A stretch of DNA of 64,000 bases from an uncultured bacterium (GTDB taxonomy: Bacteria; Patescibacteriota; JABMPQ01; CAVVCK01), in NCBI GenBank assembly GCA_963746775.1, contig CAVVCK010000001.1, positions 211,050 to 275,049 on the forward strand. The letters are read 5' to 3'. This document shows positions 1 through 64,000 of the stretch, piece by piece. The notes under the pieces were generated by a model. The model did not search any database. It saw only the letters and a list, made by a program, of their open reading frames with translations, and was not told where the DNA came from. Position 1 is the stretch's first letter. The number at the start of each line of letters is the position of its first letter. The translations under genes and the position numbers were made by a program.

Positions 1-393
<393 letters not shown>

Positions 394-437
394 TTATTAG
401 TATAATTCGTATTAATTAGTATATTAGTATCGAATAC

Positions 438-728
438 TTATTTTACTATTGCTAATAAATCATCAATCCCAGCTACTAAATATTCTTCGTCTTCAATCTT
501 TATTTCGTCAGGACCATATTTTTTAAACAAGACTACATCGCCTTCCTTGACTGACATATCGGATTTATTACCATTTGATAAAGTTTTACCAAGACCAACA
601 GCAACGACTTCAGCTTTTTCTGGTTTTTCTTTCTCAGCTGTATCAGGTAAAATAATTCCTCCTTTAGTTTTTTCTTCTTTGGCAATTGGCTTTAGGATAA
701 CATTGTCTCCTAATGGTTGTAATTTCAT
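438..728 (-). CDS. groES: Co-chaperonin GroES
   Basis: 96 aa, MKLQPLGDNVILKP...GIILPDTAEKEKP..VVAVG..GDVVLFKKYG motif pattern of Cpn10; adjacent to groEL. Confidence 0.9.
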   Translation of the reverse strand: MKLQPLGDNVILKPIAKEEKTKGGIILPDTAEKEKPEKAEVVAVGLGKTLSNGNKSDMSVKEGDVVLFKKYGPDEIKIEDEEYLVAGIDDLLAIVK

Positions 729-757
729 ATTTTTCTTTATTAATTAATGATTATTTT

Positions 758-822
758 TTAGCAATCTTTTTGTTAGACTGCCAGTGTATCCTATAATTTA
801 TATTATGTAAAATTTAGTGTCA
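758..822 (-). promoter_or_regulatory. Putative groES heat-shock promoter (TTGACA at 822-817, -10 near 800-793) with degenerate CIRCE-like inverted repeat TTAGCAATC-N9-GACTGCCAG (758-784) between promoter and start codon
   Basis: Seen in sequence; CIRCE consensus is TTAGCACTC-N9-GAGTGCTAA. Left arm has 1 mismatch, right arm 3 mismatches. The position immediately upstream of groES is the classic HrcA operator location. Confidence 0.3.
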
Positions 823-832
823 ATATTTTATT

Positions 833-963
833 TCCTCCTCCTTTAATAAGCTTGCCGGCCGACGAGGCAGGGAGGGATGGGGAGTGGTTCCATTTTAATT
901 TAGTAATTACTTTTTCCACGAAACCCATCCTACCTCCCCTTATTAAAGGGGAGGATTATCTTT
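833..963. repeat. Long GC-rich imperfect palindrome overlapping the 3' end of the 930..1931 gene
   Basis: Outer arms CCTCCTCCTTTAATAAG (833-849) and CTTATTAAAGGGGAGG (948-963); inner arms GGGAGGGATGGGGAG and CCCATCCTACCTCCCC. It is conspicuously GC-rich in an AT-rich context and could act as a terminator-like structure. Confidence 0.4.
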
Positions 964-1931
964 TTTAAATTCTCTTCATAAACCTTCCTAAAATAATCCC
1001 TTCTATCCTTCTCATGAAATTTCAACATTTGATCAGTTATAATTACATCCGTATCGTCACGCTGCCAGCTATCACTATTTTTCTTCATTTTTCCTTCCTG
1101 GATCTTTTTAAAATATTTTTCTACCAAATCACCTATTTTCGTATTTAAAATAGCTTCAAGTGATTTTCTTAGGATATCAAAGATAAATATTTTATCAACC
1201 TTTCTTTCTAATAAATTAGGATTATATTTTATAAAATTAGGAACGTACTTTCGAACCCATTCATTTTCTTCAATAAATTGGCCATATGCACCCCTATCCA
1301 AAAGAGGATAAATAAAAGTAACCCAATAACAAAGCATGGGATCATATGGCTTCTTAGCTAACCATTCTAAATTTAAACTTTTATCAGTTACATAAAAAGA
1401 TAAACAAATTTTATTAGCAATATTACTTTTATGCCGCCACTGACCCAATAAGAAAACTAGAGCTGTTATAAAAAATCTCGTCTGCCACATCCGACCATCT
1501 TTTATAATTACAAAAACATCAATATCACTATCTTCTTTGATATCATTTAAAACTAAGGTATTGCAAGCCGCAAACATTTTAATATTAGGTATAATTTGCA
1601 ATATCGACGCAATTCTTCTTAATTTCTTCCATCTATCTTTCGCTAAATTATGTCTTTTTTTTCTTAGCTCAACTAGCTTTTCATTGCCTTTTAAATAATA
1701 AAATCCATTTTTGCATCCTATTATTTTCTTTAAGCTTTTACTTTCGTCTAAAGCTTTTTGAATATCAGATAGTTTTATATTCCAATCTTTGATCTTCGAT
1801 TCTTGATCTCTTGCATAAAGCCACTTATAAATCTCCATTAATGTTAATGGATATTTATGTACACTAAAATAAGCTAGAGTAGAAATGATAGCTTCCTCCA
1901 GATCATTTAACTTATCTAAAAATTGAGGCAT
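930..1931 (-). CDS. Hypothetical protein with possible minimal nucleotidyltransferase-fold motif (..NDIKEDSDIDVFVII..)
   Basis: 333-aa ORF, no recognisable family beyond a DhDh-like motif; the assignment is weak. Confidence 0.45.
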   Translation of the reverse strand: MPQFLDKLNDLEEAIISTLAYFSVHKYPLTLMEIYKWLYARDQESKIKDWNIKLSDIQKALDESKSLKKIIGCKNGFYYLKGNEKLVELRKKRHNLAKDRWKKLRRIASILQIIPNIKMFAACNTLVLNDIKEDSDIDVFVIIKDGRMWQTRFFITALVFLLGQWRHKSNIANKICLSFYVTDKSLNLEWLAKKPYDPMLCYWVTFIYPLLDRGAYGQFIEENEWVRKYVPNFIKYNPNLLERKVDKIFIFDILRKSLEAILNTKIGDLVEKYFKKIQEGKMKKNSDSWQRDDTDVIITDQMLKFHEKDRRDYFRKVYEENLKKIILPFNKGR

Positions 1932-1937
1932 ATAAAT

Positions 1938-3674
1938 CTAATTACAAATATCTTCTTCGGGAAATTTTTCACAAATTAATTCTTCAAGATTATCTATTTC
2001 TCCTTGCTGTTCTTTAATAACTTCTAATAAATATATTGCTACCCGATCATATTTTACACCATTAGGTAAATTATTCTCATCCATTACTACTAGGTCTGGT
2101 ATTATTTCATTTACATCTTCGGCAATCAAACCTATATCTTGGCGACCCGAATTTTTATATTTAAAGCTTACTGGATTTAATTCTAATACTTTAGCTGTTT
2201 CTACTTCTAAATCCTTAATATCTTCTTTGTAGCGCCTAGATGAAGTTACTTCTACTAAATTATTACCATCTATTTGAATATCATTTCCCGATCCATTCGG
2301 TAAATTTTCAATTGTAAAATCTCCATCCAATACTGCTAACTCAACTAGAAAGTCTCCTCCCACAAAATGGCCACTTCTAGCCACACTATTAGATACTTCG
2401 CCATATACAGCTTCGCCAAAGTTACCATTAGCTTCAAAATATCCACCAAAACGATCATCATTGCTACCAGTATTACTAGCATAACCATAAACACCTATAC
2501 CATCGTCACCAGCTGCTTCAAAATAACCTCCGTAATTTAATCCTACTGTTCCAGCGGCGCTACCATATACACCTCTTCCATTGGTACCATTAGCTGAAAA
2601 CCATCCTCCATACTTTGTGCTACCACCACTATCAGAGGCCTGAGATCTGACACCTATGCCAGTACTACCGCTTGCACTAAAATATCCCCCCCAATTTTGA
2701 CCAGAGCTATTAGTCGCAATTCCGTATACACCAACACCTCCACTTGCTGAAGCTATGCCATATAGAGCTCTGCCATTACTCCCAGAATTTGCTGCATATA
2801 GGGTATTACCACTTACAACAGCATCTGACACAACAATTTGATCACTGACAGTTAGGGCACCTGTCATAGTATCACCACTAGCATCAACATAATCTGTATC
2901 CAAGTCGCTACTAGTTACAGTCCCATTCTCTATTTTAGCTGAAGTAATTGCATTATTAGCTATTAAAGAATTAGATATACCGCCATCAGTTACCCTTAAA
3001 GTAACATCACCTTCATCTCCACCACCGCTAAGTCCGGTACCAGCTGAAACACCAGTGATATCTCCTATAGTAATTGTATTATCTCCAGAATCATTATTAC
3101 TATCATCACTACTACTAGATCCCACCGTCACCCATTCTAACTCACTACCGTTGTAGGATAGTATTTGATTAGAAGTGCCGGCGTTAGAAGTGGCTATATT
3201 ATCATAGTGAACTATGTCTGATCCTAATAAATTGCCTACAGTCAAGTTTCCTGAAAAATAGCCGTCTCTAAATCTATAAGTATCTTTACCAATATCATTA
3301 GAAGCATCTAATCCTGGATAAATATGATCTCCTATCTTCAAAGCTCTTTCATCACTATAGCCCAAAGATGGTCCTCCGAATAAATAGCCGTCTATTCTAA
3401 CATTATCTCCAAAAGTTACAGGCATATCTGCTCCCGTATCAACATTAGTGGTATTGTTAATGATAGTACCATTAAAGAAGGTAACACCACCTGCGCCTTG
3501 TTTACCAACGTAAATAGAATCAAATCTGGCAGTATTATTAACTACCAACTCATCATTATAATTAACAATGGAAGCGGGTTGAAGAATTTTTACATCATCA
3601 GCTAATACCGGCTTAGACAACAAAAAAACACTAAACACAAAAGCAAACGATATAAGTTTACAATATTTCAACAT
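1938..3674 (-). CDS. Secreted Gly/Ser-rich tail-fibre-like protein (paralog 1) with C-terminal peptidase S74 intramolecular-chaperone-like domain
   Basis: N-terminal signal peptide MLKYCKLISFAFVFSVFLLSKPVLA. Conserved module VGKQGAGGVTFFNGTIINNTTNVDTG..PVTFGDNVRIDG is shared with ORFs 27482..28777 and 45336..46382. It has ITSAKIENGTVTSSDL-type tail-fibre repeats and GGYFEA/GVYG repeats. The C-terminus SSRRYKEDIKDL..LNPVSFKYK..GLIAEDVNEIIPDLV resembles the endosialidase-chaperone auto-cleaving domain (S-D/S-x-R-x-K-x-(D/N)-I). Confidence 0.6.
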   Translation of the reverse strand: MLKYCKLISFAFVFSVFLLSKPVLADDVKILQPASIVNYNDELVVNNTARFDSIYVGKQGAGGVTFFNGTIINNTTNVDTGADMPVTFGDNVRIDGYLFGGPSLGYSDERALKIGDHIYPGLDASNDIGKDTYRFRDGYFSGNLTVGNLLGSDIVHYDNIATSNAGTSNQILSYNGSELEWVTVGSSSSDDSNNDSGDNTITIGDITGVSAGTGLSGGGDEGDVTLRVTDGGISNSLIANNAITSAKIENGTVTSSDLDTDYVDASGDTMTGALTVSDQIVVSDAVVSGNTLYAANSGSNGRALYGIASASGGVGVYGIATNSSGQNWGGYFSASGSTGIGVRSQASDSGGSTKYGGWFSANGTNGRGVYGSAAGTVGLNYGGYFEAAGDDGIGVYGYASNTGSNDDRFGGYFEANGNFGEAVYGEVSNSVARSGHFVGGDFLVELAVLDGDFTIENLPNGSGNDIQIDGNNLVEVTSSRRYKEDIKDLEVETAKVLELNPVSFKYKNSGRQDIGLIAEDVNEIIPDLVVMDENNLPNGVKYDRVAIYLLEVIKEQQGEIDNLEELICEKFPEEDICN

Positions 3675-3707
3675 TTTTATTTTATTTTACTTATATTATA
3701 GCCTATT

Positions 3708-6557
3708 TTATCTTTTATTAAAATATTTTTTCAAGTATTCTCCCGTATAACTTCCCTTAACTTTAGTAATATCTCTCGGCGTCCCTTCCGCTACCAAATA
3801 GCCTCCTTTATCTCCACCCTCCGGCCCTAAATCAATTATCCAATCAGCACATTTTATTACATCTAAATTATGTTCGATAATTAAAACTGTATTTTTCATA
3901 TCGGCTAATTTATTCAAAACATTTAGCAATCTTTTTACATCATCAAAATGTAGGCCAGTTGTCGGTTCATCTAAAATGTATAATGTTTTGCCCGTAGCTC
4001 TTTTGGATAGTTCGGAAGCGAGCTTTATTCTCTGCGCCTCTCCGCCCGATAACGTCGTTGCTGGTTGTCCTAATTGTATATAGCCTAGCCCCACTTCGGA
4101 TAGAGTCTTTAATTTTTGCTTTAGAGCTGGGATATTGGCAAAAAAGGTTAAAGCCTCATCTACTGTCATATTAAGCACTTCTGATATATCTTTATTTTTA
4201 TAATGGATTTCTAGAGCTTGTTTATTATATCTCTTGCCCTGGCATTCTTCACATTTTACATATATATCTGGCAAAAAATGCATCTCAATTAATACTTGCC
4301 CTTCTCCCTGGCAAGCTTCACATCTACCGCCTTTAACATTAAAACTAAACCTGCCCGGCTTATAACCTCTAATTCTAGCTTCTTGTGTTGCAGCAAATAA
4401 ATCTCTTATGTAGGTAAATATTCCCGTATAAGTAGCAGGATTAGAACGAGGAGTGCGGCCAATAGGAGATTGATCTATGCGCACTACTTTATCAATATTT
4501 TCAAAACCCTTTATTTCTTTGTACTTACCCGGCCTAGACTTCGCTCTATAAAATTTCTCAGCCAAAGCTTTACCTAATATATCATCCATTAAGGTACTCT
4601 TGCCCGAACCAGATACTCCTGTAATGCAAACAAACTTACCAAGTGGAATTGAAACATTTATATTTTTTAAATTAAATTCCGAAGCACCAATTATTTTCAA
4701 AGATTTTCCATTACCAGACCGAAATTTCTTAGGCACGCTAATCTTTTCCCTACCCGAAAGATAAGCGCCCGTTAAAGATTTTTTGGATTTTTTAATAGCT
4801 AATATTTTCCCCTGAGCTATAACTTCACCGCCAAATTTACCAGCCCTGGGTCCGATATCTATCACTTCATCAGCAGCTTCCATCATGCTCTCATCGTGTT
4901 CAACCACAATTACTGTATTACCTAGGTCCCTTAAATTCTGTAATGTTTTAATCAACCTGTTATTATCTCTTTGGTGTAAACCAATTGATGGCTCGTCTAA
5001 TATATATATTACTCCAGATAATCCCGAACCAATTTGGGTAGCCAACCTTATCCTTTGAGATTCTCCACCAGACAAAGTCGCTGAGGACCTGTCTAACGTT
5101 ATATATTCTAAACCTACATTTTTAAGAAAACTTATCCTTTCCCTAATTTCTTTTATAATTTGTTCGGCAATTTTTAGTTCTGTTTTATTTAAATTATCTT
5201 TAGTACCTAATTTATTGAAAAAATCCAGAGATTTCTCTACACTCATAGCTCCCACTTCAGATATTGATTTGTCCAAAACTTTTACCGCTAAAGCCTGAGG
5301 GCTTAGCCTTTGACCATGGCAAGCAGGACATTTTTCTATTCTCATATACTTTTCTATTTCTGATCTGATATAGTCCGAATCTGTTTCTTTATATCTTCGC
5401 TCTAAATTTTTTACAATCCCTTCAAATGAAGTTCTGAATTGTGATACCTTTCCACTACCCGTAAAATTCTCCACCATGTAAATATTATTTCCCGTACCAT
5501 TTAATATTTTATCTAAATCTTCCTCTTTCAAATCTTTAATAGGGGTATTAAGTGAAAAATTATTTTCACGAGCTACAGCTTCCAATATCCTATAATACCA
5601 AGTCTGCCTGCCACTAGATGACGACCATGGGCGAATTGCACCTTCAGCTATGGTTAACCTCTTATTAGGAATAATTAAATCTGGATCAATCTTCAGCCTA
5701 TTACCTAACCCTTGGCACTCTGGACAAGCGCCATGAGGAGAATTAAAAGAAAAGTTTCTGGGATTTAATTCTCGAAAACTAATTTTACATTTTGGACAAG
5801 CAAAAAGTTCAGAAAACAGTATTTCCTTATCTTCTTCTAATAAGTAGACCATAACTACTCCATTACCTAATTCTAAGGCCGTCTCTAGAGAATCAGCCAA
5901 TCTTGATTTAATATCTTTCTCAATTACTAATCTATCAACTACCACATCTATAGAATGTTTTTTCTTTTTATCTAAATCCAAATCTTCTGCCTCTTCAATC
6001 GGATAAATTTTACCATCTATGCGAACTCTGACATAACTAGCCTTTCTTATCTCTTCTAAAACGTGACGATGTTCTCCTTTTTTATCTTGAATAATAGGGG
6101 AGAGTAAATTAATTTTAGTCCCTTTTTTTATTTCTAATATTTGATTCAAAATTTGATTGATGGTTTGTTTTTGAATTTTCTGCCCGCAGCGAGGACAATG
6201 AGGCTGACCAATACGCGCAAAGAGAAGCCTTAAGTAATCATATATTTCCGTAATAGTCCCTACTGTCGATCTTGGGTTTTTGGTTACACTTTTTTGATCA
6301 ATAGAAATAGCTGGTGAGAGCCCCTCTATCTTATCTACATCAGGCTTCTCCATTACTCCCAAGAATTGCCTGGCATAAGAAGATAGGCTTTCTACATAGC
6401 GTCTCTGCCCTTCCGCGTAAATAGTATCAAAAGCCAGTGATGATTTGCCTGAACCAGATAGTCCAGTTATTACTATTAATTTATTCTTAGGGATCTTGAT
6501 ATCAATATTTTTGAGATTATGAACCCTGGCGCCCTTAATGGTTATATAATCAGTCAT
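3708..6557 (-). CDS. uvrA: Excinuclease ABC subunit A
   Basis: 949 aa; N-terminus [67 protein letters not shown]; two ABC ATPase modules with zinc-finger Cys clusters. Confidence 0.95.
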
Positions 6558-6700
6558 TTTATATTTTTTAAATAGAAATTAATAATTAGGCATTAGGCAT
6601 TAATATTATTAGATTATTTTTTCTCATAACTAATATTCGATGTCTAATATATTTTGTTATTTAAGTATTATACTACCAATTTTAATTCAAAACAACCTAA

Positions 6701-6733
6701 AAAGAGCTTTAAAAGCTCTTTTTATTTTTTTTA
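6701..6733. terminator. Rho-independent terminator-like hairpin AAAGAGC-TTTAAAA-GCTCTTT followed by T-run
   Basis: Seen in sequence downstream of minus-strand gene 6769..7482. Confidence 0.5.
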
Positions 6734-6768
6734 TTCAATTTTAAATCTTACATTATAAATTATACGTC

Positions 6769-7482
6769 CTACTCAGCCTTAAAAGATTGAATTAATTGAT
6801 CGAATACTCCATCATCCTGGTGCTTATTATAGACATCAGTCATTTCCACAAATGAATCATTTAAAACAAAAACACCAACAGTCGAAGAAGTATAGCCAAT
6901 TAAATCCTTAAATAAATATAATGTGTTGCTGCCTTCTTCTTTTTTTTCAAATCCGCCAGAGGCATCTTCAAATAAATTTATATCATTTAAACCATCATAA
7001 TATCTCTCAATGGGAACTTTATTGTCATTTTCTTTATAGGCAATAATAATATCTCCCTGGTATTCAGCAACAATAGCTTGACCTTTTGGCCCAAAAGAAA
7101 ATTTATTTTCTTCCTCTAATTGATTAGCCTGCCAAGTATCTGGATATGTAAAAGATACACTCTGACCAGCTAAAATAGTTTTATATATATTTATATTTTT
7201 TTGATTCTCTTGATCTGTTTCTGCTTCACTGCTTTTTTCATCCTTCGTAACATCCGCTACGTTAATTTCCTGATCTATTATTTCATTTTTTTTATTAACT
7301 GCTGCAATTTCACTATTATTATCTTTTTCTTCACTATTTTTTACTTCCGCTACTGGAGAAGTTTCTTCTTTAATTTTATTATTTTGTATCACATTATAAA
7401 CTATTACAACAACAAAACTTACAAAAATCAGCAAGGCTATCATTTTTATAGTTTTATATTTTCTTTTTTTTCTTCTAGACAT
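6769..7482 (-). CDS. Hypothetical membrane-anchored acidic protein
   Basis: N-terminal basic stretch plus TM helix (IALLIFVSFVVVIVYNVI), acidic low-complexity linker, C-terminal globular domain; no family recognised. Confidence 0.5.
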   Translation of the reverse strand: MSRRKKRKYKTIKMIALLIFVSFVVVIVYNVIQNNKIKEETSPVAEVKNSEEKDNNSEIAAVNKKNEIIDQEINVADVTKDEKSSEAETDQENQKNINIYKTILAGQSVSFTYPDTWQANQLEEENKFSFGPKGQAIVAEYQGDIIIAYKENDNKVPIERYYDGLNDINLFEDASGGFEKKEEGSNTLYLFKDLIGYTSSTVGVFVLNDSFVEMTDVYNKHQDDGVFDQLIQSFKAE

Positions 7483-7500
7483 TTTATTTTATATTAAGAA

Positions 7501-8568
7501 TTATTCCTCTCCTTTATTATTTAAAAGTAATTTTAAATATTTAGGATCATTAGCATAAAGAATAGCGTTTTCTTCTGTTATCTCGTTATTTTTAACTAAA
7601 TCCAATAAAGATCTTTCTAATATTATCATACCTTCTTTGACGCTTGTCTGCATAACATTTTCTATCTGATAGGTTTTTTCTTCTCTAATTAAATTTCTTA
7701 TGGCTGGTGAGCTTTTTAAAATTTCACAAGCTACGATTCTACCACCTTTGATTCGCGGAAGAAGCCTCTGTGAGACCACTCCTAATAAAGTGCTCGCCAA
7801 TTGATATCTAATTTGCTTCTGTTGATGTGGAGGAAAAATATCAATCATACGATCCAAAGTTTGGGAAGCATTATTAGTATGCAGAGTAGACATAACCAAA
7901 TGACCAGTTTCAGCTAATGTAATTGCGGTTGAAACTGTTTCCAGATCCCTCATTTCCCCAACAAAGATAACATCTGGATCCTGCCTCAGAGCTGAGCGAA
8001 GCGCCTTTGGAAAAGATTTGGTGTCATTGTGCAACTCTCTTTGGTTTATTAAGCATTTGTCGGGTTTAAAGGTATATTCTATGGGATCTTCTATGGTAAT
8101 TAAGTGTTCTGCTCTGGTGTGATTAATAATATCTATTAAAGCAGCTAGAGTTGTTGTTTTACCATGACCGGTTGGACCTACCATTAATAGTAGTCCTTGC
8201 TTAGCTCTAGTGAAATCTGCTAACTGAAGAGGCAAATTTAACTCTTTTAGTGTTTTAATTTTCATTGGCAAAAAACGAAAAGCGCCACACATTGTTCCTT
8301 TTTGAAAATAAATATTGATTCTAAATCTGCCAATCTCCCCAAAAGCATAAGAGAGATCTATTTCTTTTTCTTGGTAAAGCTTTTCTTTCTGATCACTATT
8401 TAAGATTGATAGAACCATCTCCTCTACTTCCCTTGCACTTAATTTTTTTTCTTTATAGGAAGTTAATTTTCCATCAAAACGAAAAATAGGAGGCTCATCC
8501 GCTGTTAAATGCAAATCGGAAGCATTTTTATCTATAGCATGTTTTAGCAATTCATCTATTTTCATCAT
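7501..8568 (-). CDS. pilT: Type IV pilus retraction ATPase PilT
   Basis: 355 aa; Walker A GPTGHGKTT, PilT-type N-terminus MMKIDELLKHAIDKNASDLHL, length typical of PilT rather than PilB. Confidence 0.85.
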   Translation of the reverse strand: MMKIDELLKHAIDKNASDLHLTADEPPIFRFDGKLTSYKEKKLSAREVEEMVLSILNSDQKEKLYQEKEIDLSYAFGEIGRFRINIYFQKGTMCGAFRFLPMKIKTLKELNLPLQLADFTRAKQGLLLMVGPTGHGKTTTLAALIDIINHTRAEHLITIEDPIEYTFKPDKCLINQRELHNDTKSFPKALRSALRQDPDVIFVGEMRDLETVSTAITLAETGHLVMSTLHTNNASQTLDRMIDIFPPHQQKQIRYQLASTLLGVVSQRLLPRIKGGRIVACEILKSSPAIRNLIREEKTYQIENVMQTSVKEGMIILERSLLDLVKNNEITEENAILYANDPKYLKLLLNNKGEE

Positions 8569-8580
8569 ATTTTTTATTTA

Positions 8581-8679
8581 CTACGTACGAAAGCCTCTAA
8601 TATTATAATGGTCAAAGGCTTAAAAAAATTTTAATAAAATTATTTACTACACACAAAATACCTTTCGTATGCAGTTTAT
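8581..8679. repeat. Inverted-repeat motif pair (site 1): CTACGTACGAAAG ... CTTTCGTATGCAG flanking a roughly 68-bp AT-rich spacer
   Basis: Seen in sequence; same motif family as 15507..15617 and 23866..23938; lies 13 bp upstream of pilT start codon. Confidence 0.55.
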
Positions 8680-8710
8680 TTATCTTGTTAATTTTAGCAA
8701 ATTTTAAGGT

Positions 8711-9178
8711 TTAATTCAATAAATTAAGTTCTTCTAGAATTTGCCAAATAATATTTTCTGAAAAACCTTTTCTATTTAAATATTGACCTATTTTAGTAAT
8801 CTTATCTTTTTTCGTCTTACTTTTAATCATTCTTTCTTTTGCTTTGGCTAATTTATAAGCAAGTTTTATTTCCTCCTTTTCAGAAAAATTTTTCTTTAAT
8901 GTTTTTTCTACTAAATCTTGATCTAATCCTTTCTTAACCATTTTATTTTTACACAGAATCCTTCCTACTGGCCTATATTTAATTTGATTTTCTAAAAACA
9001 TTTCAGCATACTCTTTATCTGACAAAAGTTTATGTTTTAGAAAAAAATTTACTGTTTTATCTATTATTTCATCGTTATATCCTTTTTTAGCTAATTTATT
9101 TTTTATTTCTAAAACAGTCCGTGGATATTGAGATAAAAGTTTTGTGACGAAACTGCAGGCATTTTTAAAATGATCCAT
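8711..9178 (-). CDS. recX: RecX-like regulatory protein
   Basis: 155 aa, three-helical-repeat composition and RecX-like pattern (..LLSDKEYAEMFLENQIKYRPVGRILCKNKMVKKGLDQDLVEKTL..EKEEIKLAYKLAKAK..GFSENIIWQILEEL). Confidence 0.55.
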   Translation of the reverse strand: MDHFKNACSFVTKLLSQYPRTVLEIKNKLAKKGYNDEIIDKTVNFFLKHKLLSDKEYAEMFLENQIKYRPVGRILCKNKMVKKGLDQDLVEKTLKKNFSEKEEIKLAYKLAKAKERMIKSKTKKDKITKIGQYLNRKGFSENIIWQILEELNLLN

Positions 9179-9194
9179 AATAAAATTATGATTT

Positions 9195-9488
9195 CTACTT
9201 AAAAGGATTTTTTACCTGCTCAATTTCTGAAATTATATCTTGATTAACTTCTTTTCTTTTATTTAACTTTTCTAGCACCCCTTGGTCTACTTTGATTCTA
9301 ACATATTTATAATCTTTATTATCTACAGAAAGATTACTGGGACTAAGTACGGCTATATAAAAAATAACTGATACAAAAATAGCATTAGCTAGCGTTACAA
9401 ATAAAATAATTACTACCGCAGCTTGATCTAATTGGTCTTTGAAGTATGAAACTATTTTTGATTTTATATTTCTAATATCAATTTTCAT
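9195..9488 (-). CDS. Small single-TM hypothetical protein in pilus locus
   Basis: 97 aa with central hydrophobic helix AAVVIILFVTLANAIFVSVIFYIAVL. Confidence 0.4.
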   Translation of the reverse strand: MKIDIRNIKSKIVSYFKDQLDQAAVVIILFVTLANAIFVSVIFYIAVLSPSNLSVDNKDYKYVRIKVDQGVLEKLNKRKEVNQDIISEIEQVKNPFK

Positions 9489-9541
9489 TAACTTTAATTA
9501 TTTAACTATTAATTTTTTATTTAAAAAATTTGAATACACTT

Positions 9542-10174
9542 TCACCGAGTAAAAGCTCTAATTTCTAAAGTAGTCTTAACTATTTCTGCATTTGATAATT
9601 CCTCTTCTCCAAAAGGCTTAGTGCCCGATACAGGACTAGCGCTATTTGATTTTATTTCCATAGACACAACATCAGTATATACGCCTACACTTTCGAGCTC
9701 AGCTAAATATAAAAGAAGATTTTTGTAACTTCCCTGCAATTTTACCCTAAAACGTAGAGAGTTAATACTTTCTAAAGGATCCCTAATAGATTCTGTCTTA
9801 GAGTCTGTATTTCCATCTTTTTTATTTTTACTGCTCTCCTCTAATGTATTAATTACTTCTATTGTCTGGCTATTTGAAGTTTTTTCAGCTATATTTTCTA
9901 ATAAAACAATAAATTCTAGACCATTCTCTTTTGAAATTAAAGCTTTAGATAAATTATTCAAAGTTGATTTTGCTTCCTCTTCATCTTCTTTTAACTTTTT
10001 AAAATTATCTTTTTTTAAATCAAAATCTGCTATACCTGATTTTTGCTTTTTTATATCATCCGATAAAGCAAAAATATCCTTAACATAAGGGGCAATCACC
10101 AATACACCAAATACTACCAGTCCGAGACAAGTTGAAATAGTAATCAGGTAGATATTTTTTTTATTTGATATCAT
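9542..10174 (-). CDS. PilO-like type IV pilus assembly protein
   Basis: N-terminal TM helix followed by coiled-coil and C-terminal domain; position after PilM/PilN-like genes. Confidence 0.5.
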   Translation of the reverse strand: MISNKKNIYLITISTCLGLVVFGVLVIAPYVKDIFALSDDIKKQKSGIADFDLKKDNFKKLKEDEEEAKSTLNNLSKALISKENGLEFIVLLENIAEKTSNSQTIEVINTLEESSKNKKDGNTDSKTESIRDPLESINSLRFRVKLQGSYKNLLLYLAELESVGVYTDVVSMEIKSNSASPVSGTKPFGEEELSNAEIVKTTLEIRAFTR

Positions 10175-10180
10175 TATTTT

Positions 10181-10741
10181 TTAATCCTGGCTTATTAAAT
10201 ACTGGCTATTTAAATTAGTTGTTATCTCAAAGGGAATATTTCCCTGGCTTATTAAATAGTCAGATGGTAAATCAATATTTCTAAAATACTTGAATTTATT
10301 TAGTGCTTCTATATATTGTAATAACTGATCACGTTCTTCCGCTTTGCCAGTAATCTTAACTTCATTTTTTTCTTTGTTTAAAATCACATCACTAATAACA
10401 ATTCTATCGGGAGTAATAGCTGTTAAATCTAATAAGATATTTGACCACAAAACTCTATTCTTCTGGATTTTATCAATATTAATAAACATTACATTAGCAT
10501 TTTTAATAGTTGTTTCTATCTCTTGATTTTTATCTGAATCAAAATAGTTTTCAAAAGCTTTGTTCTGATCTTCTAAAGATTCCAAATTATTAGTAAGTAA
10601 CCTTTTAGTCGCAAATAAAAGTTCATAAGTAAGTCCCAATATTATAAAAGATAGGATAAACATGCCAACCACAGAAATACTGGCTTTTTTAGTTTCTATT
10701 TTTGTCTTTAATTGTTTAGGTATCAAATTTAGTGTTATCAT
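10181..10741 (-). CDS. PilN-like type IV pilus assembly protein
   Basis: Short cytoplasmic N-terminus, single TM (ISVVGMFILSFIILGLTYELLFA), periplasmic domain; overlaps pilM stop by 4 bp. Confidence 0.55.
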   Translation of the reverse strand: MITLNLIPKQLKTKIETKKASISVVGMFILSFIILGLTYELLFATKRLLTNNLESLEDQNKAFENYFDSDKNQEIETTIKNANVMFINIDKIQKNRVLWSNILLDLTAITPDRIVISDVILNKEKNEVKITGKAEERDQLLQYIEALNKFKYFRNIDLPSDYLISQGNIPFEITTNLNSQYLISQD

Positions 10742-11820
10742 TTGGTTTGAAAGGTTTTAAGATCAGCGCCTCTTAGGGCTAGACCGATCGCTTCAGTATA
10801 TGTTAATGAGTCTTCATGGTTTAATCCCAAGGGTTTATTTAAATGTATATTAATCCAGGGATTTCCTAATCTTACTTTCTGTTTTGTTTTTAGAGAAAGG
10901 TAGGGAACTATACCAAAGAAAGAAGCTCCCCCGCCACAAATTAAAATCTCAAAATTTATATTTTTATTTTCTATATCTTGATAAAAATAATTTTCAATCT
11001 TCTGTATTTCACTTGCCAAATTATCTAAAACAGAATGAATAGAATCTAATATTTTTCTTTCTTTTTCTGAAATTTGAGGACTACAACAATTAACTTTTAT
11101 TTTTTCTGCCTCTGCCTCTTTAATATTCAAAATATCAGCAATTGTCTTAGTAAATAAATTGCCCGAAACAGTAAAAATACTAGAGCTGAAATATATCCTA
11201 TCATCTATTATAATATCAAAAACAGTCTTAGAAGCGCCAATATCTATAATCAAATATGCTTCTTTTTTATTTTTATCTCTTACTTCAGTGATTAAAGCTC
11301 GACTCTTAGAAGCAGTGCAAGGCTCCAGTACTTGTGTTTTAAGTTTGGCTTTATTGAAAACACTTAAATAGCCATCAATTAAATTTTTTGGAGCTGCTGC
11401 TAATAAAAGTTTTATTTCCCTACCTTCTTTATTTAATATTTGCCAATCTAGATAAGCATCATCAATTGACATAGGAATATGATTTTCTGCTTCCCACTTC
11501 ACTGCTTCTTCTAAATCAGATTTACCCATTTGAGGTACTTTTATAACTCTCACAAATGTTTTATTCTCAGGCAAAGAGCTAACAACATAAGGAGTAGTAA
11601 TTTTTTGCGGTTTGGCAAAACTTATAAGCTCTTGAACTAATAAAGCTACTTCACTTTCTTTTTTAATTTCTCCCTCTACTACTAAACCTTTGGGCAAACG
11701 CAAACGATTATAACCTGCTATTTCATAATTATTTATTTTTTTTCTTAACCAAAAAGCTTTAAGTGAAAAATCACTTATTTCCAAACCAAAAGCCTTTTTG
11801 TTATCTATGAAATCAAACAT
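10738..11820 (-). CDS. pilM: Type IV pilus assembly ATPase-fold protein PilM
   Basis: 360 aa actin-like ATPase fold signatures (IIDIGASKTVFDII, GGGASFFGIVPYLS), PilM-like N-terminus. Confidence 0.75.
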   Translation of the reverse strand: MFDFIDNKKAFGLEISDFSLKAFWLRKKINNYEIAGYNRLRLPKGLVVEGEIKKESEVALLVQELISFAKPQKITTPYVVSSLPENKTFVRVIKVPQMGKSDLEEAVKWEAENHIPMSIDDAYLDWQILNKEGREIKLLLAAAPKNLIDGYLSVFNKAKLKTQVLEPCTASKSRALITEVRDKNKKEAYLIIDIGASKTVFDIIIDDRIYFSSSIFTVSGNLFTKTIADILNIKEAEAEKIKVNCCSPQISEKERKILDSIHSVLDNLASEIQKIENYFYQDIENKNINFEILICGGGASFFGIVPYLSLKTKQKVRLGNPWINIHLNKPLGLNHEDSLTYTEAIGLALRGADLKTFQTK

Positions 11821-12064
11821 ATTATTTAATTCACCTTATGCAAAATATTAAAGTTTTATTAATTATTTTAAAAAAATAGCAATAAATTAACAGATATACA
11901 ATTGAAATATAATAGAAATAAATAGCGGTGTAATCAAAGCAACTTATTTCAATGTACTTCTATGTATTTCTACCATATTTCAGTTAATAATTTACACATT
12001 ATTGTTTTCCCTAATAAGCTTATTTTTAAAAATATTATTGCATAACATTAGTTAGTTCTTTTTG

Positions 12065-13462
12065 TTATTTTATTTCTCTCCAGGTAATCACCTCATATTC
12101 GCCCACGGTAGGAAATTGTGGAGGAGGGCCATAAGTTAAATAAGGATCATAAGTTGTTTCTGTCTGACTATAACCAGATATTATTGAGCCTCCGGAATCA
12201 ACCCAGCTCCAAGTCCAAATATTATTAGATATTACACTGCCCCAAATTTCTATTCTATCTTTTACGGCATGCTGCTCATATTTACTATCTGTATAATAAT
12301 ACCTAAAGCAATGCCCACCTTGAGCAAGCATAGCCGCATCAATCTCTAATTGTTCAGGGCTATATAAAGGAATTAAAACATCTTTTTGAGCTATTAACCC
12401 TATAGCAGTGCTTCCATCTTTGTCTCTATAAGTAATATTACCATTAATCATTATGTTAGTTTCAACTCCAGAATCACTAAAATCAGCCGAGGCTACAGTT
12501 AATCTTTCATCCGCTTCACCATCCACCCAAACATTATCTTCTACAAAGATAATTCCATTATTTGGTAAATTATATGTTTCTTCGGGACCTTCAGTCTTGA
12601 TATCAATTCCTCTCCATTGCCAGCCATCAGTAAAATCCCAGCCATAAGTCCAATATACATCGGAAACCTTATAAGCTTTAAAAGTATTTGAATTATAATC
12701 AAAGGTGATATGCCAACCATAACCACCCGAATTTCCTAAATAAACTCCATCATCCAAAGCTTCGTCACTTAGACCATCTAGATCGAGAATTATACTATTG
12801 AAATCAACTGTTGTTATTTCATGGGTTGGCGGAAAACGCCATAATTGTTGAATTTCACCATCTCCCCAAACTCCCGGGTGATTCTCATAATTACAACCAT
12901 GCTCTGGACCACATATGTAATTCGATAAAGGAGTATCCACAGTAGAATCAGATTCACCATCAAAACGTACACCACCATTTGAATGCATCTTACCAACTAT
13001 TTCTTCACCTTCACCTACCCAAGCATTACTATTAGTCAAAAATGCATAATCAGACAATGAGGGGATAGCTAATTTTGCCTCTATAATTCGCTCTACTCCA
13101 GGATCAACACCTATTTCCCCTGTTGATTTTATCGTCACTACTGTAGAGCCTAAGGGTGGCTCTGTTACTTCTAAATAAAACTGCCCAACCACATTGCCCG
13201 AAGCATCTTTATAATCATAATACTGATTCCCGCCAGAGTAGTCGTCAGAAGAATGTGCCAATCTCCATTTATAATAATTAATTCCTGCTTCAGCCACTTG
13301 GAAAGCACGCTCTAAATTTTGTTTTTTCAGGGCTGCTTTATGCAATAAAGACATTATTTCAATCAAAGAAATAGCAATCATCATGGATACAACACAAAAA
13401 ACTAAGACAATAACCAAAACATGTCCACTTTCTTTTTTTTTATTATTTTTTATCTTTATCAT
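12065..13462 (-). CDS. PilX-like pilus-associated protein (large minor pilin/tip protein)
   Basis: N-terminal hydrophobic segment followed by ..QNLERAFQVAEAGINYY.. matching PilX N-terminal domain pattern; 465 aa with Trp/Tyr-rich C-terminal domain. Confidence 0.55.
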   Translation of the reverse strand: MIKIKNNKKKESGHVLVIVLVFCVVSMMIAISLIEIMSLLHKAALKKQNLERAFQVAEAGINYYKWRLAHSSDDYSGGNQYYDYKDASGNVVGQFYLEVTEPPLGSTVVTIKSTGEIGVDPGVERIIEAKLAIPSLSDYAFLTNSNAWVGEGEEIVGKMHSNGGVRFDGESDSTVDTPLSNYICGPEHGCNYENHPGVWGDGEIQQLWRFPPTHEITTVDFNSIILDLDGLSDEALDDGVYLGNSGGYGWHITFDYNSNTFKAYKVSDVYWTYGWDFTDGWQWRGIDIKTEGPEETYNLPNNGIIFVEDNVWVDGEADERLTVASADFSDSGVETNIMINGNITYRDKDGSTAIGLIAQKDVLIPLYSPEQLEIDAAMLAQGGHCFRYYYTDSKYEQHAVKDRIEIWGSVISNNIWTWSWVDSGGSIISGYSQTETTYDPYLTYGPPPQFPTVGEYEVITWREIK

Positions 13463-13513
13463 ACTGATTATTGTTGAAGCACATACAAATATTATATGGA
13501 AATTAAAATTTTT

Positions 13514-14122
13514 TTATAAATTTTCTTTTAAATTTCTTAGTTGAGCTTCAGTACTAACATTAATAGGTTCTGGTAATCTCTGTGTGTCAACATCTATAGT
13601 TAAATTAAGCCTAACTAATTTAATAACACTTTTATTTACTGGAAATGATAACGGATTCCTGGTACCTTCATAGTCCTGATCATAATAGGAAAAGACATTA
13701 TCAGGATTAGTTATATATTGTGCTAAGGTGTTAACTTGTTCTACATCATCATAGTTAGGAGGATCTCCCTGAGGTTCAATTACTCCTCTTTTTAATTCAC
13801 TACCCTCTGTATAATATCTTACTCGCTCAGCATTAATATCTCCATCTATATTAGTGTAAAAAGTTATTGAATTGGCTGTAGCATCAACAATAGGATATGC
13901 ACCTGTATCAGAATACATACTGCTTCTAATTTCACTGGCAGTAATTGATAAAGCTTTTCTAGCACTATTTTGAGCCAAAATATGTTTAACACTTTTATTT
14001 TGTGCTCTTAAGCTCATCCAGGCATAAACAGTAATACTAACTAAAACCATAGAAAAAATACCTAAAACTACCACCATTTCAATTAAAGTTATACCGGCTG
14101 ATTTATTTTTATTTAATACCAT
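13514..14122 (-). CDS. Prepilin-type N-terminal cleavage/methylation domain minor pilin
   Basis: MVLNKNKSAG|ITLIEMVVVLGIFSMVLV class-III signal peptide. Confidence 0.65.
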   Translation of the reverse strand: MVLNKNKSAGITLIEMVVVLGIFSMVLVSITVYAWMSLRAQNKSVKHILAQNSARKALSITASEIRSSMYSDTGAYPIVDATANSITFYTNIDGDINAERVRYYTEGSELKRGVIEPQGDPPNYDDVEQVNTLAQYITNPDNVFSYYDQDYEGTRNPLSFPVNKSVIKLVRLNLTIDVDTQRLPEPINVSTEAQLRNLKENL

Positions 14123-14155
14123 TTTGGTATAATTAAATTTTTCCTATTTTTATTA

Positions 14156-15490
14156 TTAATTAGGTTGCACAGCCATTGAGATTTCTCTTGTAGTTTGCCC
14201 AGCAACTTCAATCACATCACCAAAATCAACATAGCCATCTTTCTGAACTTCTAGCGTATAGCTTTCTTGTAACAATGGTGTAAAAAATACTTGTCCAACT
14301 GAATCAGTTGACTGGGTTTCATCATAACTATTGCCAATTATTCTAACACTAGCTTCAGACAAAGGATTATTTTCACTATCTAGGATTATCATTCTTAAAG
14401 TATTGCCGGCATGCTCTGTTAGAGAAATAGTAATATTTTTATTTTCACCAGCTGATAAATTTACCGGATCTGGAGGATCGATTTTAGCAATATCATAATC
14501 TTGATTATCTTCAGTAATAGCATAATTATCCCATTCAACATTATTAATAGTAAGCTGACCTGAACCATTAGTAGTAATATTTTCAAACTTATTTCTAATT
14601 ACCGGCTGATTTTCTCCATCAAATCCTAATCTTCTCTTTCCAGTTAAATTTAGTTGGATATCACCAATAGGTGCCGGCACTTCATTGTTATCTTGCGTTA
14701 AAATGTTAATGGTACTCACTAAATCAATTACAAAACTAATCTCTGTTATACCTCCATCATAAACTGATTGGTGAGGTAAATCAGGATCAGGCAAATCATT
14801 ATTAATTGCTGAAGTATAATCAGAAGTAAAGCCCGCTTTAGAAACATTAATAGCATAATCAGGATTAATATCCGGTGTAACTGAATAGAACATTCTCTTT
14901 CCTTCAACATTAGTAGTACCTGAAAAATTTATACCTAAATTACTATTACTTACATCTATGTTGGCATTAGAAACAGGCTCATTGCTTTTATTAAAAACTT
15001 CAATGGATAAAACACCGCCTGGCTGTTCCGCCTCTTCTACTCCCCTAGGAGAAATATCAGTATAGAGCTCTACTGGGTTACCGCTCTCATATTTATCCCA
15101 AGTTACTTCTACTTTTACCTTTTTATAATCAGAACCTAGCGTATCAATCGGTACTAAACTATCATAGGGATCATCATAATAATTTACTTCTGTTTTAATG
15201 GTATAATTAATATTATCAATCTCCTTAACCTGCTCGCTGGGAATATCTCCCTGTGGCCAACCATTGGTTGTAGCTATATCACTGTAGGGAAGATTGTGAA
15301 TCATCTCTAGCTGTTGATTAGCTAAACCTACGGCTGTTGTTCTAGCTTCGCTGATAGCAGAATTTTTAAATACTACCCTAAAAATAGCAAAAATTGCTGT
15401 AAAAAAAATACCCATAATTGCAAGAGCAACTAGTGTTTCAACTAAAGTAAATCCCTGCTTTCTTTTTGTGTTTTTTTTATTTAATAACAT
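14156..15490 (-). CDS. Large type IV pilin-like protein with Ig/carboxypeptidase-regulatory-like domains
   Basis: Prepilin signal KRKQG|FTLVETLVALAIMGIFF; 444 aa with beta-sandwich-like repeats (..GQVFFTPLLQESYTLEVQKDGYVDF..). Confidence 0.65.
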   Translation of the reverse strand: MLLNKKNTKRKQGFTLVETLVALAIMGIFFTAIFAIFRVVFKNSAISEARTTAVGLANQQLEMIHNLPYSDIATTNGWPQGDIPSEQVKEIDNINYTIKTEVNYYDDPYDSLVPIDTLGSDYKKVKVEVTWDKYESGNPVELYTDISPRGVEEAEQPGGVLSIEVFNKSNEPVSNANIDVSNSNLGINFSGTTNVEGKRMFYSVTPDINPDYAINVSKAGFTSDYTSAINNDLPDPDLPHQSVYDGGITEISFVIDLVSTINILTQDNNEVPAPIGDIQLNLTGKRRLGFDGENQPVIRNKFENITTNGSGQLTINNVEWDNYAITEDNQDYDIAKIDPPDPVNLSAGENKNITISLTEHAGNTLRMIILDSENNPLSEASVRIIGNSYDETQSTDSVGQVFFTPLLQESYTLEVQKDGYVDFGDVIEVAGQTTREISMAVQPN

Positions 15491-15506
15491 GCACTTACTT
15501 TTATGC

Positions 15507-15617
15507 TTTTACCACGTACGAATTTCCGAATAAATAAATATTGTTTTTTTTCTTTTTAAGTAGTTTTATTAATCAGAAAAATATAATTTTAAACATTAGA
15601 AATTTGTACGTGGTTCA
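15507..15617. repeat. Inverted-repeat motif pair (site 2): TTTTACCACGTACGAATT ... AATTTGTACGTGGTTCAT flanking a roughly 77-bp AT-rich spacer
   Basis: Seen in sequence; arms ACCACGTACGAA / TTTGTACGTGGT are reverse complements with one mismatch; located between pilin start (15490) and pilC stop (15621). Confidence 0.6.
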
Positions 15618-15620
15618 TAT

Positions 15621-16823
15621 TTAAAAATTTTCCATAAGTGAATATATAGGTGAGATCACCGAAACTGCCACCACACCTACTACTAACCCTAATATTACCA
15701 TAAGTACAGGCTCTAGAATAGAGGAAAGATTGTTCATAGTTTCTGTTACTTCTTTTTCATAAAAATCTGCAATTTCATTTAATATTTCATCTAAGGATCC
15801 TGTCTCTTCACCTACCATGATCATTTGTGTTACCAGCGGAGGAAATAAATTTTTTTCTTTCTCTAATATATCTACAATTTTTATGCCCTTTTTAACTTTA
15901 TCAATTGCCTCTTTCATTACTTTTTTATAATAAATATTTCCTAAAACATCACGGGTAATCTGAAAGGCTTTAGTTATAGGAATACCACTACGTAATAGCG
16001 TACTCATGTTTCGGGCAAATCTAGCTATATTGATCTTTCTAATAATAGGACCTAAAATAAACATTTTAACATTAAAAGCATGCGTTATTTTCTTACCACC
16101 ACTGGTTCTTGATAAGAAAAATATTCCCATAATTAGTGCACCTGCCCCTATACCAGCAAAAATACCATATACCTGAATGAAATGAGAAAGACCAATTAAC
16201 ATTCTCGTAGTTAGGGGGAGTTCTACGTCAAAATCTGTAAATATTGCCGTTAACTGCGGCAAAACAAAAATCACCATTAATACACCTACTCCTACCATAG
16301 TTAGTAAAACTACAATAGGATACATTAAGGCTCCCCTTACTTTTACTATTAATTCTCTATCTTTTTTCATTTGAGTAGCCAATTCATTTAACACTTTTTC
16401 TAATTGGCCACTCATTTCTCCCATCCTGATCATACTGATATAAAAAGGAGAAAATATTTTTGGATAAGCTCCCAAGCTATCTGCAAACATAGAGCCCTTT
16501 TCTATCTTTTTCTTTATATCTGTAATTATTCTTCTAAATCCATTTTTATTTGTTTGTTTTGCTAAAATATCCAAAGCACGCACAATAGATAGTCCAGCTT
16601 TTATCATTAAAAATAAATTTCTAGTTAGCATTATTTTTTCAACAGTAGAAATTTTTTCAGAAAATATTTTAAATTTACTTTTTTTCTCCTCAGCTTCGGC
16701 GAATGTTAAAAGCAGCCCCTGCTCACGTAAAATATGTGCTAATTCTTTTTTTGAGCTCACTAAAATTTCGCCTTTTTTTTCAAGACCTTCTTCATTGCGC
16801 GCTGTATAAGAATATTTTGGCAT
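15621..16823 (-). CDS. pilC: Type IV pilus inner-membrane platform protein PilC
   Basis: 400 aa, two T2SS-F domains, three TM segments, typical PilC/GspF architecture. Confidence 0.85.
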   Translation of the reverse strand: MPKYSYTARNEEGLEKKGEILVSSKKELAHILREQGLLLTFAEAEEKKSKFKIFSEKISTVEKIMLTRNLFLMIKAGLSIVRALDILAKQTNKNGFRRIITDIKKKIEKGSMFADSLGAYPKIFSPFYISMIRMGEMSGQLEKVLNELATQMKKDRELIVKVRGALMYPIVVLLTMVGVGVLMVIFVLPQLTAIFTDFDVELPLTTRMLIGLSHFIQVYGIFAGIGAGALIMGIFFLSRTSGGKKITHAFNVKMFILGPIIRKINIARFARNMSTLLRSGIPITKAFQITRDVLGNIYYKKVMKEAIDKVKKGIKIVDILEKEKNLFPPLVTQMIMVGEETGSLDEILNEIADFYEKEVTETMNNLSSILEPVLMVILGLVVGVVAVSVISPIYSLMENF

Positions 16824-16866
16824 AAATTTATTAAATTCTAAATCCTAATATAGAGATATTAAAATA

Positions 16867-18597
16867 TTATTCTTTAGTTATTCTCAAAATCTCCTCTATA
16901 GAAGTAATTTTAGTTATAGCCTTAGCAAATCCATCTTGGATCATAGTAAGCATACCATCTTTAACTGCCTGAGCCTGAATTTTTTCTGAAGAAGATGATG
17001 CTACCACCAAATCCTTAATAGCTTCATTTACATCCAAAACCTCAAAAATACCAACTCGTCCCTTGTAACCTTGCATATCGCAATGATCACAACCCTTCCC
17101 TTTATAAAAACTTATTTCCGCTAAAGATTTTTCTTTTTCTATAACTTTTTCCCTAACTAAAACCTTAATTATCTCTGCCATATCATATTGGCTTTCTAAC
17201 ATACCAATAGCAACTTTATCCAGCTTATATTCTTCTATACAATTAGTACATATTTTACGTGCTAATCTCTGAGCAACTACCACATTAACTGTTGAAGAAA
17301 TCAAAAATGGCTTAACCTGCATATCTGATAAACGAGCAAATGCTCCAGCAGAATTCATGGTATGCAAGGTAGATAATACCAAATGACCAGTTAGCGCTGA
17401 ATGTATAGCCATTTCAGCTGTTTCTTCATCACGTATTTCCCCAACCATAATTATGTCTGGATCTTGACGAACGAGAGACCTTAATCCATTAGCAAAAGTA
17501 AAGCCAATTTTAGCTTTCACCTGGCTCTGATTTATACGGGGCATTCTATACTCTATAGGATCTTCTATGGTTGCAATATTTACCTTAGTAGTATTTAAAA
17601 TATTTAAAACTGAGTACAAGGTGGAGGTTTTACCAGAACCAGTAGGACCTGTTACCAAAATCATTCCGTTAGGTTTTTGGACATTTTCCATAATTGTTTT
17701 CAACCCTCCTCCTCTTAAACCTAACTCTTCTAAAGATAATATTCTGCCTGACTCTATCAAAAGACGCATTACTATTTTTTCACCATCAAAAACTGGTAAA
17801 ATGGAAACACGAAAGGATATTTTCTGATCATCTTTTTCTATTTTAAACCTGCCATCCTGAGGCAACCGATGCTCATCTATTTTTAAGTTGGATAAAACTT
17901 TGATACGAGCCACAATACCAGCCATAATTTCCTTCGGCAAAACAATTACATCACGCAAGATGCCATCAATTCTATATCTCACCACAATATTTTTTTCTAA
18001 AGGTTCAATATGAATGTCAGAAGCTCCCTGTAAAACTGCATGTTCAACTAAAGTACTCACGATTCTCACAATAGGCATATTTTCAGCTAGTTTTTTTAGA
18101 TCTTTTTCTGGATTTCTGGAAACAACTAAACTTTGATCAATGATGTTTTTAAATTCTTGGCGTAAACCACGCTTGTACTGTTTCAAGACAGATCTAATAC
18201 CTGACTTAGTGGCTACATAAACTTTAACATTTCTGCCTATTTTCTTTTTAATAAATTCCAGAGTTTGCAGATCTCCTGGATTAGACATAGCTATTTCCAA
18301 AGTACCTTTTACCTCACCAAAAATTACAATTTCATTTTTTTGAGCTATTTGTTCTGGAATTTGAAAAAGTAAATCTTTTCTGATAACTTGCTTAGTTAAA
18401 TCTATAAAAGGAATTTTAATTTGTCTGGACAGTTCCTTAGATAAATACTCTTCATTAACTATATTTTTTTTTAAGAGTAAACTCTCCATATCTACTTTCT
18501 TCTTTTGCGCTTCTTTCTCAAACTTTTCAAAATCTTTCACATTCAAAATAGCATCCTCGGACAATTTATTTTTTAATTCTTTTGGATCCAAAGGCAT
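16867..18597 (-). CDS. pilB: Type IV pilus assembly ATPase PilB
   Basis: 576 aa; Walker A GPTGSGKTST, Asp/His boxes, tetra-Cys zinc motif CTNC...CDHC, N-terminal GspE-N domain. Confidence 0.9.
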   Translation of the reverse strand: MPLDPKELKNKLSEDAILNVKDFEKFEKEAQKKKVDMESLLLKKNIVNEEYLSKELSRQIKIPFIDLTKQVIRKDLLFQIPEQIAQKNEIVIFGEVKGTLEIAMSNPGDLQTLEFIKKKIGRNVKVYVATKSGIRSVLKQYKRGLRQEFKNIIDQSLVVSRNPEKDLKKLAENMPIVRIVSTLVEHAVLQGASDIHIEPLEKNIVVRYRIDGILRDVIVLPKEIMAGIVARIKVLSNLKIDEHRLPQDGRFKIEKDDQKISFRVSILPVFDGEKIVMRLLIESGRILSLEELGLRGGGLKTIMENVQKPNGMILVTGPTGSGKTSTLYSVLNILNTTKVNIATIEDPIEYRMPRINQSQVKAKIGFTFANGLRSLVRQDPDIIMVGEIRDEETAEMAIHSALTGHLVLSTLHTMNSAGAFARLSDMQVKPFLISSTVNVVVAQRLARKICTNCIEEYKLDKVAIGMLESQYDMAEIIKVLVREKVIEKEKSLAEISFYKGKGCDHCDMQGYKGRVGIFEVLDVNEAIKDLVVASSSSEKIQAQAVKDGMLTMIQDGFAKAITKITSIEEILRITKE

Positions 18598-18748
18598 TAT
18601 CTTTTAAATTATTTTTTGTAGTTACCCCTTGTATATTCTAGTTTCTTTTAAAATTTAATCATATTATACCAAATTTTTATAAAAATACTATATTTAACAA
18701 TTGATATTTTAAATATAATTTAATACTATTTAGGTATAATTACATCTT

Positions 18749-20563
18749 ATGAATAATTCAAAAATTAAAAACAGACTGTCACAACTTCCTCAGAAACCAG
18801 GTATTTACATCTTCCAGAACAAAAAGGGCATTATTTTATATGTTGGCAAAGCTAAGAATCTAAAAAAAAGAGTAAGCTCGTATTTTATAAAAAATAAAGA
18901 ATTAGCTCCTGACAAAGAGCTAATGCTACCCAAAATATCTAAAATAGACTACATAGTAGCCGATTCCGAATCAGAAGCACTACTACTAGAATCAAATTTA
19001 ATAAAGAAAGAAAGACCAAAATATAATGTAGTTCTAAAGGATGATAAGCAATATCAATATATAAAGATAGACTATAGCGATGATTTTCCAAGGATTTATA
19101 CAACTAGGGAAATAAAGAGGGATAAATCCTCACACTATGGACCTTTTACTGATGGCTTTGCTGTCAAAAATACACTTAATCTATTAAATAAACTCTTCCC
19201 CTACAGAGAATGTAGCCTAGAGATTTATGAAAATTCCAAGAAAAGAAGAGTATGCCTCAAATATCATATCAAAAGATGTTTAGGTCCTTGTGCCGGTTAC
19301 ATATCTAGGAATGATTATAATAAATTAATTAAACAGTGCGAACTTTTTCTACAAGGGAGACAAGACAAAATATTATTAGAAATGAAAAAGGAAATGAGAA
19401 ATGAAGCTAGTAATAGAAATTTTGAAAAAGCAGCCATCCTCCGCGATCAAATTCTTAACTTAGAAAAAATAATTGAAAAACAAAAAATTATTTCGACGAC
19501 GAAAATTGATCAAGACATAATTTCATATTTTCAAGGCGAAGACGTAACTATAATTAATCTCTTCATAATCAGAGAAGGTAAATTAATTGGTAAAGAAAAT
19601 TTTTATTTAAACACAAAAGGCAAAGACATCAAAGAAATACTGTCCACCTTCGTAAAGCTGCATTACCTAAATCAAAATATGATTCCCCGAGAAATAATAA
19701 TACAAAAAGATATAGAAGATAAACACTTGATAGCAGCAAGTCTATCTAAAAAAACGAATAGAAAAATTAATATTATAATCCCTGCCAGAGGTAAAAATTT
19801 AAAATTAATTCAGTTAGGTGAGAAAAATGCTAAGCTTTACTATCATAATGTATTAGCAAAAGAAAAGCCTAAGCAAACAGATAGCAGACAAATAAAGGTA
19901 TTAGAAAATATTAAAAAATTATTTAAGCTCGCAGATATCCCTCATCGAATTGAATGTTATGATATTTCTAATATTCAAGGAACTTCAGCCACTGGCTCTA
20001 TGGTAGTTTTTCAAAATGGCAAACCTGCTAAATCAGAATACCGCCGCTTTAGGATAAAATTCGGCTCAATTAGTGATACCGATATGATGAAAGAAATGTT
20101 AGCAAGAAGATTCAAACACAAAGATACTTCTCAGAAAAAATGGCCTCTGCCTAATTTAGTAATTATTGATGGGGGACAAGGACAGCTAAATGCTACAGTA
20201 AAAATTATAAAAGAACAAAAGTTAGACATACCAATAATCTCCATTGCCAAAAGATTAGAAGAACTCTACTCACCCAATTCAGATAGGCCTATTAGGTTAT
20301 CTAAAGATTCAAAGGAATTACAGTTAATTCAAAATATTAGAGATGAAGCTCATAGATTCGCTATTACCTATCATAAGAAAATACGAGAAAAGAAATTATC
20401 TGCTTCGGAATTAGATAGTATTAAGGGTATAGGTGATAAAAGACGTAAAGAGTTGTTAAATAAATTTAAGACTGTGAATAATATTAAGAAGGCTGAATTT
20501 AAAGAACTAAAAAAAATACTTGGAGAAAAAACAGCTCAAAAAATAATTATTAAATTAAAATAG
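18749..20563 (+). CDS. uvrC: Excinuclease ABC subunit C
   Basis: 604 aa; GIY-YIG N-terminus (PGIYIFQNKKGIILYVGKAKNLKKRVSSYF), UvrBC-interaction region, RNase H-like endonuclease and C-terminal HhH. Confidence 0.9.
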   Translation: MNNSKIKNRLSQLPQKPGIYIFQNKKGIILYVGKAKNLKKRVSSYFIKNKELAPDKELMLPKISKIDYIVADSESEALLLESNLIKKERPKYNVVLKDDKQYQYIKIDYSDDFPRIYTTREIKRDKSSHYGPFTDGFAVKNTLNLLNKLFPYRECSLEIYENSKKRRVCLKYHIKRCLGPCAGYISRNDYNKLIKQCELFLQGRQDKILLEMKKEMRNEASNRNFEKAAILRDQILNLEKIIEKQKIISTTKIDQDIISYFQGEDVTIINLFIIREGKLIGKENFYLNTKGKDIKEILSTFVKLHYLNQNMIPREIIIQKDIEDKHLIAASLSKKTNRKINIIIPARGKNLKLIQLGEKNAKLYYHNVLAKEKPKQTDSRQIKVLENIKKLFKLADIPHRIECYDISNIQGTSATGSMVVFQNGKPAKSEYRRFRIKFGSISDTDMMKEMLARRFKHKDTSQKKWPLPNLVIIDGGQGQLNATVKIIKEQKLDIPIISIAKRLEELYSPNSDRPIRLSKDSKELQLIQNIRDEAHRFAITYHKKIREKKLSASELDSIKGIGDKRRKELLNKFKTVNNIKKAEFKELKKILGEKTAQKIIIKLK

Positions 20564-20585
20564 AGGCACACAGAACGCATGCCTC
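20564..20585. terminator. Hairpin GAGGCA-N10-TGCCTC at convergent junction uvrC/ferredoxin gene; T-rich tract follows on minus strand
   Basis: Seen in sequence. Confidence 0.35.
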
Positions 20586-20605
20586 CAGACTAAAAGAACC
20601 CCCTC

Positions 20606-21589
20606 CTATTTGCTTCCTTTAAAAAACTTTTTCCCAGCTCTTTTGTAAAATTTTCTATTGAGCCTAGGAAAATCCTCTGTGCCGCTTATTTCCTGTTGAT
20701 TAGAGATAATAAAAGAATTAGGGCACATATTCACACACATCTGGCAGGCAACACAGCGTCCCTTATCAAACACTAGTTTACCGTCACCTGCCTCTACCCA
20801 TGCGTTTTGCGTACATTTTAATGCTACGCATTTTTTGCCACACTTATTGCATGGTTCTCTAAATTTTATTTTGTGCATTTCTTCTTCGGTCTTATCCAGA
20901 AAATTAATCTGGAGCCACCACCAAAAGATCATTAATAATTTTTTAGGCTTGGGTTTCTTGATCTTGATTCCATCCGAAACAATAATTCTGCAAATATCTT
21001 TAGCCATTCCTTTGACTAATTCCAGGGCACCCCTGCCTCCGCACAATGTACCACCAATAGAATTAGCAAAATTTCGAAATACTCCAAAGTCATCACCCTC
21101 TCTTTTTCTTTTCTTTATTACTACATTCAAATCTGTCCCCGGAGCAATTAACTCCACGAACCCTCCCACGAGGATGTTTTTTTCTTCCAGCAATTTAATC
21201 AGTTCCAGAGTGGCATCACCAGAAACACCACTCTTGGTCATGAAGGTGTACGCCCTCATTGGTGCATCAAATCTAGCCAGCCTAGACACGAATTCAGCCA
21301 TAGGCTTCGGTGGCATCATCCTATAAACGGGACAGCCGAATATTAGCATATTGAATTTCAATATATATTCTTGTAAATCAGAATCCGACATGTCTACAAT
21401 CAAGTTAGAATCAACCCCCACGATTTCCACCTCGAAATAGAGTCTTAGCATTCTAGCTAAGACCTCAGCTACCAGGCGAGTCCCCCCAACTCCACTGTAA
21501 TAAAAAACCACTACACTTTTTTGTTTTTCAATGTGCATGTTATCTCTTTCCTCCGGAAAATTTATTTCCGAAAATTTATTTTCAACCAT
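20606..21589 (-). CDS. Flavodoxin-like domain protein with C-terminal 4Fe-4S ferredoxin domain (EFR1-family-like)
   Basis: N-terminal flavodoxin-like fold (VVVFYYSGVGGTRLVAEVLA..), C-terminal CxxCxxCxxxCP cluster motifs (CVACQMCVNMCP, CNKCGKKC); locally elevated GC compared with neighbours. Confidence 0.55.
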   Translation of the reverse strand: MVENKFSEINFPEERDNMHIEKQKSVVVFYYSGVGGTRLVAEVLARMLRLYFEVEIVGVDSNLIVDMSDSDLQEYILKFNMLIFGCPVYRMMPPKPMAEFVSRLARFDAPMRAYTFMTKSGVSGDATLELIKLLEEKNILVGGFVELIAPGTDLNVVIKKRKREGDDFGVFRNFANSIGGTLCGGRGALELVKGMAKDICRIIVSDGIKIKKPKPKKLLMIFWWWLQINFLDKTEEEMHKIKFREPCNKCGKKCVALKCTQNAWVEAGDGKLVFDKGRCVACQMCVNMCPNSFIISNQQEISGTEDFPRLNRKFYKRAGKKFFKGSK

Positions 21590-21766
21590 ATTTAGCTATT
21601 TGTCAACCCAAAAGCAGATATTTACTCAAATGTTAATATAGATACTTACTAAAAAAACAAATATTGACAAATTTACCCTATTTGGTATTCTAGTAAGTAC
21701 TAAATAATTACCTCTAGGTAAGTTTTTTAAGTATAAATAAGTAAATTTAAATTATTAATAAATCTA

Positions 21767-21985
21767 ATGGAGTTAGCTCTAAGCATAATCCAAATTATAA
21801 GTTCAGTCATTTTAATAGTTTTGATAATGATTCAGAATAAAAGCGGCGGTCTATCTGAAGCTTTTGGAGGCGGAGGATCTGAAGTTTATCATACCAAAAA
21901 AGGTGCTGAAAAATTCATTTTTATTGGTACTATAGTTTTTTCTGTTATGTTTTTGGGTACCGCTTTGGTTAACCTCTTCTTTTAA
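21767..21985 (+). CDS. secG: Preprotein translocase subunit SecG
   Basis: 72 aa; two TM helices separated by Gly-rich loop KSGGLSEAFGGGGSEV typical of SecG. Confidence 0.6.
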   Translation: MELALSIIQIISSVILIVLIMIQNKSGGLSEAFGGGGSEVYHTKKGAEKFIFIGTIVFSVMFLGTALVNLFF

Positions 21986-21991
21986 AATTTC

Positions 21992-23848
21992 ATGTTCAAA
22001 AAAATTTTTTCAAAGAATAAATCTCAAAATATTTCAATAGAAGATCTTAGAAAAAATAAATTTTTTAGTATTTTTAAAAAAATAAATCTAAAAAAGTTTA
22101 TTAAAAAAATAAAAAATATAATTTTTATTCCTAAAGTTCTCTCTAAACCTGAGAAAATTATTATATTATTAGCTTTTATCTGTATTTTTTGTTCTACTAT
22201 TTATCTTAGCGTTACAATAATACCCAACTATATTCAGGAAAAACCAGCTTTTGGCGGGACATATACAGAGGGTGTAGTCGGTCAACCGCAGTTTATTAAT
22301 CCCATACTGGCTCCAGCCTCTGATAGTGATTCAGATATCACTCGCTTAGTATATTCAAGTTTGCTTACTTATAATGAAAATCAAGAGTTAGTCCTAGATT
22401 TAGCTGAAAATTACGAAATTTCCGAAGATCAAAAGAATTATACTTTTTATCTAAAAAAGGGTGTTAAATGGCATGATGGTGAGGAAGTAACCGCCGATGA
22501 TATAGTTTTCACAATACAGACCATTAAAAATCCAGAATACCAAAGCCCTTTGCGAACGAGTTTTTCTGGCGTAGCTATTGAAAAAATAGATGATTATGCT
22601 ATTAAGTTTACCTTAACTGGTGATGCCTTTTCTCCTTTTCTGAAAGAAAATACCACTTTTGGTATTCTACCTAAACATATTTGGCAAGATATTTCTCCTA
22701 AAAATGTAACTTTATCTGAATACAATTTAGAACCAGTCGGATCAGGTCCGTATAGTTTTAAAGAATACAAAAAAGATAAAAAAACAAGCTTTATAAATTC
22801 TTATACCCTAACTGCTTTCGAAGACTATTTTGACAAAAAACCATATATAGAAGAAATTGTTTTTAGATTTTATGATGAATACGAACCTCTTATAACTGCT
22901 TATAATAAACATGAAGTTGAAGGAATAAATTTTCTACCTGTAGATGAAAAAGAAAATTTAAAAAAAGATATTAATGAATACACCTTAAATCTTCCCAGAT
23001 ATTACGCTGTCTTTTTCAATGAAGCTAAAAATAATATTCTAGCTAATACAAAAGTAAGACAAGCTATAGCCTACGGCGTAGACAGACAAAAAATAATAGA
23101 TGAGGTTTTAATGGGACAAGCAAATTTAGTGGATTCTCCTATATTACCTGGATTTTTAGGATACAATCCAGAGGTAAAAAAATATGAATATGATCCAGAA
23201 AAAGCTAAAACAATTTTAGAAGAAGAAGGTTGGAAAATGGAAGATCAGTCAGTAGAAGATACCGAAGACAAAGCAACCGAAGAAAATGCTGTTGAGCTGG
23301 GAAATTATAGGCATAAAGATAATACTGAGTTAAATATTACCCTAACCTATGCCATGCAACCAGAATTTTCTCAAATATTTCAAATTATATCTGACAATTT
23401 AAAAGAAATTGGTATTAATGTTATTCCACAAGAAATAGATTCTACTAACTTACAATCAGAGTATATCAGGACGAGAAGTTACGAAGCCTTAATATACGGT
23501 CAGCTTATTTCACATGATCCTGACCCTTACGCTTTTTGGCATTCCAGCCAAAGAGAAGATCCTGGCTTAAATTTAACTTCTTTTAAAAATAAATCTGTAG
23601 ATAATTTATTAGAAGAAGCCAGAAAAACTTCTAATGAAGAGGATAGAATTACAAAATATTTGAACTTTCAAAATATTGTAGCCGAAGAAGAACCTGCTTT
23701 ATTTTTATATTCCCCTACTTATTTGTATGGAGTGAATAAAGAAATAAAAGGAATTACTTTAGAATATATTTCAATACCCAGCGATCGATTTGCTAATATA
23801 AACAATTGGTATATCAAAACTAACAGGTATTGGAAAAAATCAAATTAG
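21992..23848 (+). CDS. ABC transporter substrate-binding protein, family 5 (oligopeptide/nickel type), membrane-anchored
   Basis: 618 aa; N-terminal TM anchor, SBP_bac_5-like core (..GGTYTEGVVGQPQFINPILA..). Confidence 0.7.
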   Translation: MFKKIFSKNKSQNISIEDLRKNKFFSIFKKINLKKFIKKIKNIIFIPKVLSKPEKIIILLAFICIFCSTIYLSVTIIPNYIQEKPAFGGTYTEGVVGQPQFINPILAPASDSDSDITRLVYSSLLTYNENQELVLDLAENYEISEDQKNYTFYLKKGVKWHDGEEVTADDIVFTIQTIKNPEYQSPLRTSFSGVAIEKIDDYAIKFTLTGDAFSPFLKENTTFGILPKHIWQDISPKNVTLSEYNLEPVGSGPYSFKEYKKDKKTSFINSYTLTAFEDYFDKKPYIEEIVFRFYDEYEPLITAYNKHEVEGINFLPVDEKENLKKDINEYTLNLPRYYAVFFNEAKNNILANTKVRQAIAYGVDRQKIIDEVLMGQANLVDSPILPGFLGYNPEVKKYEYDPEKAKTILEEEGWKMEDQSVEDTEDKATEENAVELGNYRHKDNTELNITLTYAMQPEFSQIFQIISDNLKEIGINVIPQEIDSTNLQSEYIRTRSYEALIYGQLISHDPDPYAFWHSSQREDPGLNLTSFKNKSVDNLLEEARKTSNEEDRITKYLNFQNIVAEEEPALFLYSPTYLYGVNKEIKGITLEYISIPSDRFANINNWYIKTNRYWKKSN

Positions 23849-23865
23849 TTTATATATTTAATCTT

Positions 23866-23938
23866 TTTTACCACGTACAAAATTTTGTGGATTATATTAA
23901 ATTTTATAAATATTCTTGAAATTTCGTACGTGGTTTAC
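23866..23938. repeat. Inverted-repeat motif pair (site 3): TTTTACCACGTACAAAATT ... TTTCGTACGTGGTTTAC flanking a roughly 37-bp spacer
   Basis: Seen in sequence; right arm exactly fills the 17-nt spacer of a TTGAAA-N17-TATATT promoter-like element (23916-23944). Confidence 0.6.
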
Positions 23939-23944
23939 TATATT
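23916..23944 (+). promoter_or_regulatory. Sigma70-like promoter TTGAAA-N17-TATATT upstream of rnj, spacer occupied by the TTTCGTACGTGGTTTAC motif
   Basis: Seen in sequence; roughly 310 nt upstream of rnj start, implying a long leader. Confidence 0.35.
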
Positions 23945-24107
23945 CTCTAAAAAATAAAATCTTATTAAAATAAATTTATTTGTACTCATTAAACTTATTT
24001 TATTTAGCAAATAAATACTTTTTCATATTTATTAAATCTCGCTCAGTATAAAATACGAGCAAAACGTATATACAAACGTAATCACGTTATAATATAAATT
24101 ACAAATT

Positions 24108-24149
24108 ATTATCCGCAATATCCGCTATAATTCACTTATCCGCAATATT
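24108..24149. repeat. Cluster of three TTATCCGC(A/T)AT repeats (GCGGATA on the opposite strand), DnaA-box-like (TTATCCACA) with a G at position 7
   Basis: Seen in sequence: TTATCCGCAATAT, ATCCGCTATAAT, TTATCCGCAATAT; 110-150 nt upstream of rnj. Confidence 0.5.
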
Positions 24150-24256
24150 ACAATAAGCGAATTTGGCAAATTCATAAAGATAAACGGAAAAATATATAAG
24201 AAATTTCGTAATTCGCATTAATATACACTCAATTTAATTTTTTAACAATTTATCAA

Positions 24257-25939
24257 ATGATTATCAAAAAAGAAAAATCAAAACTAAAAATCATACCTTT
24301 AGGAGGATTAGAAGAAATCGGCCGCAATATGATGTTAATTGAATATGAGCGAGACATTATCATTATTGATGCTGGACTTCAATTTCCCGAAGAAGATATG
24401 CCTGGAGTAGATTATATTATTCCCAATATTTCTTACTTGCAAGGTAAAGAAAACTTCATTAGAGGAGTTATTATTACCCATGGTCATTTCGATCATATCG
24501 GTGCTATTCCGCACATAATGAAAAGAATTGGCAACCCTACTATTTTTACAGCCAAATTAACTCGTGCTATTATTGAAAAAAGGCAAGCAGAATATGAGAC
24601 CAAGGAAAAACTAAACATTTACACAGTTGATTCATCTGATGTCTTGCAGCTGGGTATTTTTAAAGTAGAATTTTTTCGGGTAAATCACACTATCCCTGAT
24701 GGTATCGGCATAGCTATCCATACTCCCCATGGCACAATTGTTCATACTGGAGATTTCAAATTCGATCCTACACCTATTGGCGATAAGCCAGCCGATATGG
24801 CTAAAATAGCAAGGCTTGGCGGTCAAAAAGTTTTAGCTCTATGTTCAGATAGTACTGGTGCAGACAAACCAGGTCATTCTATTTCAGAAAAAACAATTAA
24901 AAAAAATTTAGAAGATGCTTTTAAACAAGCTGAAGGTCGAGTTATAATATCTACCTTTTCTTCTCTGATTACTAGAATTCAACAAGTATTTTCTATAGCA
25001 GAAGAAACCGGACGCAAAATTGCCATTGATGGCTTTAGTATGAAAACCAATGTAGAAATTGCTCAGAAATTAGGTTATCTGAAAGTAAAAAAGGGATTAT
25101 TAATCAGTACTAAAGAAATAAAAAATGTTCCAGACAATAAGGTCATAATTCTTTGCACTGGAGCTCAGGGTGAAGAAAGGGCAGTCCTAATGAGAATTGC
25201 TAATGGTGAACATAGAGACTTAGAAATAGAACCCGGCGATACTGTTATGTTTTCCTCTTCGGTAGTACCTGGCAATGAACGAACCGTACAAAGACTCAAA
25301 GATACTATAACTAGGCGAGGCGCTAAAATATTTCATTACCAAATGATGGATATACACGCTGGCGGACATGGTTATGAAGAGGATCTGAAAACCATGATAG
25401 ATTTAGCTAAACCAAAATATTTTATTCCCGTTCATGGCAATCGTTACATGTTAAAAATCCATGGTGATATTGCTCAAAGTGTCGGTATCCCAGAAAAAAA
25501 TATTTTTATAGCTGACAACGGTCAAATTATGGAATTTGATGAAAACAAAGGAGAACTTACTAAAAGAAAGGTTCCTGCTGATCATGTAATGGTAGATGGT
25601 CTGGGCGTAGGTGATGTTAGTAATATAGTTTTACGCGACAGAAAAATGTTGGCCGGAGACGGCATGTTCGTTGTCATTGTTACTATTGATGGCAAAACAG
25701 GTCAGTTGATCCAAAATCCTGATTTAATATCTAGAGGCTTTATTTATATGAAAGAACAAAAAGGATTAGTTGAACAAACAAGAAAAAAAGTAAGACAAAT
25801 AATAGAGAGACAGGATTCTAAATCTATAGCTAATAACTATGTTTATATAAAAAATAAACTAAGAGACGAAATAGGACAATACCTATACAAAAGAACTGAG
25901 AGAAGACCAATGATTTTACCAGTTGTGATTGAAGTATAA
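24257..25939 (+). CDS. rnj: Ribonuclease J (beta-CASP metallo-beta-lactamase RNase)
   Basis: 560 aa; N-terminus IIPLGGLEEIGRNMMLIEYERDIIIIDAG, metal-binding HGHFDHIG motif, beta-CASP and C-terminal domain. Confidence 0.85.
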   Translation: MIIKKEKSKLKIIPLGGLEEIGRNMMLIEYERDIIIIDAGLQFPEEDMPGVDYIIPNISYLQGKENFIRGVIITHGHFDHIGAIPHIMKRIGNPTIFTAKLTRAIIEKRQAEYETKEKLNIYTVDSSDVLQLGIFKVEFFRVNHTIPDGIGIAIHTPHGTIVHTGDFKFDPTPIGDKPADMAKIARLGGQKVLALCSDSTGADKPGHSISEKTIKKNLEDAFKQAEGRVIISTFSSLITRIQQVFSIAEETGRKIAIDGFSMKTNVEIAQKLGYLKVKKGLLISTKEIKNVPDNKVIILCTGAQGEERAVLMRIANGEHRDLEIEPGDTVMFSSSVVPGNERTVQRLKDTITRRGAKIFHYQMMDIHAGGHGYEEDLKTMIDLAKPKYFIPVHGNRYMLKIHGDIAQSVGIPEKNIFIADNGQIMEFDENKGELTKRKVPADHVMVDGLGVGDVSNIVLRDRKMLAGDGMFVVIVTIDGKTGQLIQNPDLISRGFIYMKEQKGLVEQTRKKVRQIIERQDSKSIANNYVYIKNKLRDEIGQYLYKRTERRPMILPVVIEV

Positions 25940-25975
25940 ATAGTAGATGGTAGCTGGTACTTTGTATTTAGTATT

Positions 25976-26347
25976 ATGAATAAAAATAAAATAGAATCCT
26001 TTACTGATTTATATGCCTGTAAAGTAGAACATGAATTGGTTATGTTAATATATAAAGAAACAGAAAATTTTCCTAAAAAAGAAACATTTTATTTAGTCAG
26101 TCAAATGAGACGTGCCATAATTTCTATTACATCAAATATAGCTGAAGGTTTTAGCCATAATTCGCCTAAAGAAAAATTTCAATTTTATAATATAACTCAA
26201 GAATCAACCACAGAACTGCAAAATCAAATTTTAATAGCTCGGGATGTAGATTATATTAATAGAAATGTATTTAATAATATTGCTCAACAAACAATAACAG
26301 TTGCAAAATTATTATATGGTTTAAAAAAAATAAAATCTAAACATTAA
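25976..26347 (+). CDS. Four-helix-bundle protein (23S rRNA intervening-sequence protein family)
   Basis: 123 aa; pattern ..YKETENFPKKETFYLVSQMRRAIISITSNIAEGFS.. typical of TIGR02436-like four-helix-bundle proteins. Confidence 0.65.
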   Translation: MNKNKIESFTDLYACKVEHELVMLIYKETENFPKKETFYLVSQMRRAIISITSNIAEGFSHNSPKEKFQFYNITQESTTELQNQILIARDVDYINRNVFNNIAQQTITVAKLLYGLKKIKSKH

Positions 26348-26411
26348 CTACTCTACATTACAAAATACTATATACTATATACTAAATATTAAATACTAAC
26401 TCCTAAATACT

Positions 26412-27383
26412 ATGTCAAAAATATTTTCCGGCATTAGACCTTCAGGTAAACTCCATCTAGGCAACTACTTAGGTGCTATAAAAAACTGGATAGAATTGCA
26501 AGACAAACATAAATGCATTTATGGAATAGTTGATTTACATGCTATTACAACTCCTTTTGAACCTAATAGTTTAAAGCAAAATATAAAAGATACTATTTTA
26601 GATTATTTAGCCCTGGGTCTTGATCCTAAAAAAAGCACATTTATGTTACAATCTATGGTTCCAGAACATTTAGAGCTTGCTTGGTACTTTGGATCATTAG
26701 TTAAATTAACAGAACTAAATAGGATTCCTACTTTTAAAGAAAAAATCAAAGAACATCCTAAAGATATAACTTCTGATTTATTAAATTATCCTATACTAAT
26801 GGCAGCGGATATTTTAATATATAAAGCTGATTTAGTGCCTGTAGGAGAAGACCAAGTACCTCATATTGAATTTGCTAACGACATCGGACAAAGGTTTAAT
26901 AAAAAATTTGATTATACTTTTCCAAAAGTTAAACCGCTACTGACTGAAGGAGCACGCATAATGTCACTCAAAGACCCTTCCAAAAAAATGAGTAAAACTG
27001 GAGATGAAGGAATAGCACTAAATGATTCAGAAGAAGATATAAATAAAAAAATTACTAAAGCTGTAACAGACACAGGAACTGATATTATTTATGATAAACA
27101 AAAAAAGCCAGCTATTTCAAATTTACTGACTATTTATAACTTATTATCAAATAATTCAATCAAAGAATTAGAAGAAAAATATAAAGGAAAAGGTTACGCT
27201 GATCTTAAAAAAGATTTGGTTCAGGTTATAATTAATTTTCTTAAGCCATTTCAAAAAAGAAGGAAGGAATTAGAAAGTAAACCAAATTATGTAGAGAAGG
27301 TTATTCAAGAAGGAAGTGAAAAAGCGAGAATTGAAGCGAAAAAGAATATTTTAGAAATTAAGGAAAAAATAGGATTAAAATAA
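26412..27383 (+). CDS. trpS: Tryptophan--tRNA ligase
   Basis: 323 aa; class I HIGH-like (LHLGNYLGAI) and KMSKT motifs. Confidence 0.9.
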   Translation: MSKIFSGIRPSGKLHLGNYLGAIKNWIELQDKHKCIYGIVDLHAITTPFEPNSLKQNIKDTILDYLALGLDPKKSTFMLQSMVPEHLELAWYFGSLVKLTELNRIPTFKEKIKEHPKDITSDLLNYPILMAADILIYKADLVPVGEDQVPHIEFANDIGQRFNKKFDYTFPKVKPLLTEGARIMSLKDPSKKMSKTGDEGIALNDSEEDINKKITKAVTDTGTDIIYDKQKKPAISNLLTIYNLLSNNSIKELEEKYKGKGYADLKKDLVQVIINFLKPFQKRRKELESKPNYVEKVIQEGSEKARIEAKKNILEIKEKIGLK

Positions 27384-27395
27384 AAATATTTAAAA

Positions 27396-27430
27396 AAAGA
27401 CTGCTTTAAAAAACAGTCTTTTTTTATTTT
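27396..27430 (+). terminator. Rho-independent terminator AAGACTGCTTT-AAAAA-ACAGTCTT + T-run after trpS
   Basis: Seen in sequence. Confidence 0.6.
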
Positions 27431-27481
27431 AAATTATTTTTAAAAATAATTTAATAATCTTTTCTACACTTGAAAAATATA

Positions 27482-28777
27482 TTAAGAACAACTTCCGACA
27501 GCATCTATCGTCTTCCAGGAAGCACTATTACAATAACATGGTTTATCTGCACTAATATCATAATAGATAGCACCCTTATTTGTTCCATCACATGTGCCAG
27601 GATCATCAGTAATATTCAGTTTCAATAACCCGTCACTGATTTCTACATTACCATTAAATCCACCCGCTACTGTTGCTGATCCTGCAGCTATTCCATACAC
27701 ACCAACTCCAAACGTTCCCGTAGCTTCTCCATAAACACCAACACTCCCACTATCTGAACCGTTTGATATAAATCTTCCCCCAACACCTTGGCCAGATATA
27801 CCGCTAGCCCTACCATAAACTCCAACACCAGCCGTATTCGAATCTGTTTTAAAATATCCTCCATAATTAACTCCTGAGGTACTATTAGCATAACCATAAA
27901 TTGCTTTTACTCCACTACCTGAATTAGTAGCTGAAATCAAACTAGTAGGCGAACCGCTCACCGTAATACCAGTACTAGTTCCAGAGCTTACTGTTAGAGT
28001 ATTATTAATAGTCAATGACCCCGTCATTGTCTCATTCGTATCATCATTTAAAAACCGTGAATCATAAGCAGAACCTGATTGATAAGTTGATGTCAAATCA
28101 GCACCTGCTATTGTTCCGTTTAAAATTTTAGCCGTTGTTATAGTATTATCAGCTATATCAGCCGTAGTTATAGTTCCATCAGTGATCATACTAGATGTGA
28201 CACCAGAAACACTAAGAATCACAGCACCTGATGTTCCACCACCACTAAGTCCTGATCCTGCAGTAATTTCTGTAATTTCACTACTAGATCCAGAGCTACC
28301 ATCTATCCACTCTAGTGCTCCACTCGAATTAAGTGATAATATTTGCCCTGATGATCCAGTATTAGATGTAGTTAGTTGACTTACTCCTATCAAATCTGAT
28401 CCTTGAATGGTACCTAATATTTCTAGGTTATCATTGATAACAAAAGGAGTATTCCCGTTAGCTTCTGGGCCAGAAGTTGCTCCACGCCAAACTTGGCCAT
28501 CTATTCTAACATCATCACCAAAGGTTACAGGTATTTCTGCTCCTGTGTCTACATTGGTAGTTTCATTGATAATCGTTCCATTAAAATAAGTAACGCCACC
28601 ATGTCCTTGGGTTCCGACTCGAAGAGAATAAACTCTGGCAGTACCTAAAACTTGTAATTCTTGATCAATAACTTGCGTATTCGCTGGTTGTATTTGATTA
28701 GTTACTGACGCAGACACAGAATTAGTAAAAATAAATACAAAAAAAGCGATTGCAATAGAAATTAAAATATTTTTCAT
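27482..28777 (-). CDS. Secreted tail-fibre-like protein (paralog 2) with Cys-containing C-terminal domain
   Basis: Signal peptide MKNILISIAIAFFVFIFTNSVSA; shares N-terminal module (VGTQGHGGVTYFNGTIINETTNVDTGAEIPVTFGDDVRIDG) with 1938..3674 and 45336..46382; ITTADIADNTITTAKILNGTIAGADL repeats; C-terminus has 5 Cys (..PGTCDGTNKGAIYYDISADKPCYCNSASWKTIDAVGSCS). Confidence 0.55.
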   Translation of the reverse strand: MKNILISIAIAFFVFIFTNSVSASVTNQIQPANTQVIDQELQVLGTARVYSLRVGTQGHGGVTYFNGTIINETTNVDTGAEIPVTFGDDVRIDGQVWRGATSGPEANGNTPFVINDNLEILGTIQGSDLIGVSQLTTSNTGSSGQILSLNSSGALEWIDGSSGSSSEITEITAGSGLSGGGTSGAVILSVSGVTSSMITDGTITTADIADNTITTAKILNGTIAGADLTSTYQSGSAYDSRFLNDDTNETMTGSLTINNTLTVSSGTSTGITVSGSPTSLISATNSGSGVKAIYGYANSTSGVNYGGYFKTDSNTAGVGVYGRASGISGQGVGGRFISNGSDSGSVGVYGEATGTFGVGVYGIAAGSATVAGGFNGNVEISDGLLKLNITDDPGTCDGTNKGAIYYDISADKPCYCNSASWKTIDAVGSCS

Positions 28778-28870
28778 TTGTTTTATTATTATCTATACCA
28801 TAACACAAAAATAAAAAAATAAGAATATCATTTCTTATTTTTTTTTATTAATTTAAGCTAAAATTATACC

Positions 28871-30292
28871 TTAATCAAGCACTTCAGTATTTACTCCTTC
28901 TGAAAAATCTATTTCACTATATTTTTGTAATATTTTTTTTATTTGTTTCTTTAAAATATCATATTTCTGTTTTTCCCTAGCTTCAAACTTTACAGTTAAA
29001 TAAGGTCCATTCTGAGAAGCTCTGATAACAAACATTTCATTATCAGTATCCATACGAATTCCATCAATCTCTATATAATCTGCCTTAGGATATAATTTTT
29101 TAATATCTTTACCTATTTTATCACTAATTAATTTAAATTTTATATTATCAGGACAGCCAACTTTTATCTCCGGACTAGAAATATACTGGGGCAGTTTCTG
29201 AATTGCCTCACCTAAAGATTGTCTGGTCCTAGTTAAATAAGATAAAAGTCTTAGGGTTGCCATAGCGCCATCATCATGACCATAAAAATTATCCACAAAG
29301 AAAAAATGACCAGATAACTCTCCGCCAAAGATAGCTCCACTAGAACTTACTTTTGCTTTTATGAAAGAATGACCAGTTTTCCACATAATAGGCACTCCGC
29401 CAGATTTTTTTATTACTTCATCTACTTGTTTTGAACATAAAACATTATAAACTATTTTTCCTCCCGGAAGGAAATCCAAAACATCTTTAGAAAATAACGA
29501 TACCAGAGCATCATTCCAAATCATATTGCCTTTTTCATCAACTATTCCTAATCTATCACCATCAGTATCATAAGAAAATCCCATATCAGCTTTTTCTTTT
29601 ATTACTCTCTCAGCTAATCGCTTTTGTACTTTCTCTTCTGTTGGATCAGCTACGCCAACCGGAAAAGTTGGATCAGGCTTAGTATTCTGCTCGATTACTT
29701 CCAGGCCAGCTTTTCTTAAAATTTTCGGCATAAATAATCCTGGTGTGGCTGCACAAGCATCAACTACTACTTTAAAATTTTTAATTTTATCTACCCTTTT
29801 TAAAATATCTGCTTCATAAATACTGAATATATCTTTTTTTATATGTTTTCCTACTACCTCTTTCGTTCTAAATTTACCTGAATTAACCAATTCTCTAAAA
29901 TCAATAATTTCTTCCTGCACCATTGTCTCAGAATATCCCGTGCCAAATTTAAATCCATTATACTCTCGGGGATTATGAGAAGCTGTAATCATAATTGCCC
30001 CCTTTGTCCTGAAATAATAAGGTGCAAAATAAACAATTTGAGACAAAGTCATCCCAATATCATAGACTGTAATACCTGATTCCGTTAATCCTTTTATTAA
30101 GGCTTCACAAAAAATAGGACTCGACTCTCTTGAATCATAGCCCACTATACATTCATAAATTCTTCTATTTAGAAGCCAGGTGGCATAAGCTTTTCCTAAA
30201 ATCTCTACCTTTTCTTTATCTAAATCCTTACCCACTACACCACGTAAATCATAGCCTCTAAATATTTCTTTGTTTATTTTTATATTTTTCAT
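28871..30292 (-). CDS. Phosphoglucomutase/phosphomannomutase
   Basis: 473 aa; active-site TASHNP motif (IMITASHNPREYNGFKF), metal-binding DTDGDR motif. Confidence 0.8.
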   Translation of the reverse strand: MKNIKINKEIFRGYDLRGVVGKDLDKEKVEILGKAYATWLLNRRIYECIVGYDSRESSPIFCEALIKGLTESGITVYDIGMTLSQIVYFAPYYFRTKGAIMITASHNPREYNGFKFGTGYSETMVQEEIIDFRELVNSGKFRTKEVVGKHIKKDIFSIYEADILKRVDKIKNFKVVVDACAATPGLFMPKILRKAGLEVIEQNTKPDPTFPVGVADPTEEKVQKRLAERVIKEKADMGFSYDTDGDRLGIVDEKGNMIWNDALVSLFSKDVLDFLPGGKIVYNVLCSKQVDEVIKKSGGVPIMWKTGHSFIKAKVSSSGAIFGGELSGHFFFVDNFYGHDDGAMATLRLLSYLTRTRQSLGEAIQKLPQYISSPEIKVGCPDNIKFKLISDKIGKDIKKLYPKADYIEIDGIRMDTDNEMFVIRASQNGPYLTVKFEAREKQKYDILKKQIKKILQKYSEIDFSEGVNTEVLD

Positions 30293-30307
30293 GGAAAAAT
30301 TAAAAAG

Positions 30308-30526
30308 CTATCTTTCAGCACAAGGTAACAATGCCAAAAATCTTGCTCTCTTAACTGCTCTAGTTACCATTCTTTGATGTTTTGAACAATTTCCACTTCT
30401 CTTGCCAGTCACAAGTTTACCATAAGTAGATACAAATCTTCTTAGAAGAGTAACATCCTTATAATCAACTTGTTTGATTTGTTCAGCACAAAGCTCACAT
30501 CTTTTCTTAATTATTTCATTAGCCAT
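30308..30526 (-). CDS. rpsR: 30S ribosomal protein S18
   Basis: 72 aa; conserved ..YKDVTLLRRFVSTYGKLVTGKRSGNCSKHQRMVTRAVKRARFLALLP.. Confidence 0.9.
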   Translation of the reverse strand: MANEIIKKRCELCAEQIKQVDYKDVTLLRRFVSTYGKLVTGKRSGNCSKHQRMVTRAVKRARFLALLPCAER

Positions 30527-30544
30527 ATAAATTTATATTATATA

Positions 30545-31075
<531 letters not shown>

Positions 31076-31096
31076 TTAATAATATTTTAAATTTTA

Positions 31097-31543
31097 TTAA
31101 TCAGTTAAATCCTTACCTAAAGCTTCTTCTAATCTTGCATCAAAATCTTTTTTTACGTCTTCTTTTTTCCTTTCAATTTTTACGTCTTGCACCTTATTCT
31201 TTTTAACCTTATCATCCTCTGTTACTTCTTTATTTTCTTCCTTTGGTTTTTCAACTTTTATCACTTCTTGCTTGATAATTAAAAATCTAATAATTTTTTC
31301 TTCTAATTTTAATTTGTTGTCAATCTTACCTATCATTACAGGCGCTAACTCAAAATTATATTGAACATAATAACCATCAAAAAACTTTTCTATCGGATAA
31401 GCTAACTCTTTCTTGCCCCAGACATTTTTCTCAAAATTATCTACTTTATTTTCAGATAAAATTTTATCTATTTTTCCAATTTCCTGTTCAACTTCCTGAT
31501 CATTAATTTTTGGAGAAAGAATACAAACTAGTTCATAATTCAT
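31097..31543 (-). CDS. rpsF: 30S ribosomal protein S6
   Basis: N-terminus MNYELVCILSPKINDQEVEQEIGKIDKIL.. typical of S6; rpsF-ssb-rpsR arrangement. Confidence 0.85.
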   Translation of the reverse strand: MNYELVCILSPKINDQEVEQEIGKIDKILSENKVDNFEKNVWGKKELAYPIEKFFDGYYVQYNFELAPVMIGKIDNKLKLEEKIIRFLIIKQEVIKVEKPKEENKEVTEDDKVKKNKVQDVKIERKKEDVKKDFDARLEEALGKDLTD

Positions 31544-31680
31544 TGATTTATCTTAATTTAAGTTATTTTATAAAGCATAGCTTAACATACTTTAAAAATT
31601 ATTGCAATATTGAAATAATTAGTAAGATAATATATATTAAATGCATTATCCTGCTACTTATTATTTTATAATTTAAAAAA

Positions 31681-32244
31681 ATGCTTACTATGAATGACTT
31701 AAAACCTAATCAAATGATAGAATTAGAGAGTCATCTCTACCAAGTTTTATCAAAAGATTTTATTAGAAATGCTCAAAGAAGACCGGTTATGTCAACTAAA
31801 CTAAAAGATTTAATTTCTGGTAAAATAGTCAAGCATACCTTCCAACAATCTGATGTTATTAAAGAGGTAGATCTTGAAAAAAACATAGCTCAATTTCTTT
31901 ATAAAGACGGAGAAAAATATTTCTTCATGGATAATACGACCTTTGAACAATTTTTCTTACCAAAAAAACTAATAGGCTCTAACGAAAAATTTTTAAAAGA
32001 AAATACAGAGGTCTCTGTCTTAAAATATGAAGAAACTTTTATAGGCATTAGCCTACCCGTCAAAATGAATTTTAAAGTAATTTCCGCTCCACCAGACACA
32101 AAAGGAAACTCAGCCCAATCAAGTGATAAGGAAATAGAGCTAGAAACTGGTTTCAAAATAAAAGCTCCGCTATTCATTAAAGAAGGCGATATAGTTAAAA
32201 TCAATACGGCCAAAGAAATTTATATTGAAAGAGTATCTAACTAA
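31681..32244 (+). CDS. efp: Elongation factor P
   Basis: 187 aa; KOW-like N-domain and two OB domains; 3' end overlaps recA stop by 4 bp (convergent). Confidence 0.85.
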
Positions 32245-33266
32245 TTATTTTTTCTTTCCTTCATAACTTCTTCCCAAACTTTCTTTTCTATTTCAGAAGA
32301 TAATTTTGGATTTTCTCTTAAGTATTTTTTGGCTGTCTCTCTACCTTGACCTAATTTATGACTGCCAAACATGTACCAAGATCCTTTTTTATTGACAATT
32401 TTATATAAAACTCCGGTATCAATTAAATCTCCTTCTCGTGATATTCCCTCATTATACATAATATCAAATTCAGTAGTCTGAAAAGGAGGAGCAACTTTAT
32501 TCTTAACAACTTTAACTTTCACTCTATTGCCAATCACCTTATCACCCATTTTGATTTGAGCTGCTCTTCTTAGATCAATTCTAACAGATGAATAAAATTT
32601 TAGGGCCTTGCCGCCGGTAGTTTCTTCGGGATTTCCAAACATAATCCCTATTTTCATTCTAATCTGATTTAGAAAAATAACACAAGTCTTTAACTTATAT
32701 ATAGCCGCTGTTAACTTTCTTAGGGCTTGTGACATTAATCTCGCTTGCAAACCCATATGAGAATCACCCATATCACCTTCAATTTCAGCTCTGGGAGTAA
32801 GCGCTGCTACAGAGTCAATTACAACAACATCAATAGCATTAGAACGAACAAGCGTTTCTACAATCTCTAGGGCTTGCTCTCCTGTTTCTGGTTGCGAGAT
32901 AAGAAGATCATTAATATTAACCCCTATTTTTCTAGCATAGTCAGGATCCAGTGCGTGTTCAGCATCAACAAAAGCAGCCAATCCTCCTTTTTTTTGAACA
33001 TTAGCAATGATATGTTGGGTTAGAGTAGTTTTTCCCGAAGACTCAGGACCAAATATTTCAATTACTCTGCCTCTAGGTACACCACCAATACCTAAGGCAA
33101 TATCTAGCGATATCGAACCAGTTGGAATAGAATCTATTTGTTGAATTCTAACTTCTCCTAATTTCATAATTGAACCGTCGCCAAATCTATCTTTTATCTC
33201 ATCTATAGCATGTTGAGCTGCTTTAACTTTAGCATCTGAATTATCAGATTTAATTTTTTGTGACAT
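32241..33266 (-). CDS. recA: Recombinase RecA
   Basis: 341 aa; Walker [11 protein letters not shown]1/L2 loop regions, canonical RecA core. Confidence 0.95.
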
Positions 33267-33319
33267 TTTTTAATTGTTATTTATAAATTATCGGTTATTT
33301 AATACTATAATAGTTTATT

Positions 33320-34348
33320 TTAATTTTCAAGAACTAAATCTCTAGTAAAAGCCATTTCCCTAATAACTTCTCCAGTATTACCCAAAGCTCCTAAATCTTC
33401 GCCATTAAAATTTACATAAGTAGTATCAGCCTTTCCCGAAGATATGGTTATATTTTCTTTGGCTCTGAATTCTTGTTTCGAATCTGGCAACATAGTTCCA
33501 GAATAGGCTATTTTGTTATCTTCTTTTACGTAAATCCAGGTTGCCCTATCTTTTATGGAAACTGTCAAATAAATTTCTTTATTATTATTTTCTACATTAT
33601 TTTTAGAAGATTCTACTTGCTCATTTTCATTATTATCTTTTTTAGCTACTAATTCTTCCGGAGCATCATACATAATTTTTCTTTCTACAACATTTTCTTT
33701 TTCAAATCTATTAGTAGCCACAATTCTTAGAATGTTAACTCCCGACTGTAAACTAACAGTTTCTTTAAAATTTCCCTCTGAATCAACAAAAATTGGCTGA
33801 TCATTAATTGTCAGATCAGAATCTAAATCAGATTGACCAAAAACTGTAATAGTTTCATCGTTAACAGTTTTATCTTGATCTAAATTATAAACAACTAATT
33901 TTGGAGGGCGAGATAAGCCACTTACTTGATACCATAAATAAAAAACAATTCCAAACGTTACTAAAACAATAAAAAATATTTGAATCATACGCGGAGTTAC
34001 TACAATAGGAACCGAAGTAATAAATTTTTTTTTATCTTGTTTGAAATTAGTAATTTTATTTTCTATATTTCTTTCTTTATTATAAATTTTAAGAACTGAA
34101 GATAAGTTTATTTTTAAAAACTTAGCATAACTTTTTAAATAGCCATGAACATAAACATCTGCCGGTAGTTTATCGTACTTGCCTTTCTCCAAATAATATA
34201 AATATTCTCTTTGAATATTTATTTTTTTTGCTATATCTTCTAATGATAAAGAAGTCCTTCTTTTCCTGGCAGCTTCTAATTTCTCACCCAAAGACTGAGT
34301 AGATTTTACTTTTCTAATTTTAAAATTATTATTCATAAAACATCTCAA
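33320..34348 (-). CDS. RodZ-like cytoskeleton protein with XRE-family HTH
   Basis: N-terminal HTH (LGEKLEAARKRRTSLSLEDIAKKINIQREYLYYLEKGKYDKLPADVYVHGYLKSYAKFL), single TM, extracytoplasmic C-terminal domain. Confidence 0.6.
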   Translation of the reverse strand: MRCFMNNNFKIRKVKSTQSLGEKLEAARKRRTSLSLEDIAKKINIQREYLYYLEKGKYDKLPADVYVHGYLKSYAKFLKINLSSVLKIYNKERNIENKITNFKQDKKKFITSVPIVVTPRMIQIFFIVLVTFGIVFYLWYQVSGLSRPPKLVVYNLDQDKTVNDETITVFGQSDLDSDLTINDQPIFVDSEGNFKETVSLQSGVNILRIVATNRFEKENVVERKIMYDAPEELVAKKDNNENEQVESSKNNVENNNKEIYLTVSIKDRATWIYVKEDNKIAYSGTMLPDSKQEFRAKENITISSGKADTTYVNFNGEDLGALGNTGEVIREMAFTRDLVLEN

Positions 34349-34351
34349 AAT

Positions 34352-36655
34352 TTAATTAACTGAGTCAAAATTTTGTTCATTCTCATCTTTCGATTCCTTA
34401 TCTTGACTTTCCTGGTTAAAACTATCAGCTAGAATATCTCTCGGCTTAGCACCATCGGCCGGCCCAACTATACCTTGATCTTCTAATATATCTAGCAACC
34501 TGGCAGCTCTAGCATAACCTATTCTGAGACGCCTTTGTAAATATGAAGCTGAAGCTTTACCTGCTTGTATTACTATCATTTTAGCATCATCGTAAAGATC
34601 GTCTTCTATATCATCACTAGATAATCCATTAACTAAAGATGATTTTTTTTCTAGAATTTCTTCCCTATATTCAGGCTCTCCTTGCTCTTTAATCCAACCA
34701 GTAACATTTCTAATTTCTTTCTCTGAAACATAAACACCTTGTATTCTTCTAGGCTTGCCAATTTCAGAATCTATATACAACATATCACCATTGCCTAATA
34801 ATTTTTCAGCACCCGACATATCTAGGATTGTTCTTGAATCTATTTGAGAAGCTACAGCAAAAGCAATACGAGAAATAATATTAGCCTTAATTAACCCAGT
34901 AATTACATTAACCGAGGGCCGCTGGGTTGCCAAAATCAAATGTATGCCGGAAGCTCTAGACATCTGGGCTAATCTTACAATACAAGCTTCAACTTCGTTA
35001 GAAGCTACTGCCATCAAATCAGCTAATTCATCAATAATTAAAACTAAATAAGGTAACTTTTTGTCTTTTAATTTATGATTATATGAAGCGATATCTCGAC
35101 TACCTCTCTCGGAAAATAATTTTAATCTTCGCTCCATTTCAGCTACTAGCCATTTTAGCGAATTAACAATTTTATCTACTTCAGTAACAACTGGTGTTAG
35201 TAAATGAGGTATACCATTATAGCTAGTCATTTCCACTTTTTTAGGATCAACTAAAATAAATCTTAAATTATCCGGAGAATTTTGATATAAAAAGGATAAT
35301 ATAATTGAATTTAAGCAAATAGATTTTCCAGAACCGGTAGCCCCAGATATTAATAAATGAGGCATTTTAAGCAAGTCTGAAATAATTACTCTACCAGAAA
35401 CATCTCGCCCCAAAGGCATAGTTAAAGAAGATTTTCTATTGGTAAATTCATCACTTTCTAACATTTCTTTGAAACGTACAATGGCTACATTTTGATTAGG
35501 GACTTCAATGCCTACCAAAGACTTGCCAGGGATAGGTGCTTCTATTCTGATTGGATGTGAAGCCAGCGCTAAGGCCAAATCATTCTGCAGAGCAATTATT
35601 TTACTAAGCTTAACTCCCTCCGCCGGCCTTAGAGTATATTGAGTAACAGTCGGTCCAACATTAACCCCTTCCATAGAGACATCTAAGCCAAAATTTTCAA
35701 AGGTATTTTTTATGACATCAACATTTTCATTAATATTTCCACTGGTTGGCAGAGAGGTTTGTTTATCTAATAAATCTGCTGAATAGGGCTTCCAATTACT
35801 TGTTTTTGTCATTTCTTCAGTATTAACATCTTCACTTTCATCAGTTAATTTTTTAGTTTTTAAATCAATATTTGGCTCCCTTTTGTTTTTTAAAGTAAAT
35901 TCATCAATATTTTGGTCAGAATCACTATTTGTATTAGTAGTACTATTATTAAAAGAAAGTCCTGTAATTTCTAATTTTTTATCTAAAAGCATTTTTGATT
36001 TAACTTTGCCTAATAAAAGGATAATATTATCTTTTATTAATAAAATACTCTTCCAGATATCCGAAAAGGATAAATTAAATATTAAAATTAAACTTATTGT
36101 AAATAGGGTTAAAAACAAAAATAAAGTAGCCCAGAATCCCATTAATGCCTGAAATGGATAAGTAAAGCCTAACCCTAAATATCCTCCTCCTCTGCCCTCA
36201 CTAGCCGCCAAATGAGCCTGTTCGGATGAATAAAGTAAGTGTAATAAAGAAGAAAGGCTAATTACAAATAAAAACAAGCCAACTAATCTTGTCCAACGAT
36301 TACTATATTTGTAACTTCTTTTTGGTTGTTCTTCATTCTCCTCTTCATTATTATCATCCTCATCTTTCACTTTTTTAGGTTTTTTTTCTCTTCCTTCTCT
36401 GAATAAAAAAAGACAGATACCCAGAGATATAAGTGGCATAATATAGGCTTGATATCCTAATCCATACCTTAAGTATTCTTTCAAAAAATCTCCTAGCCTA
36501 CCAGCAATATTTATCATTGAAAGAAATAGTATGCAAGATAAACCAAAAAAAAGAACAATCAAAATATCTTTTTTTTGTTTTTGATTAAGTTTAAAAAATG
36601 ATTTTCTCCTTCTTCGACTATAATTTGAACTATTATTCCTTTTTCTTTTAGCCAT
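34352..36655 (-). CDS. ftsK: DNA translocase FtsK/SpoIIIE
   Basis: 767 aa; N-terminal TM segments, motor domain with Walker A GATGSGKS and C-terminal gamma (winged-helix) domain. Confidence 0.9.
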   Translation of the reverse strand: MAKRKRNNSSNYSRRRRKSFFKLNQKQKKDILIVLFFGLSCILFLSMINIAGRLGDFLKEYLRYGLGYQAYIMPLISLGICLFLFREGREKKPKKVKDEDDNNEEENEEQPKRSYKYSNRWTRLVGLFLFVISLSSLLHLLYSSEQAHLAASEGRGGGYLGLGFTYPFQALMGFWATLFLFLTLFTISLILIFNLSFSDIWKSILLIKDNIILLLGKVKSKMLLDKKLEITGLSFNNSTTNTNSDSDQNIDEFTLKNKREPNIDLKTKKLTDESEDVNTEEMTKTSNWKPYSADLLDKQTSLPTSGNINENVDVIKNTFENFGLDVSMEGVNVGPTVTQYTLRPAEGVKLSKIIALQNDLALALASHPIRIEAPIPGKSLVGIEVPNQNVAIVRFKEMLESDEFTNRKSSLTMPLGRDVSGRVIISDLLKMPHLLISGATGSGKSICLNSIILSFLYQNSPDNLRFILVDPKKVEMTSYNGIPHLLTPVVTEVDKIVNSLKWLVAEMERRLKLFSERGSRDIASYNHKLKDKKLPYLVLIIDELADLMAVASNEVEACIVRLAQMSRASGIHLILATQRPSVNVITGLIKANIISRIAFAVASQIDSRTILDMSGAEKLLGNGDMLYIDSEIGKPRRIQGVYVSEKEIRNVTGWIKEQGEPEYREEILEKKSSLVNGLSSDDIEDDLYDDAKMIVIQAGKASASYLQRRLRIGYARAARLLDILEDQGIVGPADGAKPRDILADSFNQESQDKESKDENEQNFDSVN

Positions 36656-36796
36656 AATTAAAAATTACCTCTCTTTTCATTAATTTTATACTTAAAAGAC
36701 CTGATAGTCAACTTTTGTAAATTTTAATAAGTGCTGTTTTTGTTTATAAATTTGGTTACAATTTTTATAAAAAAATCTCTATCTTATTACCTAAAC

Positions 36797-36829
36797 AAAA
36801 ATCCCCTCTTAAACTAGAGGGGATTTTTA
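36797..36829 (-). terminator. Rho-independent terminator AAAAATCCCCTCT-N7-AGAGGGGATTTTT downstream of rpoC
   Basis: Seen in sequence; T-run on minus strand follows hairpin. Confidence 0.6.
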
Positions 36830-36847
36830 AATCAAATATTGAATCAA

Positions 36848-39800
36848 TTACTTTCTAAAACCAGTTCCGGCTGGAATTAATTTACCAATAATAACATTTT
36901 CTTTGAGTCCTTTTAGTTCATCTTGCTTACCAGTAATAGCTGCATCAATTAATATTTTTGCAGTTTCTTGGAAAGAAGCAGCAGATAAGAAACTCTCTGT
37001 AGCTAATGATGCCTTAGTTATACCAAGTAAAACTTCTACACCTTCTGGCGGAATTTTTCCAGCTTCTGTTAATTCTTCTTTAGATTTCCTAAATTTAATT
37101 CTATCAATAACATCTCCAGATAAAAAATTACTATCACCTGCTTTAACAATTCTTACCCAAGAAAGCATTCTTCTAATAATTAGCTCTACGTGTTTGTCAT
37201 TCAAATCTTGACCCTGGCTTGAATAAATATATTGAACCTCTTTTAAAATATATTTTTGAACAGCAGATCTGCCACCTAACTGAAAGAGTTTTTGTATATC
37301 AACCCTTCCTTCGGTCATTTGCTGACCACTAATTACTTCGTCTCCTGACTTAACCCATAATATTGCCTGAGCAGAAAGAACATACTTTTTCTCAATAACT
37401 CCATCATACTTAACTACTAATTCATCTTTATTTAATTTTACTCTACCGTCAGTTTTAGCTTTTATTTTCTCTCTTCCTTTAACTAATAAAATTTTCCCTT
37501 CAGTTACTTTTTCATTATCTTTAATTTTTATTTTATCATTTTTCTCTATTTGCACTATGTCATCTTTAACTCTAGAAGATACTATTCTAACTATTTTATT
37601 GCCTTTATCATCCTCAATATGCACTTTCCCGCTTATTTCAGCAATTAAAGCTGGCTCTTTTATTCCCCTAGCTTCAAATAACTCCTCAACTCTGGGTAAA
37701 CCTTGAGTAATATCACCCTCGCCTGCTACACCACCAGTGTGAAAAGTACGCATAGTAAGCTGTGTTCCAGGTTCACCAATAGACTGAGCCGCTATAATAC
37801 CTACTGCTTGTCCCAAATCTACTACTTTATTTCGACCCAAATCCCAGCCATAACATTTCTTGCAAATACCAGATGCTAATTTACAATTCATTACTGATCT
37901 TACTTTTACAGAATCGATTCTTTTTTCATCTATCTTGATTGTAGTTTCTTTATTAATCATTTCCCCTCTTTTTATAATAACTTCTCCCTTATCATCAACA
38001 ACATCAGCCGCTGCATATCTTCCTAAGATACGTTCAGACATTTTTTCATTCATCTCTTCATCATCTGCTCTGGATATCTCTGCTCCTTCTAAATCGCCAC
38101 AATCTTCTTCGTGAATAATCATGTCCTGAGCTACATCAATCAAACGACGAGTAAGATATCCAGCATTAGCAGTACGAAGAGCTGTATCAGTTAAACCTTT
38201 TCTGGCACCATGAGTAGAAATAAAATATTCTAATACACCTAATCCTTCTTTAAAACTATTTTTAACCGGTAGCTCAATAGTCTTTCCAGATGGTGCAGCC
38301 ATCAATCCTCTCATACCGCACATCTGAACAATCTGAGGCCAAGAACCTCTTGCTCCAGATTCAACCATATAATGTACTGAACCATAGTTATCCAGTGTAT
38401 CTGTAACATGATCTGAAATATCATTTTTAACTTTAGCCCAAGTTTCAATAATCTTGATATATCTTTCCTCATCTGTTAAAAGACCAGCCTTGAACTGTTG
38501 CCTTAATTTTTCAACTTCCTTACTAGCAATATCTATAAGACTTTTCTTTTCATCAGGTATTACTAAATCATCCATTCCCCAAGATAATCCAGCATAAGAA
38601 AGATATTTAAAACCAATTTTCTTAATATTATCAACCAACCTAACAACAATCTCTTTATCAAACTTAAAGATCATTTCACTAATCAATTTGGATAATGTTT
38701 TTTTATCTAAAAGTTTATTTAAAAAAGGATATTCTTTCGGTAAAATTTTATTAAAAATAACCCGACCTACACACGTTTCAATATATTCATCATTAATATT
38801 AACTTTAACTTTAGCCCTAACATCCACAAATCCATTCTCATAAGCCATAATAGCCTCATCAGCATTACTAAAACATTTTCCTTCTCCGCAAACTCCCGTT
38901 TTTATATTAGTAATATAATAGCAACCAAGAACTATATCTTGAGAAGGAGTGGTAACAGGAGCACCAGTGGCTGGCTTTAAAAGATTTTGGACAGAAGCCA
39001 TAATATTCTTTGCTTCTTCTTGCCCTTGCGGAGTTAGAGGAAGATGAACAGCCATTTGATCACCATCAAAATCAGCGTTGAAAGCACTACAAACCATTGG
39101 ATGAATCATTATTGCCTTGCCTTCAATTAACCTCGGACGAAAAGCTTGAATTCCAAGTCTATGTAGAGTAGGAGCACGATTTAATAAGACATATTTATTC
39201 TGAATAACTTCTTCTAATATATCCCATACTTCGTCTTTACCTTCTTCTATTAATTTTGAAGCAGATCTTACATTGTGAGCCGAACCAGATTGTATTAATT
39301 TATTAATAACAAAAGGTTTAAATAGCTCTAGCGCCATAATTTTTGGAATTCCACATTCTGATAGATCTAAGTCTGGACCAATTACAATAACTGAACGTCC
39401 AGAATAATCTACTCTCTTACCTAAAAGATTCTGTCTAAATCTACCTTGTTTACCCTTTAACATATCCGCTAGGGATTTTAGTGGCCTCTTCTGAGCTGTA
39501 GAGGTAATTTCTTTTCCAGATCTTGAAGTGTTATCAATTAAAGCATCAACCGCTTCTTGTAACATTCTCTTTTCGTTACGACAAATAACTTCAGGAGCAT
39601 TAAGTTCTATTAATCTCTTTAGACGATTATTTCTATTAATTACTCTTCTATATAAATCATTCAAATCTGAAGCAGCAAATCTTCCACCATCAAGCTGAAC
39701 CATTGGTCTCAAGTCTGGCGGAAGAACCGGAATAACGGTCAAAATTGTCCATTCTGGCCGAACACCCGCTCTAATCATATTACGAACAAGGTTGAGTCTT

Positions 39801-40627
39801 TTTTTAATTTTTTTCTTTTCTTGGGAATATGTATTTCTGGCTTTTTCTTCTAAAAATTTAGCTAATTTTTCTAAATCGATTTCTTTTAAAACTTTATAAA
39901 TAGCTTCCGCTCCAATACTAGCCTGAAAAACATGACCATACTTCAGAGACAAATCTCTAAAAAGAATTTCTGAGATAATGGCTAATTTCTCAATCCCTTC
40001 TAAATTTTTCTTTTCTTCATTAAAAGATTTTTCTAGCCTTTCAACTTTAGCAATTTTTTCTTCGCTCAGAGTAACTATTTTATCATCAATCTTATTGCCC
40101 CCTTCGGTTTTTAACTTATTAATTTTATCATTATATTCTTTATCAATGATTTTCTTTTTAGATTTTAATTCTTCTTTTATTTCATTTAAAGCTTTTTCTT
40201 TGGCATCATAATCTACTTGCGTAATTATATAACTACCAAAATAAATAATTTTCTCTAAATTCTTAACTGATAGATCTAATAATAAACCAATTTTAGAAGG
40301 TACTCCTCTTAGAAACCAGATGTGACTAACTGGCGCTGCTAATTTTATATGGCCCATTCTCTCTCTTCTAACAATAGCACGGGTAACTTCAACTCCACAT
40401 TTATCACACACTATTCCTTTATAACGTATTCTTTTATATTTACCGCAATAACATTCCCAATCCTTAGTGGGACCAAAAATTCTTTCAGAAAAAAGTCCGT
40501 CTTTTTCTGGCCGTTGAGTTCTGTAGTTTATTGTTTCAGGCTTTTTTACCTCACCGTGAGACCACGATAAAATAACTTCTGGTGAAGCAAGTTTTAATTT
40601 TAAAGCTTTAAAATCTGTTGGATACAT
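36848..40627 (-). CDS. rpoC: DNA-directed RNA polymerase subunit beta'
   Basis: 1259 aa; zinc-binding CxxC..CxxC N-terminus, NADFDGD catalytic motif, trigger loop and bridge helix regions. Confidence 0.95.
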   Translation of the reverse strand: MYPTDFKALKLKLASPEVILSWSHGEVKKPETINYRTQRPEKDGLFSERIFGPTKDWECYCGKYKRIRYKGIVCDKCGVEVTRAIVRRERMGHIKLAAPVSHIWFLRGVPSKIGLLLDLSVKNLEKIIYFGSYIITQVDYDAKEKALNEIKEELKSKKKIIDKEYNDKINKLKTEGGNKIDDKIVTLSEEKIAKVERLEKSFNEEKKNLEGIEKLAIISEILFRDLSLKYGHVFQASIGAEAIYKVLKEIDLEKLAKFLEEKARNTYSQEKKKIKKRLNLVRNMIRAGVRPEWTILTVIPVLPPDLRPMVQLDGGRFAASDLNDLYRRVINRNNRLKRLIELNAPEVICRNEKRMLQEAVDALIDNTSRSGKEITSTAQKRPLKSLADMLKGKQGRFRQNLLGKRVDYSGRSVIVIGPDLDLSECGIPKIMALELFKPFVINKLIQSGSAHNVRSASKLIEEGKDEVWDILEEVIQNKYVLLNRAPTLHRLGIQAFRPRLIEGKAIMIHPMVCSAFNADFDGDQMAVHLPLTPQGQEEAKNIMASVQNLLKPATGAPVTTPSQDIVLGCYYITNIKTGVCGEGKCFSNADEAIMAYENGFVDVRAKVKVNINDEYIETCVGRVIFNKILPKEYPFLNKLLDKKTLSKLISEMIFKFDKEIVVRLVDNIKKIGFKYLSYAGLSWGMDDLVIPDEKKSLIDIASKEVEKLRQQFKAGLLTDEERYIKIIETWAKVKNDISDHVTDTLDNYGSVHYMVESGARGSWPQIVQMCGMRGLMAAPSGKTIELPVKNSFKEGLGVLEYFISTHGARKGLTDTALRTANAGYLTRRLIDVAQDMIIHEEDCGDLEGAEISRADDEEMNEKMSERILGRYAAADVVDDKGEVIIKRGEMINKETTIKIDEKRIDSVKVRSVMNCKLASGICKKCYGWDLGRNKVVDLGQAVGIIAAQSIGEPGTQLTMRTFHTGGVAGEGDITQGLPRVEELFEARGIKEPALIAEISGKVHIEDDKGNKIVRIVSSRVKDDIVQIEKNDKIKIKDNEKVTEGKILLVKGREKIKAKTDGRVKLNKDELVVKYDGVIEKKYVLSAQAILWVKSGDEVISGQQMTEGRVDIQKLFQLGGRSAVQKYILKEVQYIYSSQGQDLNDKHVELIIRRMLSWVRIVKAGDSNFLSGDVIDRIKFRKSKEELTEAGKIPPEGVEVLLGITKASLATESFLSAASFQETAKILIDAAITGKQDELKGLKENVIIGKLIPAGTGFRK

Positions 40628-40687
40628 AATATATAAATTAATTTTTATTAATTTAATTAGGAAACAGCTATGAAAAATAATTAATTT

Positions 40688-43600
40688 TTATTTTTCTTCA
40701 ACTAGATTTTCATTTTTATCTTTCTCTTCAACTTCTTTAATCACTTTTTGACCTACCATTTCTACATCTAGGGCTAAACTCTTTAATTCTTTAATCAAAA
40801 CTCCAAAAGATTCTGGAATATTTGGCGGTTTTATAGTTTCACCTTTAATTATTGATTCATAGGTTTTAGATCGGCCTAATACATCATCAGATTTAATTGT
40901 TAATACTTCCTGTAAAATATGTGCTGCACCATAAGCTTCCAGAGCCCAAACTTCCATTTCTCCGAATCTCTGACCACCAAACTGCGCTTTACCACCAAGA
41001 GGCTGTTGAGTAACTAGAGAATATGGACCAATTGATCTTTGATGAATTTTTTCTTCTACTAAGTGATGTAGCTTTAAAATATACATAACACCAACTGTTG
41101 TTTTTTCAGTAAATTTTTCTCCAGTCCTACCATCTTGCAATTGTACTTTGCCATCTTCAGGAAAACCCGCTTTTACTAATTCTTCTTTAATTTGTTCTTC
41201 TGACACACCTTCAAAAACAGGGGTAGCTACTTTATAACCTAATTTTTTAGCAGCCCACCCAAGATGAGTCTCCAATATCTGACCAAGATTCATACGAGAG
41301 GCTACACCTAAAGGATTTAAAATAACATCAACTGGAGTTCCATCTAATAAATGAGGCATATCCTCTACTGGAACTACCTTTGAAATAACACCTTTGTTAC
41401 CATGACGACCAGCCATTTTATCTCCTACCTGAACTCTTCTAGATTGAGCTATGGATATTTGAAGTGTTTTTATTACCCCAGCTGAAAGCTTATCACCATT
41501 TTTACGTGAAAATTCTTTAATATCTACTACTTTCCCTCTTTCCCCATGTTCGAGATATAGTGATGTATCCCTAACATCACGAGCTTTTTCTCCGAATATT
41601 GCTCTGAGCAATCTCTCTTCAGCTGTTAATTCAGTTTCGCCTTTGGGAGTAATTTTACCTACTAAAATATCTCCCGAGGAAACTTCTGCTCCGACACGAA
41701 TAATTCCTTCCTCATCTAAATCTTTTAATTTTTCTTCTCCAACGTTAGGAATATCACGAGTCACAACTTCTGGCCCAAGCTTTGTATCTCGGACATCAAC
41801 AGAAAAATCTGAGATATGAATAGAAGTATAATAGTCTCCCTGAACAATTTTTTCAGAAATTAATATAGCATCTTCGAAATTACCTCCACCCCAAGACATA
41901 AAAGCAACTACCATATTTTGTCCTAAAGCTAATTCTCCATGATCTGTCATGCCATCAGCTATAACCTGATCTTTTTTAATAATATCATCTACATCGACTA
42001 GAGGACGTTGATTTATACAAGTTGAAGTATTAGAACGATTAAAATTATGTAATTGGTATTCTTTAACATTACCACTATCTTCCAATATTTTTATATGACT
42101 AGCATCAACTTCCAACACTTTTCCAGAGGCATGAGAAATAACTAAAGCTCCAGAATCATAAGCAGCCTTTTCTTCTATACCAGTACCTACAATTGGAGAA
42201 TCAGGATTTACGCATACTACTGCCTGCCTCTGCATATTTGTACCCATCAAGGCTCTGTTAGCATCATCATGTTCTAAGAAAGGAATTAAGGCTGTAGCTA
42301 CTGAAACAATTTGTTTTGGAGAAACATCTACATATTCTATTTTACCTGTAGCCTCAATAGCCGGTTCTCCTTTAATTCTGACTTCAGCTCTGCTGTTAAT
42401 AAAATAGCCATTTCCATCAATAGGAGTAGTAGCTGGCGCGGTTACTTTATTTTCTTCAGTTGGAGCATCTAAATATTCTATATCATCAGTTACTCTAGAT
42501 CTTAATTGAATAGCGTCTATATCTAATCTCTTTATAATTTTAACATCTTGAGCAGTTAATTTGGTATCACCTTTAATTACGGTCTTACCTGACTTTGGAT
42601 CAATTACTCCTTTTTTATAAATAATTTCTCCCTCTGCTTTATCAAAATCCTTTTTCTTAATTTCTCTTAACACTTTTCTATAAGGAGTTTCAATAAAACC
42701 ATATTTATTTAATTTGGCATAGCTGGCTAAATGGTTTACTAATCCGATATTTGGACCCTCAGGAGTTGCAATTGGACATATTCTGCCATAATGAGTTCGG
42801 TGCACATCACGAACATCAAAACCAGCCCTCTCACGAGATAGACCTCCAGGACCCATAGCTGATAATCTTCTCTTGTGCTCAAGCTCAGACATTGGATTAG
42901 TCTGATCCATGAATTGCGACAACTGAGAAGTCATAAAAAATTCTCTAATAGAAGCAATTATTGGTCTAGCGTTTACAATTTGAGCTGGAGTAATTGTATT
43001 AATATCTATAGTACTCATTCTATCTTTCACAATTCTAGCCATACGTGCTAGCCCAATTCTCATTTTATTTTGTACTAACTCTCCAACTGCTCTAATCCTT
43101 CTGTTGCCCAAGTGATCAATATCGTCTGGTTCACCTTGAGTAATATTAAGTCGAATAACTTCTTTTAAAATAGCTACTAAATCTTCCTTTTTAAAAATTC
43201 TATTTTTTTCATTTATAACAATATCTTGTTCAAGTCTCTGGTTCATTCTAAATCGTCCCACTTCACCCAAATCATAACGATCCAAATTAAAAAACATTCC
43301 TTGTACTAATGATTTAGCATTGTCAGCTGTTGCTAAATCGCCTGGTCTAATTCTCCTATATATTTCAATAAATCCTTCGTCTGAATTATGGGCCACATCT
43401 TTCCCAATAGTTGTTTTAATATATTTTCTATTAGGATCAGTATCTATATCTTTAAAAATTTGTAAAATTTCTTTATCAGTTCCATAACCAAAAGCACGCA
43501 ATAGTGAAGTTGCGGGAACTTTTCTCTTTCTATCTATTTTTACATATATTACTCCATTAGAATCAGTTTCAAATTCAAGCCAAGCACCACGATTTGGAAT

Positions 43601-44068
43601 CACTTTTGCCCCAAAATGTTTTTCTCCTTTGGAAATATTGGAAGTAAAAAATACTCCTGGAGATCTTATAATCTGACTCACCACTACTCTCTCTACTCCA
43701 TTAATAATAAATGTTCCTCTCTCTGTCATTAAAGGAAATTCACCCAAATATACTTCCTGCTCTTTGATTTCTCCTGTTTGTTTATTGGTAAGCTGTACTT
43801 TCACGCGCAAGGCTGCTTCAAAAGTTGCATTTCTTGATTTGGCTTCTACTTCATCGTACTTTGGATCATCGAAAGAATAATCTAAAAAATTAAGTTCTAA
43901 GGCTTTTTCAGTAAAATCTAAAATTGGCGATATCTCTGAAAATAGCTCTTTTAATCCTTCTTTCAAAAACCAGTCATAAGAATTAAGTTGAACCTCAATT
44001 AAATTAGGTAGATCAAAGATTTTTTGATTACTTTGATTTAAATACTTACGTTTTGTTTCTTGAAGCAT
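40688..44068 (-). CDS. rpoB: DNA-directed RNA polymerase subunit beta
   Basis: 1126 aa; canonical beta-subunit conserved regions; directly upstream of rpoC. Confidence 0.95.
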
Positions 44069-44126
44069 TAGATTATAATAAAGAAATAAATAAACTAAAT
44101 TAGGAAGTTTGGGGATACTAAAAAAT

Positions 44127-44152
44127 AGCGCAAATATAAAAAGCGCTTTTTC
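44127..44152. promoter_or_regulatory. Hairpin AGCGC-N11-GCGCT with flanking A/T runs in the rpoB leader region
   Basis: Seen in sequence; possible attenuator-like structure roughly 75 nt upstream of rpoB. Confidence 0.25.
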
Positions 44153-44313
44153 TGATGTAAATTATTTAACAAAAAAGGAAGGCGATATTACTTTTCGCAT
44201 GCTTATATAATATATAAAATAAAAAATGTGTCAATAAAAAAATAATACTATTTCCCAAAAGTAAAATTATGTGATAAAAATACCTTAAATTTCTAATTAC
44301 TAATTACTAATAA

Positions 44314-45288
44314 ATGACTAAAACTCAATATAAAATTTCTAATAATAACTTACCTCCGCTTATTGTTATTCTAGGACCTACCAGCTCTGGCAAAACCAGC
44401 CTTTCTTTGAAATTGGCTAAAAAGTATAATGGAGAAATTGTATCAGCTGATTCTAGACAGATTTATAGAGAAATGGATATAGCTACTGGTAAAATTAGAA
44501 TCGAGAATCATGAATCGAGAATCATGAATCAAGACATCGATAAATTTTATTATGGCGATGTAAATAGCATACCCCACTACATGATCGATATAATAAATCC
44601 TGACACAGAATATTCAGTGGCAAATTATAAAAGAGACACTCTAAAAGTAATTAATGATATTTTGAATAGAGGTAAGGTTCCTTTTCTAGTTGGTGGTACT
44701 GGATTATATATTAAGACCCTAGTTGATAATTTAAATATCCCTAAAGTGAAGTCTGATATGGCTCTAAGAAAAAAGTTAGATGCTATGAGTAAGGAAAAAT
44801 TATTTTCTATTCTTAAAAAATTAGATCCCGAGGGTGCAAGAAGAATAGATAAAAATAATAAAAGAAGACTGATTAGAGCTATCGAGATCTGTAAACAGAC
44901 TGGCCAGAAATATTCCGAACAAAATAAAAAGGGCAAACAATTATTTAATGCCCTACAAATTGGAATAAAACTGCCCAGGAAAAAACTTTATAAAAAAATT
45001 GATAAGCGCGTTGATGAAATGCTAGGGAAAGGATTAATTAATGAGACTAAAAAATTAATGAAAAAATATCCATCCAATTTACCTGCTATGTCTGGCATTG
45101 GATATAAAGAAATAGAGGAATATTTAAATAAGAAAATAACTTTAAAAGAAGCTATTCAAAAAATAAAATATAGGACTCATCAATATGTTAGGAGACAAGA
45201 TACTTGGTTTTTGAAGAATAAAAGGATCAAATGGGTAGAAAATTATAAGGAAGCTGAAAAACTAGTGAAAATATTTTCAGACAAATAA
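44314..45288 (+). CDS. miaA: tRNA dimethylallyltransferase
   Basis: 324 aa; P-loop GPTSSGKTSLS, DSRQIYREMDIATGK motif; contains an insertion built from GAATCNN heptamer repeats (44498-44538). Confidence 0.85.
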   Translation: MTKTQYKISNNNLPPLIVILGPTSSGKTSLSLKLAKKYNGEIVSADSRQIYREMDIATGKIRIENHESRIMNQDIDKFYYGDVNSIPHYMIDIINPDTEYSVANYKRDTLKVINDILNRGKVPFLVGGTGLYIKTLVDNLNIPKVKSDMALRKKLDAMSKEKLFSILKKLDPEGARRIDKNNKRRLIRAIEICKQTGQKYSEQNKKGKQLFNALQIGIKLPRKKLYKKIDKRVDEMLGKGLINETKKLMKKYPSNLPAMSGIGYKEIEEYLNKKITLKEAIQKIKYRTHQYVRRQDTWFLKNKRIKWVENYKEAEKLVKIFSDK

Positions 45289-45291
45289 AAA

Positions 45292-45318
45292 ACACAAGAC
45301 TGTAGTCTCGTGTTTTTT
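45292..45318. terminator. Bidirectional terminator hairpin ACACAAGAC-TGTA-GTCTCGTGT with T-runs on both strands between miaA and 45336..46382
   Basis: Seen in sequence. Confidence 0.5.
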
Positions 45319-45335
45319 CAATTAATCAGGAATAT

Positions 45336-46382
45336 CTACGGAAGAGGATTATCAACTGTATAACTAATTGTAACACCACCTAACCGCATATCTGCACTCG
45401 AAGCACTAAAATTTACAAATATATAATAAGAATATTGGCTATTATCAATAATGGCATTAGAAATGGAAGTAGCTGAGGCCTCTCTCCATGATCCTAAATT
45501 AGTAGTAGGAACAATAGAGGCTATTGTCTCAGTAGTACTTTTATTATTACTTCTTGCTAACGCAAAATTCATATTCTCATCTGGTACGTTATTATAATAA
45601 TCTACTGTCATCCCCGTTATAATAGCTCCATTAGGAAAATCTACAGGCGACGAAAAAGAATCATCTGTTGTACTAAGAACACCACTTGCTTTAGCATAAG
45701 TATCAGTCTCATTATTAGGTATAAAGCCATACCCGGAAACAGATAAATACCTCGTCTGTGCAGAATTATAAGAATAAGAAGCTGCAGTTATATTAGAATT
45801 ATCAGCAATTTTATCACCAGTTACAGCATCATCAGCAAGCCTAGCAGTATTTATCCCTCCATCAGCTACTGATACAATAGCATCACCAGAAGATCCATTA
45901 GATACAGAAATACCATCACCAGCTAAAACTGAAGTAATATCACCAACAGTAACTGTACTAGTATCATCACTATTATTGGCTAAGGTTAGAGTTCCAGTTA
46001 TCTGCACATCATCATTAATAATAAAAGGCATATCATCTCCCAGGCCTGGTCCATAGTTCAAACCACGAAATACACGGCCATCTATTCTGACATTATCACC
46101 AAAGGTAACAGGATTATCCACACCATCATTAGTAGTACTATTTACAATAGTACCATTAAAGAAAGTAACACCACCTGTACCCTGTTTACCAATATAAACA
46201 GAATTAAAGCGACCAGTATTATTAACTACCAACTCTTCATTGTAAGTAATACTAGAGGCAGGTTGTAATTGGCTTATGGTTGAAGTAGCTTGGTCTATTC
46301 CACTAAGTGTGGCAGCCGAAGCTGAACCTATGGTAGCCAACAAGCCCAAAGTTACTGCTATAACAAAAGCTAATTTTTTCAT
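45336..46382 (-). CDS. Secreted tail-fibre-like protein (paralog 3)
   Basis: Signal peptide MKKLAFVIAVTLGLLATIGSASA; conserved module IGKQGTGGVTFFNGTIVNSTTNDGVDNPVTFGDNVRIDG; INTARLADDAVTGDKIADNS repeat; divergent C-terminal domain. Confidence 0.55.
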   Translation of the reverse strand: MKKLAFVIAVTLGLLATIGSASAATLSGIDQATSTISQLQPASSITYNEELVVNNTGRFNSVYIGKQGTGGVTFFNGTIVNSTTNDGVDNPVTFGDNVRIDGRVFRGLNYGPGLGDDMPFIINDDVQITGTLTLANNSDDTSTVTVGDITSVLAGDGISVSNGSSGDAIVSVADGGINTARLADDAVTGDKIADNSNITAASYSYNSAQTRYLSVSGYGFIPNNETDTYAKASGVLSTTDDSFSSPVDFPNGAIITGMTVDYYNNVPDENMNFALARSNNKSTTETIASIVPTTNLGSWREASATSISNAIIDNSQYSYYIFVNFSASSADMRLGGVTISYTVDNPLP

Positions 46383-46449
46383 TATTTTTTTATTTTATTA
46401 ATTAATTATTTTTATTATAACACATACGTATTTGAAAAGTTATCCACAA

Positions 46450-48573
46450 TTAATTTAATAAATCCTTCTTAATATTCTCTGCTACTTTAAACCCTATTAT
46501 TTTACCTAAAGTTTGATTATCAACTTTTCTTATATCAGACGGTTTTTTAATTCCAGTATTAAATAATTTTCTGGCTCTTACTCGACCAATATTTTTAATT
46601 TTAACTAATGGTAATAATTCTTCTCTAATTCCATAAAGTATCCTCGTTCTCATTTTCCGTAACTCTTTGCTCCATAAAAATCCCGGCAGCATTCTACTAA
46701 ATTCAGTGGCAGCATAGAAAAGCCAATCGAGAGTTTCAATCCTAGCTCGCAGTTCTCCCGGAGTCATCCCAAATTTCTCTAACAGAAAATCCTCTGACCT
46801 TTCATCAATCCACTCAGAAAATAATTGAGCAGTCTTAATACCTTCTAAATAATTTCCATACTCTTCAGAAAAAGTATCCGGTGCACTTTGTAGTAACCAG
46901 GGTTCTTCTTTTAGTAAAGCTTTCTCTATCCACTTCCAATCTTTTTTATTAATATGCAGCAGGGGAGAAGCCTCTACGCAACCTGACATCATATGTAGCC
47001 AAGCAAAATCAGAAATTGCTTCTCTGCTTGAAGCTTTTTGAAAATTAAATATTATATGATTAGCCGATACCGGATCAATATACAATTCTGAGACTCTCTT
47101 GCCTATTTTTGTAGGGGATAAACCTGTCTGGTCTCTACAAATAAATCCGAATTGTTCTAATTGCTCTAATATACTATCTAAATTTTCTTCAAAAGAATAC
47201 ATATCAGTCGCTTGATGAGCTAAAAATGTTTTCTCAAAAAATCCTGATAAATCTTCTCTGGTTTTTATAACTTCCCCAGCAATTAGAGCTAATACATGAG
47301 TACGCAAAATCGATGGATCCCCTAACTGAGAATTTATCTTTTCTGTTTCTCCATTGATATAATTTTCCCAAATATAATCTGTATCTCGATCATTTTTAGC
47401 CACTAAAATAGCTTGCCCTTCGCTATCATATTGAGGTCTACCCGCCCGACCACACATTTGTTCCACATCCATCACTGGAATCCAAGCCATACCATAACCC
47501 ATGCTAAATCGCTTTAGATCTCGAATTATAACTCTCGAAGCTGGTAGATTCACTCCCCAGGCTAGCGTTGGTGTCGAAACAATAATTTTTATTTTTTTAT
47601 TTTTAAAACTATCTTCTACTAATTTTTTTTGATTATATAATAATCCTGCATGATGAAAAGCTGTACCCATTCTAATACACTTAGCTAATCTTCTACATTG
47701 TTTACTAGATTTTTCTAATGATCTTTGAGCCGTTCCAGCAATCTTTTCTAATTCTTGATTTCCATCTAATTTCAAATTTTCTACTACAATTTGACCAAAC
47801 TGCTCAGCCGCACTTTCCGCATTTCTTCTTGAGGAAACAAACACTAGGGCTTGCTTACCTTGCTCGACTGTATCCTTTATTAAACCAAAAATACCTTCCT
47901 CTCTAATATTCATCGTATATTCCGGTTTGAAATCTACTACCTTACCATAAGACACACCTTTATATAATTTTACCGGTCGCCAGTCGGATTTTATTGGTTT
48001 AGCCGATAACCACGAAGCTAGCTCTTCATAATTACTAATAGTAGCAGATAGGCCCAAAACTTCTGGTGAAATTTTCTGGCGAAGTCTAGTTAAAACCATT
48101 TCTAGTGTTGCCCCTCGCCCGGAAGTGCCCAATAAATGAATTTCATCAACAATAACTAATCCGATGTCACTAATCCATTCTAACCCATGCCGCAACAGTG
48201 AATCTAGTTTCTCTGAAGTACAAATAATTAAATCAAAATTAGCTAACCAAGTTTCACCTCGATCATAATCGCCAATAGACATAGCCACTCGTAAACCAAG
48301 TGATTCATATTTTTTCTTAAAATCTTCAAATTTCTCTGAAGCTAGGGCCTTAAGGGGCATAATAAAAACAACTTTTTTGCCCCGCCGAACTGCATTCAAA
48401 GTAGCAATTTCCGCTATTAATGTTTTACCAGAAGCAGTTGAAGCTGAGACGACTTGATTCGCACTATCCAGCAAACCATTATCAACTGCTAATTGCTGCA
48501 CTGGATTAAGCTTAGCAAAACCAGATCTTTTTAATATTTCCGGAACTATATTTTCACTATCTAAATTTTGCAT
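46450..48573 (-). CDS. Ski2/Hel308-like superfamily 2 DNA helicase with C-terminal helix-hairpin-helix domain
   Basis: 707 aa; Walker A ASTASGKT, DEIH box, Ski2-type motif VI QMCGRAGRPQYDSEG, C-terminal HhH (..NIGRVRARKLFNTGIKKPSDI..); length and architecture match archaeal Hel308. Confidence 0.6.
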   Translation of the reverse strand: MQNLDSENIVPEILKRSGFAKLNPVQQLAVDNGLLDSANQVVSASTASGKTLIAEIATLNAVRRGKKVVFIMPLKALASEKFEDFKKKYESLGLRVAMSIGDYDRGETWLANFDLIICTSEKLDSLLRHGLEWISDIGLVIVDEIHLLGTSGRGATLEMVLTRLRQKISPEVLGLSATISNYEELASWLSAKPIKSDWRPVKLYKGVSYGKVVDFKPEYTMNIREEGIFGLIKDTVEQGKQALVFVSSRRNAESAAEQFGQIVVENLKLDGNQELEKIAGTAQRSLEKSSKQCRRLAKCIRMGTAFHHAGLLYNQKKLVEDSFKNKKIKIIVSTPTLAWGVNLPASRVIIRDLKRFSMGYGMAWIPVMDVEQMCGRAGRPQYDSEGQAILVAKNDRDTDYIWENYINGETEKINSQLGDPSILRTHVLALIAGEVIKTREDLSGFFEKTFLAHQATDMYSFEENLDSILEQLEQFGFICRDQTGLSPTKIGKRVSELYIDPVSANHIIFNFQKASSREAISDFAWLHMMSGCVEASPLLHINKKDWKWIEKALLKEEPWLLQSAPDTFSEEYGNYLEGIKTAQLFSEWIDERSEDFLLEKFGMTPGELRARIETLDWLFYAATEFSRMLPGFLWSKELRKMRTRILYGIREELLPLVKIKNIGRVRARKLFNTGIKKPSDIRKVDNQTLGKIIGFKVAENIKKDLLN

Positions 48574-48620
48574 AGAAAATTATATTGTAGTACCAGCCTC
48601 TCTAGACTGGCATATTTAAA

Positions 48621-48666
48621 AATTAAATTAAAAATCTCTTGCTAGGTTCTCATTATAACAAGAGAT
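48621..48666 (-). terminator. Rho-independent terminator ATCTCTTG-N17-CAAGAGAT followed by T-run (minus strand) after gatB
   Basis: Seen in sequence. Confidence 0.55.
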
Positions 48667-48693
48667 ATAAAAATTAAAATGTTAATTACTTTA

Positions 48694-50208
48694 TTATTCA
48701 GCCAGCTTTTCCTTTAAAATTTTAGCAGCCACCGCTGGATCAGCTTTTCCTTTCGTTCCCGCCATTACCTTACCGATTAAAGCCTGAATAGCATTTCCAT
48801 TACCAGCCTTATAATCTGCTACTGGTTTTTCGTTATCACGTATAACTTTTTCAATTATTTGATCTAACTCTCCTTCATCACTTACCTGAGATAAACCTTG
48901 TTCTTCAACAACTTGCGATGGATCAGAGCCTTTCTCAAACATAATTTTTAAAACATCTTGTGCTACCTTACTGCCTATTTTATTAGTATAAAGTAGAGAG
49001 ATCAGTTCAGCAAAATTTTCCGGAGTTACTTTGCAATCGGCTATATCCTGGCCAGATTCATTTAATGAAGCTAGCAGCTTTGAAGAAAGCCAGCCAGAAA
49101 TTAATTTAGCTAATTTAAAATATTCTTCCTCAGGCATATCACTTTTTCCTTCTCTGCTTGTGTACCATTCTCTAGCTTCACTTAAAGAATTTTCAAAAAA
49201 ATCTGCTAATAAGATACTAGAAGTTAAAACCTGAACTTCTTTTTCATTTAATTTAAATTGTTCTATAAATCTTTTTTCTTTTTCTTTTGGCAATTCTGGT
49301 AAATCTTTTTTTAATTTTTCTAAATAATTTTTATTAAATTCGAAGTAGGGGAGATCTGGTTCTGGAAAATACCTATAATCTGCTGCCCCTTCTTTAGTTC
49401 TCATCTCTACTGTTTCTCTCAAGGCATCAACCCAACCTCTCGTTGCTTGCACACTTGGAATATTACCCTCTTCCCACATACCTTCTTGCCTCTTTAATTC
49501 ATAAACTAACGCCTCATAAACAGCCTTAAACGAGTTTATGTTTTTTATTTCCGTCTTTGGATATAATTTTTCTTCACCTTGCGGTCGCAGTGATATATTA
49601 GCATCGCAACGCAATTGCCCTTTTTCCATATCAGCGTTAGAAACGTTTAAATAGCGTAATAATTTTCTTAATTCTTGTAAAAATAATTTAGCCTCCTCTG
49701 GATTTCTAAAACAAGGTTTGGTAACAATTTCCATTAAAGGTACTCCGCCTCTATTATAATCAACTAGACTTTCACCATTGTTAGAGTGCATTAATTTGCC
49801 CGCATCTTCTTCTAAATGAATTCTCTCTAGCTCTAGTTTTCTGACCTTATCACCTATTTTTATTTCTAATTCTCCACCATTACAAAGTGGCATATCATAC
49901 TGGGATATCTGATAGCCTTTGGGTAAATCCGGATAAAAATAATTTTTTCTATCAAATTTAGAAATGACAATATCATCTTCATTTTTTTTAGGCTTGCCAA
50001 TACTACAACCTAACGCCTGCCCTGTCATAATAGTCCAATCAATGGCTTGTTTATTAGCTCGCGGCAGAGTTCCTGGATGACCCATGCAAATAGGACAAAT
50101 ATTTGAATTTGGTTCTGCTTCTTTATTGGCACAGCTACAAAACATTTTCGATTTTGTTTTCAGCTGCACGTGAATTTCTAGGCCTATAATTGTTTCGTAT
50201 TTTGACAT
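48694..50208 (-). CDS. gatB: Asp-tRNA(Asn)/Glu-tRNA(Gln) amidotransferase subunit B
   Basis: 504 aa; N-terminus MSKYETIIGLEIHVQLKTKSKMFCSC, GatB catalytic and YqeY-like C-terminal domains. Confidence 0.9.
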   Translation of the reverse strand: MSKYETIIGLEIHVQLKTKSKMFCSCANKEAEPNSNICPICMGHPGTLPRANKQAIDWTIMTGQALGCSIGKPKKNEDDIVISKFDRKNYFYPDLPKGYQISQYDMPLCNGGELEIKIGDKVRKLELERIHLEEDAGKLMHSNNGESLVDYNRGGVPLMEIVTKPCFRNPEEAKLFLQELRKLLRYLNVSNADMEKGQLRCDANISLRPQGEEKLYPKTEIKNINSFKAVYEALVYELKRQEGMWEEGNIPSVQATRGWVDALRETVEMRTKEGAADYRYFPEPDLPYFEFNKNYLEKLKKDLPELPKEKEKRFIEQFKLNEKEVQVLTSSILLADFFENSLSEAREWYTSREGKSDMPEEEYFKLAKLISGWLSSKLLASLNESGQDIADCKVTPENFAELISLLYTNKIGSKVAQDVLKIMFEKGSDPSQVVEEQGLSQVSDEGELDQIIEKVIRDNEKPVADYKAGNGNAIQALIGKVMAGTKGKADPAVAAKILKEKLAE

Positions 50209-50213
50209 AAAAA

Positions 50214-50774
50214 TTAATTTATTTTATTTCTTATCTCTTTAAATATTTTATTATAATTCATCTTGCTAAAATCAGTCGTATCTATTTCCAAAATATCACC
50301 GCTAATATCTAGCTTCTTGTGCTTCCCTTTTAATAAAATATCTTTAAATTCATCGTAATTTTTATTATCAACATGACCAGGATGTCTTTCTACTGACTCA
50401 GATCTCTTTTTAAACCTTTCTAATAAAACACTATCTTCTGTCATACATAACATTTGTAAAATTTGAAAATTATATTTTGCTTTTAACTCTTCAAATTTTT
50501 TATTATCAAACTTTGGCTTAAAATTACTTTCAATAATAAAAGGTATATTAACTTTTAGTAATGACTCAATTAAATAATACAAAATACCATAACTCGTCCT
50601 ACCTAATTTCTTTGACCATTCTCTGTCGCTCCAACCTAAATTATCAAATAACAATTCCTTTATGCTATCTTTATTAATAAAGGGTATATTAAATTCTTTA
50701 GCTATTTTTTCTCCCAAAGTTGTTTTGCCGGTACAAGGTGGTCCTGAAATGATTATTAAAGAAGCCTGAGACAT
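50214..50774 (-). CDS. P-loop NTPase/kinase-family protein (predicted nucleotide or small-molecule kinase)
   Basis: 186 aa; Walker A ISGPPCTGKTTLGEKIA at the N-terminus and adenylate-kinase-like size; last gene before gatB in the thyA-folA-tmk operon. Confidence 0.4.
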   Translation of the reverse strand: MSQASLIIISGPPCTGKTTLGEKIAKEFNIPFINKDSIKELLFDNLGWSDREWSKKLGRTSYGILYYLIESLLKVNIPFIIESNFKPKFDNKKFEELKAKYNFQILQMLCMTEDSVLLERFKKRSESVERHPGHVDNKNYDEFKDILLKGKHKKLDISGDILEIDTTDFSKMNYNKIFKEIRNKIN

Positions 50775-50777
50775 AAA

Positions 50778-51491
50778 TTAAATTACTTTTCTAACTTCTT
50801 GCCAAACCTTTTCGTGTATATCTTTTTTACTTAATAATTTTTTATTTTCAATACAATTAATTAATTCCCAATATTTATATTTATTGCACAAGTATTTACT
50901 ATTTTTAACAACTTTTTTTTGATATTCAAAACTACTTTCATGCTTATCAATTTTTCTATTTTTATTTTCACTTGCTCGTCTTTCTAATAAATTTTTAGAA
51001 ATTTCTACTGGTACAAACAAATATATCATTAAGTCTGGTTTCGGCGATTTTAATATTTCATATTCAAATTTATTTATCCATTTTAAATATTCTTCTTTTT
51101 CTTCTTTATTATTTAATTTTGCTCCTTGATAAATTTCATTAGAAGCTACGTATCTATTAGTTAAAACTACTCTGCCTTCTTTTAAAGCTTTATCAATTTT
51201 TTCTCTATATAAAAAACGATCCAAGGCATAAGGAAAAGAAGAATAATAGGGATTTAATCTTTTGGGATCACCAAATTCTCCATATAAATATTTTTTTATA
51301 AATTTACCAAAAAAACTTTTGTATATAGGAAAATCCACTACAAAATAAGGTATTTTCTCTTTTTTAAACCTCTTTTTTAATAAATCCCATTGGGTTGTTT
51401 TACCCGAACCATCCGAGCCATCAATCACAATTAATTTTCCCTTATTCTTTTTCATTTTATTTAAATTTATCCGCCCAATCCGCATATTCAT
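50778..51491 (-). CDS. tmk: Thymidylate kinase (alternative start Met at 51455 likely)
   Basis: P-loop LIVIDGSDGSGKTT typical of dTMP kinase; the canonical N-terminus would begin at MKKNKGKLIVIDG (51455). Confidence 0.8.
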   Translation of the reverse strand: MNMRIGRINLNKMKKNKGKLIVIDGSDGSGKTTQWDLLKKRFKKEKIPYFVVDFPIYKSFFGKFIKKYLYGEFGDPKRLNPYYSSFPYALDRFLYREKIDKALKEGRVVLTNRYVASNEIYQGAKLNNKEEKEEYLKWINKFEYEILKSPKPDLMIYLFVPVEISKNLLERRASENKNRKIDKHESSFEYQKKVVKNSKYLCNKYKYWELINCIENKKLLSKKDIHEKVWQEVRKVI

Positions 51492-51500
51492 CCGCTTTAT
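51461..51500 (-). repeat. Four GCGGAT(A/T) direct repeats at the folA/tmk junction
   Basis: Minus-strand reads CGCGGATAA-AGCGGATGAAT-ATGCGGATTGG-GCGGATAAA; same core as the cluster upstream of rnj. Confidence 0.5.
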
Positions 51501-51973
51501 CCGCGTATTAATTCCAAAAATTTATACTTATAATTATCATCACCAGAATCACGTTCATAAACAACTTTGTTAAATTCAGAATAATCCGGAAAATAAGTAT
51601 CAGCATCAGACACGCTAGCTTCTACCTCAGTAATATACAGTTTATCAGCATAGGGAAGTGACAATTTATAAATCTGTCCCCCACCGATTACAAAAATTTC
51701 TTCGTCCATTTTTTTTGCTTCTTTCAAAACTTTTTCCAAAGAATATCTAGTTTCACAGCCCTTAGCTTTATAATTTTTATTCAAAGTTACCACGATATTT
51801 TTTCTATCAGGCAAGGGTTTTCCAATCGACTGAAAAGTCTTCTCACCCATTACTACCGTACGACCTCTAGTTACATCCCTAAATCTTTGCATGTCTTCTG
51901 GAATATCAAAAAGCAGCTGGTTTTTCCTACCAATTTCTCTATTTTTTCCTACAGCAACAATTATACTGATCAT
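51497..51973 (-). CDS. folA: Dihydrofolate reductase
   Basis: 158 aa; MISIIVAVGKNREIGRKNQLLFDIPEDMQRFRDVTRGRTVVMGEKTF DHFR N-terminal signature. Confidence 0.8.
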   Translation of the reverse strand: MISIIVAVGKNREIGRKNQLLFDIPEDMQRFRDVTRGRTVVMGEKTFQSIGKPLPDRKNIVVTLNKNYKAKGCETRYSLEKVLKEAKKMDEEIFVIGGGQIYKLSLPYADKLYITEVEASVSDADTYFPDYSEFNKVVYERDSGDDNYKYKFLELIRG

Positions 51974-52056
51974 AGATTTAATATTAGCAAAAGATTAAAC
52001 TGATTTAACAGATAAATAAAGATATTTTATTCTGTTTAATTTGCTAAATCTGCGGC

Positions 52057-52929
52057 CTATACTGCAATCTTAAATTTTATAGTCGGATAACTTTCATAAT
52101 TTAAAATCTCTGTATCATCAGCCTTCCAATCAAAAATTGAAGAAAAATTATCTGTTTTTATTTCCGGCAATGAATATTTTTCAGGATTCCGAGATAGTTG
52201 TTCTTTTAAACCATCAATATGATTTAAATAAATATGCGTATCACCCAAAAAACCTGTTAAAATTCCTTCTTCAAAACCACCCTCCAAAGCTAGCAGATGT
52301 AGGAGAGTAGCATAACTAGCAATATTAAAAGGAAGACCCAAAGCAATATCAACTGATCTCTGATTCCAAAGTAAATTTAACTTATCATTTATAACTACTA
52401 CCTGAAATCCGTAATGGCAAGGAGGCAGAGCCATTCTTTTTAAATCTAGCGGATTCCAAGCCATCACAATCATTCTGCGATCGGTAGGATTTTCTTTTAA
52501 TTTTTGAACTAAATCCCTTAACTGATCAACTCCTTTGCTCCTAGGATTTTTATCAAATGATTCATAATTTGCACCAAAATTTCTCCACTGATATCCATAA
52601 ATAGGTCCAAGCTCTCGCTCATTTGCCATTTTTTTCTTAGTTTCCTCATCAGTACCATAAGAAACCTTGTCAGGAGAACACCATTCATCCCAAATATGAT
52701 TATTCCGATCCTGAAGCCATTTCTTATCTGTAATACCTTTTATGAAAAATTCCAATTCTGAAGAAATTAAACGATAGGGTATTTTCTTAGTCGTTAACAA
52801 AGGAAAGCCCTGAGACATATCGTGTTGAAACATCATCCCCGGAATAGATATAGTACCCGTACCAGTCCGGTCTTCTTTTCTTTGCCCTTTTTCTAAAACT
52901 GTTTTGACAATACACAAATATTCCTTCAT
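52057..52929 (-). CDS. thyA: Thymidylate synthase
   Basis: 290 aa; conserved ThyA motifs (..RRMIVMAWNP..PPCHYGFQVVV.., DIALGLPFNIASYATLLHLLA). Confidence 0.9.
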   Translation of the reverse strand: MKEYLCIVKTVLEKGQRKEDRTGTGTISIPGMMFQHDMSQGFPLLTTKKIPYRLISSELEFFIKGITDKKWLQDRNNHIWDEWCSPDKVSYGTDEETKKKMANERELGPIYGYQWRNFGANYESFDKNPRSKGVDQLRDLVQKLKENPTDRRMIVMAWNPLDLKRMALPPCHYGFQVVVINDKLNLLWNQRSVDIALGLPFNIASYATLLHLLALEGGFEEGILTGFLGDTHIYLNHIDGLKEQLSRNPEKYSLPEIKTDNFSSIFDWKADDTEILNYESYPTIKFKIAV

Positions 52930-52982
52930 TTTTTATTTTTATTATTCACCTAACATATATACGTATATAATTGCGTACGGCA

Positions 52983-52990
52983 TTATACAT
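52983..52990 (-). promoter_or_regulatory. Extended -10 element TGTATAAT upstream of thyA
   Basis: Seen in sequence roughly 55 nt upstream of thyA start; followed by CGTACG-containing segment. Confidence 0.3.
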
Positions 52991-53019
52991 AATTGATTTA
53001 CCCAAAAAATATTCCTGCA

Positions 53020-53123
53020 CCCCCCCCCTCGTACAGATAGGTTTCAAACCTGTCTCAACTACATTTCAAACCTGTCTCAACTACATTTCAAACCTGTCTC
53101 AAGAAATACAGGTTTAATACCTG
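53020..53123. repeat. C9 homopolymer, palindrome AGGTTTCAAACCT, 2.8 tandem copies of a 22-bp unit TTTCAAACCTGTCTCAACTACA (53042-53103) and palindrome ACAGGTTTAATACCTGT
   Basis: Seen in sequence in the rplA-thyA intergenic region. Confidence 0.8.
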
Positions 53124-53126
53124 TAT

Positions 53127-53807
53127 CTACATTTTTACACGCACCCCAGGTCCCATAGTAGAGCAGATAGTTACACCTTTAATATATACTCCTTTTGTTC
53201 TCTCTGGTTTAGCTCTATTAGCAGCTTCCATAAAAGCTTCATAATTTTCTTTTAAGGCTTTTTCATCCAAGGATACTTTACCAATCATTTGGTGTAAAAC
53301 ACCAGCTGGATCAGCTTTAAAACTTATTTTCCCAGACTTTAATTCTTTGACTGTTTTAGCCGGATTATCTGAAACAGTTTCTGATTTTGGATTAGGCATT
53401 AGCCCTTTCGTTCCTAATATTTTCCCAAGCTTTCCCAAATACCTCATCATTGAAGGTTCAGCAACAGCTACATCAAAATCAGTTTTTTCAGTTTTCTTAA
53501 TTTCTTCAATTAGACTTTCTCCACCAACAATATCAGCCCCTGCTTCTTTTACTTCTTTTTCTTTAGAACTATCAACAAAAGCAGCTATTCTAATTTTTTT
53601 GCCTGTAGAATGGGGGAGAGTTACTGTTCCTCTTACTTGTTGATCTCCTTTTTCAGAATCAATCCCTAAATTAATATGAACTTCTACTGAAGAATCAAAT
53701 TTAGTATTAGCATTTTCTTTAACAATTTTCAAAGCTTCATCAATAGAGTAGGTCGTACTCTCTATTTTCTCTTTTAATTCTTTGTATCTCTTACTTCTTC
53801 TTCTCAT
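53127..53807 (-). CDS. rplA: 50S ribosomal protein L1
   Basis: 226 aa; conserved L1 N-terminus MRRRSKRYKELKEKIESTTYSIDEALKIVKENANTKFDSSVEVHINLGID. Confidence 0.9.
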   Translation of the reverse strand: MRRRSKRYKELKEKIESTTYSIDEALKIVKENANTKFDSSVEVHINLGIDSEKGDQQVRGTVTLPHSTGKKIRIAAFVDSSKEKEVKEAGADIVGGESLIEEIKKTEKTDFDVAVAEPSMMRYLGKLGKILGTKGLMPNPKSETVSDNPAKTVKELKSGKISFKADPAGVLHQMIGKVSLDEKALKENYEAFMEAANRAKPERTKGVYIKGVTICSTMGPGVRVKM

Positions 53808-53887
53808 TTTTTTATTCCTTTAGTGGTATTAGCGTTCTAATTGACATACTAGAACTCCCACTCATTAATTTAATATTATATTTATTC

Positions 53888-54511
53888 TTAATTCTTAATT
53901 TCCACTCTGGGCAAACTAGTCTTGGATTGGTTAGATTCTAAATTCTTCCCCGGTTGATTCATTATGATAACTGAGATTATATGAATTATCAACACTAAAC
54001 TATCTAATACTATTTCTACTTTAAAAAATAATTCGAGTTGATTTAGTAATGCTCCATAAGGCAGAAGATAAACAACATTTGGCAACCATTTTATATGTTT
54101 AAAATTTTTAAACTCAATAAAATAAGTGTGTATATATGAAAGCGCTTCAATAAATAAAACCAAAAAGGCAAGTTCAAAACTAATGACTCCCCCGTAAGCG
54201 AGCGCAATCAACCAGGGGAGACGCACTCCCCTATCTGTTATCAAATCGTAAAAAGCACCTATTTTTGTCTCTTTACCTAAGTAGCGTGCTAACCTACCAT
54301 CTAGCCCATCAAATAAAAAATCCAAAGCAACAAATATTCCACCAATCACTACCTCCCCTTTTATAAAGTAATAAAATGCTATAACAGCGGATATAATAGA
54401 TAATATGGTTAAGCGGTTAGGAGTTAATTTTAATTTGACAAGCACAACAAAAAAATTTAAAGGAACAATCTTGTCCGTAAATTTTTTGAATTGATTAACT
54501 AGCATAATCAT
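53888..54511 (-). CDS. CDP-alcohol phosphatidyltransferase family protein (head-group transferase)
   Basis: 207 aa multi-TM protein with the D-G-x2-A-R-x8-G-x3-D-x3-D signature: DGLDGRLARYLGKETKIGAFYDLITDR; inserted between rplK and rplA. Confidence 0.7.
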   Translation of the reverse strand: MIMLVNQFKKFTDKIVPLNFFVVLVKLKLTPNRLTILSIISAVIAFYYFIKGEVVIGGIFVALDFLFDGLDGRLARYLGKETKIGAFYDLITDRGVRLPWLIALAYGGVISFELAFLVLFIEALSYIHTYFIEFKNFKHIKWLPNVVYLLPYGALLNQLELFFKVEIVLDSLVLIIHIISVIIMNQPGKNLESNQSKTSLPRVEIKN

Positions 54512-54530
54512 TAAAACACTAGAACGTTAA

Positions 54531-54610
54531 AATCTGCCTCTCCGCCTCCAATGGCAGATGCGCTATTAAAGGCGCATATTGGCAGATTCGCCGTCAGAGG
54601 TGGACAAAAA
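54531..54610 (-). promoter_or_regulatory. GC-rich structured element (hairpins TCTGCC..GGCAGA and ATGCGC..GCGCAT, TGGCAGAT direct repeat) between rplK and the CDP-alcohol phosphatidyltransferase gene
   Basis: Seen in sequence; possible ribosomal-protein (L1-type) autoregulatory leader or other structured RNA. Confidence 0.3.
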
Positions 54611-54627
54611 AATAAATTTTCAATTCA

Positions 54628-55050
54628 TTAACCCTCAACTGTTACTCCCATACTCTTAGCTGTACCAGCAACTATATTAATAGCAGCCTCAATATCTTTA
54701 GCATTCAAATCTTCCATTTTTTTCTCAGCAATTTCTTTTAATTGAGCGTGTGTTATTTTACCAACCTTATTCTTTTGTGGCTCTCCTGACCCTTTTTGTA
54801 AATTAATAGCTTTTTTAATTAGCTCAGCTGCCGGAGGAGTTTTTAAAACAAAATCAAAGCTTCTATCCTCGTAAATATTTATAATTACTGGAATTATATC
54901 TCCCATTTTATCCTTTGTTTTATCATTAAAGGCAGTACAAAATTCCTGGATATTCAACCCATGCTGTCCTAGAGCTGGTCCAACTGGAGGCGCAGGATTA
55001 GCTTTTCCTGCCTGAATTTGTAACTTTACTTGCGTTTTAAGTTTTTTCAT
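54628..55050 (-). CDS. rplK: 50S ribosomal protein L11
   Basis: 140 aa; [33 protein letters not shown] canonical L11 N-domain. Confidence 0.9.
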
Positions 55051-55106
55051 TTTGTTACTTTATTATAAGATTACTTTAATTTATATATCCACATATTAAT
55101 TATGAC

Positions 55107-55195
55107 TGAAATTGGTTATATGGAAATTTGAAAATGGTAATAGAAAATAGAAATTAGAAATTTGTTAACTATTTTCTAAACAGTTAATTTCTTAA
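55107..55195. repeat. Direct repeat copy A (about 88 bp) immediately upstream of rplK
   Basis: GAAATTGGTTATATGGAAATTTGAAAATGGTAATAGAAAATAGAAATTAGAAATTTGTTAACTATTTTCTAAACAGTTAATTTCTTA matches 56858..57000 with about 5 mismatches. Confidence 0.85.
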
Positions 55196-55196
55196 T

Positions 55197-56243
55197 TTAC
55201 TTACTTCTCTCAACTACGTAATCCAAAACTTCCATAAATATCCCCTTATAATCTGAATCTTCCAGTACATCATCTATATCATCTTTGGCTGATAAAATCA
55301 AATTTTTGGCATAATTTGAAGCTTTTTCAAAAGATTTATATTTTCTCAGAATTTTTATAACTTTTTTAATCTCTAACTCATTTTTAGTACCAGAAGATAA
55401 AATATTTCCCAATATTTCCTTATCAATATCTTTGGCTCTTGAAAAGAAATCGCAAACCAGATAAGTTATTTTTCCTTCAGTAATATCCTCACCTGTTTCT
55501 TTTCCCCACTTGGTACCTGGCTTTAAATTTAAAATATCATCTTGAATCTGAAATGCTATACCCATCTTTTCTGAAATACTTTCAATTTTTTCCAATATTT
55601 TCTTATCAGCTCCAGCTAAAATTGCACCAATTTTCAAGGCTACATTTAGTAAAGCGCTTGTCTTGTAAGCTGCCATTTGCAAATACTCATCATAAGATAT
55701 ATTAAACCTCTTTTCCTTACTCCATAGAATATCCATCCCTTGCCCCAAATGAACTTTAGTCAATTCATTTACTATGACATTATACAAAACTGATTTTTGA
55801 AAATGTGGTAAATTGCTATTTTTAATAATCAGCTGTGGAAAAAAATGAATAAATACTCCGGCATTAATAGCAATTTCTTGGCCATAAATTTTATGCACTG
55901 CTTTGTCTCCCCTTCTCATATCCGAATTATCTTCTATGTCATCAATTATTAATGTGCCTGTATGAATTATTTCTGAAATTACAGAAAATTTATAAATATC
56001 TTTAAAGCTACCACCTAAGGCATCATGTATTAGACAACATAAGACTGGTCTCATTCTTTTGCCGCCTCTATTAAATAATGTATAGAAAGGTCCGCTAAAA
56101 GCTTTTTGCCAAACATTATAATCAAACTTATATTTAAAATTTCCTATATTTTCCTTAACCCATTTGTTATCTATACTTTCTGGAAAAAATTCTTTGATTT
56201 CTTTTTCAATTTCTAGAATTGTTTTTTTAAAATAATCTTTCAT
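55197..56243 (-). CDS. Polyprenyl diphosphate synthase (geranylgeranyl diphosphate synthase-like)
   Basis: 348 aa; FARM LIIDDIEDNSDMRRG and SARM FQIQDDILN aspartate-rich motifs; small residue at -5 of FARM consistent with a C20 or longer product. Confidence 0.75.
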   Translation of the reverse strand: MKDYFKKTILEIEKEIKEFFPESIDNKWVKENIGNFKYKFDYNVWQKAFSGPFYTLFNRGGKRMRPVLCCLIHDALGGSFKDIYKFSVISEIIHTGTLIIDDIEDNSDMRRGDKAVHKIYGQEIAINAGVFIHFFPQLIIKNSNLPHFQKSVLYNVIVNELTKVHLGQGMDILWSKEKRFNISYDEYLQMAAYKTSALLNVALKIGAILAGADKKILEKIESISEKMGIAFQIQDDILNLKPGTKWGKETGEDITEGKITYLVCDFFSRAKDIDKEILGNILSSGTKNELEIKKVIKILRKYKSFEKASNYAKNLILSAKDDIDDVLEDSDYKGIFMEVLDYVVERSK

Positions 56244-56284
56244 TATTTTACTACTAACTACTCACTAAACCCTATTTTCTAAAC

Positions 56285-56827
56285 TCACCACTTCGTCTTC
56301 TGAATCCCCAAATAATACCCGATATGATTAGTCAAAACATGTAAAGCAGGAACAAATAATATTAAAAATATATAAACTTGCCAAGATGGCCTAAAAACAA
56401 TTGAGGTCAGAACTAGAAAACCCAGAACAAAATCTACTTGATCAAAAGGGAAAAATCTTTTACCCGGCACAACATTTACTCGCCTTTTAAAGAAACTTTT
56501 AATCAAATCCCCTGACAACGCTCCAAAACCCATTAAAAATCCCAGCAAAAAAAAGTTATGTCCACTATAGGGCACTATTGATATCTTTCTAAAATTTTCA
56601 AAATTATTATAAAGAACAGTTTGAATCAGAACTATTAAAATACTTGTCAATGTTCCAAAAATAATTCCTCGCCAAGTTTTGTTTCTTCCTAATAAAGGCT
56701 TACCTCTAAAGATCATCCCACCATCAACCGGAATATCTAAAAATTTAAAATATTGCCTCATAAAAACAGGCATCATATTAGCAATGCCAGCCGGAAGAAA
56801 AAACCATAAATACTCTAATATAAACAT
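56285..56827 (-). CDS. CDP-archaeol synthase (CarS)-like CTP:2,3-di-O-geranylgeranylglyceryl-phosphate cytidylyltransferase homolog
   Basis: 180 aa, 5 predicted TM segments; remembered CarS-family signatures LPAGIANMMPVF, GRNKTWRGIIFGTL, GFGALSGDLIKSFFKRR and FDQVDFVLGFL; adjacent to a GGPP-synthase-like gene. Confidence 0.6.
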   Translation of the reverse strand: MFILEYLWFFLPAGIANMMPVFMRQYFKFLDIPVDGGMIFRGKPLLGRNKTWRGIIFGTLTSILIVLIQTVLYNNFENFRKISIVPYSGHNFFLLGFLMGFGALSGDLIKSFFKRRVNVVPGKRFFPFDQVDFVLGFLVLTSIVFRPSWQVYIFLILFVPALHVLTNHIGYYLGIQKTKW

Positions 56828-56857
56828 ATTTGATAATAATAATTCTTAAACCAAAAT

Positions 56858-57000
56858 CGAAATTGGTTATATAGAAATTCGAAGATGGTAATAGAAAATA
56901 GAAATTAGAAATTGGTTAACTATTTTCTAGTTTCCAATTTCCATTACTTCTACGAAGCTCGTAGGGCTAATATCTATTTTCTAAACAGCCAATTTCTTTA
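56858..57000. repeat. Direct repeat copy B upstream of the CarS-like gene (same as 55107..55195) carrying a 45-bp internal insert flanked by 9-bp direct repeat TATTTTCTA
   Basis: Seen in sequence; insert contains palindrome CTACGAAGCTCGTAG. Confidence 0.85.
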
Positions 57001-57009
57001 TCAATATAT

Positions 57010-57555
57010 TTATATCTTTTTTATCTGTAAGAAATCTAATTCTACCGGAGTCTCTCTGCCAAACATAGAAACTAATACCTTTATTTTTCCTTTTTCCTCA
57101 TCAATAGCACTAATTTTACCATCAAAATCTTTAAACGGCCCATCAATAATTCTAACAGATTCTCCCGGTGTAACATCAATTTTATATTTAGGTTCTTCTT
57201 CACCAGTTTTCTTTTGTAATGATTTAAATTCATCAGCCGATACCGGAGATGGAATTGTACCCGAACCAATAAAACCAGTTACATTGGGTGTATTGCGAAC
57301 AACATACCAAGATTCATCAGTTACAATCATTTCCACTAAAACATACCCGGGATAAATTTTTTCCTCGACTGTTTTTCTTTTACCGTTTTTAATTTTAATT
57401 TTCTTCTCTTTAGGAACTAAAACATTAAAAATTTTATCTTCCATTCCAAGTGTTTCAATACGCTGTTTTAAATTTTTACATACATTCTCTTCGTAACCAG
57501 AATAAGTATGTAGCACATACCAGTTACGTTCTTTTTCTCCAATTTGTTTAGGCAT
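57010..57555 (-). CDS. nusG: Transcription termination/antitermination factor NusG
   Basis: 181 aa; NGN domain NWYVLHTYSGYEENV, C-terminal KOW (..GPFKDFDGKISAIDEEKGKIKVLVSMFGRETPVELDF). Confidence 0.9.
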   Translation of the reverse strand: MPKQIGEKERNWYVLHTYSGYEENVCKNLKQRIETLGMEDKIFNVLVPKEKKIKIKNGKRKTVEEKIYPGYVLVEMIVTDESWYVVRNTPNVTGFIGSGTIPSPVSADEFKSLQKKTGEEEPKYKIDVTPGESVRIIDGPFKDFDGKISAIDEEKGKIKVLVSMFGRETPVELDFLQIKKI

Positions 57556-57747
57556 AATATGTTTAATTTAAATGAGTTTTTTTAAATTATAAACTTTATT
57601 ATTAATTAATTTACTCATACTTTAAATTTTATCAAAATTACCAATTTCCAAAATACAATTTCCAAACAAAATCTAAATTATAAATACCAAATTCCAAAAA
57701 ATATTAAAACCATAACTCTTAATTCATGATTCATAATTCTAGATTCT

Positions 57748-57936
57748 CTAAATAACTTTTTCCAACACTGTTAAAAAAGCAAAATCAAATATTCCTAAAA
57801 ATAAAGCTACTCCTAAACTTACACCAATTACAATTAAAGTATGTTTATATACTTCATCCTTTGATGGCCAAATAACTTTTTTTAATTCTACTTTTGATTC
57901 TTTGAAATAAGCAATAATTTTATTTATCCATTTCAT
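57748..57936 (-). CDS. secE: Preprotein translocase subunit SecE
   Basis: 62 aa, single C-terminal TM, conserved position upstream of nusG, KESKVELKKVIWPSKDEV motif. Confidence 0.7.
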   Translation of the reverse strand: MKWINKIIAYFKESKVELKKVIWPSKDEVYKHTLIVIGVSLGVALFLGIFDFAFLTVLEKVI

Positions 57937-57953
57937 TTTTTTCTATTTTAAAA

Positions 57954-58007
57954 AGACCTTTTGGGGGTCTTTTTTTATTATTAATAGCTTATCACTATCC
58001 CCCAAAA
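57954..58007 (-). promoter_or_regulatory. Terminator-like hairpin AGACC-TTTTGGG-GGTCT + T-run immediately upstream of secE, with upstream TTTTGGGGG able to pair alternatively with CCCCCAAAA (attenuator-like)
   Basis: Seen in sequence: G5/C5 runs at 57963-57967 and 57999-58003 in an AT-rich region. Confidence 0.35.
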
Positions 58008-58266
58008 TGTCAAATAATTTTAATTTAATTTTTAAATAACATTTAATATTTAATCACCAATAATCAATTTTCAATCATCAAATAAATTTGAATAACCAAT
58101 TATTTAATAACCAAATTTTTTACAGTTTTGTTTGATGTCTATTTTATTCTTTTATTTGATTATTATTTGGAAATTGTTCTCCTCTTTCGACGAATCCGCC
58201 GTTGGAGGTGGATAATTTGGTTATTGATTATTATTTGTATCTTTAACTATTCTATATAAAACTTAA

Positions 58267-60213
58267 TTAAATATCCAAATTCTTCACTAGCTTGGCATTC
58301 GTTTGAATAAACCTTCTCCTGGGCTCTACCTCATTACCCATTAAAATATCAAATATTTCATCAGCTTTAGCCGCATCTTCAACATTTACTTTATACATCA
58401 TTCTGTTTGCAGGATCCATAGTGGTATCCCAAAGCTGCCTAGGATTCATTTCACCAAGACCCTTGTATCTTTGAATAACTACATTTTTACCTTTCATATT
58501 ACTTATTATTTCATTTTTATCTTCTTCCGTATAAGCATATTCTGATTCTTTGCCGGCTGAAATTTTATATAAAGGTGGCTGTGCAATATATAAATATCCT
58601 CCTGCTATTACTTCCGGGAAATATCGATAGAAAAATGTTAAAAGCAATGTCCTAATATGAGCTCCATCAACATCAGCATCAGTCATAATAATAATTCGGT
58701 GATAACGCAGTTTGCTTATATCTTTTCCTTCACCTACTCCAATACCCAAAGCAATTATTAAGGCTTTAATTTCTTTTGAGGTTAAAATTTTATCTAAACG
58801 CGCTCTTTCTACATTTAATATTTTACCACGCAAAGGCAGTATCGCTTGAAAACCTCTATCTCTTCCTTGTTTAGCAGAACCACCAGCCGAATCTCCCTCT
58901 ACTATATATAGCTCACAATCCTCAGCCTTGCGAGACGAACAATCAGCTAATTTTCCAGGAAGAGTTAAACCTTCCATCGCCCCTTTTCTAATTACGGTGT
59001 CTTTAGCAGCCTTAGCTGCTTTACGAGCCTTACAGGCTAATAGGCATTTACCAATAATTTGTTTAGCATCTTGAGGATGCTCTTCTAAAAAATTAGACAC
59101 GGCACCAGCTACTACCGAGCTTACTACTCCTCTTACCTCAGCATTGCCAAGCTTAGCTTTAGTCTGTCCTTCGAATTGCGGCTCTCTTAATTTTATAGAA
59201 ATAATAGATTGCAATCCTTCTCTAATATCTTCGCCTGTTAGATTCTCTTCTTTTTCTTTTATATAATTATTTTTTCTGGCATAATCATTTATCACCCTAG
59301 TCAAAGCTGTTCTAAAACCCATCAAATGCGTTCCGCCTTCTATCGTATGGATATTATTAGCAAAACTCATTTCAATTCCTTTAATTTCATCAGTATATTG
59401 AAAAGCCGCTTCTACAAAAATACCATCTTCTTCTTTTTCTACATAAAATGGCACCTCGTGAATTAACTTTTCACCGCGATTTAAATAATTTAAATAAGAT
59501 ACTATTCCACCTTCAAAATAAAAACTATATTTAGGAGCTAACTCCCTAGGTAATTCACGCTCATCTGTAATGGTAATTTTAACTCCTCGAGTAAGATAGG
59601 CTTGCTGACGTAAGTGCGTTAAAATCTTATCCCAGCTAAATTCAATTTCTTTAAATATTTCCGAGTCAGGTTTAAATATTATAGTCGTACCTGTCCCACT
59701 AGCTTTACCATTCTTTCCTAATTTACAAGTAGGCTTGCCTCTTTTATATTCTTGAAAATAAATATTTCCATCACGTATTACTTCCGCTCTGGCATAAACT
59801 GATAAAGCATTAACCACACTGACACCAACACCATGCAAACCACCAGAAACTTTATATCCAGATGATCCAAATTTACCACCAGCATGCAAAGTAGTTAGCA
59901 CAGTCTCTAGGGCTGATTTTCCTGTATCTTTATGTTTTTCTATTGGAATACCACGACCATTATCATCAACTCTCACCGTATTATCTTTCATTAAAAAAAC
60001 TTTGATTTCATTACAAAAACCAGCCATAGCTTCATCAATTGAATTATCAACTACTTCCCAAATCAAATGATGAAGACCCTCAAGGCTAGTTCCACCAATA
60101 TACATACCGGGACGTATGCGAACTGGATCTAACCCTTTTAAAACAGTTATATCTTTAGCACCATAATCATTAGTTTTTTTAGAAGTCTCTAATTTATTTT
60201 TAGCTTTAGTCAT
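58267..60213 (-). CDS. gyrB: DNA gyrase subunit B
   Basis: 648 aa; GHKL ATPase N-domain, TOPRIM (EGDSAGG), C-terminal tail; canonical GyrB motifs throughout. Confidence 0.95.
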   Translation of the reverse strand: MTKAKNKLETSKKTNDYGAKDITVLKGLDPVRIRPGMYIGGTSLEGLHHLIWEVVDNSIDEAMAGFCNEIKVFLMKDNTVRVDDNGRGIPIEKHKDTGKSALETVLTTLHAGGKFGSSGYKVSGGLHGVGVSVVNALSVYARAEVIRDGNIYFQEYKRGKPTCKLGKNGKASGTGTTIIFKPDSEIFKEIEFSWDKILTHLRQQAYLTRGVKITITDERELPRELAPKYSFYFEGGIVSYLNYLNRGEKLIHEVPFYVEKEEDGIFVEAAFQYTDEIKGIEMSFANNIHTIEGGTHLMGFRTALTRVINDYARKNNYIKEKEENLTGEDIREGLQSIISIKLREPQFEGQTKAKLGNAEVRGVVSSVVAGAVSNFLEEHPQDAKQIIGKCLLACKARKAAKAAKDTVIRKGAMEGLTLPGKLADCSSRKAEDCELYIVEGDSAGGSAKQGRDRGFQAILPLRGKILNVERARLDKILTSKEIKALIIALGIGVGEGKDISKLRYHRIIIMTDADVDGAHIRTLLLTFFYRYFPEVIAGGYLYIAQPPLYKISAGKESEYAYTEEDKNEIISNMKGKNVVIQRYKGLGEMNPRQLWDTTMDPANRMMYKVNVEDAAKADEIFDILMGNEVEPRRRFIQTNAKLVKNLDI

Positions 60214-60361
60214 ATAGACTTAATTTTTAATATAAAATCAATAAATATTTAAAACAACCCCGTTAAGGATCTTATTACTAGATTATCATTTTTTTATTTT
60301 AAAAACAAGTAGAAAATATCTAAAAGAGTATTCATTTGCCTAAATTTAGCCAAATATGAAC

Positions 60362-60856
60362 TTAGAGAATTATGGCTATTATAAAAATAATAATCATTAA
60401 TAAAATAATAACTAATTTTACAATATTACCGCTTAAAAACCCCATTAAAGCCCCACTACCAGATTTTAATGATTCTTTAATATCTTTTCCCTGTATTAAT
60501 TCACCAAAAACAATTCCTAAGAAAAAACCGATTATAAATCCTAAAATAGAAGATATGAAAATACCAATTATTCCGCCAACCATTCCATATATAAGCCCCC
60601 AATAAGAGACACCAAATTTACGAGCCCCAATTATAGTGGCTAGATAATCGATAATCACTACCACTAAAGCTAATCCAACTAATAAAAAATAAGTCCAAAA
60701 GCCAACCTTTTCAAACCCATCATAAATTCCATAAACAAAAAAAGCTAAAATTATAAAAAAGACATCAGGAATAAAGGGTATAAAAATTCCAACAATACCT
60801 GTGATTACTAAAGCTATAACAATAATAAAAACTAAAATTGTAAGTACTAATTCCAT
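60362..60856 (-). CDS. DUF456-like small polytopic membrane protein
   Basis: 164 aa, 4-5 TM helices, Gly-rich segments. Confidence 0.5.
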   Translation of the reverse strand: MELVLTILVFIIVIALVITGIVGIFIPFIPDVFFIILAFFVYGIYDGFEKVGFWTYFLLVGLALVVVIIDYLATIIGARKFGVSYWGLIYGMVGGIIGIFISSILGFIIGFFLGIVFGELIQGKDIKESLKSGSGALMGFLSGNIVKLVIILLMIIIFIIAIIL

Positions 60857-60941
60857 GATCTAAACTTAAAGCAGGACTAAAATCCTGCTTTTGTATTTTA
60901 TAATCTGTTATTTTGTTCTTGTGTTATATTGTTATTTTGAC

Positions 60942-63350
60942 TTATCCTCTAATTTTTGCTCCCAATTCACTCTCTAATCTTTTAATAATTTTATTTTGAG
61001 TTTGTCTAGCTTCTTCATCTTTTAGCGTCCGATCATCTGCTCTATACATTAAGTGAAAAGCTAAGCTTTTAGTATTGGGTTCCAATCCTTTACCTGCATA
61101 AACATCAAATAACTCTAACTCTTTTAGCAAATCGCCGCCAGTTTTTTTAATTAAATCCTCTACTTCTTTTGCTTTTACGGATTTATTCAATACAAAAGCT
61201 AAGTCCAAGGTAATGCTGGGATATTTTGGCAAGGGTTTAAATTGCTTATTTAAAGTAGCCCTCGAAGATAATTGATCTATAGAAAAATTAAAAAAAGCTA
61301 CTTTTTTATTTTTTAAATTAAAATTATTTATAACTTGGCTATTACACATACTCATCGTGCCTAATATATCTTTTCCAAACAAAAATTGAATAGCCTGTCT
61401 TTCGGCATACATATTCCAGTATTCACAATCTTTTGTTTTTTCTAGCTCTTCAATTCTATATTTAATATTTAATTTTTCTAACAAAAATTCCAAAGTACCT
61501 TTAGCTTTATAAAAGACATCTTCGCGATTTCCAACAACTATTCCCGATAAAGATTTACACTCTATAGCACTATTAAAATATACATGCCCTATTTCAAAAA
61601 TTTTAAATTCATCATAATTTCTAAAATTAGTTTCCGCATTCTCTAATAATCGAGGAATTAATATTGTTCTTAAATATTTTAAATCTTGCGAACCGGCATT
61701 AGAAACTATTAAATGATCTTTAGTTGATAGTAAACATTTCTTTAATAATTTCTCTCCATAAAAAGAATAATTATAAACTTCAGAAAATCCTGCCCCTTCT
61801 AAATATTCCTCAATTTTTCTTCCCCAAAATAAATCAGGAAGCTCTGCAATCGGCTTCAAAACTCCTTTAATTTCTTGGGGTTCAATATCATCATAACCAT
61901 ACACACGAGCAATTTCCTCTACCAAATCCTCCTCTGCTTTAATATCAGTTCTATAAATTGGTACTTCAATATTTAAATATTCTTTTGATTGAGTAACGCC
62001 AAATTCTAAACTTTTTAAAATATTAACTATTTTAGCTTTAGGAATTTTAATTCCGATCAATCTTTCAATATAATCTAAATCGAGCTTAATTTTAATTTCT
62101 TTGGGTTTACTTTTTAAAGTATCAACGATATTGCTAGAAACCCTAGCTTCAGCATATTTTTCAAATAATTCACAAGCTCTATACAAACCATATTCTGGTA
62201 AATCTACGCTTTGTCCTTTTTCAAATCGCAATACTGCTTCCGAGCGTAAACCTAATTTCTGTGAAGTTTTTCTAACAGAAGTCCCATCAAAATTAGCTGC
62301 TTCTAGTAAAATGGTTTTAGTTTTTTCATCTACTTCAGAATTTAATCCTCCCATCACACCAGCAATTGCAATTGGCTCTCTCTCATCCGCTATCGCTAAC
62401 ATACTCTCATCTAAATTTCTCTTCTTATTATCTATAGTTACAATTGATTCATTTTTTTTGGCACTTCTTACAATAACTCTTTTTAATTTGTTCTGATCAA
62501 CCTTTGGATTATTATTGGCAAAAGCTATATTTTTAATTTTATTAAAATCAAAAGCATGTAAAGGCTGACCATATTCCAACATTACATAATTAGTAATATC
62601 AACAATATTATTAATTGGTCTCATGCCAGCTGCATCAAGTCTTGCCTGCATCCATTTGGGTGACTCCCTTATTTCAATATTATCCAATACTACTCCCATA
62701 TATCTAGGACATAATTTCTTATCTTTAACTTCAATTTGTATTTTATAATCACTGCCTGCTTTGGGTTTTTTTAATTTTGTTAAATTTAATTTTAAATTCA
62801 ACAAAGCCGATAATTCACGAGCAATACCAATATGACAAAATAAATCTGCCCTATGAGTAAGTGATTTATTATCAATATCTAAAATAATATCATCCAATCC
62901 CATATAGACACTAAATTTCTGACCCACTTTGGCATTTTCATCCAATACCATTATTCCCTCCGATTTTTTTGCCAAACCCAATTCTTCTTCAGCGCAAATC
63001 ATACCATTTGATTCCTCTCCTCTGATTTTAGCTTTTTCTATTTTGAAATCACCTGGCAATATAGCGCCAACCAAAGCTACAGGAACTTTTTGTCCCTTTT
63101 CCAAATTAGAGGCACCACATACTATATTCAACTTTTCTTTGCCAATAGAAACTTGCGCTTTAGATAATTTATCAGCATTAGGATGTTTTTCTTTTAATAA
63201 AACTTCACCGACAATAATATTTTTATACTTATCGGCTAAATCGATTACATCTTCCACTTCCGCAATTCCCATAGTTAAGCTATCCGCAATTTTTTTCGGC
63301 GATTGTTTTATATTTATATAATCTTTTAGCCAGTTGATAGATATCTTCAT
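60942..63350 (-). CDS. pheT: Phenylalanine--tRNA ligase beta subunit (start revised to internal Met)
   Basis: ORF as drawn starts at 63425, but the canonical PheT N-terminus MKISINWLKDYINI begins at 63350; tRNA-binding, B3/4, B5 and FDX-ACB domains recognisable. Confidence 0.85.
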   Translation of the reverse strand: MKISINWLKDYINIKQSPKKIADSLTMGIAEVEDVIDLADKYKNIIVGEVLLKEKHPNADKLSKAQVSIGKEKLNIVCGASNLEKGQKVPVALVGAILPGDFKIEKAKIRGEESNGMICAEEELGLAKKSEGIMVLDENAKVGQKFSVYMGLDDIILDIDNKSLTHRADLFCHIGIARELSALLNLKLNLTKLKKPKAGSDYKIQIEVKDKKLCPRYMGVVLDNIEIRESPKWMQARLDAAGMRPINNIVDITNYVMLEYGQPLHAFDFNKIKNIAFANNNPKVDQNKLKRVIVRSAKKNESIVTIDNKKRNLDESMLAIADEREPIAIAGVMGGLNSEVDEKTKTILLEAANFDGTSVRKTSQKLGLRSEAVLRFEKGQSVDLPEYGLYRACELFEKYAEARVSSNIVDTLKSKPKEIKIKLDLDYIERLIGIKIPKAKIVNILKSLEFGVTQSKEYLNIEVPIYRTDIKAEEDLVEEIARVYGYDDIEPQEIKGVLKPIAELPDLFWGRKIEEYLEGAGFSEVYNYSFYGEKLLKKCLLSTKDHLIVSNAGSQDLKYLRTILIPRLLENAETNFRNYDEFKIFEIGHVYFNSAIECKSLSGIVVGNREDVFYKAKGTLEFLLEKLNIKYRIEELEKTKDCEYWNMYAERQAIQFLFGKDILGTMSMCNSQVINNFNLKNKKVAFFNFSIDQLSSRATLNKQFKPLPKYPSITLDLAFVLNKSVKAKEVEDLIKKTGGDLLKELELFDVYAGKGLEPNTKSLAFHLMYRADDRTLKDEEARQTQNKIIKRLESELGAKIRG

Positions 63351-63537
63351 AAATTTTTGTATATATTTACCCGCCCAGGACAGACTAACGTACTTACGTT
63401 CGTATATACTATCGTAAGTACACATTGATATTTTAGAATTTTTTTTTTAAAATTTATTTAAGCCACAAATTTGATCAAACTGTTAGAAAATTAGTTATTG
63501 GTCATTAGGAATTAGAAAATTATTCCTAATTCCCTTT

Positions 63538-64000
63538 CTAGAATTGATTAATAAACCTCAAATCCCCAGACATAAAATGTCTATTATCAGTAATTCCATA
63601 TTTCAACATTACTAATCTACTCAATCCCATACCAAAAGCAAAACCAGTGTATTTGCCCTTCGGATAACCGGCTGATTCTAAAACTTTAGGATGAATCATA
63701 CCACAAGGGATTAATTCTATCCAACCAGTATGCTTGCAAACACGGCACCCCTTACCTTCACAAAAAACACAACTCGAATCTAGCTCAAAGCCAGGTTCCA
63801 CAAAAGGAAAATAACCAGGACGCAAGCGTACTTTGACTTCTTTACCAAATATTTTACTCAATAAAGTTTTCTGAGTATAAATTAAATTAGCAATCGAAAT
63901 ATTTTCATCTACCATAAAGCCTTCCATTTGATAAAAGGTGTGATCATGCGACGCATCTGTTGCTTCATTGCGAAAACATCTACCAGGAACAACAACTCGA
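63538..64000 (-). CDS. pheS: Phenylalanine--tRNA ligase alpha subunit, C-terminal part (continues beyond window end)
   Basis: Minus-strand frame open to 64000: ..[28 protein letters not shown].. class II motif 2 and motif 3 ([14 protein letters not shown]). Confidence 0.85.

What the first reader, a model, noticed from the sequence alone, without database searches (positions are those of the whole stretch)
1938..3674. Secreted tail-fibre-like protein with a C-terminal peptidase-S74 intramolecular-chaperone-like domain next to uvrA
The protein has a signal peptide and a conserved N-terminal module, then glycine-rich GGYFEA/GVYG repeats. It also carries I..AKI.NG.VT..DL repeats characteristic of phage tail-fibre and tail-spike shafts. 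The C-terminus (SSRRYKEDIKDLEVETAKVLELNPVSFKYK..IGLIAEDVNEIIPDLV..) matches the auto-cleaving chaperone domain found on phage endosialidases and tail fibres. In a chromosomal housekeeping context with no other phage genes nearby, this suggests a host-encoded trimeric fibre, for example an adhesin, rather than a prophage remnant.
Basis: partly seen in the sequence, partly recalled or inferred. Interest (0 to 1): 0.6.

Follow-up and report, generated by a model that had tools for sequence, protein, structure and literature searches.

The report
Secreted self-cleaving fibre of a Patescibacterium
A tiny-genome (Patescibacteria/CPR) bacterium encodes, among housekeeping genes, an exported fibre protein with a lineage-specific base, a fast-evolving tip and the self-cleaving folding cap of phage tail fibres, which makes it a candidate for how these epibionts bind other cells.

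Summary
ORF 1938-3674 (-) encodes a 578-aa protein with a Sec-type signal peptide and a C-terminal Peptidase_S74 intramolecular-chaperone domain (Pfam E 1.6e-13). The Ser478/Lys483 dyad is invariant, and the predicted fold matches solved chaperone domains. It is not a prophage remnant. All 64 kb are housekeeping genes, and GC3 equals that of host genes. The order uvrA-fibre-333aa-groES is kept in related genomes and in a Kerfeldbacteria genome, where the slot holds a non-S74 relative. The N-terminal module (aa 26-185) defines a Patescibacteria-centred family of about 2,300 clusters at 50% identity. It always sits right after the signal peptide, is multi-copy per genome, often in tandem arrays, and is absent from 50,697 phage genomes. 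Two non-S74 paralogues lie in the same window. Against orthologues, the base is 85-97% identical and the tip before the cleavage site 17-33%. The architecture parallels the Bdellovibrio MAT fibres. Most likely it is a surface-anchored, probably trimeric, self-processed fibre that binds a partner-cell surface. Adhesion, trimerisation and cleavage are inferred. Homology of the base to the MAT base could not be tested.

The parts
1938..3674 (-). Whole gene: 578-aa secreted S74-capped fibre protein
   Evidence: ORF list. An identical protein (P0001) lies on a 547,309-bp contig.
3600..3674 (-). Sec-type signal peptide, aa 1-25 (MLKYCKLISFAFVFSVFLLSKPVLA); no lipobox
   Evidence: Sequence and hydropathy. 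Relatives have equivalent N-termini, and the conserved core starts at a median of aa 28. Inferred, because no predictor was run.
3387..3599 (-). N-core, aa 26-96 (LQPA...GGVTFFNGTI.N...PVTFGDNVRIDG): Patescibacteria-centred family signature and presumed cell-proximal base
   Evidence: Alignment A2 shows invariant G/GGV/N/D.R.DG columns. It is 85-97% identical to orthologues. There is no Pfam, PDB, BFVD or phage match.
3120..3386 (-). Second half of the N-module, aa 97-185. It matches a generic unit of about 55 aa that also occurs in 8-20 tandem copies in giant (2,000-5,300 aa) proteins from MAGs labelled Patescibacteria or Thermoplasmatota, or unlabelled.
   Evidence: Profile positions 82-150 match repeatedly in P0233-P0288.
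3060..3119 (-). Ser/Asp/Asn-rich linker, aa 186-205
   Evidence: Composition S 28%, D 20%. It has indels relative to orthologues.
2820..3059 (-). Short tail-fibre-like shaft stretch, aa 206-285, including the single ITSAKIENGTVTSSDL motif (aa 243-258)
   Evidence: Regex. PHROG tail families match from aa 217 or 244 onward. Phage PblB-type fibres align from aa 228-241 to 568 at 23-25% identity.
2385..2819 (-). Gly-rich repeat shaft, aa 286-430: four units of about 27 aa (consensus GRGVYGxAxxSGxxTNYGGYFxAxGxx)
   Evidence: Motif spacing and DNA repeats D3. Alignment A4. No PDB, Pfam or phage match. Repeat units are gained or lost between orthologues.
2244..2384 (-). Hypervariable distal tip, aa 431-477, immediately before the cleavage site; presumed ligand-binding end
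   Evidence: Only 17-28% identity to orthologues over aa 401-480, against 85-97% in the base.
1941..2243 (-). Peptidase_S74 intramolecular chaperone / auto-processing domain, aa 478-578. Catalytic Ser478 is at nt 2241-2243 and Lys483 at nt 2226-2228. The C-terminal Cys pair is C..FPEEDIC.
   Evidence: Pfam. Ser and Lys are invariant in alignment A3. PDB profile hits are the S16 long tail fibre 6f45 (1.8e-10), MyRF and T5 pb1. Model pLDDT is 84-94. Foldseek.
3705..3734 (-). Promoter-like site (TTGAAA-18-TAAAAT) overlapping the end of uvrA, just upstream of the fibre start. A TATAAT also lies in the 33-nt uvrA-fibre gap.
   Evidence: Consensus scan and sequence. Promoter-like matches were not enriched over shuffles (40 found, 33.5 expected), so this is weak.
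27482..28777 (-). Paralogue 1 (431 aa, P0034): same signal peptide, N-module and Gly repeats, no S74; Cys-rich C-terminus
   Evidence: tblastn gives 40% identity over aa 1-376, E 2e-49. Translation. No Pfam hit.
45336..46382 (-). Paralogue 2 (348 aa, P0089): same signal peptide and N-module, a different beta-rich C-terminal module, no S74
   Evidence: tblastn E 2e-31. Translation. No Pfam or PHROG hit.
930..1931 (-). Downstream gene, 6 nt after the fibre stop. It is a 333-aa cytoplasmic conserved hypothetical whose named relatives are all Patescibacteria, with a weak nucleotidyltransferase-like DxD motif. It is syntenic with the fibre slot, and a functional link is unproven.
   Evidence: 79% identical in L001 and present next to the slot in Kerfeldbacteria L063. 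Of 105 homologues, every named one is Patescibacteria or Magasanikbacteria, and none has a Pfam domain. NTP_transf_2 scores E 0.046, below threshold.

Best explanation
The gene encodes a chromosomally inherited, Sec-exported, mosaic cell-surface fibre of a Patescibacterium.

Proposed mechanism:
1. The signal peptide is removed after Ala25.
2. Outside the membrane, the C-terminal S74 intramolecular-chaperone domains of (most likely) three chains associate and drive folding of the Gly-rich repeat shaft.
3. Ser478, activated by Lys483, cuts the chain in front of itself and releases a 101-aa cap.
4. This leaves a mature fibre of about 452 aa per chain (aa 26-477). Its conserved N-terminal module holds it at the cell envelope. 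Its newly exposed, fast-evolving C-terminal tip (aa ~400-477) binds a ligand on another cell's surface, most plausibly the host bacterium of this epibiotic lineage.

It is one of at least four paralogues in the genome. All share the base and carry different distal modules, giving a repertoire analogous to the Bdellovibrio MAT fibres.

Shown: the domain architecture, the catalytic dyad, the chaperone fold, the non-phage context, vertical inheritance, the family distribution and the tip hypervariability.

Inferred: export, trimerisation, self-cleavage, anchoring through the N-module, and the adhesive function. I put the structural and processing part at about 0.85 and the adhesion role at about 0.5; the single confidence value given (0.6) is for the whole statement.
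For: S74 domain:
- Pfam score is 51 bits against a cut-off of 22.
- S478 and K483 are invariant across 18 diverse homologues.
- Foldseek top hits are the solved ICA domains of MyRF, GA-1 and K1F.
- Profile hits reach phage S16 and T5 fibre chaperones.

Not a prophage:
- Every ORF tested in the 64-kb window is housekeeping, and there is no tRNA.
- GC3 is 0.19 overall, against 0.18-0.27 in neighbouring genes.

Vertical inheritance and a conserved slot:
- The order uvrA-fibre-unk333-groES-groEL is found in L001/L002 and L003.
- uvrA-[N-core gene, 320 aa, no S74]-unk333 homologue-groES/EL is found in Kerfeldbacteria L063, where uvrA is 69% identical.

Rate pattern:
- The fibre is 56% identical to its L001 orthologue, against 90% for uvrA, 85% for pilT and 79% for unk333.
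- Within the fibre, the base is 85-97% identical, the tip 17-33% and the chaperone 60-94%.

N-module family:
- 131 loci in species-representative genomes, nearly all Patescibacteria, with 7-10 copies in some MAGs.
- 2,332 clusters at E<=1e-3.
- The core always follows the signal peptide, and 15 of 212 members carry S74.
- Tandem arrays of up to six genes occur.
- The module is absent from phages.

The N-terminal position behaves as an anchor position: a homologue with the same Gly repeats and S74 carries an SLH cell-wall-binding domain there instead (P0083).

Precedent: Bdellovibrio MAT fibres have a signal peptide, a conserved ~130-aa N-domain, and S74 or non-S74 tips. They are surface-exposed, self-cleave at the S74 Ser, and one type was shown to bind several bacterial surface glycans (PMC10769870).

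Open need: additional close-proximity adhesins, not yet identified, are proposed for Saccharibacteria (PMC12206443).
Against: - No experiment or multimer model supports the trimer. The monomer AF2 model is poor in the shaft (pLDDT 40-57).
- No ligand-binding domain is recognisable in the tip.
- The MAT 'capping loop' motif is absent.
- Most family members are short (median 319 aa) and lack S74. The family's core function may therefore not require a long fibre, and could be something other than adhesion.
- Proximity to the type IV pilus cluster is not a general feature: about 6 of 78 loci.
- How the N-module would attach to the envelope is unknown. There is no LPXTG, SLH, lipobox or transmembrane segment.
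- The epibiotic lifestyle of this particular organism is assumed from its phylum.
Confidence: 0.6

Rival explanations
1. It is a variable surface-coat or envelope protein rather than an adhesin. The N-core family would form a layer or fuzzy coat on the cell. The variable distal parts would serve antigenic or phage-receptor variation, decoying or protection, not attachment to a host.
For: - Most members are short (median 319 aa), lack S74 and sit in tandem arrays of similar genes, as is typical of variable surface-protein families.
- No recognisable lectin or binding domain is present.
- Rapid tip evolution fits evasion as well as it fits binding.
Against: - S74-capped fibres characterised so far are receptor-binding or glycan-processing proteins (phage fibres and spikes; Bd MAT).
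- A 450-aa extended fibre with a conserved base and a variable far end is the geometry of a reach-out binder.
- Patescibacteria need host-contact factors that are still unidentified.
Confidence: 0.22
2. It is a remnant or domesticated receptor-binding protein of a prophage, tailocin or extracellular contractile injection system encoded elsewhere in the genome.
For: - The S74 domain and part of the shaft are shared with phage tail fibres: 433 phage records match aa >=228, as do tail PHROGs.
- eCIS fibres can also carry S74 (papers listed).
- Only 64 kb of a contig of at least 547 kb were inspected.
Against: - A Sec signal peptide is incompatible with cytoplasmic virion or tailocin assembly.
- The N-terminal module, which in phage fibres docks to the baseplate, has no match in 50,697 phage genomes even at E 0.1, nor in BFVD.
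- There are no phage, sheath, tube or baseplate genes in the window.
- The housekeeping slot is conserved across deep divergence.
- GC3 is host-like.
Confidence: 0.05
3. It is a secreted or surface enzyme of tailspike type, such as a polysaccharide depolymerase. The S74 cap would assist folding of a catalytic beta-helix that degrades host capsule or cell-wall polymers.
For: S74 was first described on endosialidases and is common on depolymerase tailspikes (own knowledge; PDB hits 3gw6, 3ju4 and 4hiz). An epibiont could profit from digesting host surface polymers.
Against: - No glycosidase, lyase or esterase family matches anywhere in the mature part (Pfam, NCBIfam, PHROGs).
- The mature part is a low-complexity 27-aa Gly/Tyr repeat with no PDB or Pfam counterpart, not a right-handed beta-helix of enzyme size.
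- The Foldseek matches to endosialidases have E-values of 2 or more and cover only stalk or chaperone parts.
Confidence: 0.07
4. It is an accessory of the neighbouring type IV pilus machinery, for example a pilus-associated tip or sheath adhesin, and is placed at the edge of the pil cluster for co-expression.
For: The gene lies 3.8 kb from pilT and within 15 kb of pilM/N/O, pseudopilins, pilC and pilB. That arrangement is kept in L001. Type IV pili drive host binding in Saccharibacteria.
Against: - There is no prepilin N-methylation motif.
- uvrA separates the gene from the pil genes.
- Only about 6 of 78 other N-core loci have any pilus gene within 6 kb.
- The two paralogues in this window sit next to tRNA-synthetase/PGM and miaA/helicase genes.
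Confidence: 0.05

Closest known systems
Bdellovibrio bacteriovorus MAT (mosaic adhesive trimer) fibres, S74 subgroup, e.g. Bd3182 (Caulton et al. 2024, PMC10769870)
   Same: - Both are chromosomal and non-phage.
- Both have a signal peptide followed immediately by a conserved domain shared by all paralogues, then an extended beta-rich shaft, then a C-terminal S74 domain with an S-x4-K dyad.
- In both genomes, paralogues replace S74 with other tip modules.
- Both occur as a multi-gene repertoire in an organism that lives by attaching to other bacteria.
   Different: - The N-domain here is a Patescibacteria-centred family with no Pfam or PDB match. Its homology to the MAT N-domain is untested.
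- The shaft is a 27-aa Gly/Tyr repeat, not the MAT beta-helix with V-G-G/N-pi-x-x-P-x-x-x-L capping loops; that motif is absent.
- It is much shorter: 578 aa against 626-1,959 aa for the MAT proteins in the part of Supplementary Table S1 that I read.
- The host cell is presumably monoderm-like rather than a Gram-negative predator.
- Nothing has been shown experimentally.
Phage tail fibres and tailspikes with a C-terminal intramolecular chaperone (K1F/NF endosialidase 3gw6, GA-1 neck appendage 3gud, T5 pb1 L-shaped fibre, S16 long tail fibre 6f45, streptococcal PblB)
   Same: The C-terminal S74/ICA domain is shared by sequence and by predicted fold. There is weak similarity from aa ~228 onward to PblB-type fibres. 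The logic of a folding cap that is cut off to expose the distal end is the same.
   Different: - The protein has a signal peptide.
- There is no virion-attachment N-terminus, and the N-module and Gly repeats are undetectable in 50,697 phage genomes.
- The gene is not in a phage module.
- It is inherited vertically in a housekeeping slot.
MyRF (myelin regulatory factor) ICA domain, 7dc3
   Same: It is the best structural match of the C-terminal domain (Foldseek E 3e-4, probability 1.0). It also hits by profile (E 6e-4). It is another case of the phage chaperone domain recruited by a cellular protein.
   Different: It is a eukaryotic membrane-bound transcription factor. Cleavage there releases a nuclear fragment. 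Apart from the ICA domain the two proteins share nothing.
Cell-wall-anchored S74 fibres of other bacterial phyla, e.g. P0083 (SLH domain + Gly repeats + S74), and 'tail fiber domain-containing proteins' of Planctomycetota and Marinimicrobia MAGs
   Same: They share the same Gly-rich NYGGYF/GRGVYG repeat shaft and S74 cap, at 31-55% identity in these parts, and they have signal peptides.
   Different: Their N-terminal modules differ (SLH, a 'GTAFTYQGRL'-type module, YadA-head or TSP3 repeats). The N-core of the window protein is confined almost entirely to Patescibacteria.
Trimeric autotransporter adhesins (YadA family)
   Same: They are the same functional class as proposed here: a secreted trimeric fibre adhesin with a modular stalk. 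Some homologues of the window protein even contain YadA-head repeats (P0026, P0104).
   Different: The window protein has no C-terminal beta-barrel translocator or anchor, and its polarity is the opposite (base at the N-terminus, tip at the C-terminus). Trimerisation would be driven by a cleavable chaperone domain rather than by the membrane anchor.

Membership tests
Peptidase S74 / intramolecular chaperone auto-processing (ICA) domain proteins | Significant match to PF13884 above the gathering score, at the C-terminus | tested here: met
   51.2 bits against a cut-off of 22, E 1.6e-13, aa 478-529, profile positions 1-57 of 58.
Peptidase S74 / intramolecular chaperone auto-processing (ICA) domain proteins | Catalytic Ser-Lys dyad in an S-x-x-x-x-K ('SDxxxK') motif at the start of the domain | tested here: met
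   S478-S-R-R-Y-K483. Ser and Lys are invariant in 18 diverse homologues, along with G, A-E and Y of the GxIAEEV/Y motifs. The motif definition comes from PMC10769870.
Peptidase S74 / intramolecular chaperone auto-processing (ICA) domain proteins | Fold of solved ICA domains | tested here: met
   The model has pLDDT 84-94 over aa 490-578. Foldseek PDB top hits are MyRF ICA 7dc3 (E 3.3e-4, probability 1.0), GA-1 3gud (probability 1.0) and K1F 3gw6. TM-scores are modest (0.49-0.51 per target), as expected when a monomer model is compared with swapped trimers.
Peptidase S74 / intramolecular chaperone auto-processing (ICA) domain proteins | Trimerisation-dependent autoproteolysis that releases the C-terminal domain | not testable with these tools
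   This needs expression of the wild type against S478A/K483A, or a multimer prediction. Only monomer AF2 was available.
Bdellovibrio-type MAT fibre family (Caulton et al. 2024) | Signal peptide directly followed by a conserved domain of about 130 aa shared by all paralogues | tested here: met
   The architecture is met. The core starts at a median of aa 28 in 212 proteins. Three paralogues in the window share it, and a fourth (P0209) is on the same contig.
Bdellovibrio-type MAT fibre family (Caulton et al. 2024) | Homology of that N-domain to the Bdellovibrio MAT N-domain | not testable with these tools
Bdellovibrio-type MAT fibre family (Caulton et al. 2024) | S74 and non-S74 subgroups with swapped C-terminal tips within one genome | tested here: met
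   The window holds one S74 member and two non-S74 members with unrelated C-termini. Family-wide, 15 of 212 members carry S74.
Bdellovibrio-type MAT fibre family (Caulton et al. 2024) | Trimeric beta-helix shaft with the capping-loop motif V-G-G/N-pi-x-x-P-x-x-x-L | tested here: not met
   A regex search finds no instance. The shaft is instead a 27-aa Gly/Tyr repeat without a PDB or Pfam counterpart.
Bdellovibrio-type MAT fibre family (Caulton et al. 2024) | Surface exposure and binding of target-cell envelope components | not testable with these tools
   Experimental only.
Phage virion tail fibre (prophage-encoded) | Encoded within a phage structural or morphogenesis module, or flanked by integrase or att sites | tested here: not met
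   All ORFs of the 64-kb window that have a Pfam match are housekeeping genes. There is no tRNA. The housekeeping synteny is conserved.
Phage virion tail fibre (prophage-encoded) | N-terminal virion/baseplate-attachment region related to phage proteins; cytoplasmic assembly, hence no signal peptide | tested here: not met
   The N-module has no tblastn match in 50,697 phage genomes at E<=0.1 and no significant BFVD fold match. A Sec-type signal peptide is present.
Patescibacterial 'N-core' secreted protein family (unnamed; defined here) | LQPA...GGVTFFNGTI.N...PVTFGD.VRIDG core immediately after the signal peptide | tested here: met
   Alignment A2. Profile search results. hmmsearch of loci and proteins.
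Trimeric autotransporter adhesins | C-terminal YadA-type beta-barrel membrane anchor | tested here: not met
   There is no YadA_anchor or other Pfam match besides S74. The C-terminus is the S74 domain.

The most novel reading that the evidence does not exclude
The N-core family, including this S74-capped member, is the host-recognition repertoire of Patescibacteria. The cell would display a set of modular fibres whose swappable, fast-evolving tips decide which bacteria an epibiont can attach to. This would be the cellular counterpart of phage receptor-binding proteins, and it would have arisen independently of, or anciently shared with, the Bdellovibrio MAT fibres. The uvrA-groES slot would be a long-lived locus at which distal modules are exchanged.
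Probability: 0.35. Interest if true: 0.8.

Novelty: new variant of a known kind. Interest (0 to 1): 0.55.

Why it matters
All cultivated Patescibacteria are obligate epibionts. How they identify and hold on to host cells is stated to be largely unknown, apart from type IV pili, and as-yet-unidentified 'close-proximity adhesins' have been postulated (PMC12206443).

This gene points to a concrete, large and so far undescribed candidate family. I found no paper that links S74 or tail-fibre-like proteins with Patescibacteria in this sense. Its features are:
- about 2,300 clusters at 50% identity;
- several copies per sub-megabase genome;
- a conserved base;
- exchangeable distal modules, including the phage-type self-cleaving cap.

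If the family does bind hosts, tip sequences could be used to predict host range from metagenomes. It would also show that the 'phage-fibre as cellular adhesin' solution described in Bdellovibrio is used in a second, very different group of bacteria that live on other bacteria.

The family also contains two uncharacterised structural modules that have no solved counterpart: the N-core and the 27-aa NYGGYF/GRGVYG repeat.

Tried and rejected
1. Prophage remnant: rejected. There are no phage genes in 64 kb, GC3 is host-like and synteny is conserved.
2. Diversity-generating retroelement acting on the tip: an Avd-like gene lies at 25976-26347. However, Pfam found no reverse transcriptase among the ORFs scanned, and there is no template/variable repeat pair. 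The only long direct repeats are the paralogous N-modules and the internal Gly repeats.
3. General linkage to type IV pili: not supported (about 6 of 78 loci).
4. Defence-system membership: PADLOC finds nothing for the fibre.
5. RNA elements: no Rfam hit in the window.
6. Fold of the N-module: no significant match in PDB (best E 0.36) or BFVD (best E 0.15). The sub-threshold hits are all extended fibre-like chains.
8. Single-sequence search against PDB sequences found no S74 hit. A profile was needed.
9. I tried to obtain Bdellovibrio MAT N-domain sequences from the paper's supplement. It holds none.
10. Function of the downstream 333-aa gene: the named homologues are all Patescibacterial hypotheticals, with no PDB hit and only sub-threshold nucleotidyltransferase similarity.
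Named relatives of neighbouring genes are Kerfeldbacteria and Magasanikbacteria, so I infer only 'Patescibacteria, probably near those lineages'.
12. The full-length AF2 monomer model is unreliable in the shaft (pLDDT 40-57). I did not use it for that part.
Full report
**1. What is at the coordinates**

The ORF list gives a 578-aa ATG-started ORF at exactly 1938..3674 on the minus strand. It lies 33 nt downstream of uvrA (3708..6557) and 6 nt upstream of a 333-aa ORF (930..1931). groES follows at 438..728. An identical protein (P0001) is on record from a 547,309-bp contig.

The N-terminus (MLKYCKLISFAFVFSVFLLSKPVLA|DD) has the n-, h- and c-regions of a Sec signal peptide. There is no lipobox. 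No predictor was available, so export is an inference from sequence. It is supported by equivalent N-termini in hundreds of relatives.

**2. The C-terminal domain is a genuine S74 intramolecular chaperone**

- Pfam PF13884 matches aa 478-529 at 51.2 bits (cut-off 22), E 1.6e-13, starting at profile position 1.
- PHROG tail-fibre and baseplate families match aa ~470-567 at E ~2e-14.
- The motif S478-S-R-R-Y-K483 has the spacing of the 'SDxxxK' catalytic motif described for S74 proteins (motif from PMC10769870).
- In an alignment of 18 diverse homologues, this Ser and Lys are invariant, as are the G, A-E and Y of the GxIAEEV/Y motifs.
- A profile of that alignment finds the chaperone-bearing fibres of phage S16 (6f45, 1.8e-10), MyRF (6e-4) and T5 pb1 (1.2e-3) among solved structures.
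- The AF2 monomer model is confident only here (pLDDT 84-94 for aa 490-578).
- Foldseek places the MyRF ICA domain (E 3.3e-4), the GA-1 chaperone 3gud and the K1F chaperone 3gw6 on top.
- Cleavage in front of Ser478 would leave a mature chain of aa 26-477 and a 101-aa cap. Cleavage itself is inferred.

**3. Anatomy of the rest** (coordinates verified)

- **aa 26-96, the 'N-core'** (LQPA...GGVTFFNGTI.N...PVTFGDNVRIDG).
- **aa 97-185, second half of the N-module.** In the exhaustive profile search it turned out to match a generic ~55-aa unit. That unit also occurs in 8-20 tandem copies in giant proteins of 2,000-5,300 aa. These come from MAGs labelled Patescibacteria or, in two cases, Thermoplasmatota, or they carry no organism label.
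- **aa 186-205, a Ser/Asp-rich linker.**
- **aa 206-285, a short stretch with tail-fibre-like motifs.**
- **aa 286-430, four ~27-aa Gly/Tyr repeats.** GG[YW]F occurs at 329, 356, 382 and 410. There are DNA repeats of 78-84 nt at 2401-2610. The consensus GRGVYGxAxxSGxxTNYGGYFxAxGxx has no Pfam, PDB or phage counterpart.
- **aa 431-477, the tip,** directly before the cleavage site.

**4. It is not a prophage gene**

- Every ORF of the window that gives a Pfam match is a housekeeping gene. These include groES, uvrA, uvrC, recX, recA, ssb, ftsK, rpoB, gyrB, pheST, gatB, thyA, folA, tmk, ribosomal proteins, nusG, RNase J, an oligopeptide-binding protein and a type IV pilus cluster (pilT, pilM/N, pseudopilins, pilC, pilB).
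- There is no integrase, terminase, capsid, sheath, tube or baseplate gene. There is no tRNA and no Rfam hit.
- The raised GC of the gene (0.37-0.43, against 0.32 for the window) is an amino-acid effect. GC3 is 0.19, and 0.14-0.25 in each segment after the signal peptide, like neighbouring genes at 0.18-0.27.
- The order uvrA-fibre-333aa-groES-groEL recurs in two independent related assemblies, where the fibre is 56% (L001/L002) and 58% (L003) identical.
- A Kerfeldbacteria genome (L063; uvrA 69% identical) has the same slot. There it is occupied by a 320-aa N-core protein without S74, followed by the homologue of the 333-aa gene, one extra gene and groES/EL.
- The slot is therefore old, and the distal part of its occupant has been exchanged.

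**5. The N-module defines a Patescibacteria-centred family**

- tblastn finds two more members in the window: 27482..28777 (431 aa; Gly repeats, Cys-rich end, no S74) and 45336..46382 (348 aa; unrelated beta-rich end). Both lie in housekeeping contexts. A fourth (P0209) is on the same contig.
- A scan of one genome per prokaryotic species with the N-module alignment found 131 relatives. Nearly all are in Patescibacteria, Parcubacteria, Kerfeldbacteria, WWE3 or Saccharibacteria MAGs, with 7-10 loci in single MAGs.
- A few hits are in MAGs labelled Gammaproteobacteria or Pirellulales. Their GC (0.40-0.47) lies within the range of the Patescibacterial loci, so mis-binning cannot be excluded.
- The exhaustive profile search gives 2,332 clusters at 50% identity at E<=1e-3, and 828 at E<=1e-10.
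- Among 313 fetched proteins, 212 carry the N-core, always right behind the signal peptide (median start aa 28, maximum 65). Only 15 of them (7%) also carry S74. The rest are short, with a median length of 319 aa.
- Tandem arrays of up to six such genes occur (L010).
- The N-module has no match in 50,697 phage genomes even at E 0.1. It has no significant fold match in PDB (best 0.36) or BFVD (best 0.15). The whole protein matches 433 phage records, but only from aa 228 onward.

**6. Mosaicism and polarity**

Among the first 120 homologues, the modules combine freely:
- N-module with or without Gly repeats and S74;
- Gly repeats plus S74 behind quite different N-termini.

One such N-terminus is an S-layer-homology domain, a known cell-wall anchor (P0083). 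Others contain YadA-head or thrombospondin repeats. This supports reading the N-terminal position as the cell-proximal, anchoring end and the C-terminus as the distal end. That reading is an inference.

**7. Evolutionary rate**

- Against the L001 genome, uvrA is 90% identical, groES 86%, pilT 85%, the 333-aa gene 79% and the fibre 56%.
- Within the fibre, identity to the two orthologues is 85-97% for aa 41-120. It falls to 30-33% at aa 321-360 and 17-28% at aa 401-480. It rises again to 60-94% in the chaperone. Whole repeat units are gained or lost.
- A conserved base and cap with a hypervariable segment just before the cleavage site is the pattern expected for a receptor-binding or otherwise exposed tip.

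**8. Mechanism proposed**

Export by Sec is followed by association of three C-terminal S74 domains, which nucleates folding of the repeat shaft. Ser478/Lys483 then cut off the cap. The N-module retains the mature fibre at the envelope, and the exposed variable tip binds a surface ligand of another cell.

Shown here: the architecture, the dyad, the chaperone fold, the non-phage and vertically inherited context, the family distribution and the rate pattern.

Inferred: export, trimer, cleavage, anchoring and adhesion.

The strongest external support is the Bdellovibrio MAT family. It comprises 21 chromosomal proteins with a signal peptide, an invariant ~130-aa N-domain, trimeric shafts, and either S74 (13 proteins) or other tips (8 proteins). 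MAT proteins are surface-exposed. Self-cleavage at the S74 Ser was shown for Bd3182, and glycan binding for one MAT type (PMC10769870).

For Patescibacteria, host-binding factors beyond type IV pili are explicitly unknown (PMC12206443).

**9. What speaks against it, and the rivals**

- The shaft could not be modelled as a monomer (pLDDT 40-57).
- The MAT capping-loop motif is absent.
- No binding domain is recognisable.
- The anchoring mode is unknown.
- Most family members are short and lack S74. A role as a variable coat or decoy protein is therefore a serious rival (about 0.2).
- Prophage, tailocin or eCIS fibre (about 0.05), depolymerase (about 0.07) and pilus accessory (about 0.05; only about 6 of 78 loci are near pilus genes) are less likely.

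**10. Comparison and novelty**

NCBI already labels some relatives 'tail fiber domain-containing protein [Patescibacteria group bacterium]', so the S74 domain in such genomes is annotated. I found no paper that connects it, or the N-core family, with Patescibacterial biology.

I therefore class it as a new variant of a known kind: a cellular S74-capped fibre with a lineage-specific base and an undescribed repeat shaft. Interest is moderate, and it would become high if the host-recognition role were confirmed.

Noticed in passing
window 930-1931 (-): A 333-aa cytoplasmic ORF starts 6 nt after the fibre stop. It stays next to the fibre slot even in Kerfeldbacteria (L063). Its named homologues are all Patescibacteria or Magasanikbacteria and none has a Pfam domain. 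It has a weak nucleotidyltransferase-like 'SDIDVFVI' motif (NTP_transf_2 E 0.046). Function and any link to the fibre are unknown.
   Followed up: partly
proteins P0233-P0236, P0240, P0265, P0288: Giant proteins of 2,000-5,300 aa carry 8-20 tandem copies of the second half of the N-module (profile positions ~82-150). They come from MAGs labelled Patescibacteria or, in two cases, 'Thermoplasmatota', or they have no organism label. One of them (P0233, 3,407 aa) ends in an S74 domain.
   Followed up: partly
window 1941-1985 (-) and homologues in alignment A3: S74 domains attached to the Patescibacterial N-core end in a conserved Cys pair (C-x-x-[FL]-P-x-E-E-x-C). S74 domains from other phyla lack it. 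This would fit a disulphide formed outside the cytoplasm.
   Followed up: no
window 27482-27590 (-), C-terminus of paralogue 1: The 431-aa paralogue ends in a four-Cys motif, CDGTNKGAIYYD...PCYCN..W....GSC, in place of S74. This is a different, unassigned distal module.
   Followed up: no
window 55108-55178 and 56859-56929: A 71-nt direct repeat, 94% identical, lies upstream of rplK and upstream of a CarS-like gene. It looks as if a two-gene lipid cassette (CarS-like plus polyprenyl synthetase) was inserted between nusG and rplK and carries a copy of the intergenic leader or promoter. There is no Rfam match.
   Followed up: no
window 56285-56827 (-), 55197-56243 (-), 53888-54511 (-): A CDP-archaeol synthase-like gene (PF01864, E 2e-32), a polyprenyl synthetase and a CDP-alcohol phosphatidyltransferase are interleaved with the nusG-rplK-rplA ribosomal cluster. 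An archaeal-type lipid enzyme family in a bacterial genome is worth a look.
   Followed up: no
window 25976-26347 (+): A 123-aa four-helix-bundle protein of the 23S-rRNA-IVP / bAvd-like family (E 5.6e-30 and 6e-6) lies 1.1 kb from paralogue 1. Pfam found no reverse transcriptase among the ORFs scanned, and no template/variable repeat was found, so there is no evidence for a DGR.
   Followed up: partly
window 3708-20563: DNA-repair genes (uvrA, recX, uvrC) are interleaved with the type IV pilus cluster (pilT, pilM/N/O-like, pseudopilins, pilC, pilB). The arrangement is conserved in L001. One pseudopilin (14156-15490, 444 aa) carries a CarboxypepD_reg-like domain.
   Followed up: no
window 6769-7482 (-): A 237-aa membrane-anchored protein with a Lys/Glu-rich spacer lies between uvrA and pilT. 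It evolves as fast as the fibre (57% identity to L001, against 85-90% for its neighbours) and matches no family.
   Followed up: no
L033 (uncultured Saccharibacteria MAG), ORFs 1035-3617 (-), 3716-4681 (+), 5820-6827 (+): This Saccharibacteria contig has three N-core genes side by side, one of them an 860-aa S74-capped member. The family may therefore be reachable in the only Patescibacterial group that has genetic tools.
   Followed up: no
window 12065-13462 (-) and 20606-21589 (-): Two sizeable ORFs (465 aa, inside the pilus cluster, 82% identical in L001; and 327 aa) have no Pfam match.
   Followed up: no

What the first reader, a model, noticed from the sequence alone, without database searches (positions are those of the whole stretch)
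15507..15617. Recurrent inverted-repeat motif TTYGTACGTGGT forming arm pairs around AT-rich spacers (clearest copy, pilus locus)
Here the arms TTTTACCACGTACGAATT (15507-15524) and AATTTGTACGTGGTTCAT (15602-15617) are reverse complements. They sit around a roughly 77-bp spacer between the giant pilin gene and pilC. The same arm sequence recurs at 8581..8679 and 23866..23938, while the spacers are unrelated. So it is the arms that are conserved, like a regulator operator pair or the terminal inverted repeats of a miniature element. A CGTACG core also appears at the thyA leader (52967-52976). The left arm lies about 15-25 nt upstream of the start codon of the downstream minus-strand gene here and at pilT.
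Basis: seen in the sequence. Interest (0 to 1): 0.55.

Follow-up and report, generated by a model that had tools for sequence, protein, structure and literature searches.

The report
Tiny mobile inverted-repeat elements (MITEs)
The paired motif marks the two ends of very small non-coding jumping-DNA elements that have landed between genes of an uncultured ultra-small (CPR/Patescibacteria) bacterium; it is a new family of a well-known kind of element, not a dedicated regulator of the pilus genes.

Summary
ACCACGTACRAA occurs 4 times exactly and once with one mismatch in 64 kb (0.12 expected), always as inverted pairs at three intergenic sites. The best reading is that each pair forms the terminal inverted repeats of a miniature non-autonomous transposable element. 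Its ends are CCACGTACRAAAW…WTTTYGTACGTGG, and it is flanked by a 4-bp target-site duplication (TTTA at two window copies, TTTA/TTCA at the reported copy).

Four relatives (PilC 80-83% identical) lack the element; in two of them pilC and the pilin gene are 11 nt apart or overlap. A paired-arm scan found nine more copies, one in a Candidatus Uhrbacteria genome and eight in metagenome contigs. Most are 101-104 bp between the duplications, sit in unrelated housekeeping contexts, and have interiors that match host GC. Counting the three window copies, 8 of 12 have identical 4-nt flanks (3 of 100,000 permutations reach this). Two contigs with near-identical flanks carry two different elements at the same TCCA site at a tRNA-Ala 3' end.

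I found no transposase, no Rfam family and no conserved gene association. The operator-pair, structured-RNA, uptake-sequence and REPIN readings are disfavoured. Verdict: new member of a known kind (MITE), of modest interest.

The parts
15512..15613 (.). Copy W2, the reported copy. It is a 102-bp element, CCACGTACGAATTTCC...GAAATTTGTACGTGG, lying between the pilC stop (15621) and the pilin ATG (15490), both on the minus strand. The interior is 12% GC.
   Evidence: Absent from the same junction in relatives L004, L027, L026 and L002.
15508..15511 (.). Left flanking 4-mer TTTA of W2 (target-site duplication, left copy).
15614..15617 (.). Right flanking 4-mer TTCA of W2 (target-site duplication with one mismatch).
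15512..15527 (+). Left terminal inverted repeat of W2, CCACGTACGAATTTCC. It pairs with the right repeat at about 15 of 16 positions, counting one G/T.
15598..15613 (-). Right terminal inverted repeat of W2. It reads CCACGTACAAATTTCT on the minus strand.
23871..23933 (.). Copy W3, a 63-bp short form, CCACGTACAAAATTT...AAATTTCGTACGTGG. It lies 22 nt after the stop of the SBP_bac_5 gene and 320 nt upstream of the RNase J gene. It has the same length as the copy in L012 and shares an interior TCCAC with it.
23867..23870 (.). Left TTTA target-site duplication of W3.
23934..23937 (.). Right TTTA target-site duplication of W3 (identical to the left copy).
8581..8674 (.). Copy W1, a 94-bp decayed copy, CTACGTACGAAAG...CTTTCGTATGCAG. 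It lies between the recX stop (8711) and the pilT ATG (8568). An internal third arm-like stretch at 8646-8657 pairs with the right arm to give a tight terminator-like hairpin just after recX.
   Evidence: Relative L004 has a single TAAA and a 42-nt spacer at this junction.
8577..8580 (.). Left TTTA target-site duplication of W1.
8675..8678 (.). Right TTTA target-site duplication of W1 (identical to the left copy).

Best explanation
The arm pairs are the terminal inverted repeats of a family of miniature, non-coding, non-autonomous DNA transposons (MITE-like). The elements are 63 bp or about 101-104 bp long, with ends 5'-CCACGTACRAAAWYYGG...CCRRWTTTYGTACGTGG-3'.

Inferred mechanism: a transposase supplied in trans binds the roughly 17-20-bp ends and cuts at the CC/GG termini. 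It then joins the element into a 4-bp staggered cut in the target, and repair of that cut leaves the 4-bp direct repeat. The target is usually TNNA and often G|TCNA.

The window carries three insertions. One lies between pilC and the major pilin gene, one between recX and pilT, and one after an ABC-transporter binding-protein gene.

What is shown: inverted ends, flanking duplications, empty orthologous sites, spread across Patescibacteria lineages, and same-site replacement between near-identical contigs. What is inferred: the enzyme (not found), whether the copies are still active, and any effect on the neighbouring genes. One possible effect is that, when transcribed with the pil operon, the element forms a 16-18-bp RNA stem that could alter processing or stability of the pilin message.
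For: 1. Non-random paired motif.

2. Flanking 4-nt direct repeats are identical in 8 of 12 copies and differ by one base in 3 more. Only 3 of 100,000 permutations of left and right flanks reach 8.

3. Empty sites. L004 (PilC 80% identical) has 11 nt between pilC and pilin, and 42 nt with a single TAAA between recX and pilT. In L027 pilC and pilin overlap. L026 and L002 have unrelated spacers. None of these relatives contains the motif.

4. The paired-arm scan gave 1 genome hit (Candidatus Uhrbacteria) and 10 metagenome hits, against roughly 1 per scan expected under uniform base composition (my estimate). Nine of the 11 belong to the family: one copy is 63 bp and the other eight are 100-104 bp between the duplications. 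Their interior GC runs from 0.21 to 0.54 and follows the host.

5. Contexts are unrelated housekeeping genes. Four of the nine copies lie within about 35 nt of a tRNA or tmRNA gene, in either interior orientation.

6. L018 and L019 have flanks identical at 242/243 and 1917/1917 positions, yet carry a 64-bp CCCCGTTAGAAATTGGA element and the 101-bp CCACGTAC element respectively at the same TCCA. L020 carries a third element there, and L023 is empty there.

7. A generic detector finds 13 of 57 CC...GG inverted-repeat pairs with identical 4-nt flanks, including sister families.

8. The elements have no coding capacity. There is no Rfam match, and the interiors are not more structured than shuffles.
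Against: No transposase, and no longer element with the same ends, was found. I looked in the window, in an extra 3.7 kb beyond its start, next to the other copies, and in viral contigs, plasmids and phages.

The three window copies share only their ends, which is unusual for a recently amplified MITE family.

Exact conservation of the 12-mer among the outside copies is partly built into the search pattern.

The reported copy itself has an imperfect duplication (TTTA/TTCA).

Reuse of one TCCA site by three different elements is not what random insertion predicts. It requires a hot spot or exchange between strains.
Confidence: 0.8

Rival explanations
1. Operator pair. The two arms are binding sites of a dimeric or tetrameric regulator that loops the AT-rich spacer, which holds the promoter, and so controls the pilin, pilT and a third gene.
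For: The arms flank AT-rich DNA directly upstream of the pilin and pilT start codons. The arm sequence is conserved while the spacers are not.
Against: The element is absent from the same junctions in four relatives that keep the pil operon. The same arms occur beside tRNA, tmRNA, murD, purF, holA, infC and ychF genes in other genomes. Flanking 4-bp duplications are unexplained by an operator. Centre-to-centre spacings of 53, 84 and 92 bp are not in helical register (calculated). Promoter-like sites are no more frequent than in shuffles.
Confidence: 0.05
2. Structured RNA element. The arms close a long hairpin in the transcript that works as a processing site, stabiliser or terminator, and it is conserved for that RNA function.
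For: Arm-spacer-arm folds are much more stable than shuffles: z = -4.6 to -5.6 for W2 and about -4.9 for W3. The R/Y position in the arms mostly covaries between copies: A-T in 4 family copies, G-C in 3, and G.T or A.C in 4. W1 contains a terminator-like hairpin after recX.
Against: The stem forms equally well on both strands. The strand with the G.U rather than the A.C pair is antisense to the genes at W2 and W3. Interiors are no more structured than shuffles. Interior orientation differs between the copies at the tmRNA and tRNA-Ala 3' ends. There is no T-run after the stem, and no Rfam hit even at permissive thresholds. The flanking duplications and empty sites are unexplained. This reading remains compatible with a secondary effect of a transposon insertion.
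Confidence: 0.07
3. REPIN-like doublet. Two REP-type sequences in inverted orientation are mobilised by a single-copy RAYT (IS200-like Y1) transposase.
For: The overall form is similar: two conserved arms of about 20 nt in inverted orientation around a poorly conserved spacer, about 100 bp in total, intergenic, and dispersed.
Against: Flanking 4-bp duplications are present, and from general knowledge Y1/HUH transposition does not make them. The individual arms are not themselves hairpins. No Y1_Tnp domain protein is among the window proteins scanned or beside the other copies.
Confidence: 0.04
4. DNA uptake signal. A species-specific uptake sequence recognised by the type IV pilus/competence machinery is arranged, as in Neisseria and Haemophilus, in inverted pairs behind genes.
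For: The organism has a full type IV pilus locus next to two of the copies. Uptake sequences are known to occur as inverted-repeat terminators (general knowledge).
Against: There are only 5-6 arm copies in 64 kb, all within three elements and none in coding sequence. Known uptake sequences occur about once per kb, including inside genes. The fixed length of about 101 bp, the flanking duplications and the presence in lineages of 31-53% GC do not fit.
Confidence: 0.02

Closest known systems
Bacterial MITEs, e.g. Correia elements (CREE/NEMIS) of Neisseria and RUP of Streptococcus pneumoniae
   Same: About 100 bp, non-coding, terminal inverted repeats, short target-site duplication, intergenic and often co-transcribed with neighbouring genes as a hairpin, and present or absent at orthologous sites between strains.
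   Different: The end sequence is different (CCACGTACRAAA). The duplication is 4 bp (TNNA) rather than TA. The hosts are ultra-small CPR/Patescibacteria genomes. Copies within one genome share only their ends. No parental insertion sequence is known.
IS1380 family / piggyBac superfamily DDE transposons
   Same: From memory of the ISfinder family tables and of piggyBac (TTAA|CCC...GGG|TTAA): CC...GG termini combined with a 4-5 bp duplication, and (for piggyBac) precise excision, which would allow a site to be reused. The IS1380-piggyBac link is discussed in papers listed. IS1247 (IS1380 family) has a 5-bp duplication.
   Different: I found no IS1380-like or piggyBac-like transposase and made no comparison of end sequences with members of those families. 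This is a lead, not a test.
REPIN / REP-RAYT systems
   Same: Inverted doublet of conserved arms around a variable spacer of similar total size.
   Different: The elements here have target-site duplications, their arms are not individually palindromic, and no RAYT was seen.
DUS/USS inverted pairs acting as terminators in Neisseria and Pasteurellaceae
   Same: A short conserved motif in inverted pairs behind genes in a bacterium with type IV pili.
   Different: The density is far too low, the motif never occurs in coding sequence, and the pairs are bounded by duplications and have a fixed unit length.

Membership tests
MITE (miniature inverted-repeat transposable element) | Terminal inverted repeats | tested here: met
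   Arms of 12-18 nt with 0-1 mismatch at W2 and W3; 13-15 nt or more in the outside copies.
MITE (miniature inverted-repeat transposable element) | Target-site duplication directly flanking the repeats | tested here: met
   Identical 4-mers at 8 of 12 copies and a one-base difference at 3 more; 3 of 100,000 permutations reach 8. The reported copy W2 has TTTA/TTCA.
MITE (miniature inverted-repeat transposable element) | Small size and no coding capacity | tested here: met
   63-104 bp. Interiors are AT-rich or match host GC and hold no ORF.
MITE (miniature inverted-repeat transposable element) | Several dispersed copies in one genome | tested here: met
   Three copies in 64 kb at unrelated sites. 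The whole-genome count could not be made.
MITE (miniature inverted-repeat transposable element) | Filled versus empty orthologous sites | tested here: met
   The pilC-pilin and recX-pilT junctions are empty in L004 and L027. The tRNA-Ala TCCA site is empty in L023 and filled by three different elements in L018, L019 and L020.
MITE (miniature inverted-repeat transposable element) | An autonomous element with the same ends that encodes the transposase | tested here: inconclusive
   None found in the window, in about 200 kb of related loci, or in viral contigs, plasmids and phages.
REPIN / REP-RAYT | Each arm is itself a short REP hairpin, and there is no target-site duplication | tested here: not met
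   The arms have no internal stem, and duplications are present.
REPIN / REP-RAYT | A cognate RAYT (Y1_Tnp) gene in the genome | tested here: inconclusive
   No such domain among the window proteins scanned. About 88% of the genome was not seen.
DNA uptake sequence (DUS/USS) | Very high genome-wide density (about 1 per kb), including coding regions | tested here: not met
   5-6 arms in 64 kb, all inside three intergenic elements.
Regulator operator pair | Conserved at orthologous promoters and associated with a regulon | tested here: not met
   Absent from the orthologous junctions in four relatives. Gene contexts elsewhere are unrelated.
Any curated RNA family (Rfam 15) | Match to a covariance model | tested here: not met
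   No match at gathering score over the window. No match at E<=1 over 8000-24500, and none at E<=10 over the Uhrbacteria copy.
IS1380 / piggyBac-type transposon derivative | Ends related to those of a family member, and a cognate DDE/DDD transposase | not tested
   Only the CC...GG termini and the 4-bp duplication resemble these families, and that resemblance is recalled from memory.

The most novel reading that the evidence does not exclude
The CCACGTAC elements are one branch of a Patescibacteria-wide superfamily of ultra-small (63-126 bp) CC...GG elements with 4-bp duplications. The superfamily is still active in genomes of about 0.5-1 Mb. Its members prefer G|TCNA sites at tRNA/tmRNA 3' ends and inside TTGACA hexamers, and they replace one another at the same site between near-identical strains. 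This would imply a precise-excision, site-selective transposition system. That system could be piggyBac/IS1380-like or an undescribed enzyme, and might be shared through DNA uptake. It could rewire promoters and operon RNA structure, including the pilC-pilin junction, in these reduced genomes.
Probability: 0.2. Interest if true: 0.6.

Novelty: new member of a known kind. Interest (0 to 1): 0.35.

Why it matters
CPR/Patescibacteria genomes are among the smallest and most streamlined known, and are usually described as poor in mobile DNA. A dispersed, apparently long-lived family of 60-100-bp transposable elements in them has three consequences. It marks sites of recent genome change. It can mislead annotation, because these pairs look like operators or terminators. 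And it offers a handle on strain-level variation and on whatever transposase still works in these organisms. For the pilus locus the practical message is negative: the motif is not evidence for a pilus regulator, although the insertion may have uncoupled pilin from pilC expression.

Tried and rejected
- **Rfam.** Gathering threshold over the whole window, and permissive E-value scans over 8000-24500 and over the Uhrbacteria copy, gave nothing.
- **tRNA scan of the window.** None found, so the tRNA association seen elsewhere does not apply here.
- **Promoter and terminator scans at the three sites.** Counts were no higher than in shuffles. The exceptions are a hairpin inside W1 and a 10/12 hybrid promoter-like site (TTGAAA-17-TATATT) spanning the right end of W3, which I did not take as evidence.
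- **Interior RNA structure.** Not better than shuffles.
- **Weight-matrix scan for solo or decayed arms in the window.** It found only the known copies plus one probable chance hit inside a gene at 12905. The thyA CGTACG was not recovered.
- **Search for a transposase.** Pfam on 30 window proteins and 12 neighbours of outside copies found none.
- **Search for the ends elsewhere.** Viral contigs gave 0. Plasmids and phages gave only E=4 chance hits.
- **Source genome.** The genome-contig scan did not return it, and exact-protein look-ups returned only 10-25 kb Logan contigs of the same organism. These added 3.7 kb with no further copy.
- **Cluster look-up for taxonomy of the metagenome loci.** It gave no organism names. 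YchF homologues then placed L017 among Patescibacteria.
- **L014 and L016 (GC 63-72%).** I set these aside as plain long palindromes that match the pattern by chance (inverted, not direct, flanks).
- **Literature.** I found no paper on MITEs in CPR/Patescibacteria in the searchable library.

Full report
**What the window is.** The window is 31-33% GC, with most genes on the minus strand. It carries a type IV pilus locus: pilB 16867-18597, pilC 15621-16823, a 444-aa pilin with an N-terminal methylation motif and CarboxypepD_reg domains at 14156-15490, pilM/N and others, recX, and pilT 7501-8568. It also carries uvrA, uvrC, recA, ftsK, rpoB/C, gyrB, thyA and other housekeeping genes. PilC homologues that carry a name are from 'Parcubacteria group' or 'Patescibacteria group' MAGs, and the exact protein sits on a 547-kb contig. 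The source is therefore a CPR/Patescibacteria bacterium with a small genome. Its genes almost entirely lack Shine-Dalgarno motifs.

**Checking the observation.** ACCACGTACRAA occurs four times exactly and once with one mismatch, against 0.12 expected. The copies form three inverted pairs.
- 15511-15614: between the pilC stop and the pilin ATG.
- 23870-23934: 22 nt after an SBP_bac_5 gene.
- 8580-8675: a decayed pair between recX and pilT.

The paired pattern has zero expectation in shuffles. The thyA 'CGTACG' is only a hexamer and is not recovered by a weight matrix built from arms outside the window.

**Anatomy.** When the flanks are lined up, the invariant A before CCACG and the T after CGTGG turn out to be the inner bases of a 4-nt direct repeat. 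The repeats are TTTA|CCACG...CGTGG|TTTA at W3, TTTA|CTACG...TGCAG|TTTA at W1, and TTTA|...|TTCA at W2. The element proper is therefore CCACGTACRAAAW...WTTTYGTACGTGG. It is 102 bp at W2, 63 bp at W3 and 94 bp at W1. The interiors are unrelated to each other, are 12-17% GC, and are no more structured than shuffled sequence. The strong hairpin predicted for the whole unit (z about -5) comes from the arms alone and forms on either strand.

**Comparison with relatives.** I fetched the pil locus of four relatives with 80-83% identical PilC.
- L004: pilC and pilin are 11 nt apart. recX and pilT are 42 nt apart, with a single TAAA where W1 sits.
- L027: pilC and pilin overlap.
- L026 and L002: unrelated spacers.

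None contains the motif. The elements are therefore lineage-specific insertions into otherwise tight gene junctions.

**Copies elsewhere.** A scan for the two 12-mers 26-96 nt apart found one hit among 185,579 species genomes, a Candidatus Uhrbacteria MAG. It found ten hits in JGI metagenomes and none in viral contigs. Roughly one chance hit per scan is expected under uniform base composition (my estimate).

Two high-GC hits (L014, L016) are plain long palindromes with inverted flanks, and I set them aside. The other nine have the same ends; one is 63 bp (L012) and the other eight are 100-104 bp between the duplications. Their interior GC follows the host, from 0.21 to 0.54. Subfamilies share interiors: L009/L011/L017, L007/L008, L013/L023, and the short form W3/L012.

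Their neighbours are murD, purF, RNase Y, infC, holA, ychF, an ECF sigma factor and similar genes. Four of the nine lie within about 35 nt of a tRNA or tmRNA gene. The interiors of the copies at the tmRNA and tRNA-Ala 3' ends are in opposite orientation. YchF homologues place L017 in Patescibacteria.

**Flanking duplications.** Across 12 copies the two flanking 4-mers are identical in 8: TTTA twice, TCCA twice, TCAA twice, and TCTA and TGGA once each. They differ by one base in 3 more. Only 3 of 100,000 permutations of the left and right flanks reach 8. Direct repeats that change from site to site, bordering inverted ends, are the signature of transposition.

**A natural experiment.** Contigs L018 and L019 have identical YchF, and their flanks match at 242/243 and 1917/1917 positions. 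Immediately after the tRNA-Ala(GGC) 3' end, at ...GGGTCCA|, the two differ completely.
- L019 has the 101-bp CCACGTAC element.
- L018 has an unrelated 64-bp element with ends CCCCGTTAGAAATTGGA.

Both are flanked by TCCA. L020 (YchF 81% identical) has a third element at the same TCCA, 63 bp with ends CCCCCACACCAATTTC. L023 (78%) is empty there, but carries a CCACGTAC copy upstream of the tRNA, inside a TTGACA hexamer, with a TTGA duplication.

A generic detector run on all held loci found 13 of 57 CC...GG inverted-repeat pairs with identical 4-nt flanks. These include more copies of the sister families and a 126-bp one. Four insertions lie in TGTCAA/TTGACA, and most left flanks read G-T-C-N-A. 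The window's elements therefore belong to a wider set of very small CC...GG elements with 4-bp duplications in these bacteria.

**Interpretation.** The best-supported reading is a MITE-like, non-autonomous DNA transposon family (confidence 0.8). The cut-and-paste or copy mechanism, the binding of a transposase to the 17-20-bp ends, and the 4-bp staggered target cut are inferred from the anatomy. The enzyme itself was not found in any of the places listed in the next section.

CC...GG termini with a 4-bp duplication recall IS1380/piggyBac-type elements. That comparison rests on memory and is a lead only (searches give background). Reuse of one TCCA site by three families calls for either a hot spot with precise excision or exchange of alleles between strains. 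I cannot tell which (records this).

**Effect on the host (inference only).** W2 lies inside the pil operon in the sense direction. The transcript would carry a stem of about 16-18 bp (-26.9 kcal/mol) 17 nt before the pilin ATG. By analogy with Correia elements in Neisseria (general knowledge), this might create a processing or stability boundary between pilC and pilin. W1 contributes a terminator-like hairpin after recX. The right end of W3 plus its flank makes a 10/12 promoter-like match facing the RNase J gene, but such matches are no more frequent than in shuffles.

**Rivals.**
- **Operator pair.** It fails on conservation and context.
- **Functional RNA.** It fails on strand symmetry, unstructured interiors and the absence of any Rfam match, though hairpin effects may be a by-product of insertion.
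- **REPIN.** It fails on the duplications and the lack of REP-type arms.
- **Uptake sequence.** It fails on density and on the complete restriction of the motif to three bounded units.

**What led nowhere.**
- Exact-protein look-ups reached only 10-25 kb contigs of the same organism and added no further copy.
- The cluster look-up gave no taxonomy.
- Pfam scans of window proteins and of neighbours of the outside copies found no transposase.
- Viral contigs, plasmids and phages held neither the ends nor the element.
- Literature searches found no description of MITEs in CPR bacteria.

**Verdict.** The feature is a new family of a known kind of element, of modest interest (0.35). The more interesting open points are the missing transposase and the site reuse at tRNA 3' ends.

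Noticed in passing
L018 4667-4730; L009 1597-1660; L020 2516-2578 and 13371-13435; L015 7626-7751: Sister families of tiny CC...GG inverted-repeat elements with identical 4-nt flanks. Their ends are CCCCGTTAGAAAT (64 bp), CCCCCAC(A/G)CC (63-65 bp) and CCCCGCGCCTTAATTCCGC (126 bp). They occur in the same CPR contigs as the CCACGTAC family, and some flanks (CAAG, CAGA) are not TNNA.
   Followed up: partly
L018 about 4575-4760; also L019, L020, L023: The tRNA-Ala(GGC) gene is bracketed by a 12-nt long-range complementary pair (TCTCCTCGCACC ... GGTGCGAGGAGA, or ATCTCCCGCC ... GGCGGGAGAT in L023). This resembles a processing stem around the tRNA. The mobile elements sit between the tRNA 3' end and the 3' strand of this stem.
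   Followed up: no
L009 17-20, L013 2997-3000, L015 7622-7625, L023 9813-9816: Four insertions lie in the TTGA/TCAA of a TTGACA hexamer, a -35-like sequence. In L023 this hexamer sits about 55 nt upstream of tRNA-Ala, and the duplication restores it on one side. This may reflect a target preference or an interaction with promoters.
   Followed up: partly
window 53019-53130: A run of ten C is followed by three tandem repeats of about 21 nt (CATTTCAAACCTGTCTCAACTA) and an inverted partial copy. The region lies between the rplA stop and the thyA start, and could be a phase-variable or protein-binding region.
   Followed up: no
window 24109-24151: Two direct copies of TTATCCGCAATAT lie 30 nt apart, about 110-150 nt upstream of the RNase J gene. 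They may be an operator.
   Followed up: no
window, all genes: Almost none of 50 predicted starts is preceded by a Shine-Dalgarno-like motif, and the upstream regions are simply A/T-rich. Together with -35-like hexamers about 30 nt from start codons in related loci, this hints at leaderless or SD-independent initiation.
   Followed up: partly
window 11900-11985: The longest inverted repeat in the window has 39-nt arms, 74% complementary, 8 nt apart. It lies upstream of pilM, between 11820 and 12065.
   Followed up: no
window 25976-26347 and 1938-3674: A 123-aa protein of the 23S_rRNA_IVP / bAvd-like four-helix family lies next to the RNase J gene. A 578-aa protein carries a Peptidase_S74 (endosialidase chaperone) domain, which is typical of phage tail fibres.
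   Followed up: no

What the first reader, a model, noticed from the sequence alone, without database searches (positions are those of the whole stretch)
27482..46382. Three-member paralog family of secreted fibre proteins sharing an N-terminal module but with different C-terminal domains
ORFs 1938..3674, 27482..28777 and 45336..46382 all begin with a signal peptide. Each then carries a module of about 70 aa with near-identical core V/IGxQGxGGVTF/YFNGTIxNxTTN..PVTFGDxVRIDG. After the module they diverge. One ends in the S74 chaperone domain. One has a Cys-rich terminal knob (..PGTCDGTNKG..CYCNSASWKTIDAVGSCS). One has a Tyr/Asn-rich domain. A shared anchoring or assembly module with variable distal domains resembles receptor-binding-protein diversification. 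These could be surface adhesins of an episymbiotic lifestyle, or pilus/S-layer associated fibres. The three are dispersed rather than tandem and are each monocistronic with their own terminators.
Basis: seen in the sequence. Interest (0 to 1): 0.6.

Follow-up and report, generated by a model that had tools for sequence, protein, structure and literature searches.

The report
Secreted phage-fibre-like adhesin family in Patescibacteria
A tiny-genome (Patescibacteria-type) bacterium carries several chromosomal genes for secreted, phage-tail-fibre-like proteins that share one strongly conserved, uncharacterised N-terminal module but have different, fast-evolving outer ends, which makes them good candidates for the surface fibres these bacteria use to grip other cells.

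Summary
Three minus-strand ORFs (1938..3674, 27482..28777, 45336..46382) share a signal-peptide-like start and a ~100-aa module. Pairwise E-values are 1e-30 to 1e-61, and the module is the largest DNA repeat in the window.

- **Corrections:** A and B stay homologous for ~400 aa. A has no terminator and is packed between uvrA and a 333-aa gene. A fourth paralog lies elsewhere on the same contig.
- **Family:** The module matches no Pfam, NCBIfam or PDB entry and no PHROG hit covers it. It defines 438 protein clusters, always N-terminal in the listed hits, nearly all from Patescibacteria MAGs, up to ~9 copies per genome, none in viral contigs. It is joined to more than 30 C-terminal classes; the only Pfam hits are phage fibre/spike domains.
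- **The three ends:** A ends in an S74 chaperone-protease with the Ser/Lys motif. B ends in a conserved 4-Cys knob. C ends in a confidently predicted CBM-like beta-sandwich.
- **Evolution:** A related genome has positional orthologs of all three. N-module 84-98% identical, tips 24-50%, flanking genes mostly 71-90%.

Best reading: Sec-exported trimeric surface fibres, with the N-module as proximal docking or assembly end and variable ligand-binding tips. The closest known parallel is the Bdellovibrio MAT fibre superfamily. Function and anchoring are inferred.

The parts
1938..3674 (-). Gene A, 578 aa: signal peptide, N-module, neck, Gly-rich repeat shaft, S74 chaperone-protease
   Evidence: ORF. 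Homology to B and C. PHROG tail-fibre/tail-protein hits over aa 244-567. Positional ortholog P0143 between uvrA and a 331-aa gene in a related genome.
3600..3674 (-). A signal-peptide-like region, aa 1-25 (MLKYCKLISFAFVFSVFLLSKPVLA|DD)
   Evidence: Read from the sequence. 222 of 223 family members with an intact N-terminus have such a hydrophobic leader. Cleavage is inferred, not shown.
3300..3593 (-). A N-module, aa ~28-125
   Evidence: Alignments A1/A2. DNA repeat families D1, D2 and D4. 98% identity to the ortholog in the 51-100 aa block.
1941..2243 (-). A C-terminal Peptidase_S74 intramolecular chaperone domain and tail, aa 478-578, with Ser478...Lys483 (SSRRYK)
   Evidence: Pfam PF13884 E=1.6e-13. 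The motif SSxRYKxxI is conserved in all 5 S74-bearing members. The last block is 96% identical to the ortholog.
27482..28777 (-). Gene B, 431 aa: signal peptide, N-module, shaft, Gly-rich repeats, 4-Cys knob
   Evidence: ORF. Homology. Positional ortholog P0245 between PGM/PMM and trpS.
28709..28777 (-). B signal-peptide-like region, aa 1-23 (…TNSVSA|SV)
   Evidence: Read from the sequence. Cleavage is inferred.
28400..28708 (-). B N-module, aa ~24-126
   Evidence: Alignment A2. AF2 pLDDT 77-92 over about aa 35-130, but almost no regular secondary structure as a monomer.
27485..27625 (-). B C-terminal Cys knob, aa ~385-431 (NITDDPGTCDGTNKGAIYYDISADKPCYCNSASWKTIDAVGSCS)
   Evidence: pLDDT about 86-92 for aa 391-430 with small beta hairpins. 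The motif and Cys pattern are conserved in at least 8 family members. It falls in C-terminal class 4, with 14 members.
27391..27426 (-). Terminator-like hairpin downstream of B, shared with convergent trpS
45336..46382 (-). Gene C, 348 aa: signal peptide, N-module, short shaft, beta-sandwich tip
   Evidence: ORF. Homology. Positional ortholog P0041 between DEAD helicase and miaA.
46314..46382 (-). C signal-peptide-like region, aa 1-23 (…IGSASA|AT)
   Evidence: Read from the sequence. Cleavage is inferred.
45984..46283 (-). C N-module, aa 34-133
   Evidence: Profile match 34-133. Alignment A2.
45339..45770 (-). C C-terminal beta-sandwich (jelly-roll, CBM-like) tip domain, aa ~205-348
   Evidence: AF2 10-residue-block pLDDT 85-97 over aa 211-340 (78 for the last 8 residues), all-beta. 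Foldseek vs PDB gives CBM6/35/22/32, the BcsB carbohydrate-binding domain and Cry domain III, E 2e-5 to 7e-4, TM about 0.6. It belongs to the largest C-terminal class, 155 members.
45287..45318 (-). Terminator-like hairpin downstream of C, shared with convergent miaA

Best explanation
The three genes, plus at least one more elsewhere in the genome, encode Sec-exported, phage-tail-fibre-like surface fibres of a Patescibacteria (CPR) bacterium.

Proposed mechanism:
1. The precursor is exported and the signal peptide is cut at an A-x-A site (inferred).
2. The chains assemble into an elongated fibre, probably a homotrimer. In A, assembly is driven by the C-terminal S74 intramolecular chaperone, which then removes itself at Ser478 using Lys483. 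This is inferred from the domain and motif.
3. The invariant ~100-aa N-module is the proximal end. It holds every paralog to the same, still unknown, element of the cell's own surface and/or nucleates fibre assembly (inferred).
4. The different C-terminal ends are distal ligand-binding tips. These are the region exposed after S74 removal in A, the disulfide-bonded knob in B and the CBM-like beta-sandwich in C.
5. Together the tips give one small cell a repertoire of specificities for surfaces of other cells, most plausibly host glycans (inferred).

Shown here: the homology, the domain content, the taxonomic restriction, the chromosomal stability and the conserved-base/variable-tip evolutionary pattern.
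For: Within the window and family:
- The three proteins are homologous, and the module is under purifying selection rather than recent gene conversion. In the core, dS is 0.8-1.9 and dN 0.05-0.16.
- An exhaustive HMMER search of 1.84e9 representatives finds 438 clusters, 367 of them at E<=1e-10. In the 150 listed the module starts at residue 1-82.
- 222 of 223 members with an intact start have a hydrophobic leader.

Distribution:
- Named homologs and 93 genome hits are almost all Patescibacteria, Parcubacteria, Kerfeldbacteria or WWE3 MAGs.
- There are several copies per genome, often in tandem.
- No copy was found in IMG/VR viral contigs.

Links to phage fibres:
- The only Pfam families found in 112 members are phage fibre/spike domains: Peptidase_S74 in 5 members, and Phage_depo_C, K1-lyase_C, End_tail_spike and Gp53-like_C in one each.
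- A's C-terminal half hits PHROG tail-fibre families.
- The neck motif gives a borderline match to a phage tailspike, 6eu4, E=0.017.
- The S74 Ser/Lys motif is intact and conserved.

Tips:
- C's tip is a confident CBM-like beta-sandwich.
- B's knob has 4 conserved Cys, as expected for an extracellular disulfide-bonded domain.
- There are at least 33 C-terminal classes behind one N-module.

Anchoring and evolution:
- None of 268 members has an LPXTG motif or a C-terminal hydrophobic run, and 2 have a lipobox-like match. Any retention would therefore have to be non-covalent, and the N-module is the only invariant candidate.
- All three genes have positional orthologs in a related 1.05-Mb contig.
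- In these orthologs the N-module blocks are 84-98% identical and the S74 tail 96%, while tip blocks are 24-50%. Most flanking genes are 71-90% identical; two are lower (an unnamed 237-aa gene 59%, PGM/PMM 33%).

Precedent:
- The experimentally characterised Bdellovibrio MAT fibres have the same layout: signal peptide, conserved ~130-aa N-domain without PDB homolog, trimeric shaft, then S74 or non-S74 tips. They are surface displayed and one binds prey glycans (PMC10769870).
Against: - There is no direct evidence for export, cleavage, trimerisation, surface retention or any ligand.
- The N-module fold is unresolved. The monomer AF2 models give it pLDDT 60-92 with almost no secondary structure.
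- Foldseek with model B finds nothing significant in the PDB or BFVD.
- Sequence profiles find no PDB or Pfam relative of the module.
- No conserved neighbouring gene points to a docking partner.
- Only about 5 of 112 members carry S74, so trimerisation of the rest is extrapolated from shared shaft homology.
- The CBM-like match is only fold-level (TM about 0.6, 8-16% identity), and no binding-site residues were identified.
- The episymbiotic lifestyle of this particular organism is assumed from its phylum.
Confidence: 0.55

Rival explanations
1. The proteins are secreted fibrous or lectin-like proteins that are not docked by the N-module. Examples would be components of the cell's own envelope, S-layer decoration or extracellular matrix. 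In this reading the N-module is a folding or trimerisation nucleus or a shaft base, not an anchor. The variable ends reflect envelope or matrix variation (for example phage or immune evasion) rather than host recognition.
For: - No canonical anchor was found, and no docking partner is known.
- The N-module looks like short beta-rungs. It gives a weak, non-significant match to a left-handed beta-helix protein, E=0.38, and NCBI names relatives 'beta strand repeat-containing' or 'FapA family'. This fits a structural shaft element.
- Wzy_C-like (about 6 loci) and GT4 (2-6 loci) envelope genes lie near members in a minority of the 79 loci.
Against: - A pure shaft element would not need to be strictly N-terminal and near-invariant while the rest of the shaft varies.
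- The tip classes resemble phage receptor-binding and depolymerase ends and CBMs, which are ligand-binding modules.
- The neighbourhood association with envelope genes is weak and mostly consists of generic ABC ATPases at 25-30% identity.
Confidence: 0.25
2. The genes are prophage or tailocin (phage-tail-like particle) tail-fibre genes, or recent phage-derived cargo.
For: - A carries an S74 domain and PHROG tail-fibre hits.
- The only Pfam hits in the family are phage fibre/spike domains.
Against: - All three have Sec-type leaders, which are not expected on fibres assembled onto particles in the cytoplasm.
- Their neighbours are housekeeping genes: uvrA, trpS, PGM/PMM, a DEAD helicase, miaA and rpoB/C. 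No phage structural genes are present.
- The same three loci are conserved by position in a related genome.
- The N-module is absent from IMG/VR viral contigs by the pattern scan.
Confidence: 0.03
3. The genes form a polymorphic-toxin or bacteriocin-type system. A conserved N-terminal trafficking domain would deliver variable C-terminal killing or lectin-bacteriocin domains to competitors.
For: - The layout of conserved N-terminus plus highly variable C-terminus, with tandem arrays in some genomes (six in a row in L010), resembles polymorphic toxin loci.
Against: - No toxin-like Pfam domain was found in any of 112 members.
- No small immunity-like gene is consistently found downstream.
- The tips are beta-sandwich, knob or S74 types typical of binding fibres.
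Confidence: 0.05
4. The genes are targets of a diversity-generating retroelement. This was suggested by the Asn/Tyr-rich C-terminus of C and by the abundance of such elements in CPR.
For: - The Tyr/Asn-rich composition of C's tip.
- DGRs are reported as common in CPR (abstracts listed).
Against: - No template/variable-repeat pair involving any of the three 3' ends appears among the window's repeats.
- C's tip is predicted as a CBM-like jelly-roll, not a C-type-lectin fold.
- No reverse-transcriptase search of the whole genome was possible.
Confidence: 0.02

Closest known systems
Bdellovibrio bacteriovorus MAT (mosaic adhesive trimer) fibre superfamily (Caulton et al. 2024, PMC10769870)
   Same: - The order of parts is the same: signal peptide, conserved beta-rich N-terminal domain with no PDB homolog, fibrous shaft, then either an S74 chaperone-protease or diverse non-S74 tips (beta-sandwich, lectin-like).
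- Both have many paralogs scattered round the chromosome.
- Both show phage-adhesin ancestry.
- Both occur in a bacterium that lives by attaching to other bacteria (searches compared).
   Different: - The CPR proteins are much shorter, mostly 250-580 aa, against 434-1915 aa for the MAT proteins whose lengths were read (626-843 aa for HD100 members; 434-1915 aa in Table S3).
- The organism presumably has a different envelope (general knowledge of CPR; not tested here).
- The MAT paper's list of MAT-like proteins in other lineages contains no Patescibacteria.
- Homology of the two N-domains could not be tested because no Bdellovibrio sequence is reachable with these tools.
- No localisation or binding data exist for the CPR family.
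Phage tail fibres and tailspikes with a C-terminal Peptidase_S74 intramolecular chaperone (e.g. endosialidase K1F type; Pfam PF13884)
   Same: - A has the S74 domain with a Ser...Lys motif.
- A has Gly-rich beta-helix-like repeats and a neck motif similar to a phage tailspike.
- The logic of a conserved N-terminal attachment end and a variable C-terminal receptor-binding end is the same.
   Different: - These proteins have Sec leaders and are encoded among housekeeping genes at conserved chromosomal positions.
- The N-terminal module is not found in viral contigs or PHROGs.
Carbohydrate-binding modules of the jelly-roll type (CBM6/35/22/32)
   Same: The predicted fold of C's tip domain matches these modules.
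   Different: - Sequence identity is only 8-16% and TM about 0.6.
- There is no Pfam CBM hit.
- Sugar-binding residues were not identified.

Membership tests
Bdellovibrio-type MAT fibre superfamily | N-terminal signal peptide | tested here: met
   n-, h- and c-regions with an A-x-A-type site are present in A, B and C. 222 of 223 intact family members have a hydrophobic leader. This is a heuristic test; no SignalP run was possible.
Bdellovibrio-type MAT fibre superfamily | Conserved beta-rich domain of about 130 aa directly after the signal peptide, homologous to the MAT N-domain | not testable with these tools
   A conserved ~100-aa module sits in the same position. No MAT N-domain sequence or structure is available here. 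afdb50 was unavailable, and the PDB holds no sequence relative of the module.
Bdellovibrio-type MAT fibre superfamily | Intertwined homotrimeric fibre | not testable with these tools
   Only monomer AF2 was possible. The models are extended and lack secondary structure in the N-module and shaft. A trimer is inferred from the S74 domain in A.
Bdellovibrio-type MAT fibre superfamily | C-terminus is either an S74 chaperone-protease or one of many unrelated tip domains | tested here: met
   S74 is present in A and in 5 of 112 members. There are at least 33 other C-terminal classes. C has a beta-sandwich tip.
Bdellovibrio-type MAT fibre superfamily | Display on the producer's surface and binding to target-cell surface molecules | not testable with these tools
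   This needs experiments.
Peptidase_S74 intramolecular chaperone (gene A only) | Match to PF13884 above the gathering score | tested here: met
   51.2 bits against a cut-off of 22, E=1.6e-13, aa 478-529.
Peptidase_S74 intramolecular chaperone (gene A only) | Catalytic Ser and a Lys five residues downstream (SDxxxK-type motif) | tested here: met
   S478-S-R-R-Y-K483. The motif SSxRYKxxI is conserved in all 5 S74 members, with Asp replaced by Ser. The consensus is as quoted in PMC10769870. Cleavage itself was not tested.
Phage or prophage tail fibre gene | Located in a phage structural gene cluster or found in viral genomes | tested here: not met
   The neighbours are housekeeping genes and synteny is conserved. 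The N-module was not found in IMG/VR.
DGR variable protein | Variable repeat at the 3' end with a cognate template repeat (and a reverse transcriptase) nearby | tested here: not met
   No such repeat pair exists in the 64-kb window. The rest of the genome was not searched.
Sortase-, lipoprotein- or TM-anchored surface protein | LPXTG motif, lipobox or C-terminal transmembrane segment | tested here: not met
   Among 268 members, 0 have LPXTG-like motifs, 2 have lipobox-like matches and 0 have a C-terminal hydrophobic run.
Jelly-roll carbohydrate-binding module (tip of C) | Beta-sandwich fold superposable on CBM6/35-type modules | tested here: inconclusive
   Foldseek gives E 2e-5 to 7e-4 and TM(target) about 0.55-0.6, but rmsd 4.5-5 A and 8-16% identity. 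There is no Pfam CBM hit. Ligand-binding residues were not assessed.

The most novel reading that the evidence does not exclude
The N-module would be a Patescibacteria-specific docking domain. It would plug a swappable set of phage-derived receptor-binding tips onto one common, still unknown, platform on the cell surface. These fibres would then be the primary determinants of which host cells Parcubacteria/Kerfeldbacteria-type episymbionts attach to. This would be a counterpart of the Bdellovibrio MAT system, either independently evolved or anciently shared, and the tip repertoire of a genome could be used to predict host range.
Probability: 0.35. Interest if true: 0.75.

Novelty: new variant of a known kind. 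Interest (0 to 1): 0.6.

Why it matters
How ultrasmall Patescibacteria recognise and hold on to their hosts is largely unknown. So far it has been attributed mainly to type IV pili (abstract of PMC11623550).

This family has several features that would make it a strong candidate. It appears limited to this phylum. It is present in up to about nine copies in genomes of roughly 0.5-1 Mb. It is built like phage receptor-binding proteins and like the experimentally validated Bdellovibrio MAT adhesins. It shows a conserved base with fast-evolving tips.

If the reading is right, it would provide:
- a concrete candidate for the host-specificity determinants;
- a new uncharacterised domain (the N-module) worth defining as a family;
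- a handle for predicting or testing host range, for example by using recombinant tips as probes on environmental cells.

Tried and rejected
- **Low-complexity artefact:** rejected. E-values are 1e-30 to 1e-61, and the core has dN/dS of about 0.06-0.17 with near-saturated synonymous sites.
- **Recent gene conversion as the cause of module identity:** rejected on the same dS values.
- **Prophage origin:** rejected on gene context, conserved synteny and absence from viral contigs.
- **DGR target:** no template/variable repeat was found in the window.
- **Conserved partner gene:** clustering of 832 ORFs from 79 loci gave no universal neighbour. The top 'Wzt' cluster is mostly generic ABC ATPases at 25-30% identity. 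Wzy_C, GT4, an NHL-repeat protein and an unknown 575-aa protein each occur in a minority of loci.
- **Fold assignment of the N-module:** failed. The monomer AF2 models are extended. Foldseek vs PDB and BFVD gave nothing at E<=1e-3. Profile searches against PDB and Pfam gave nothing significant. The afdb50 library was unavailable.
- **Sequence link of C's tip to phage families:** none in PHROGs or the PDB. The viral-contig scan with the tip alignment could not be run because no stretch was conserved enough.
- **Look-up of P0251:** this B-like N-module with a different tip comes from a 547,535-bp contig. The look-up, meant to test tip swapping at an orthologous locus, failed because the protein is not on record.
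- **Literature:** searches found no description of this family in Patescibacteria.
- **Shared upstream motif:** each gene has a -10-like TATAAT/TATGGT about 25-35 nt upstream. In a 31% GC genome this is not above chance.

Full report
**1. The observation**

- A: 1938..3674, 578 aa.
- B: 27482..28777, 431 aa.
- C: 45336..46382, 348 aa.

Each begins with a basic n-region, a hydrophobic stretch and an A-x-A-type site (VLA|DD, VSA|SV, ASA|AT). A conserved block follows, with the core V/IGxQGxGGVTF/YFNGTIxNxTTN...PVTFGDxVRIDG.

This is real homology.
- Pairwise blastp E-values are 1e-30 to 3e-61.
- The module is the largest direct-repeat family of the whole 64-kb window at the DNA level. A vs C is 81% identical over 142 nt.
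- tblastn finds no fourth copy in the window.
- Synonymous sites in the 34-codon core are nearly saturated (pS 0.49-0.69, dS 0.8-1.9), while dN is 0.05-0.16. The identity therefore reflects purifying selection on the protein, not recent gene conversion.

Four points of the description need correction.
- A and B remain alignable for about 470 columns (37% identity), and all three share a shaft segment beyond the module.
- Only B and C are followed by terminator-like hairpins, each shared with a convergent gene.
- A lies 33 nt after uvrA and 6 nt before a 333-aa gene, and no terminator-like site follows its stop.
- A fourth paralog, P0253 (415 aa), lies elsewhere on the same 547,309-bp contig.

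**2. Genomic setting**

The window has about 31% GC and is packed with housekeeping genes, including uvrA, trpS, a PGM/PMM-family gene, a DEAD helicase, gatB, miaA and the rpoB/C-sized ORFs. There are no phage structural genes.

The three proteins are themselves in the public collection, from a contig of 547,309 bp. All named homologs come from 'Patescibacteria group', 'Parcubacteria group' or 'Candidatus Kerfeldbacteria' MAGs. The organism is therefore a CPR/Patescibacteria bacterium with a genome of roughly half a megabase.

**3. The family**

An exhaustive HMMER search with the module profile against 1.84 billion representative proteins found 438 clusters at E<=1e-3 and 367 at E<=1e-10. Among the 150 hits listed, the module starts at residues 1-82 in proteins of 98-849 aa.

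Among 279 retrieved proteins, 268 carry the module. Of the 223 with an intact start, 222 have a hydrophobic leader.

A scan of one genome per species (185,579 genomes) with two peptide patterns confirmed 93 sites.
- Nearly all are in Patescibacteria, Parcubacteria, Kerfeldbacteria or WWE3 MAGs.
- A few MAGs are labelled Pirellulales or Gammaproteobacteria. Their loci have 40-47% GC, and some are small contigs, so mis-binning or mislabelling is likely but not proven.
- Individual MAGs carry up to about nine members, often in same-strand tandem arrays; L010 has six in a row.

The module was not found in IMG/VR viral contigs. It has no match in Pfam, NCBIfam or PDB sequences, and none of the PHROG hits to the three proteins covers it.

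**4. What follows the module**

Clustering the last 130 residues of 309 members gives at least 33 C-terminal classes. Of 112 members scanned against Pfam, the only hits are phage fibre/spike families: Peptidase_S74 (5 members) and Phage_depo_C, K1-lyase_C, End_tail_spike and Gp53-like_C (one member each).

- **Protein A** carries S74 (E=1.6e-13). Its motif S478-S-R-R-Y-K483 is conserved in all S74-bearing members. This matches the SDxxxK-type catalytic motif quoted for S74 domains (PMC10769870). A's C-terminal half also hits PHROG tail-fibre and tail-protein families.
- **The family profile** gives borderline PDB matches. One is to a phage tailspike neck motif (6eu4, E=0.017). The other is to 9eg4_H ('orf16'), aligned over the shaft-repeat region (E=0.013).
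- **Protein B** ends in a small knob. Its pLDDT is about 86-92 for aa 391-430. It has four Cys and a motif conserved in at least eight relatives: NTDsPGTCD..GAIYYD...PCYC...W..iDg.g.C.
- **Protein C** ends in a domain predicted with 10-residue-block pLDDT of 85-97 (aa ~211-340) as a beta-sandwich. Foldseek places it with jelly-roll carbohydrate-binding modules (CBM6/35/22/32), the BcsB carbohydrate-binding domain and Cry toxin domain III, at E 2e-5 to 7e-4 and TM about 0.6. This is a fold-level resemblance only.

The N-module itself is predicted with moderate to high local confidence: 60-79 with 42 sequences and 77-92 with 112 sequences. As a monomer it has almost no regular secondary structure. 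Foldseek with model B finds nothing significant in the PDB or BFVD. That would be expected of a segment that only folds within an intertwined oligomer, but it leaves the fold undetermined.

**5. Chromosomal stability and evolutionary pattern**

A related genome (ENA ERZ1757541 contig_6554, 1.05 Mb) has positional orthologs of all three genes.
- An A-like S74 protein lies between uvrA and a 331-aa gene.
- A B-like protein lies between PGM/PMM and trpS.
- A C-like protein lies between the DEAD helicase and miaA.

Most flanking genes are 71-90% identical between the two genomes; an unnamed 237-aa gene is 59% and the PGM/PMM gene 33%. The fibre proteins are only 54-64% identical. Within them the N-module blocks are 84-98% identical and A's last (S74) block is 96%, while the distal blocks are 24-50%.

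In A the most divergent block, aa 401-450 at 24%, lies just before the S74 domain. After self-cleavage that stretch would lie near the exposed end of the fibre. This conserved-base, fast-tip pattern is what is expected of receptor-binding proteins. These are long-resident chromosomal genes, not mobile cargo.

**6. Anchoring**

None of 268 members has an LPXTG-like motif or a C-terminal hydrophobic segment. Two have a lipobox-like match. No neighbouring gene is conserved across the 79 loci. If the proteins stay on the cell, retention must be non-covalent, and the only invariant part is the N-module. This is an inference.

**7. Most likely mechanism**

I propose Sec export and leader cleavage, followed by assembly into an elongated, probably trimeric fibre. 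In A the S74 domain would chaperone assembly and then cut itself off. The N-module would be the common proximal end, docking the fibre to an unknown surface element and/or nucleating assembly. The variable C-terminal tips would bind ligands on other cells, most plausibly glycans for the CBM-like tip of C. The multi-paralog repertoire would give a small cell several specificities.

I put about 0.55 on this reading. The main rival, at about 0.25, is that the proteins are secreted or envelope-associated structural or lectin-like fibres in which the N-module is only an assembly element. Prophage/tailocin, polymorphic-toxin and DGR-target readings are each at or below 0.05, for the reasons given in the rival list.

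**8. Comparison with known systems**

The closest described system is the Bdellovibrio bacteriovorus MAT (mosaic adhesive trimer) superfamily.
- It has 21 paralogs in strain HD100.
[quoted passage not shown] That domain is presumed to bind a predator surface element.
- An intertwined trimeric shaft follows, then either an S74 domain (13 members) or diverse non-S74 tips (8 members: beta-sandwiches, TNF-like, C-type lectin).
- The proteins are surface displayed, and one binds prey glycans (PMC10769870).
- That paper's list of MAT-like proteins in other predatory or symbiotic lineages does not include Patescibacteria.

The CPR family has the same order of parts but is much shorter. It occurs in a different phylum. 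It cannot be assigned to the superfamily, because homology of the N-domains, trimerisation and surface display could not be tested here. I therefore rate it a new variant of a known kind, not a demonstrated member.

Literature searches found no description of this family in Patescibacteria.

**9. Verdict**

- The finding is real and biologically meaningful.
- The functional reading as episymbiont adhesins is plausible and backed by a strong experimental analogy, but it is untested.
- Interest is 0.6.

Noticed in passing
window 55108-55178 and 56859-56929 (extending to 55166-55211 / 56971-57016): A 71-nt direct repeat, 94% identical, lies in two regions upstream of minus-strand genes 54628..55050 and 56285..56827 (D6/D18). 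It may be a duplicated promoter or leader.
   Followed up: no
window 930-1931 (minus strand), immediately downstream of gene A: A 333-aa ORF with no Pfam hit starts 6 nt after A's stop. The same A-to-331-aa-gene pairing, with a 6-nt gap, is conserved in the related genome at 80% identity. The two may be co-transcribed, and a functional link is possible. The sequence has a nucleotidyltransferase-like 'SDIDVFVI' stretch; this is my reading, not a tested result.
   Followed up: partly
L081 8422-9954 and 10001-11248 (same genome, outside the window): The fourth paralog, P0253, lies 46 nt downstream of, and on the same strand as, a 510-aa Peptidase_M23 / FG-GAP protein. That protein is a possible cell-wall hydrolase, and the pair might act together at a host contact site.
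   Followed up: no
window 28871-30292 (minus strand), upstream of gene B: The PGM/PMM-family gene is only 33% identical to its positional counterpart in the related genome, whereas most other flanking genes are 71-90% identical. This suggests non-orthologous replacement or unusually fast evolution.
   Followed up: no
window 7501-8568 (minus strand): A 355-aa T2SSE-family (PilT/PilB-like) ATPase lies about 4 kb upstream of gene A. The same arrangement is conserved in the related genome at 84% identity. This may matter because type IV pili are implicated in CPR attachment.
   Followed up: no
window 14109-14141, 18716-18748, 33295-33327: A 33-nt AT-rich repeat contains TGGTATAAT / TAGGTATAAT and occurs at three intergenic sites (D12). 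It looks like a recurrent extended -10 promoter element.
   Followed up: no
L016, L022, L024, L038; L027, L041, L050, L057, L062, L070, L071, L080: Family members also occur in MAGs labelled Pirellulales or 'uncultured Gammaproteobacteria'. The loci have 40-47% GC, and some are small contigs. These bins are probably contaminated or mislabelled.
   Followed up: partly
L010 3782-11935: Six family members lie in a row on one strand in a Parcubacteria MAG (bin.624), each with a different C-terminal end. This is a tandem 'tip library', in contrast with the dispersed arrangement in the window.
   Followed up: partly
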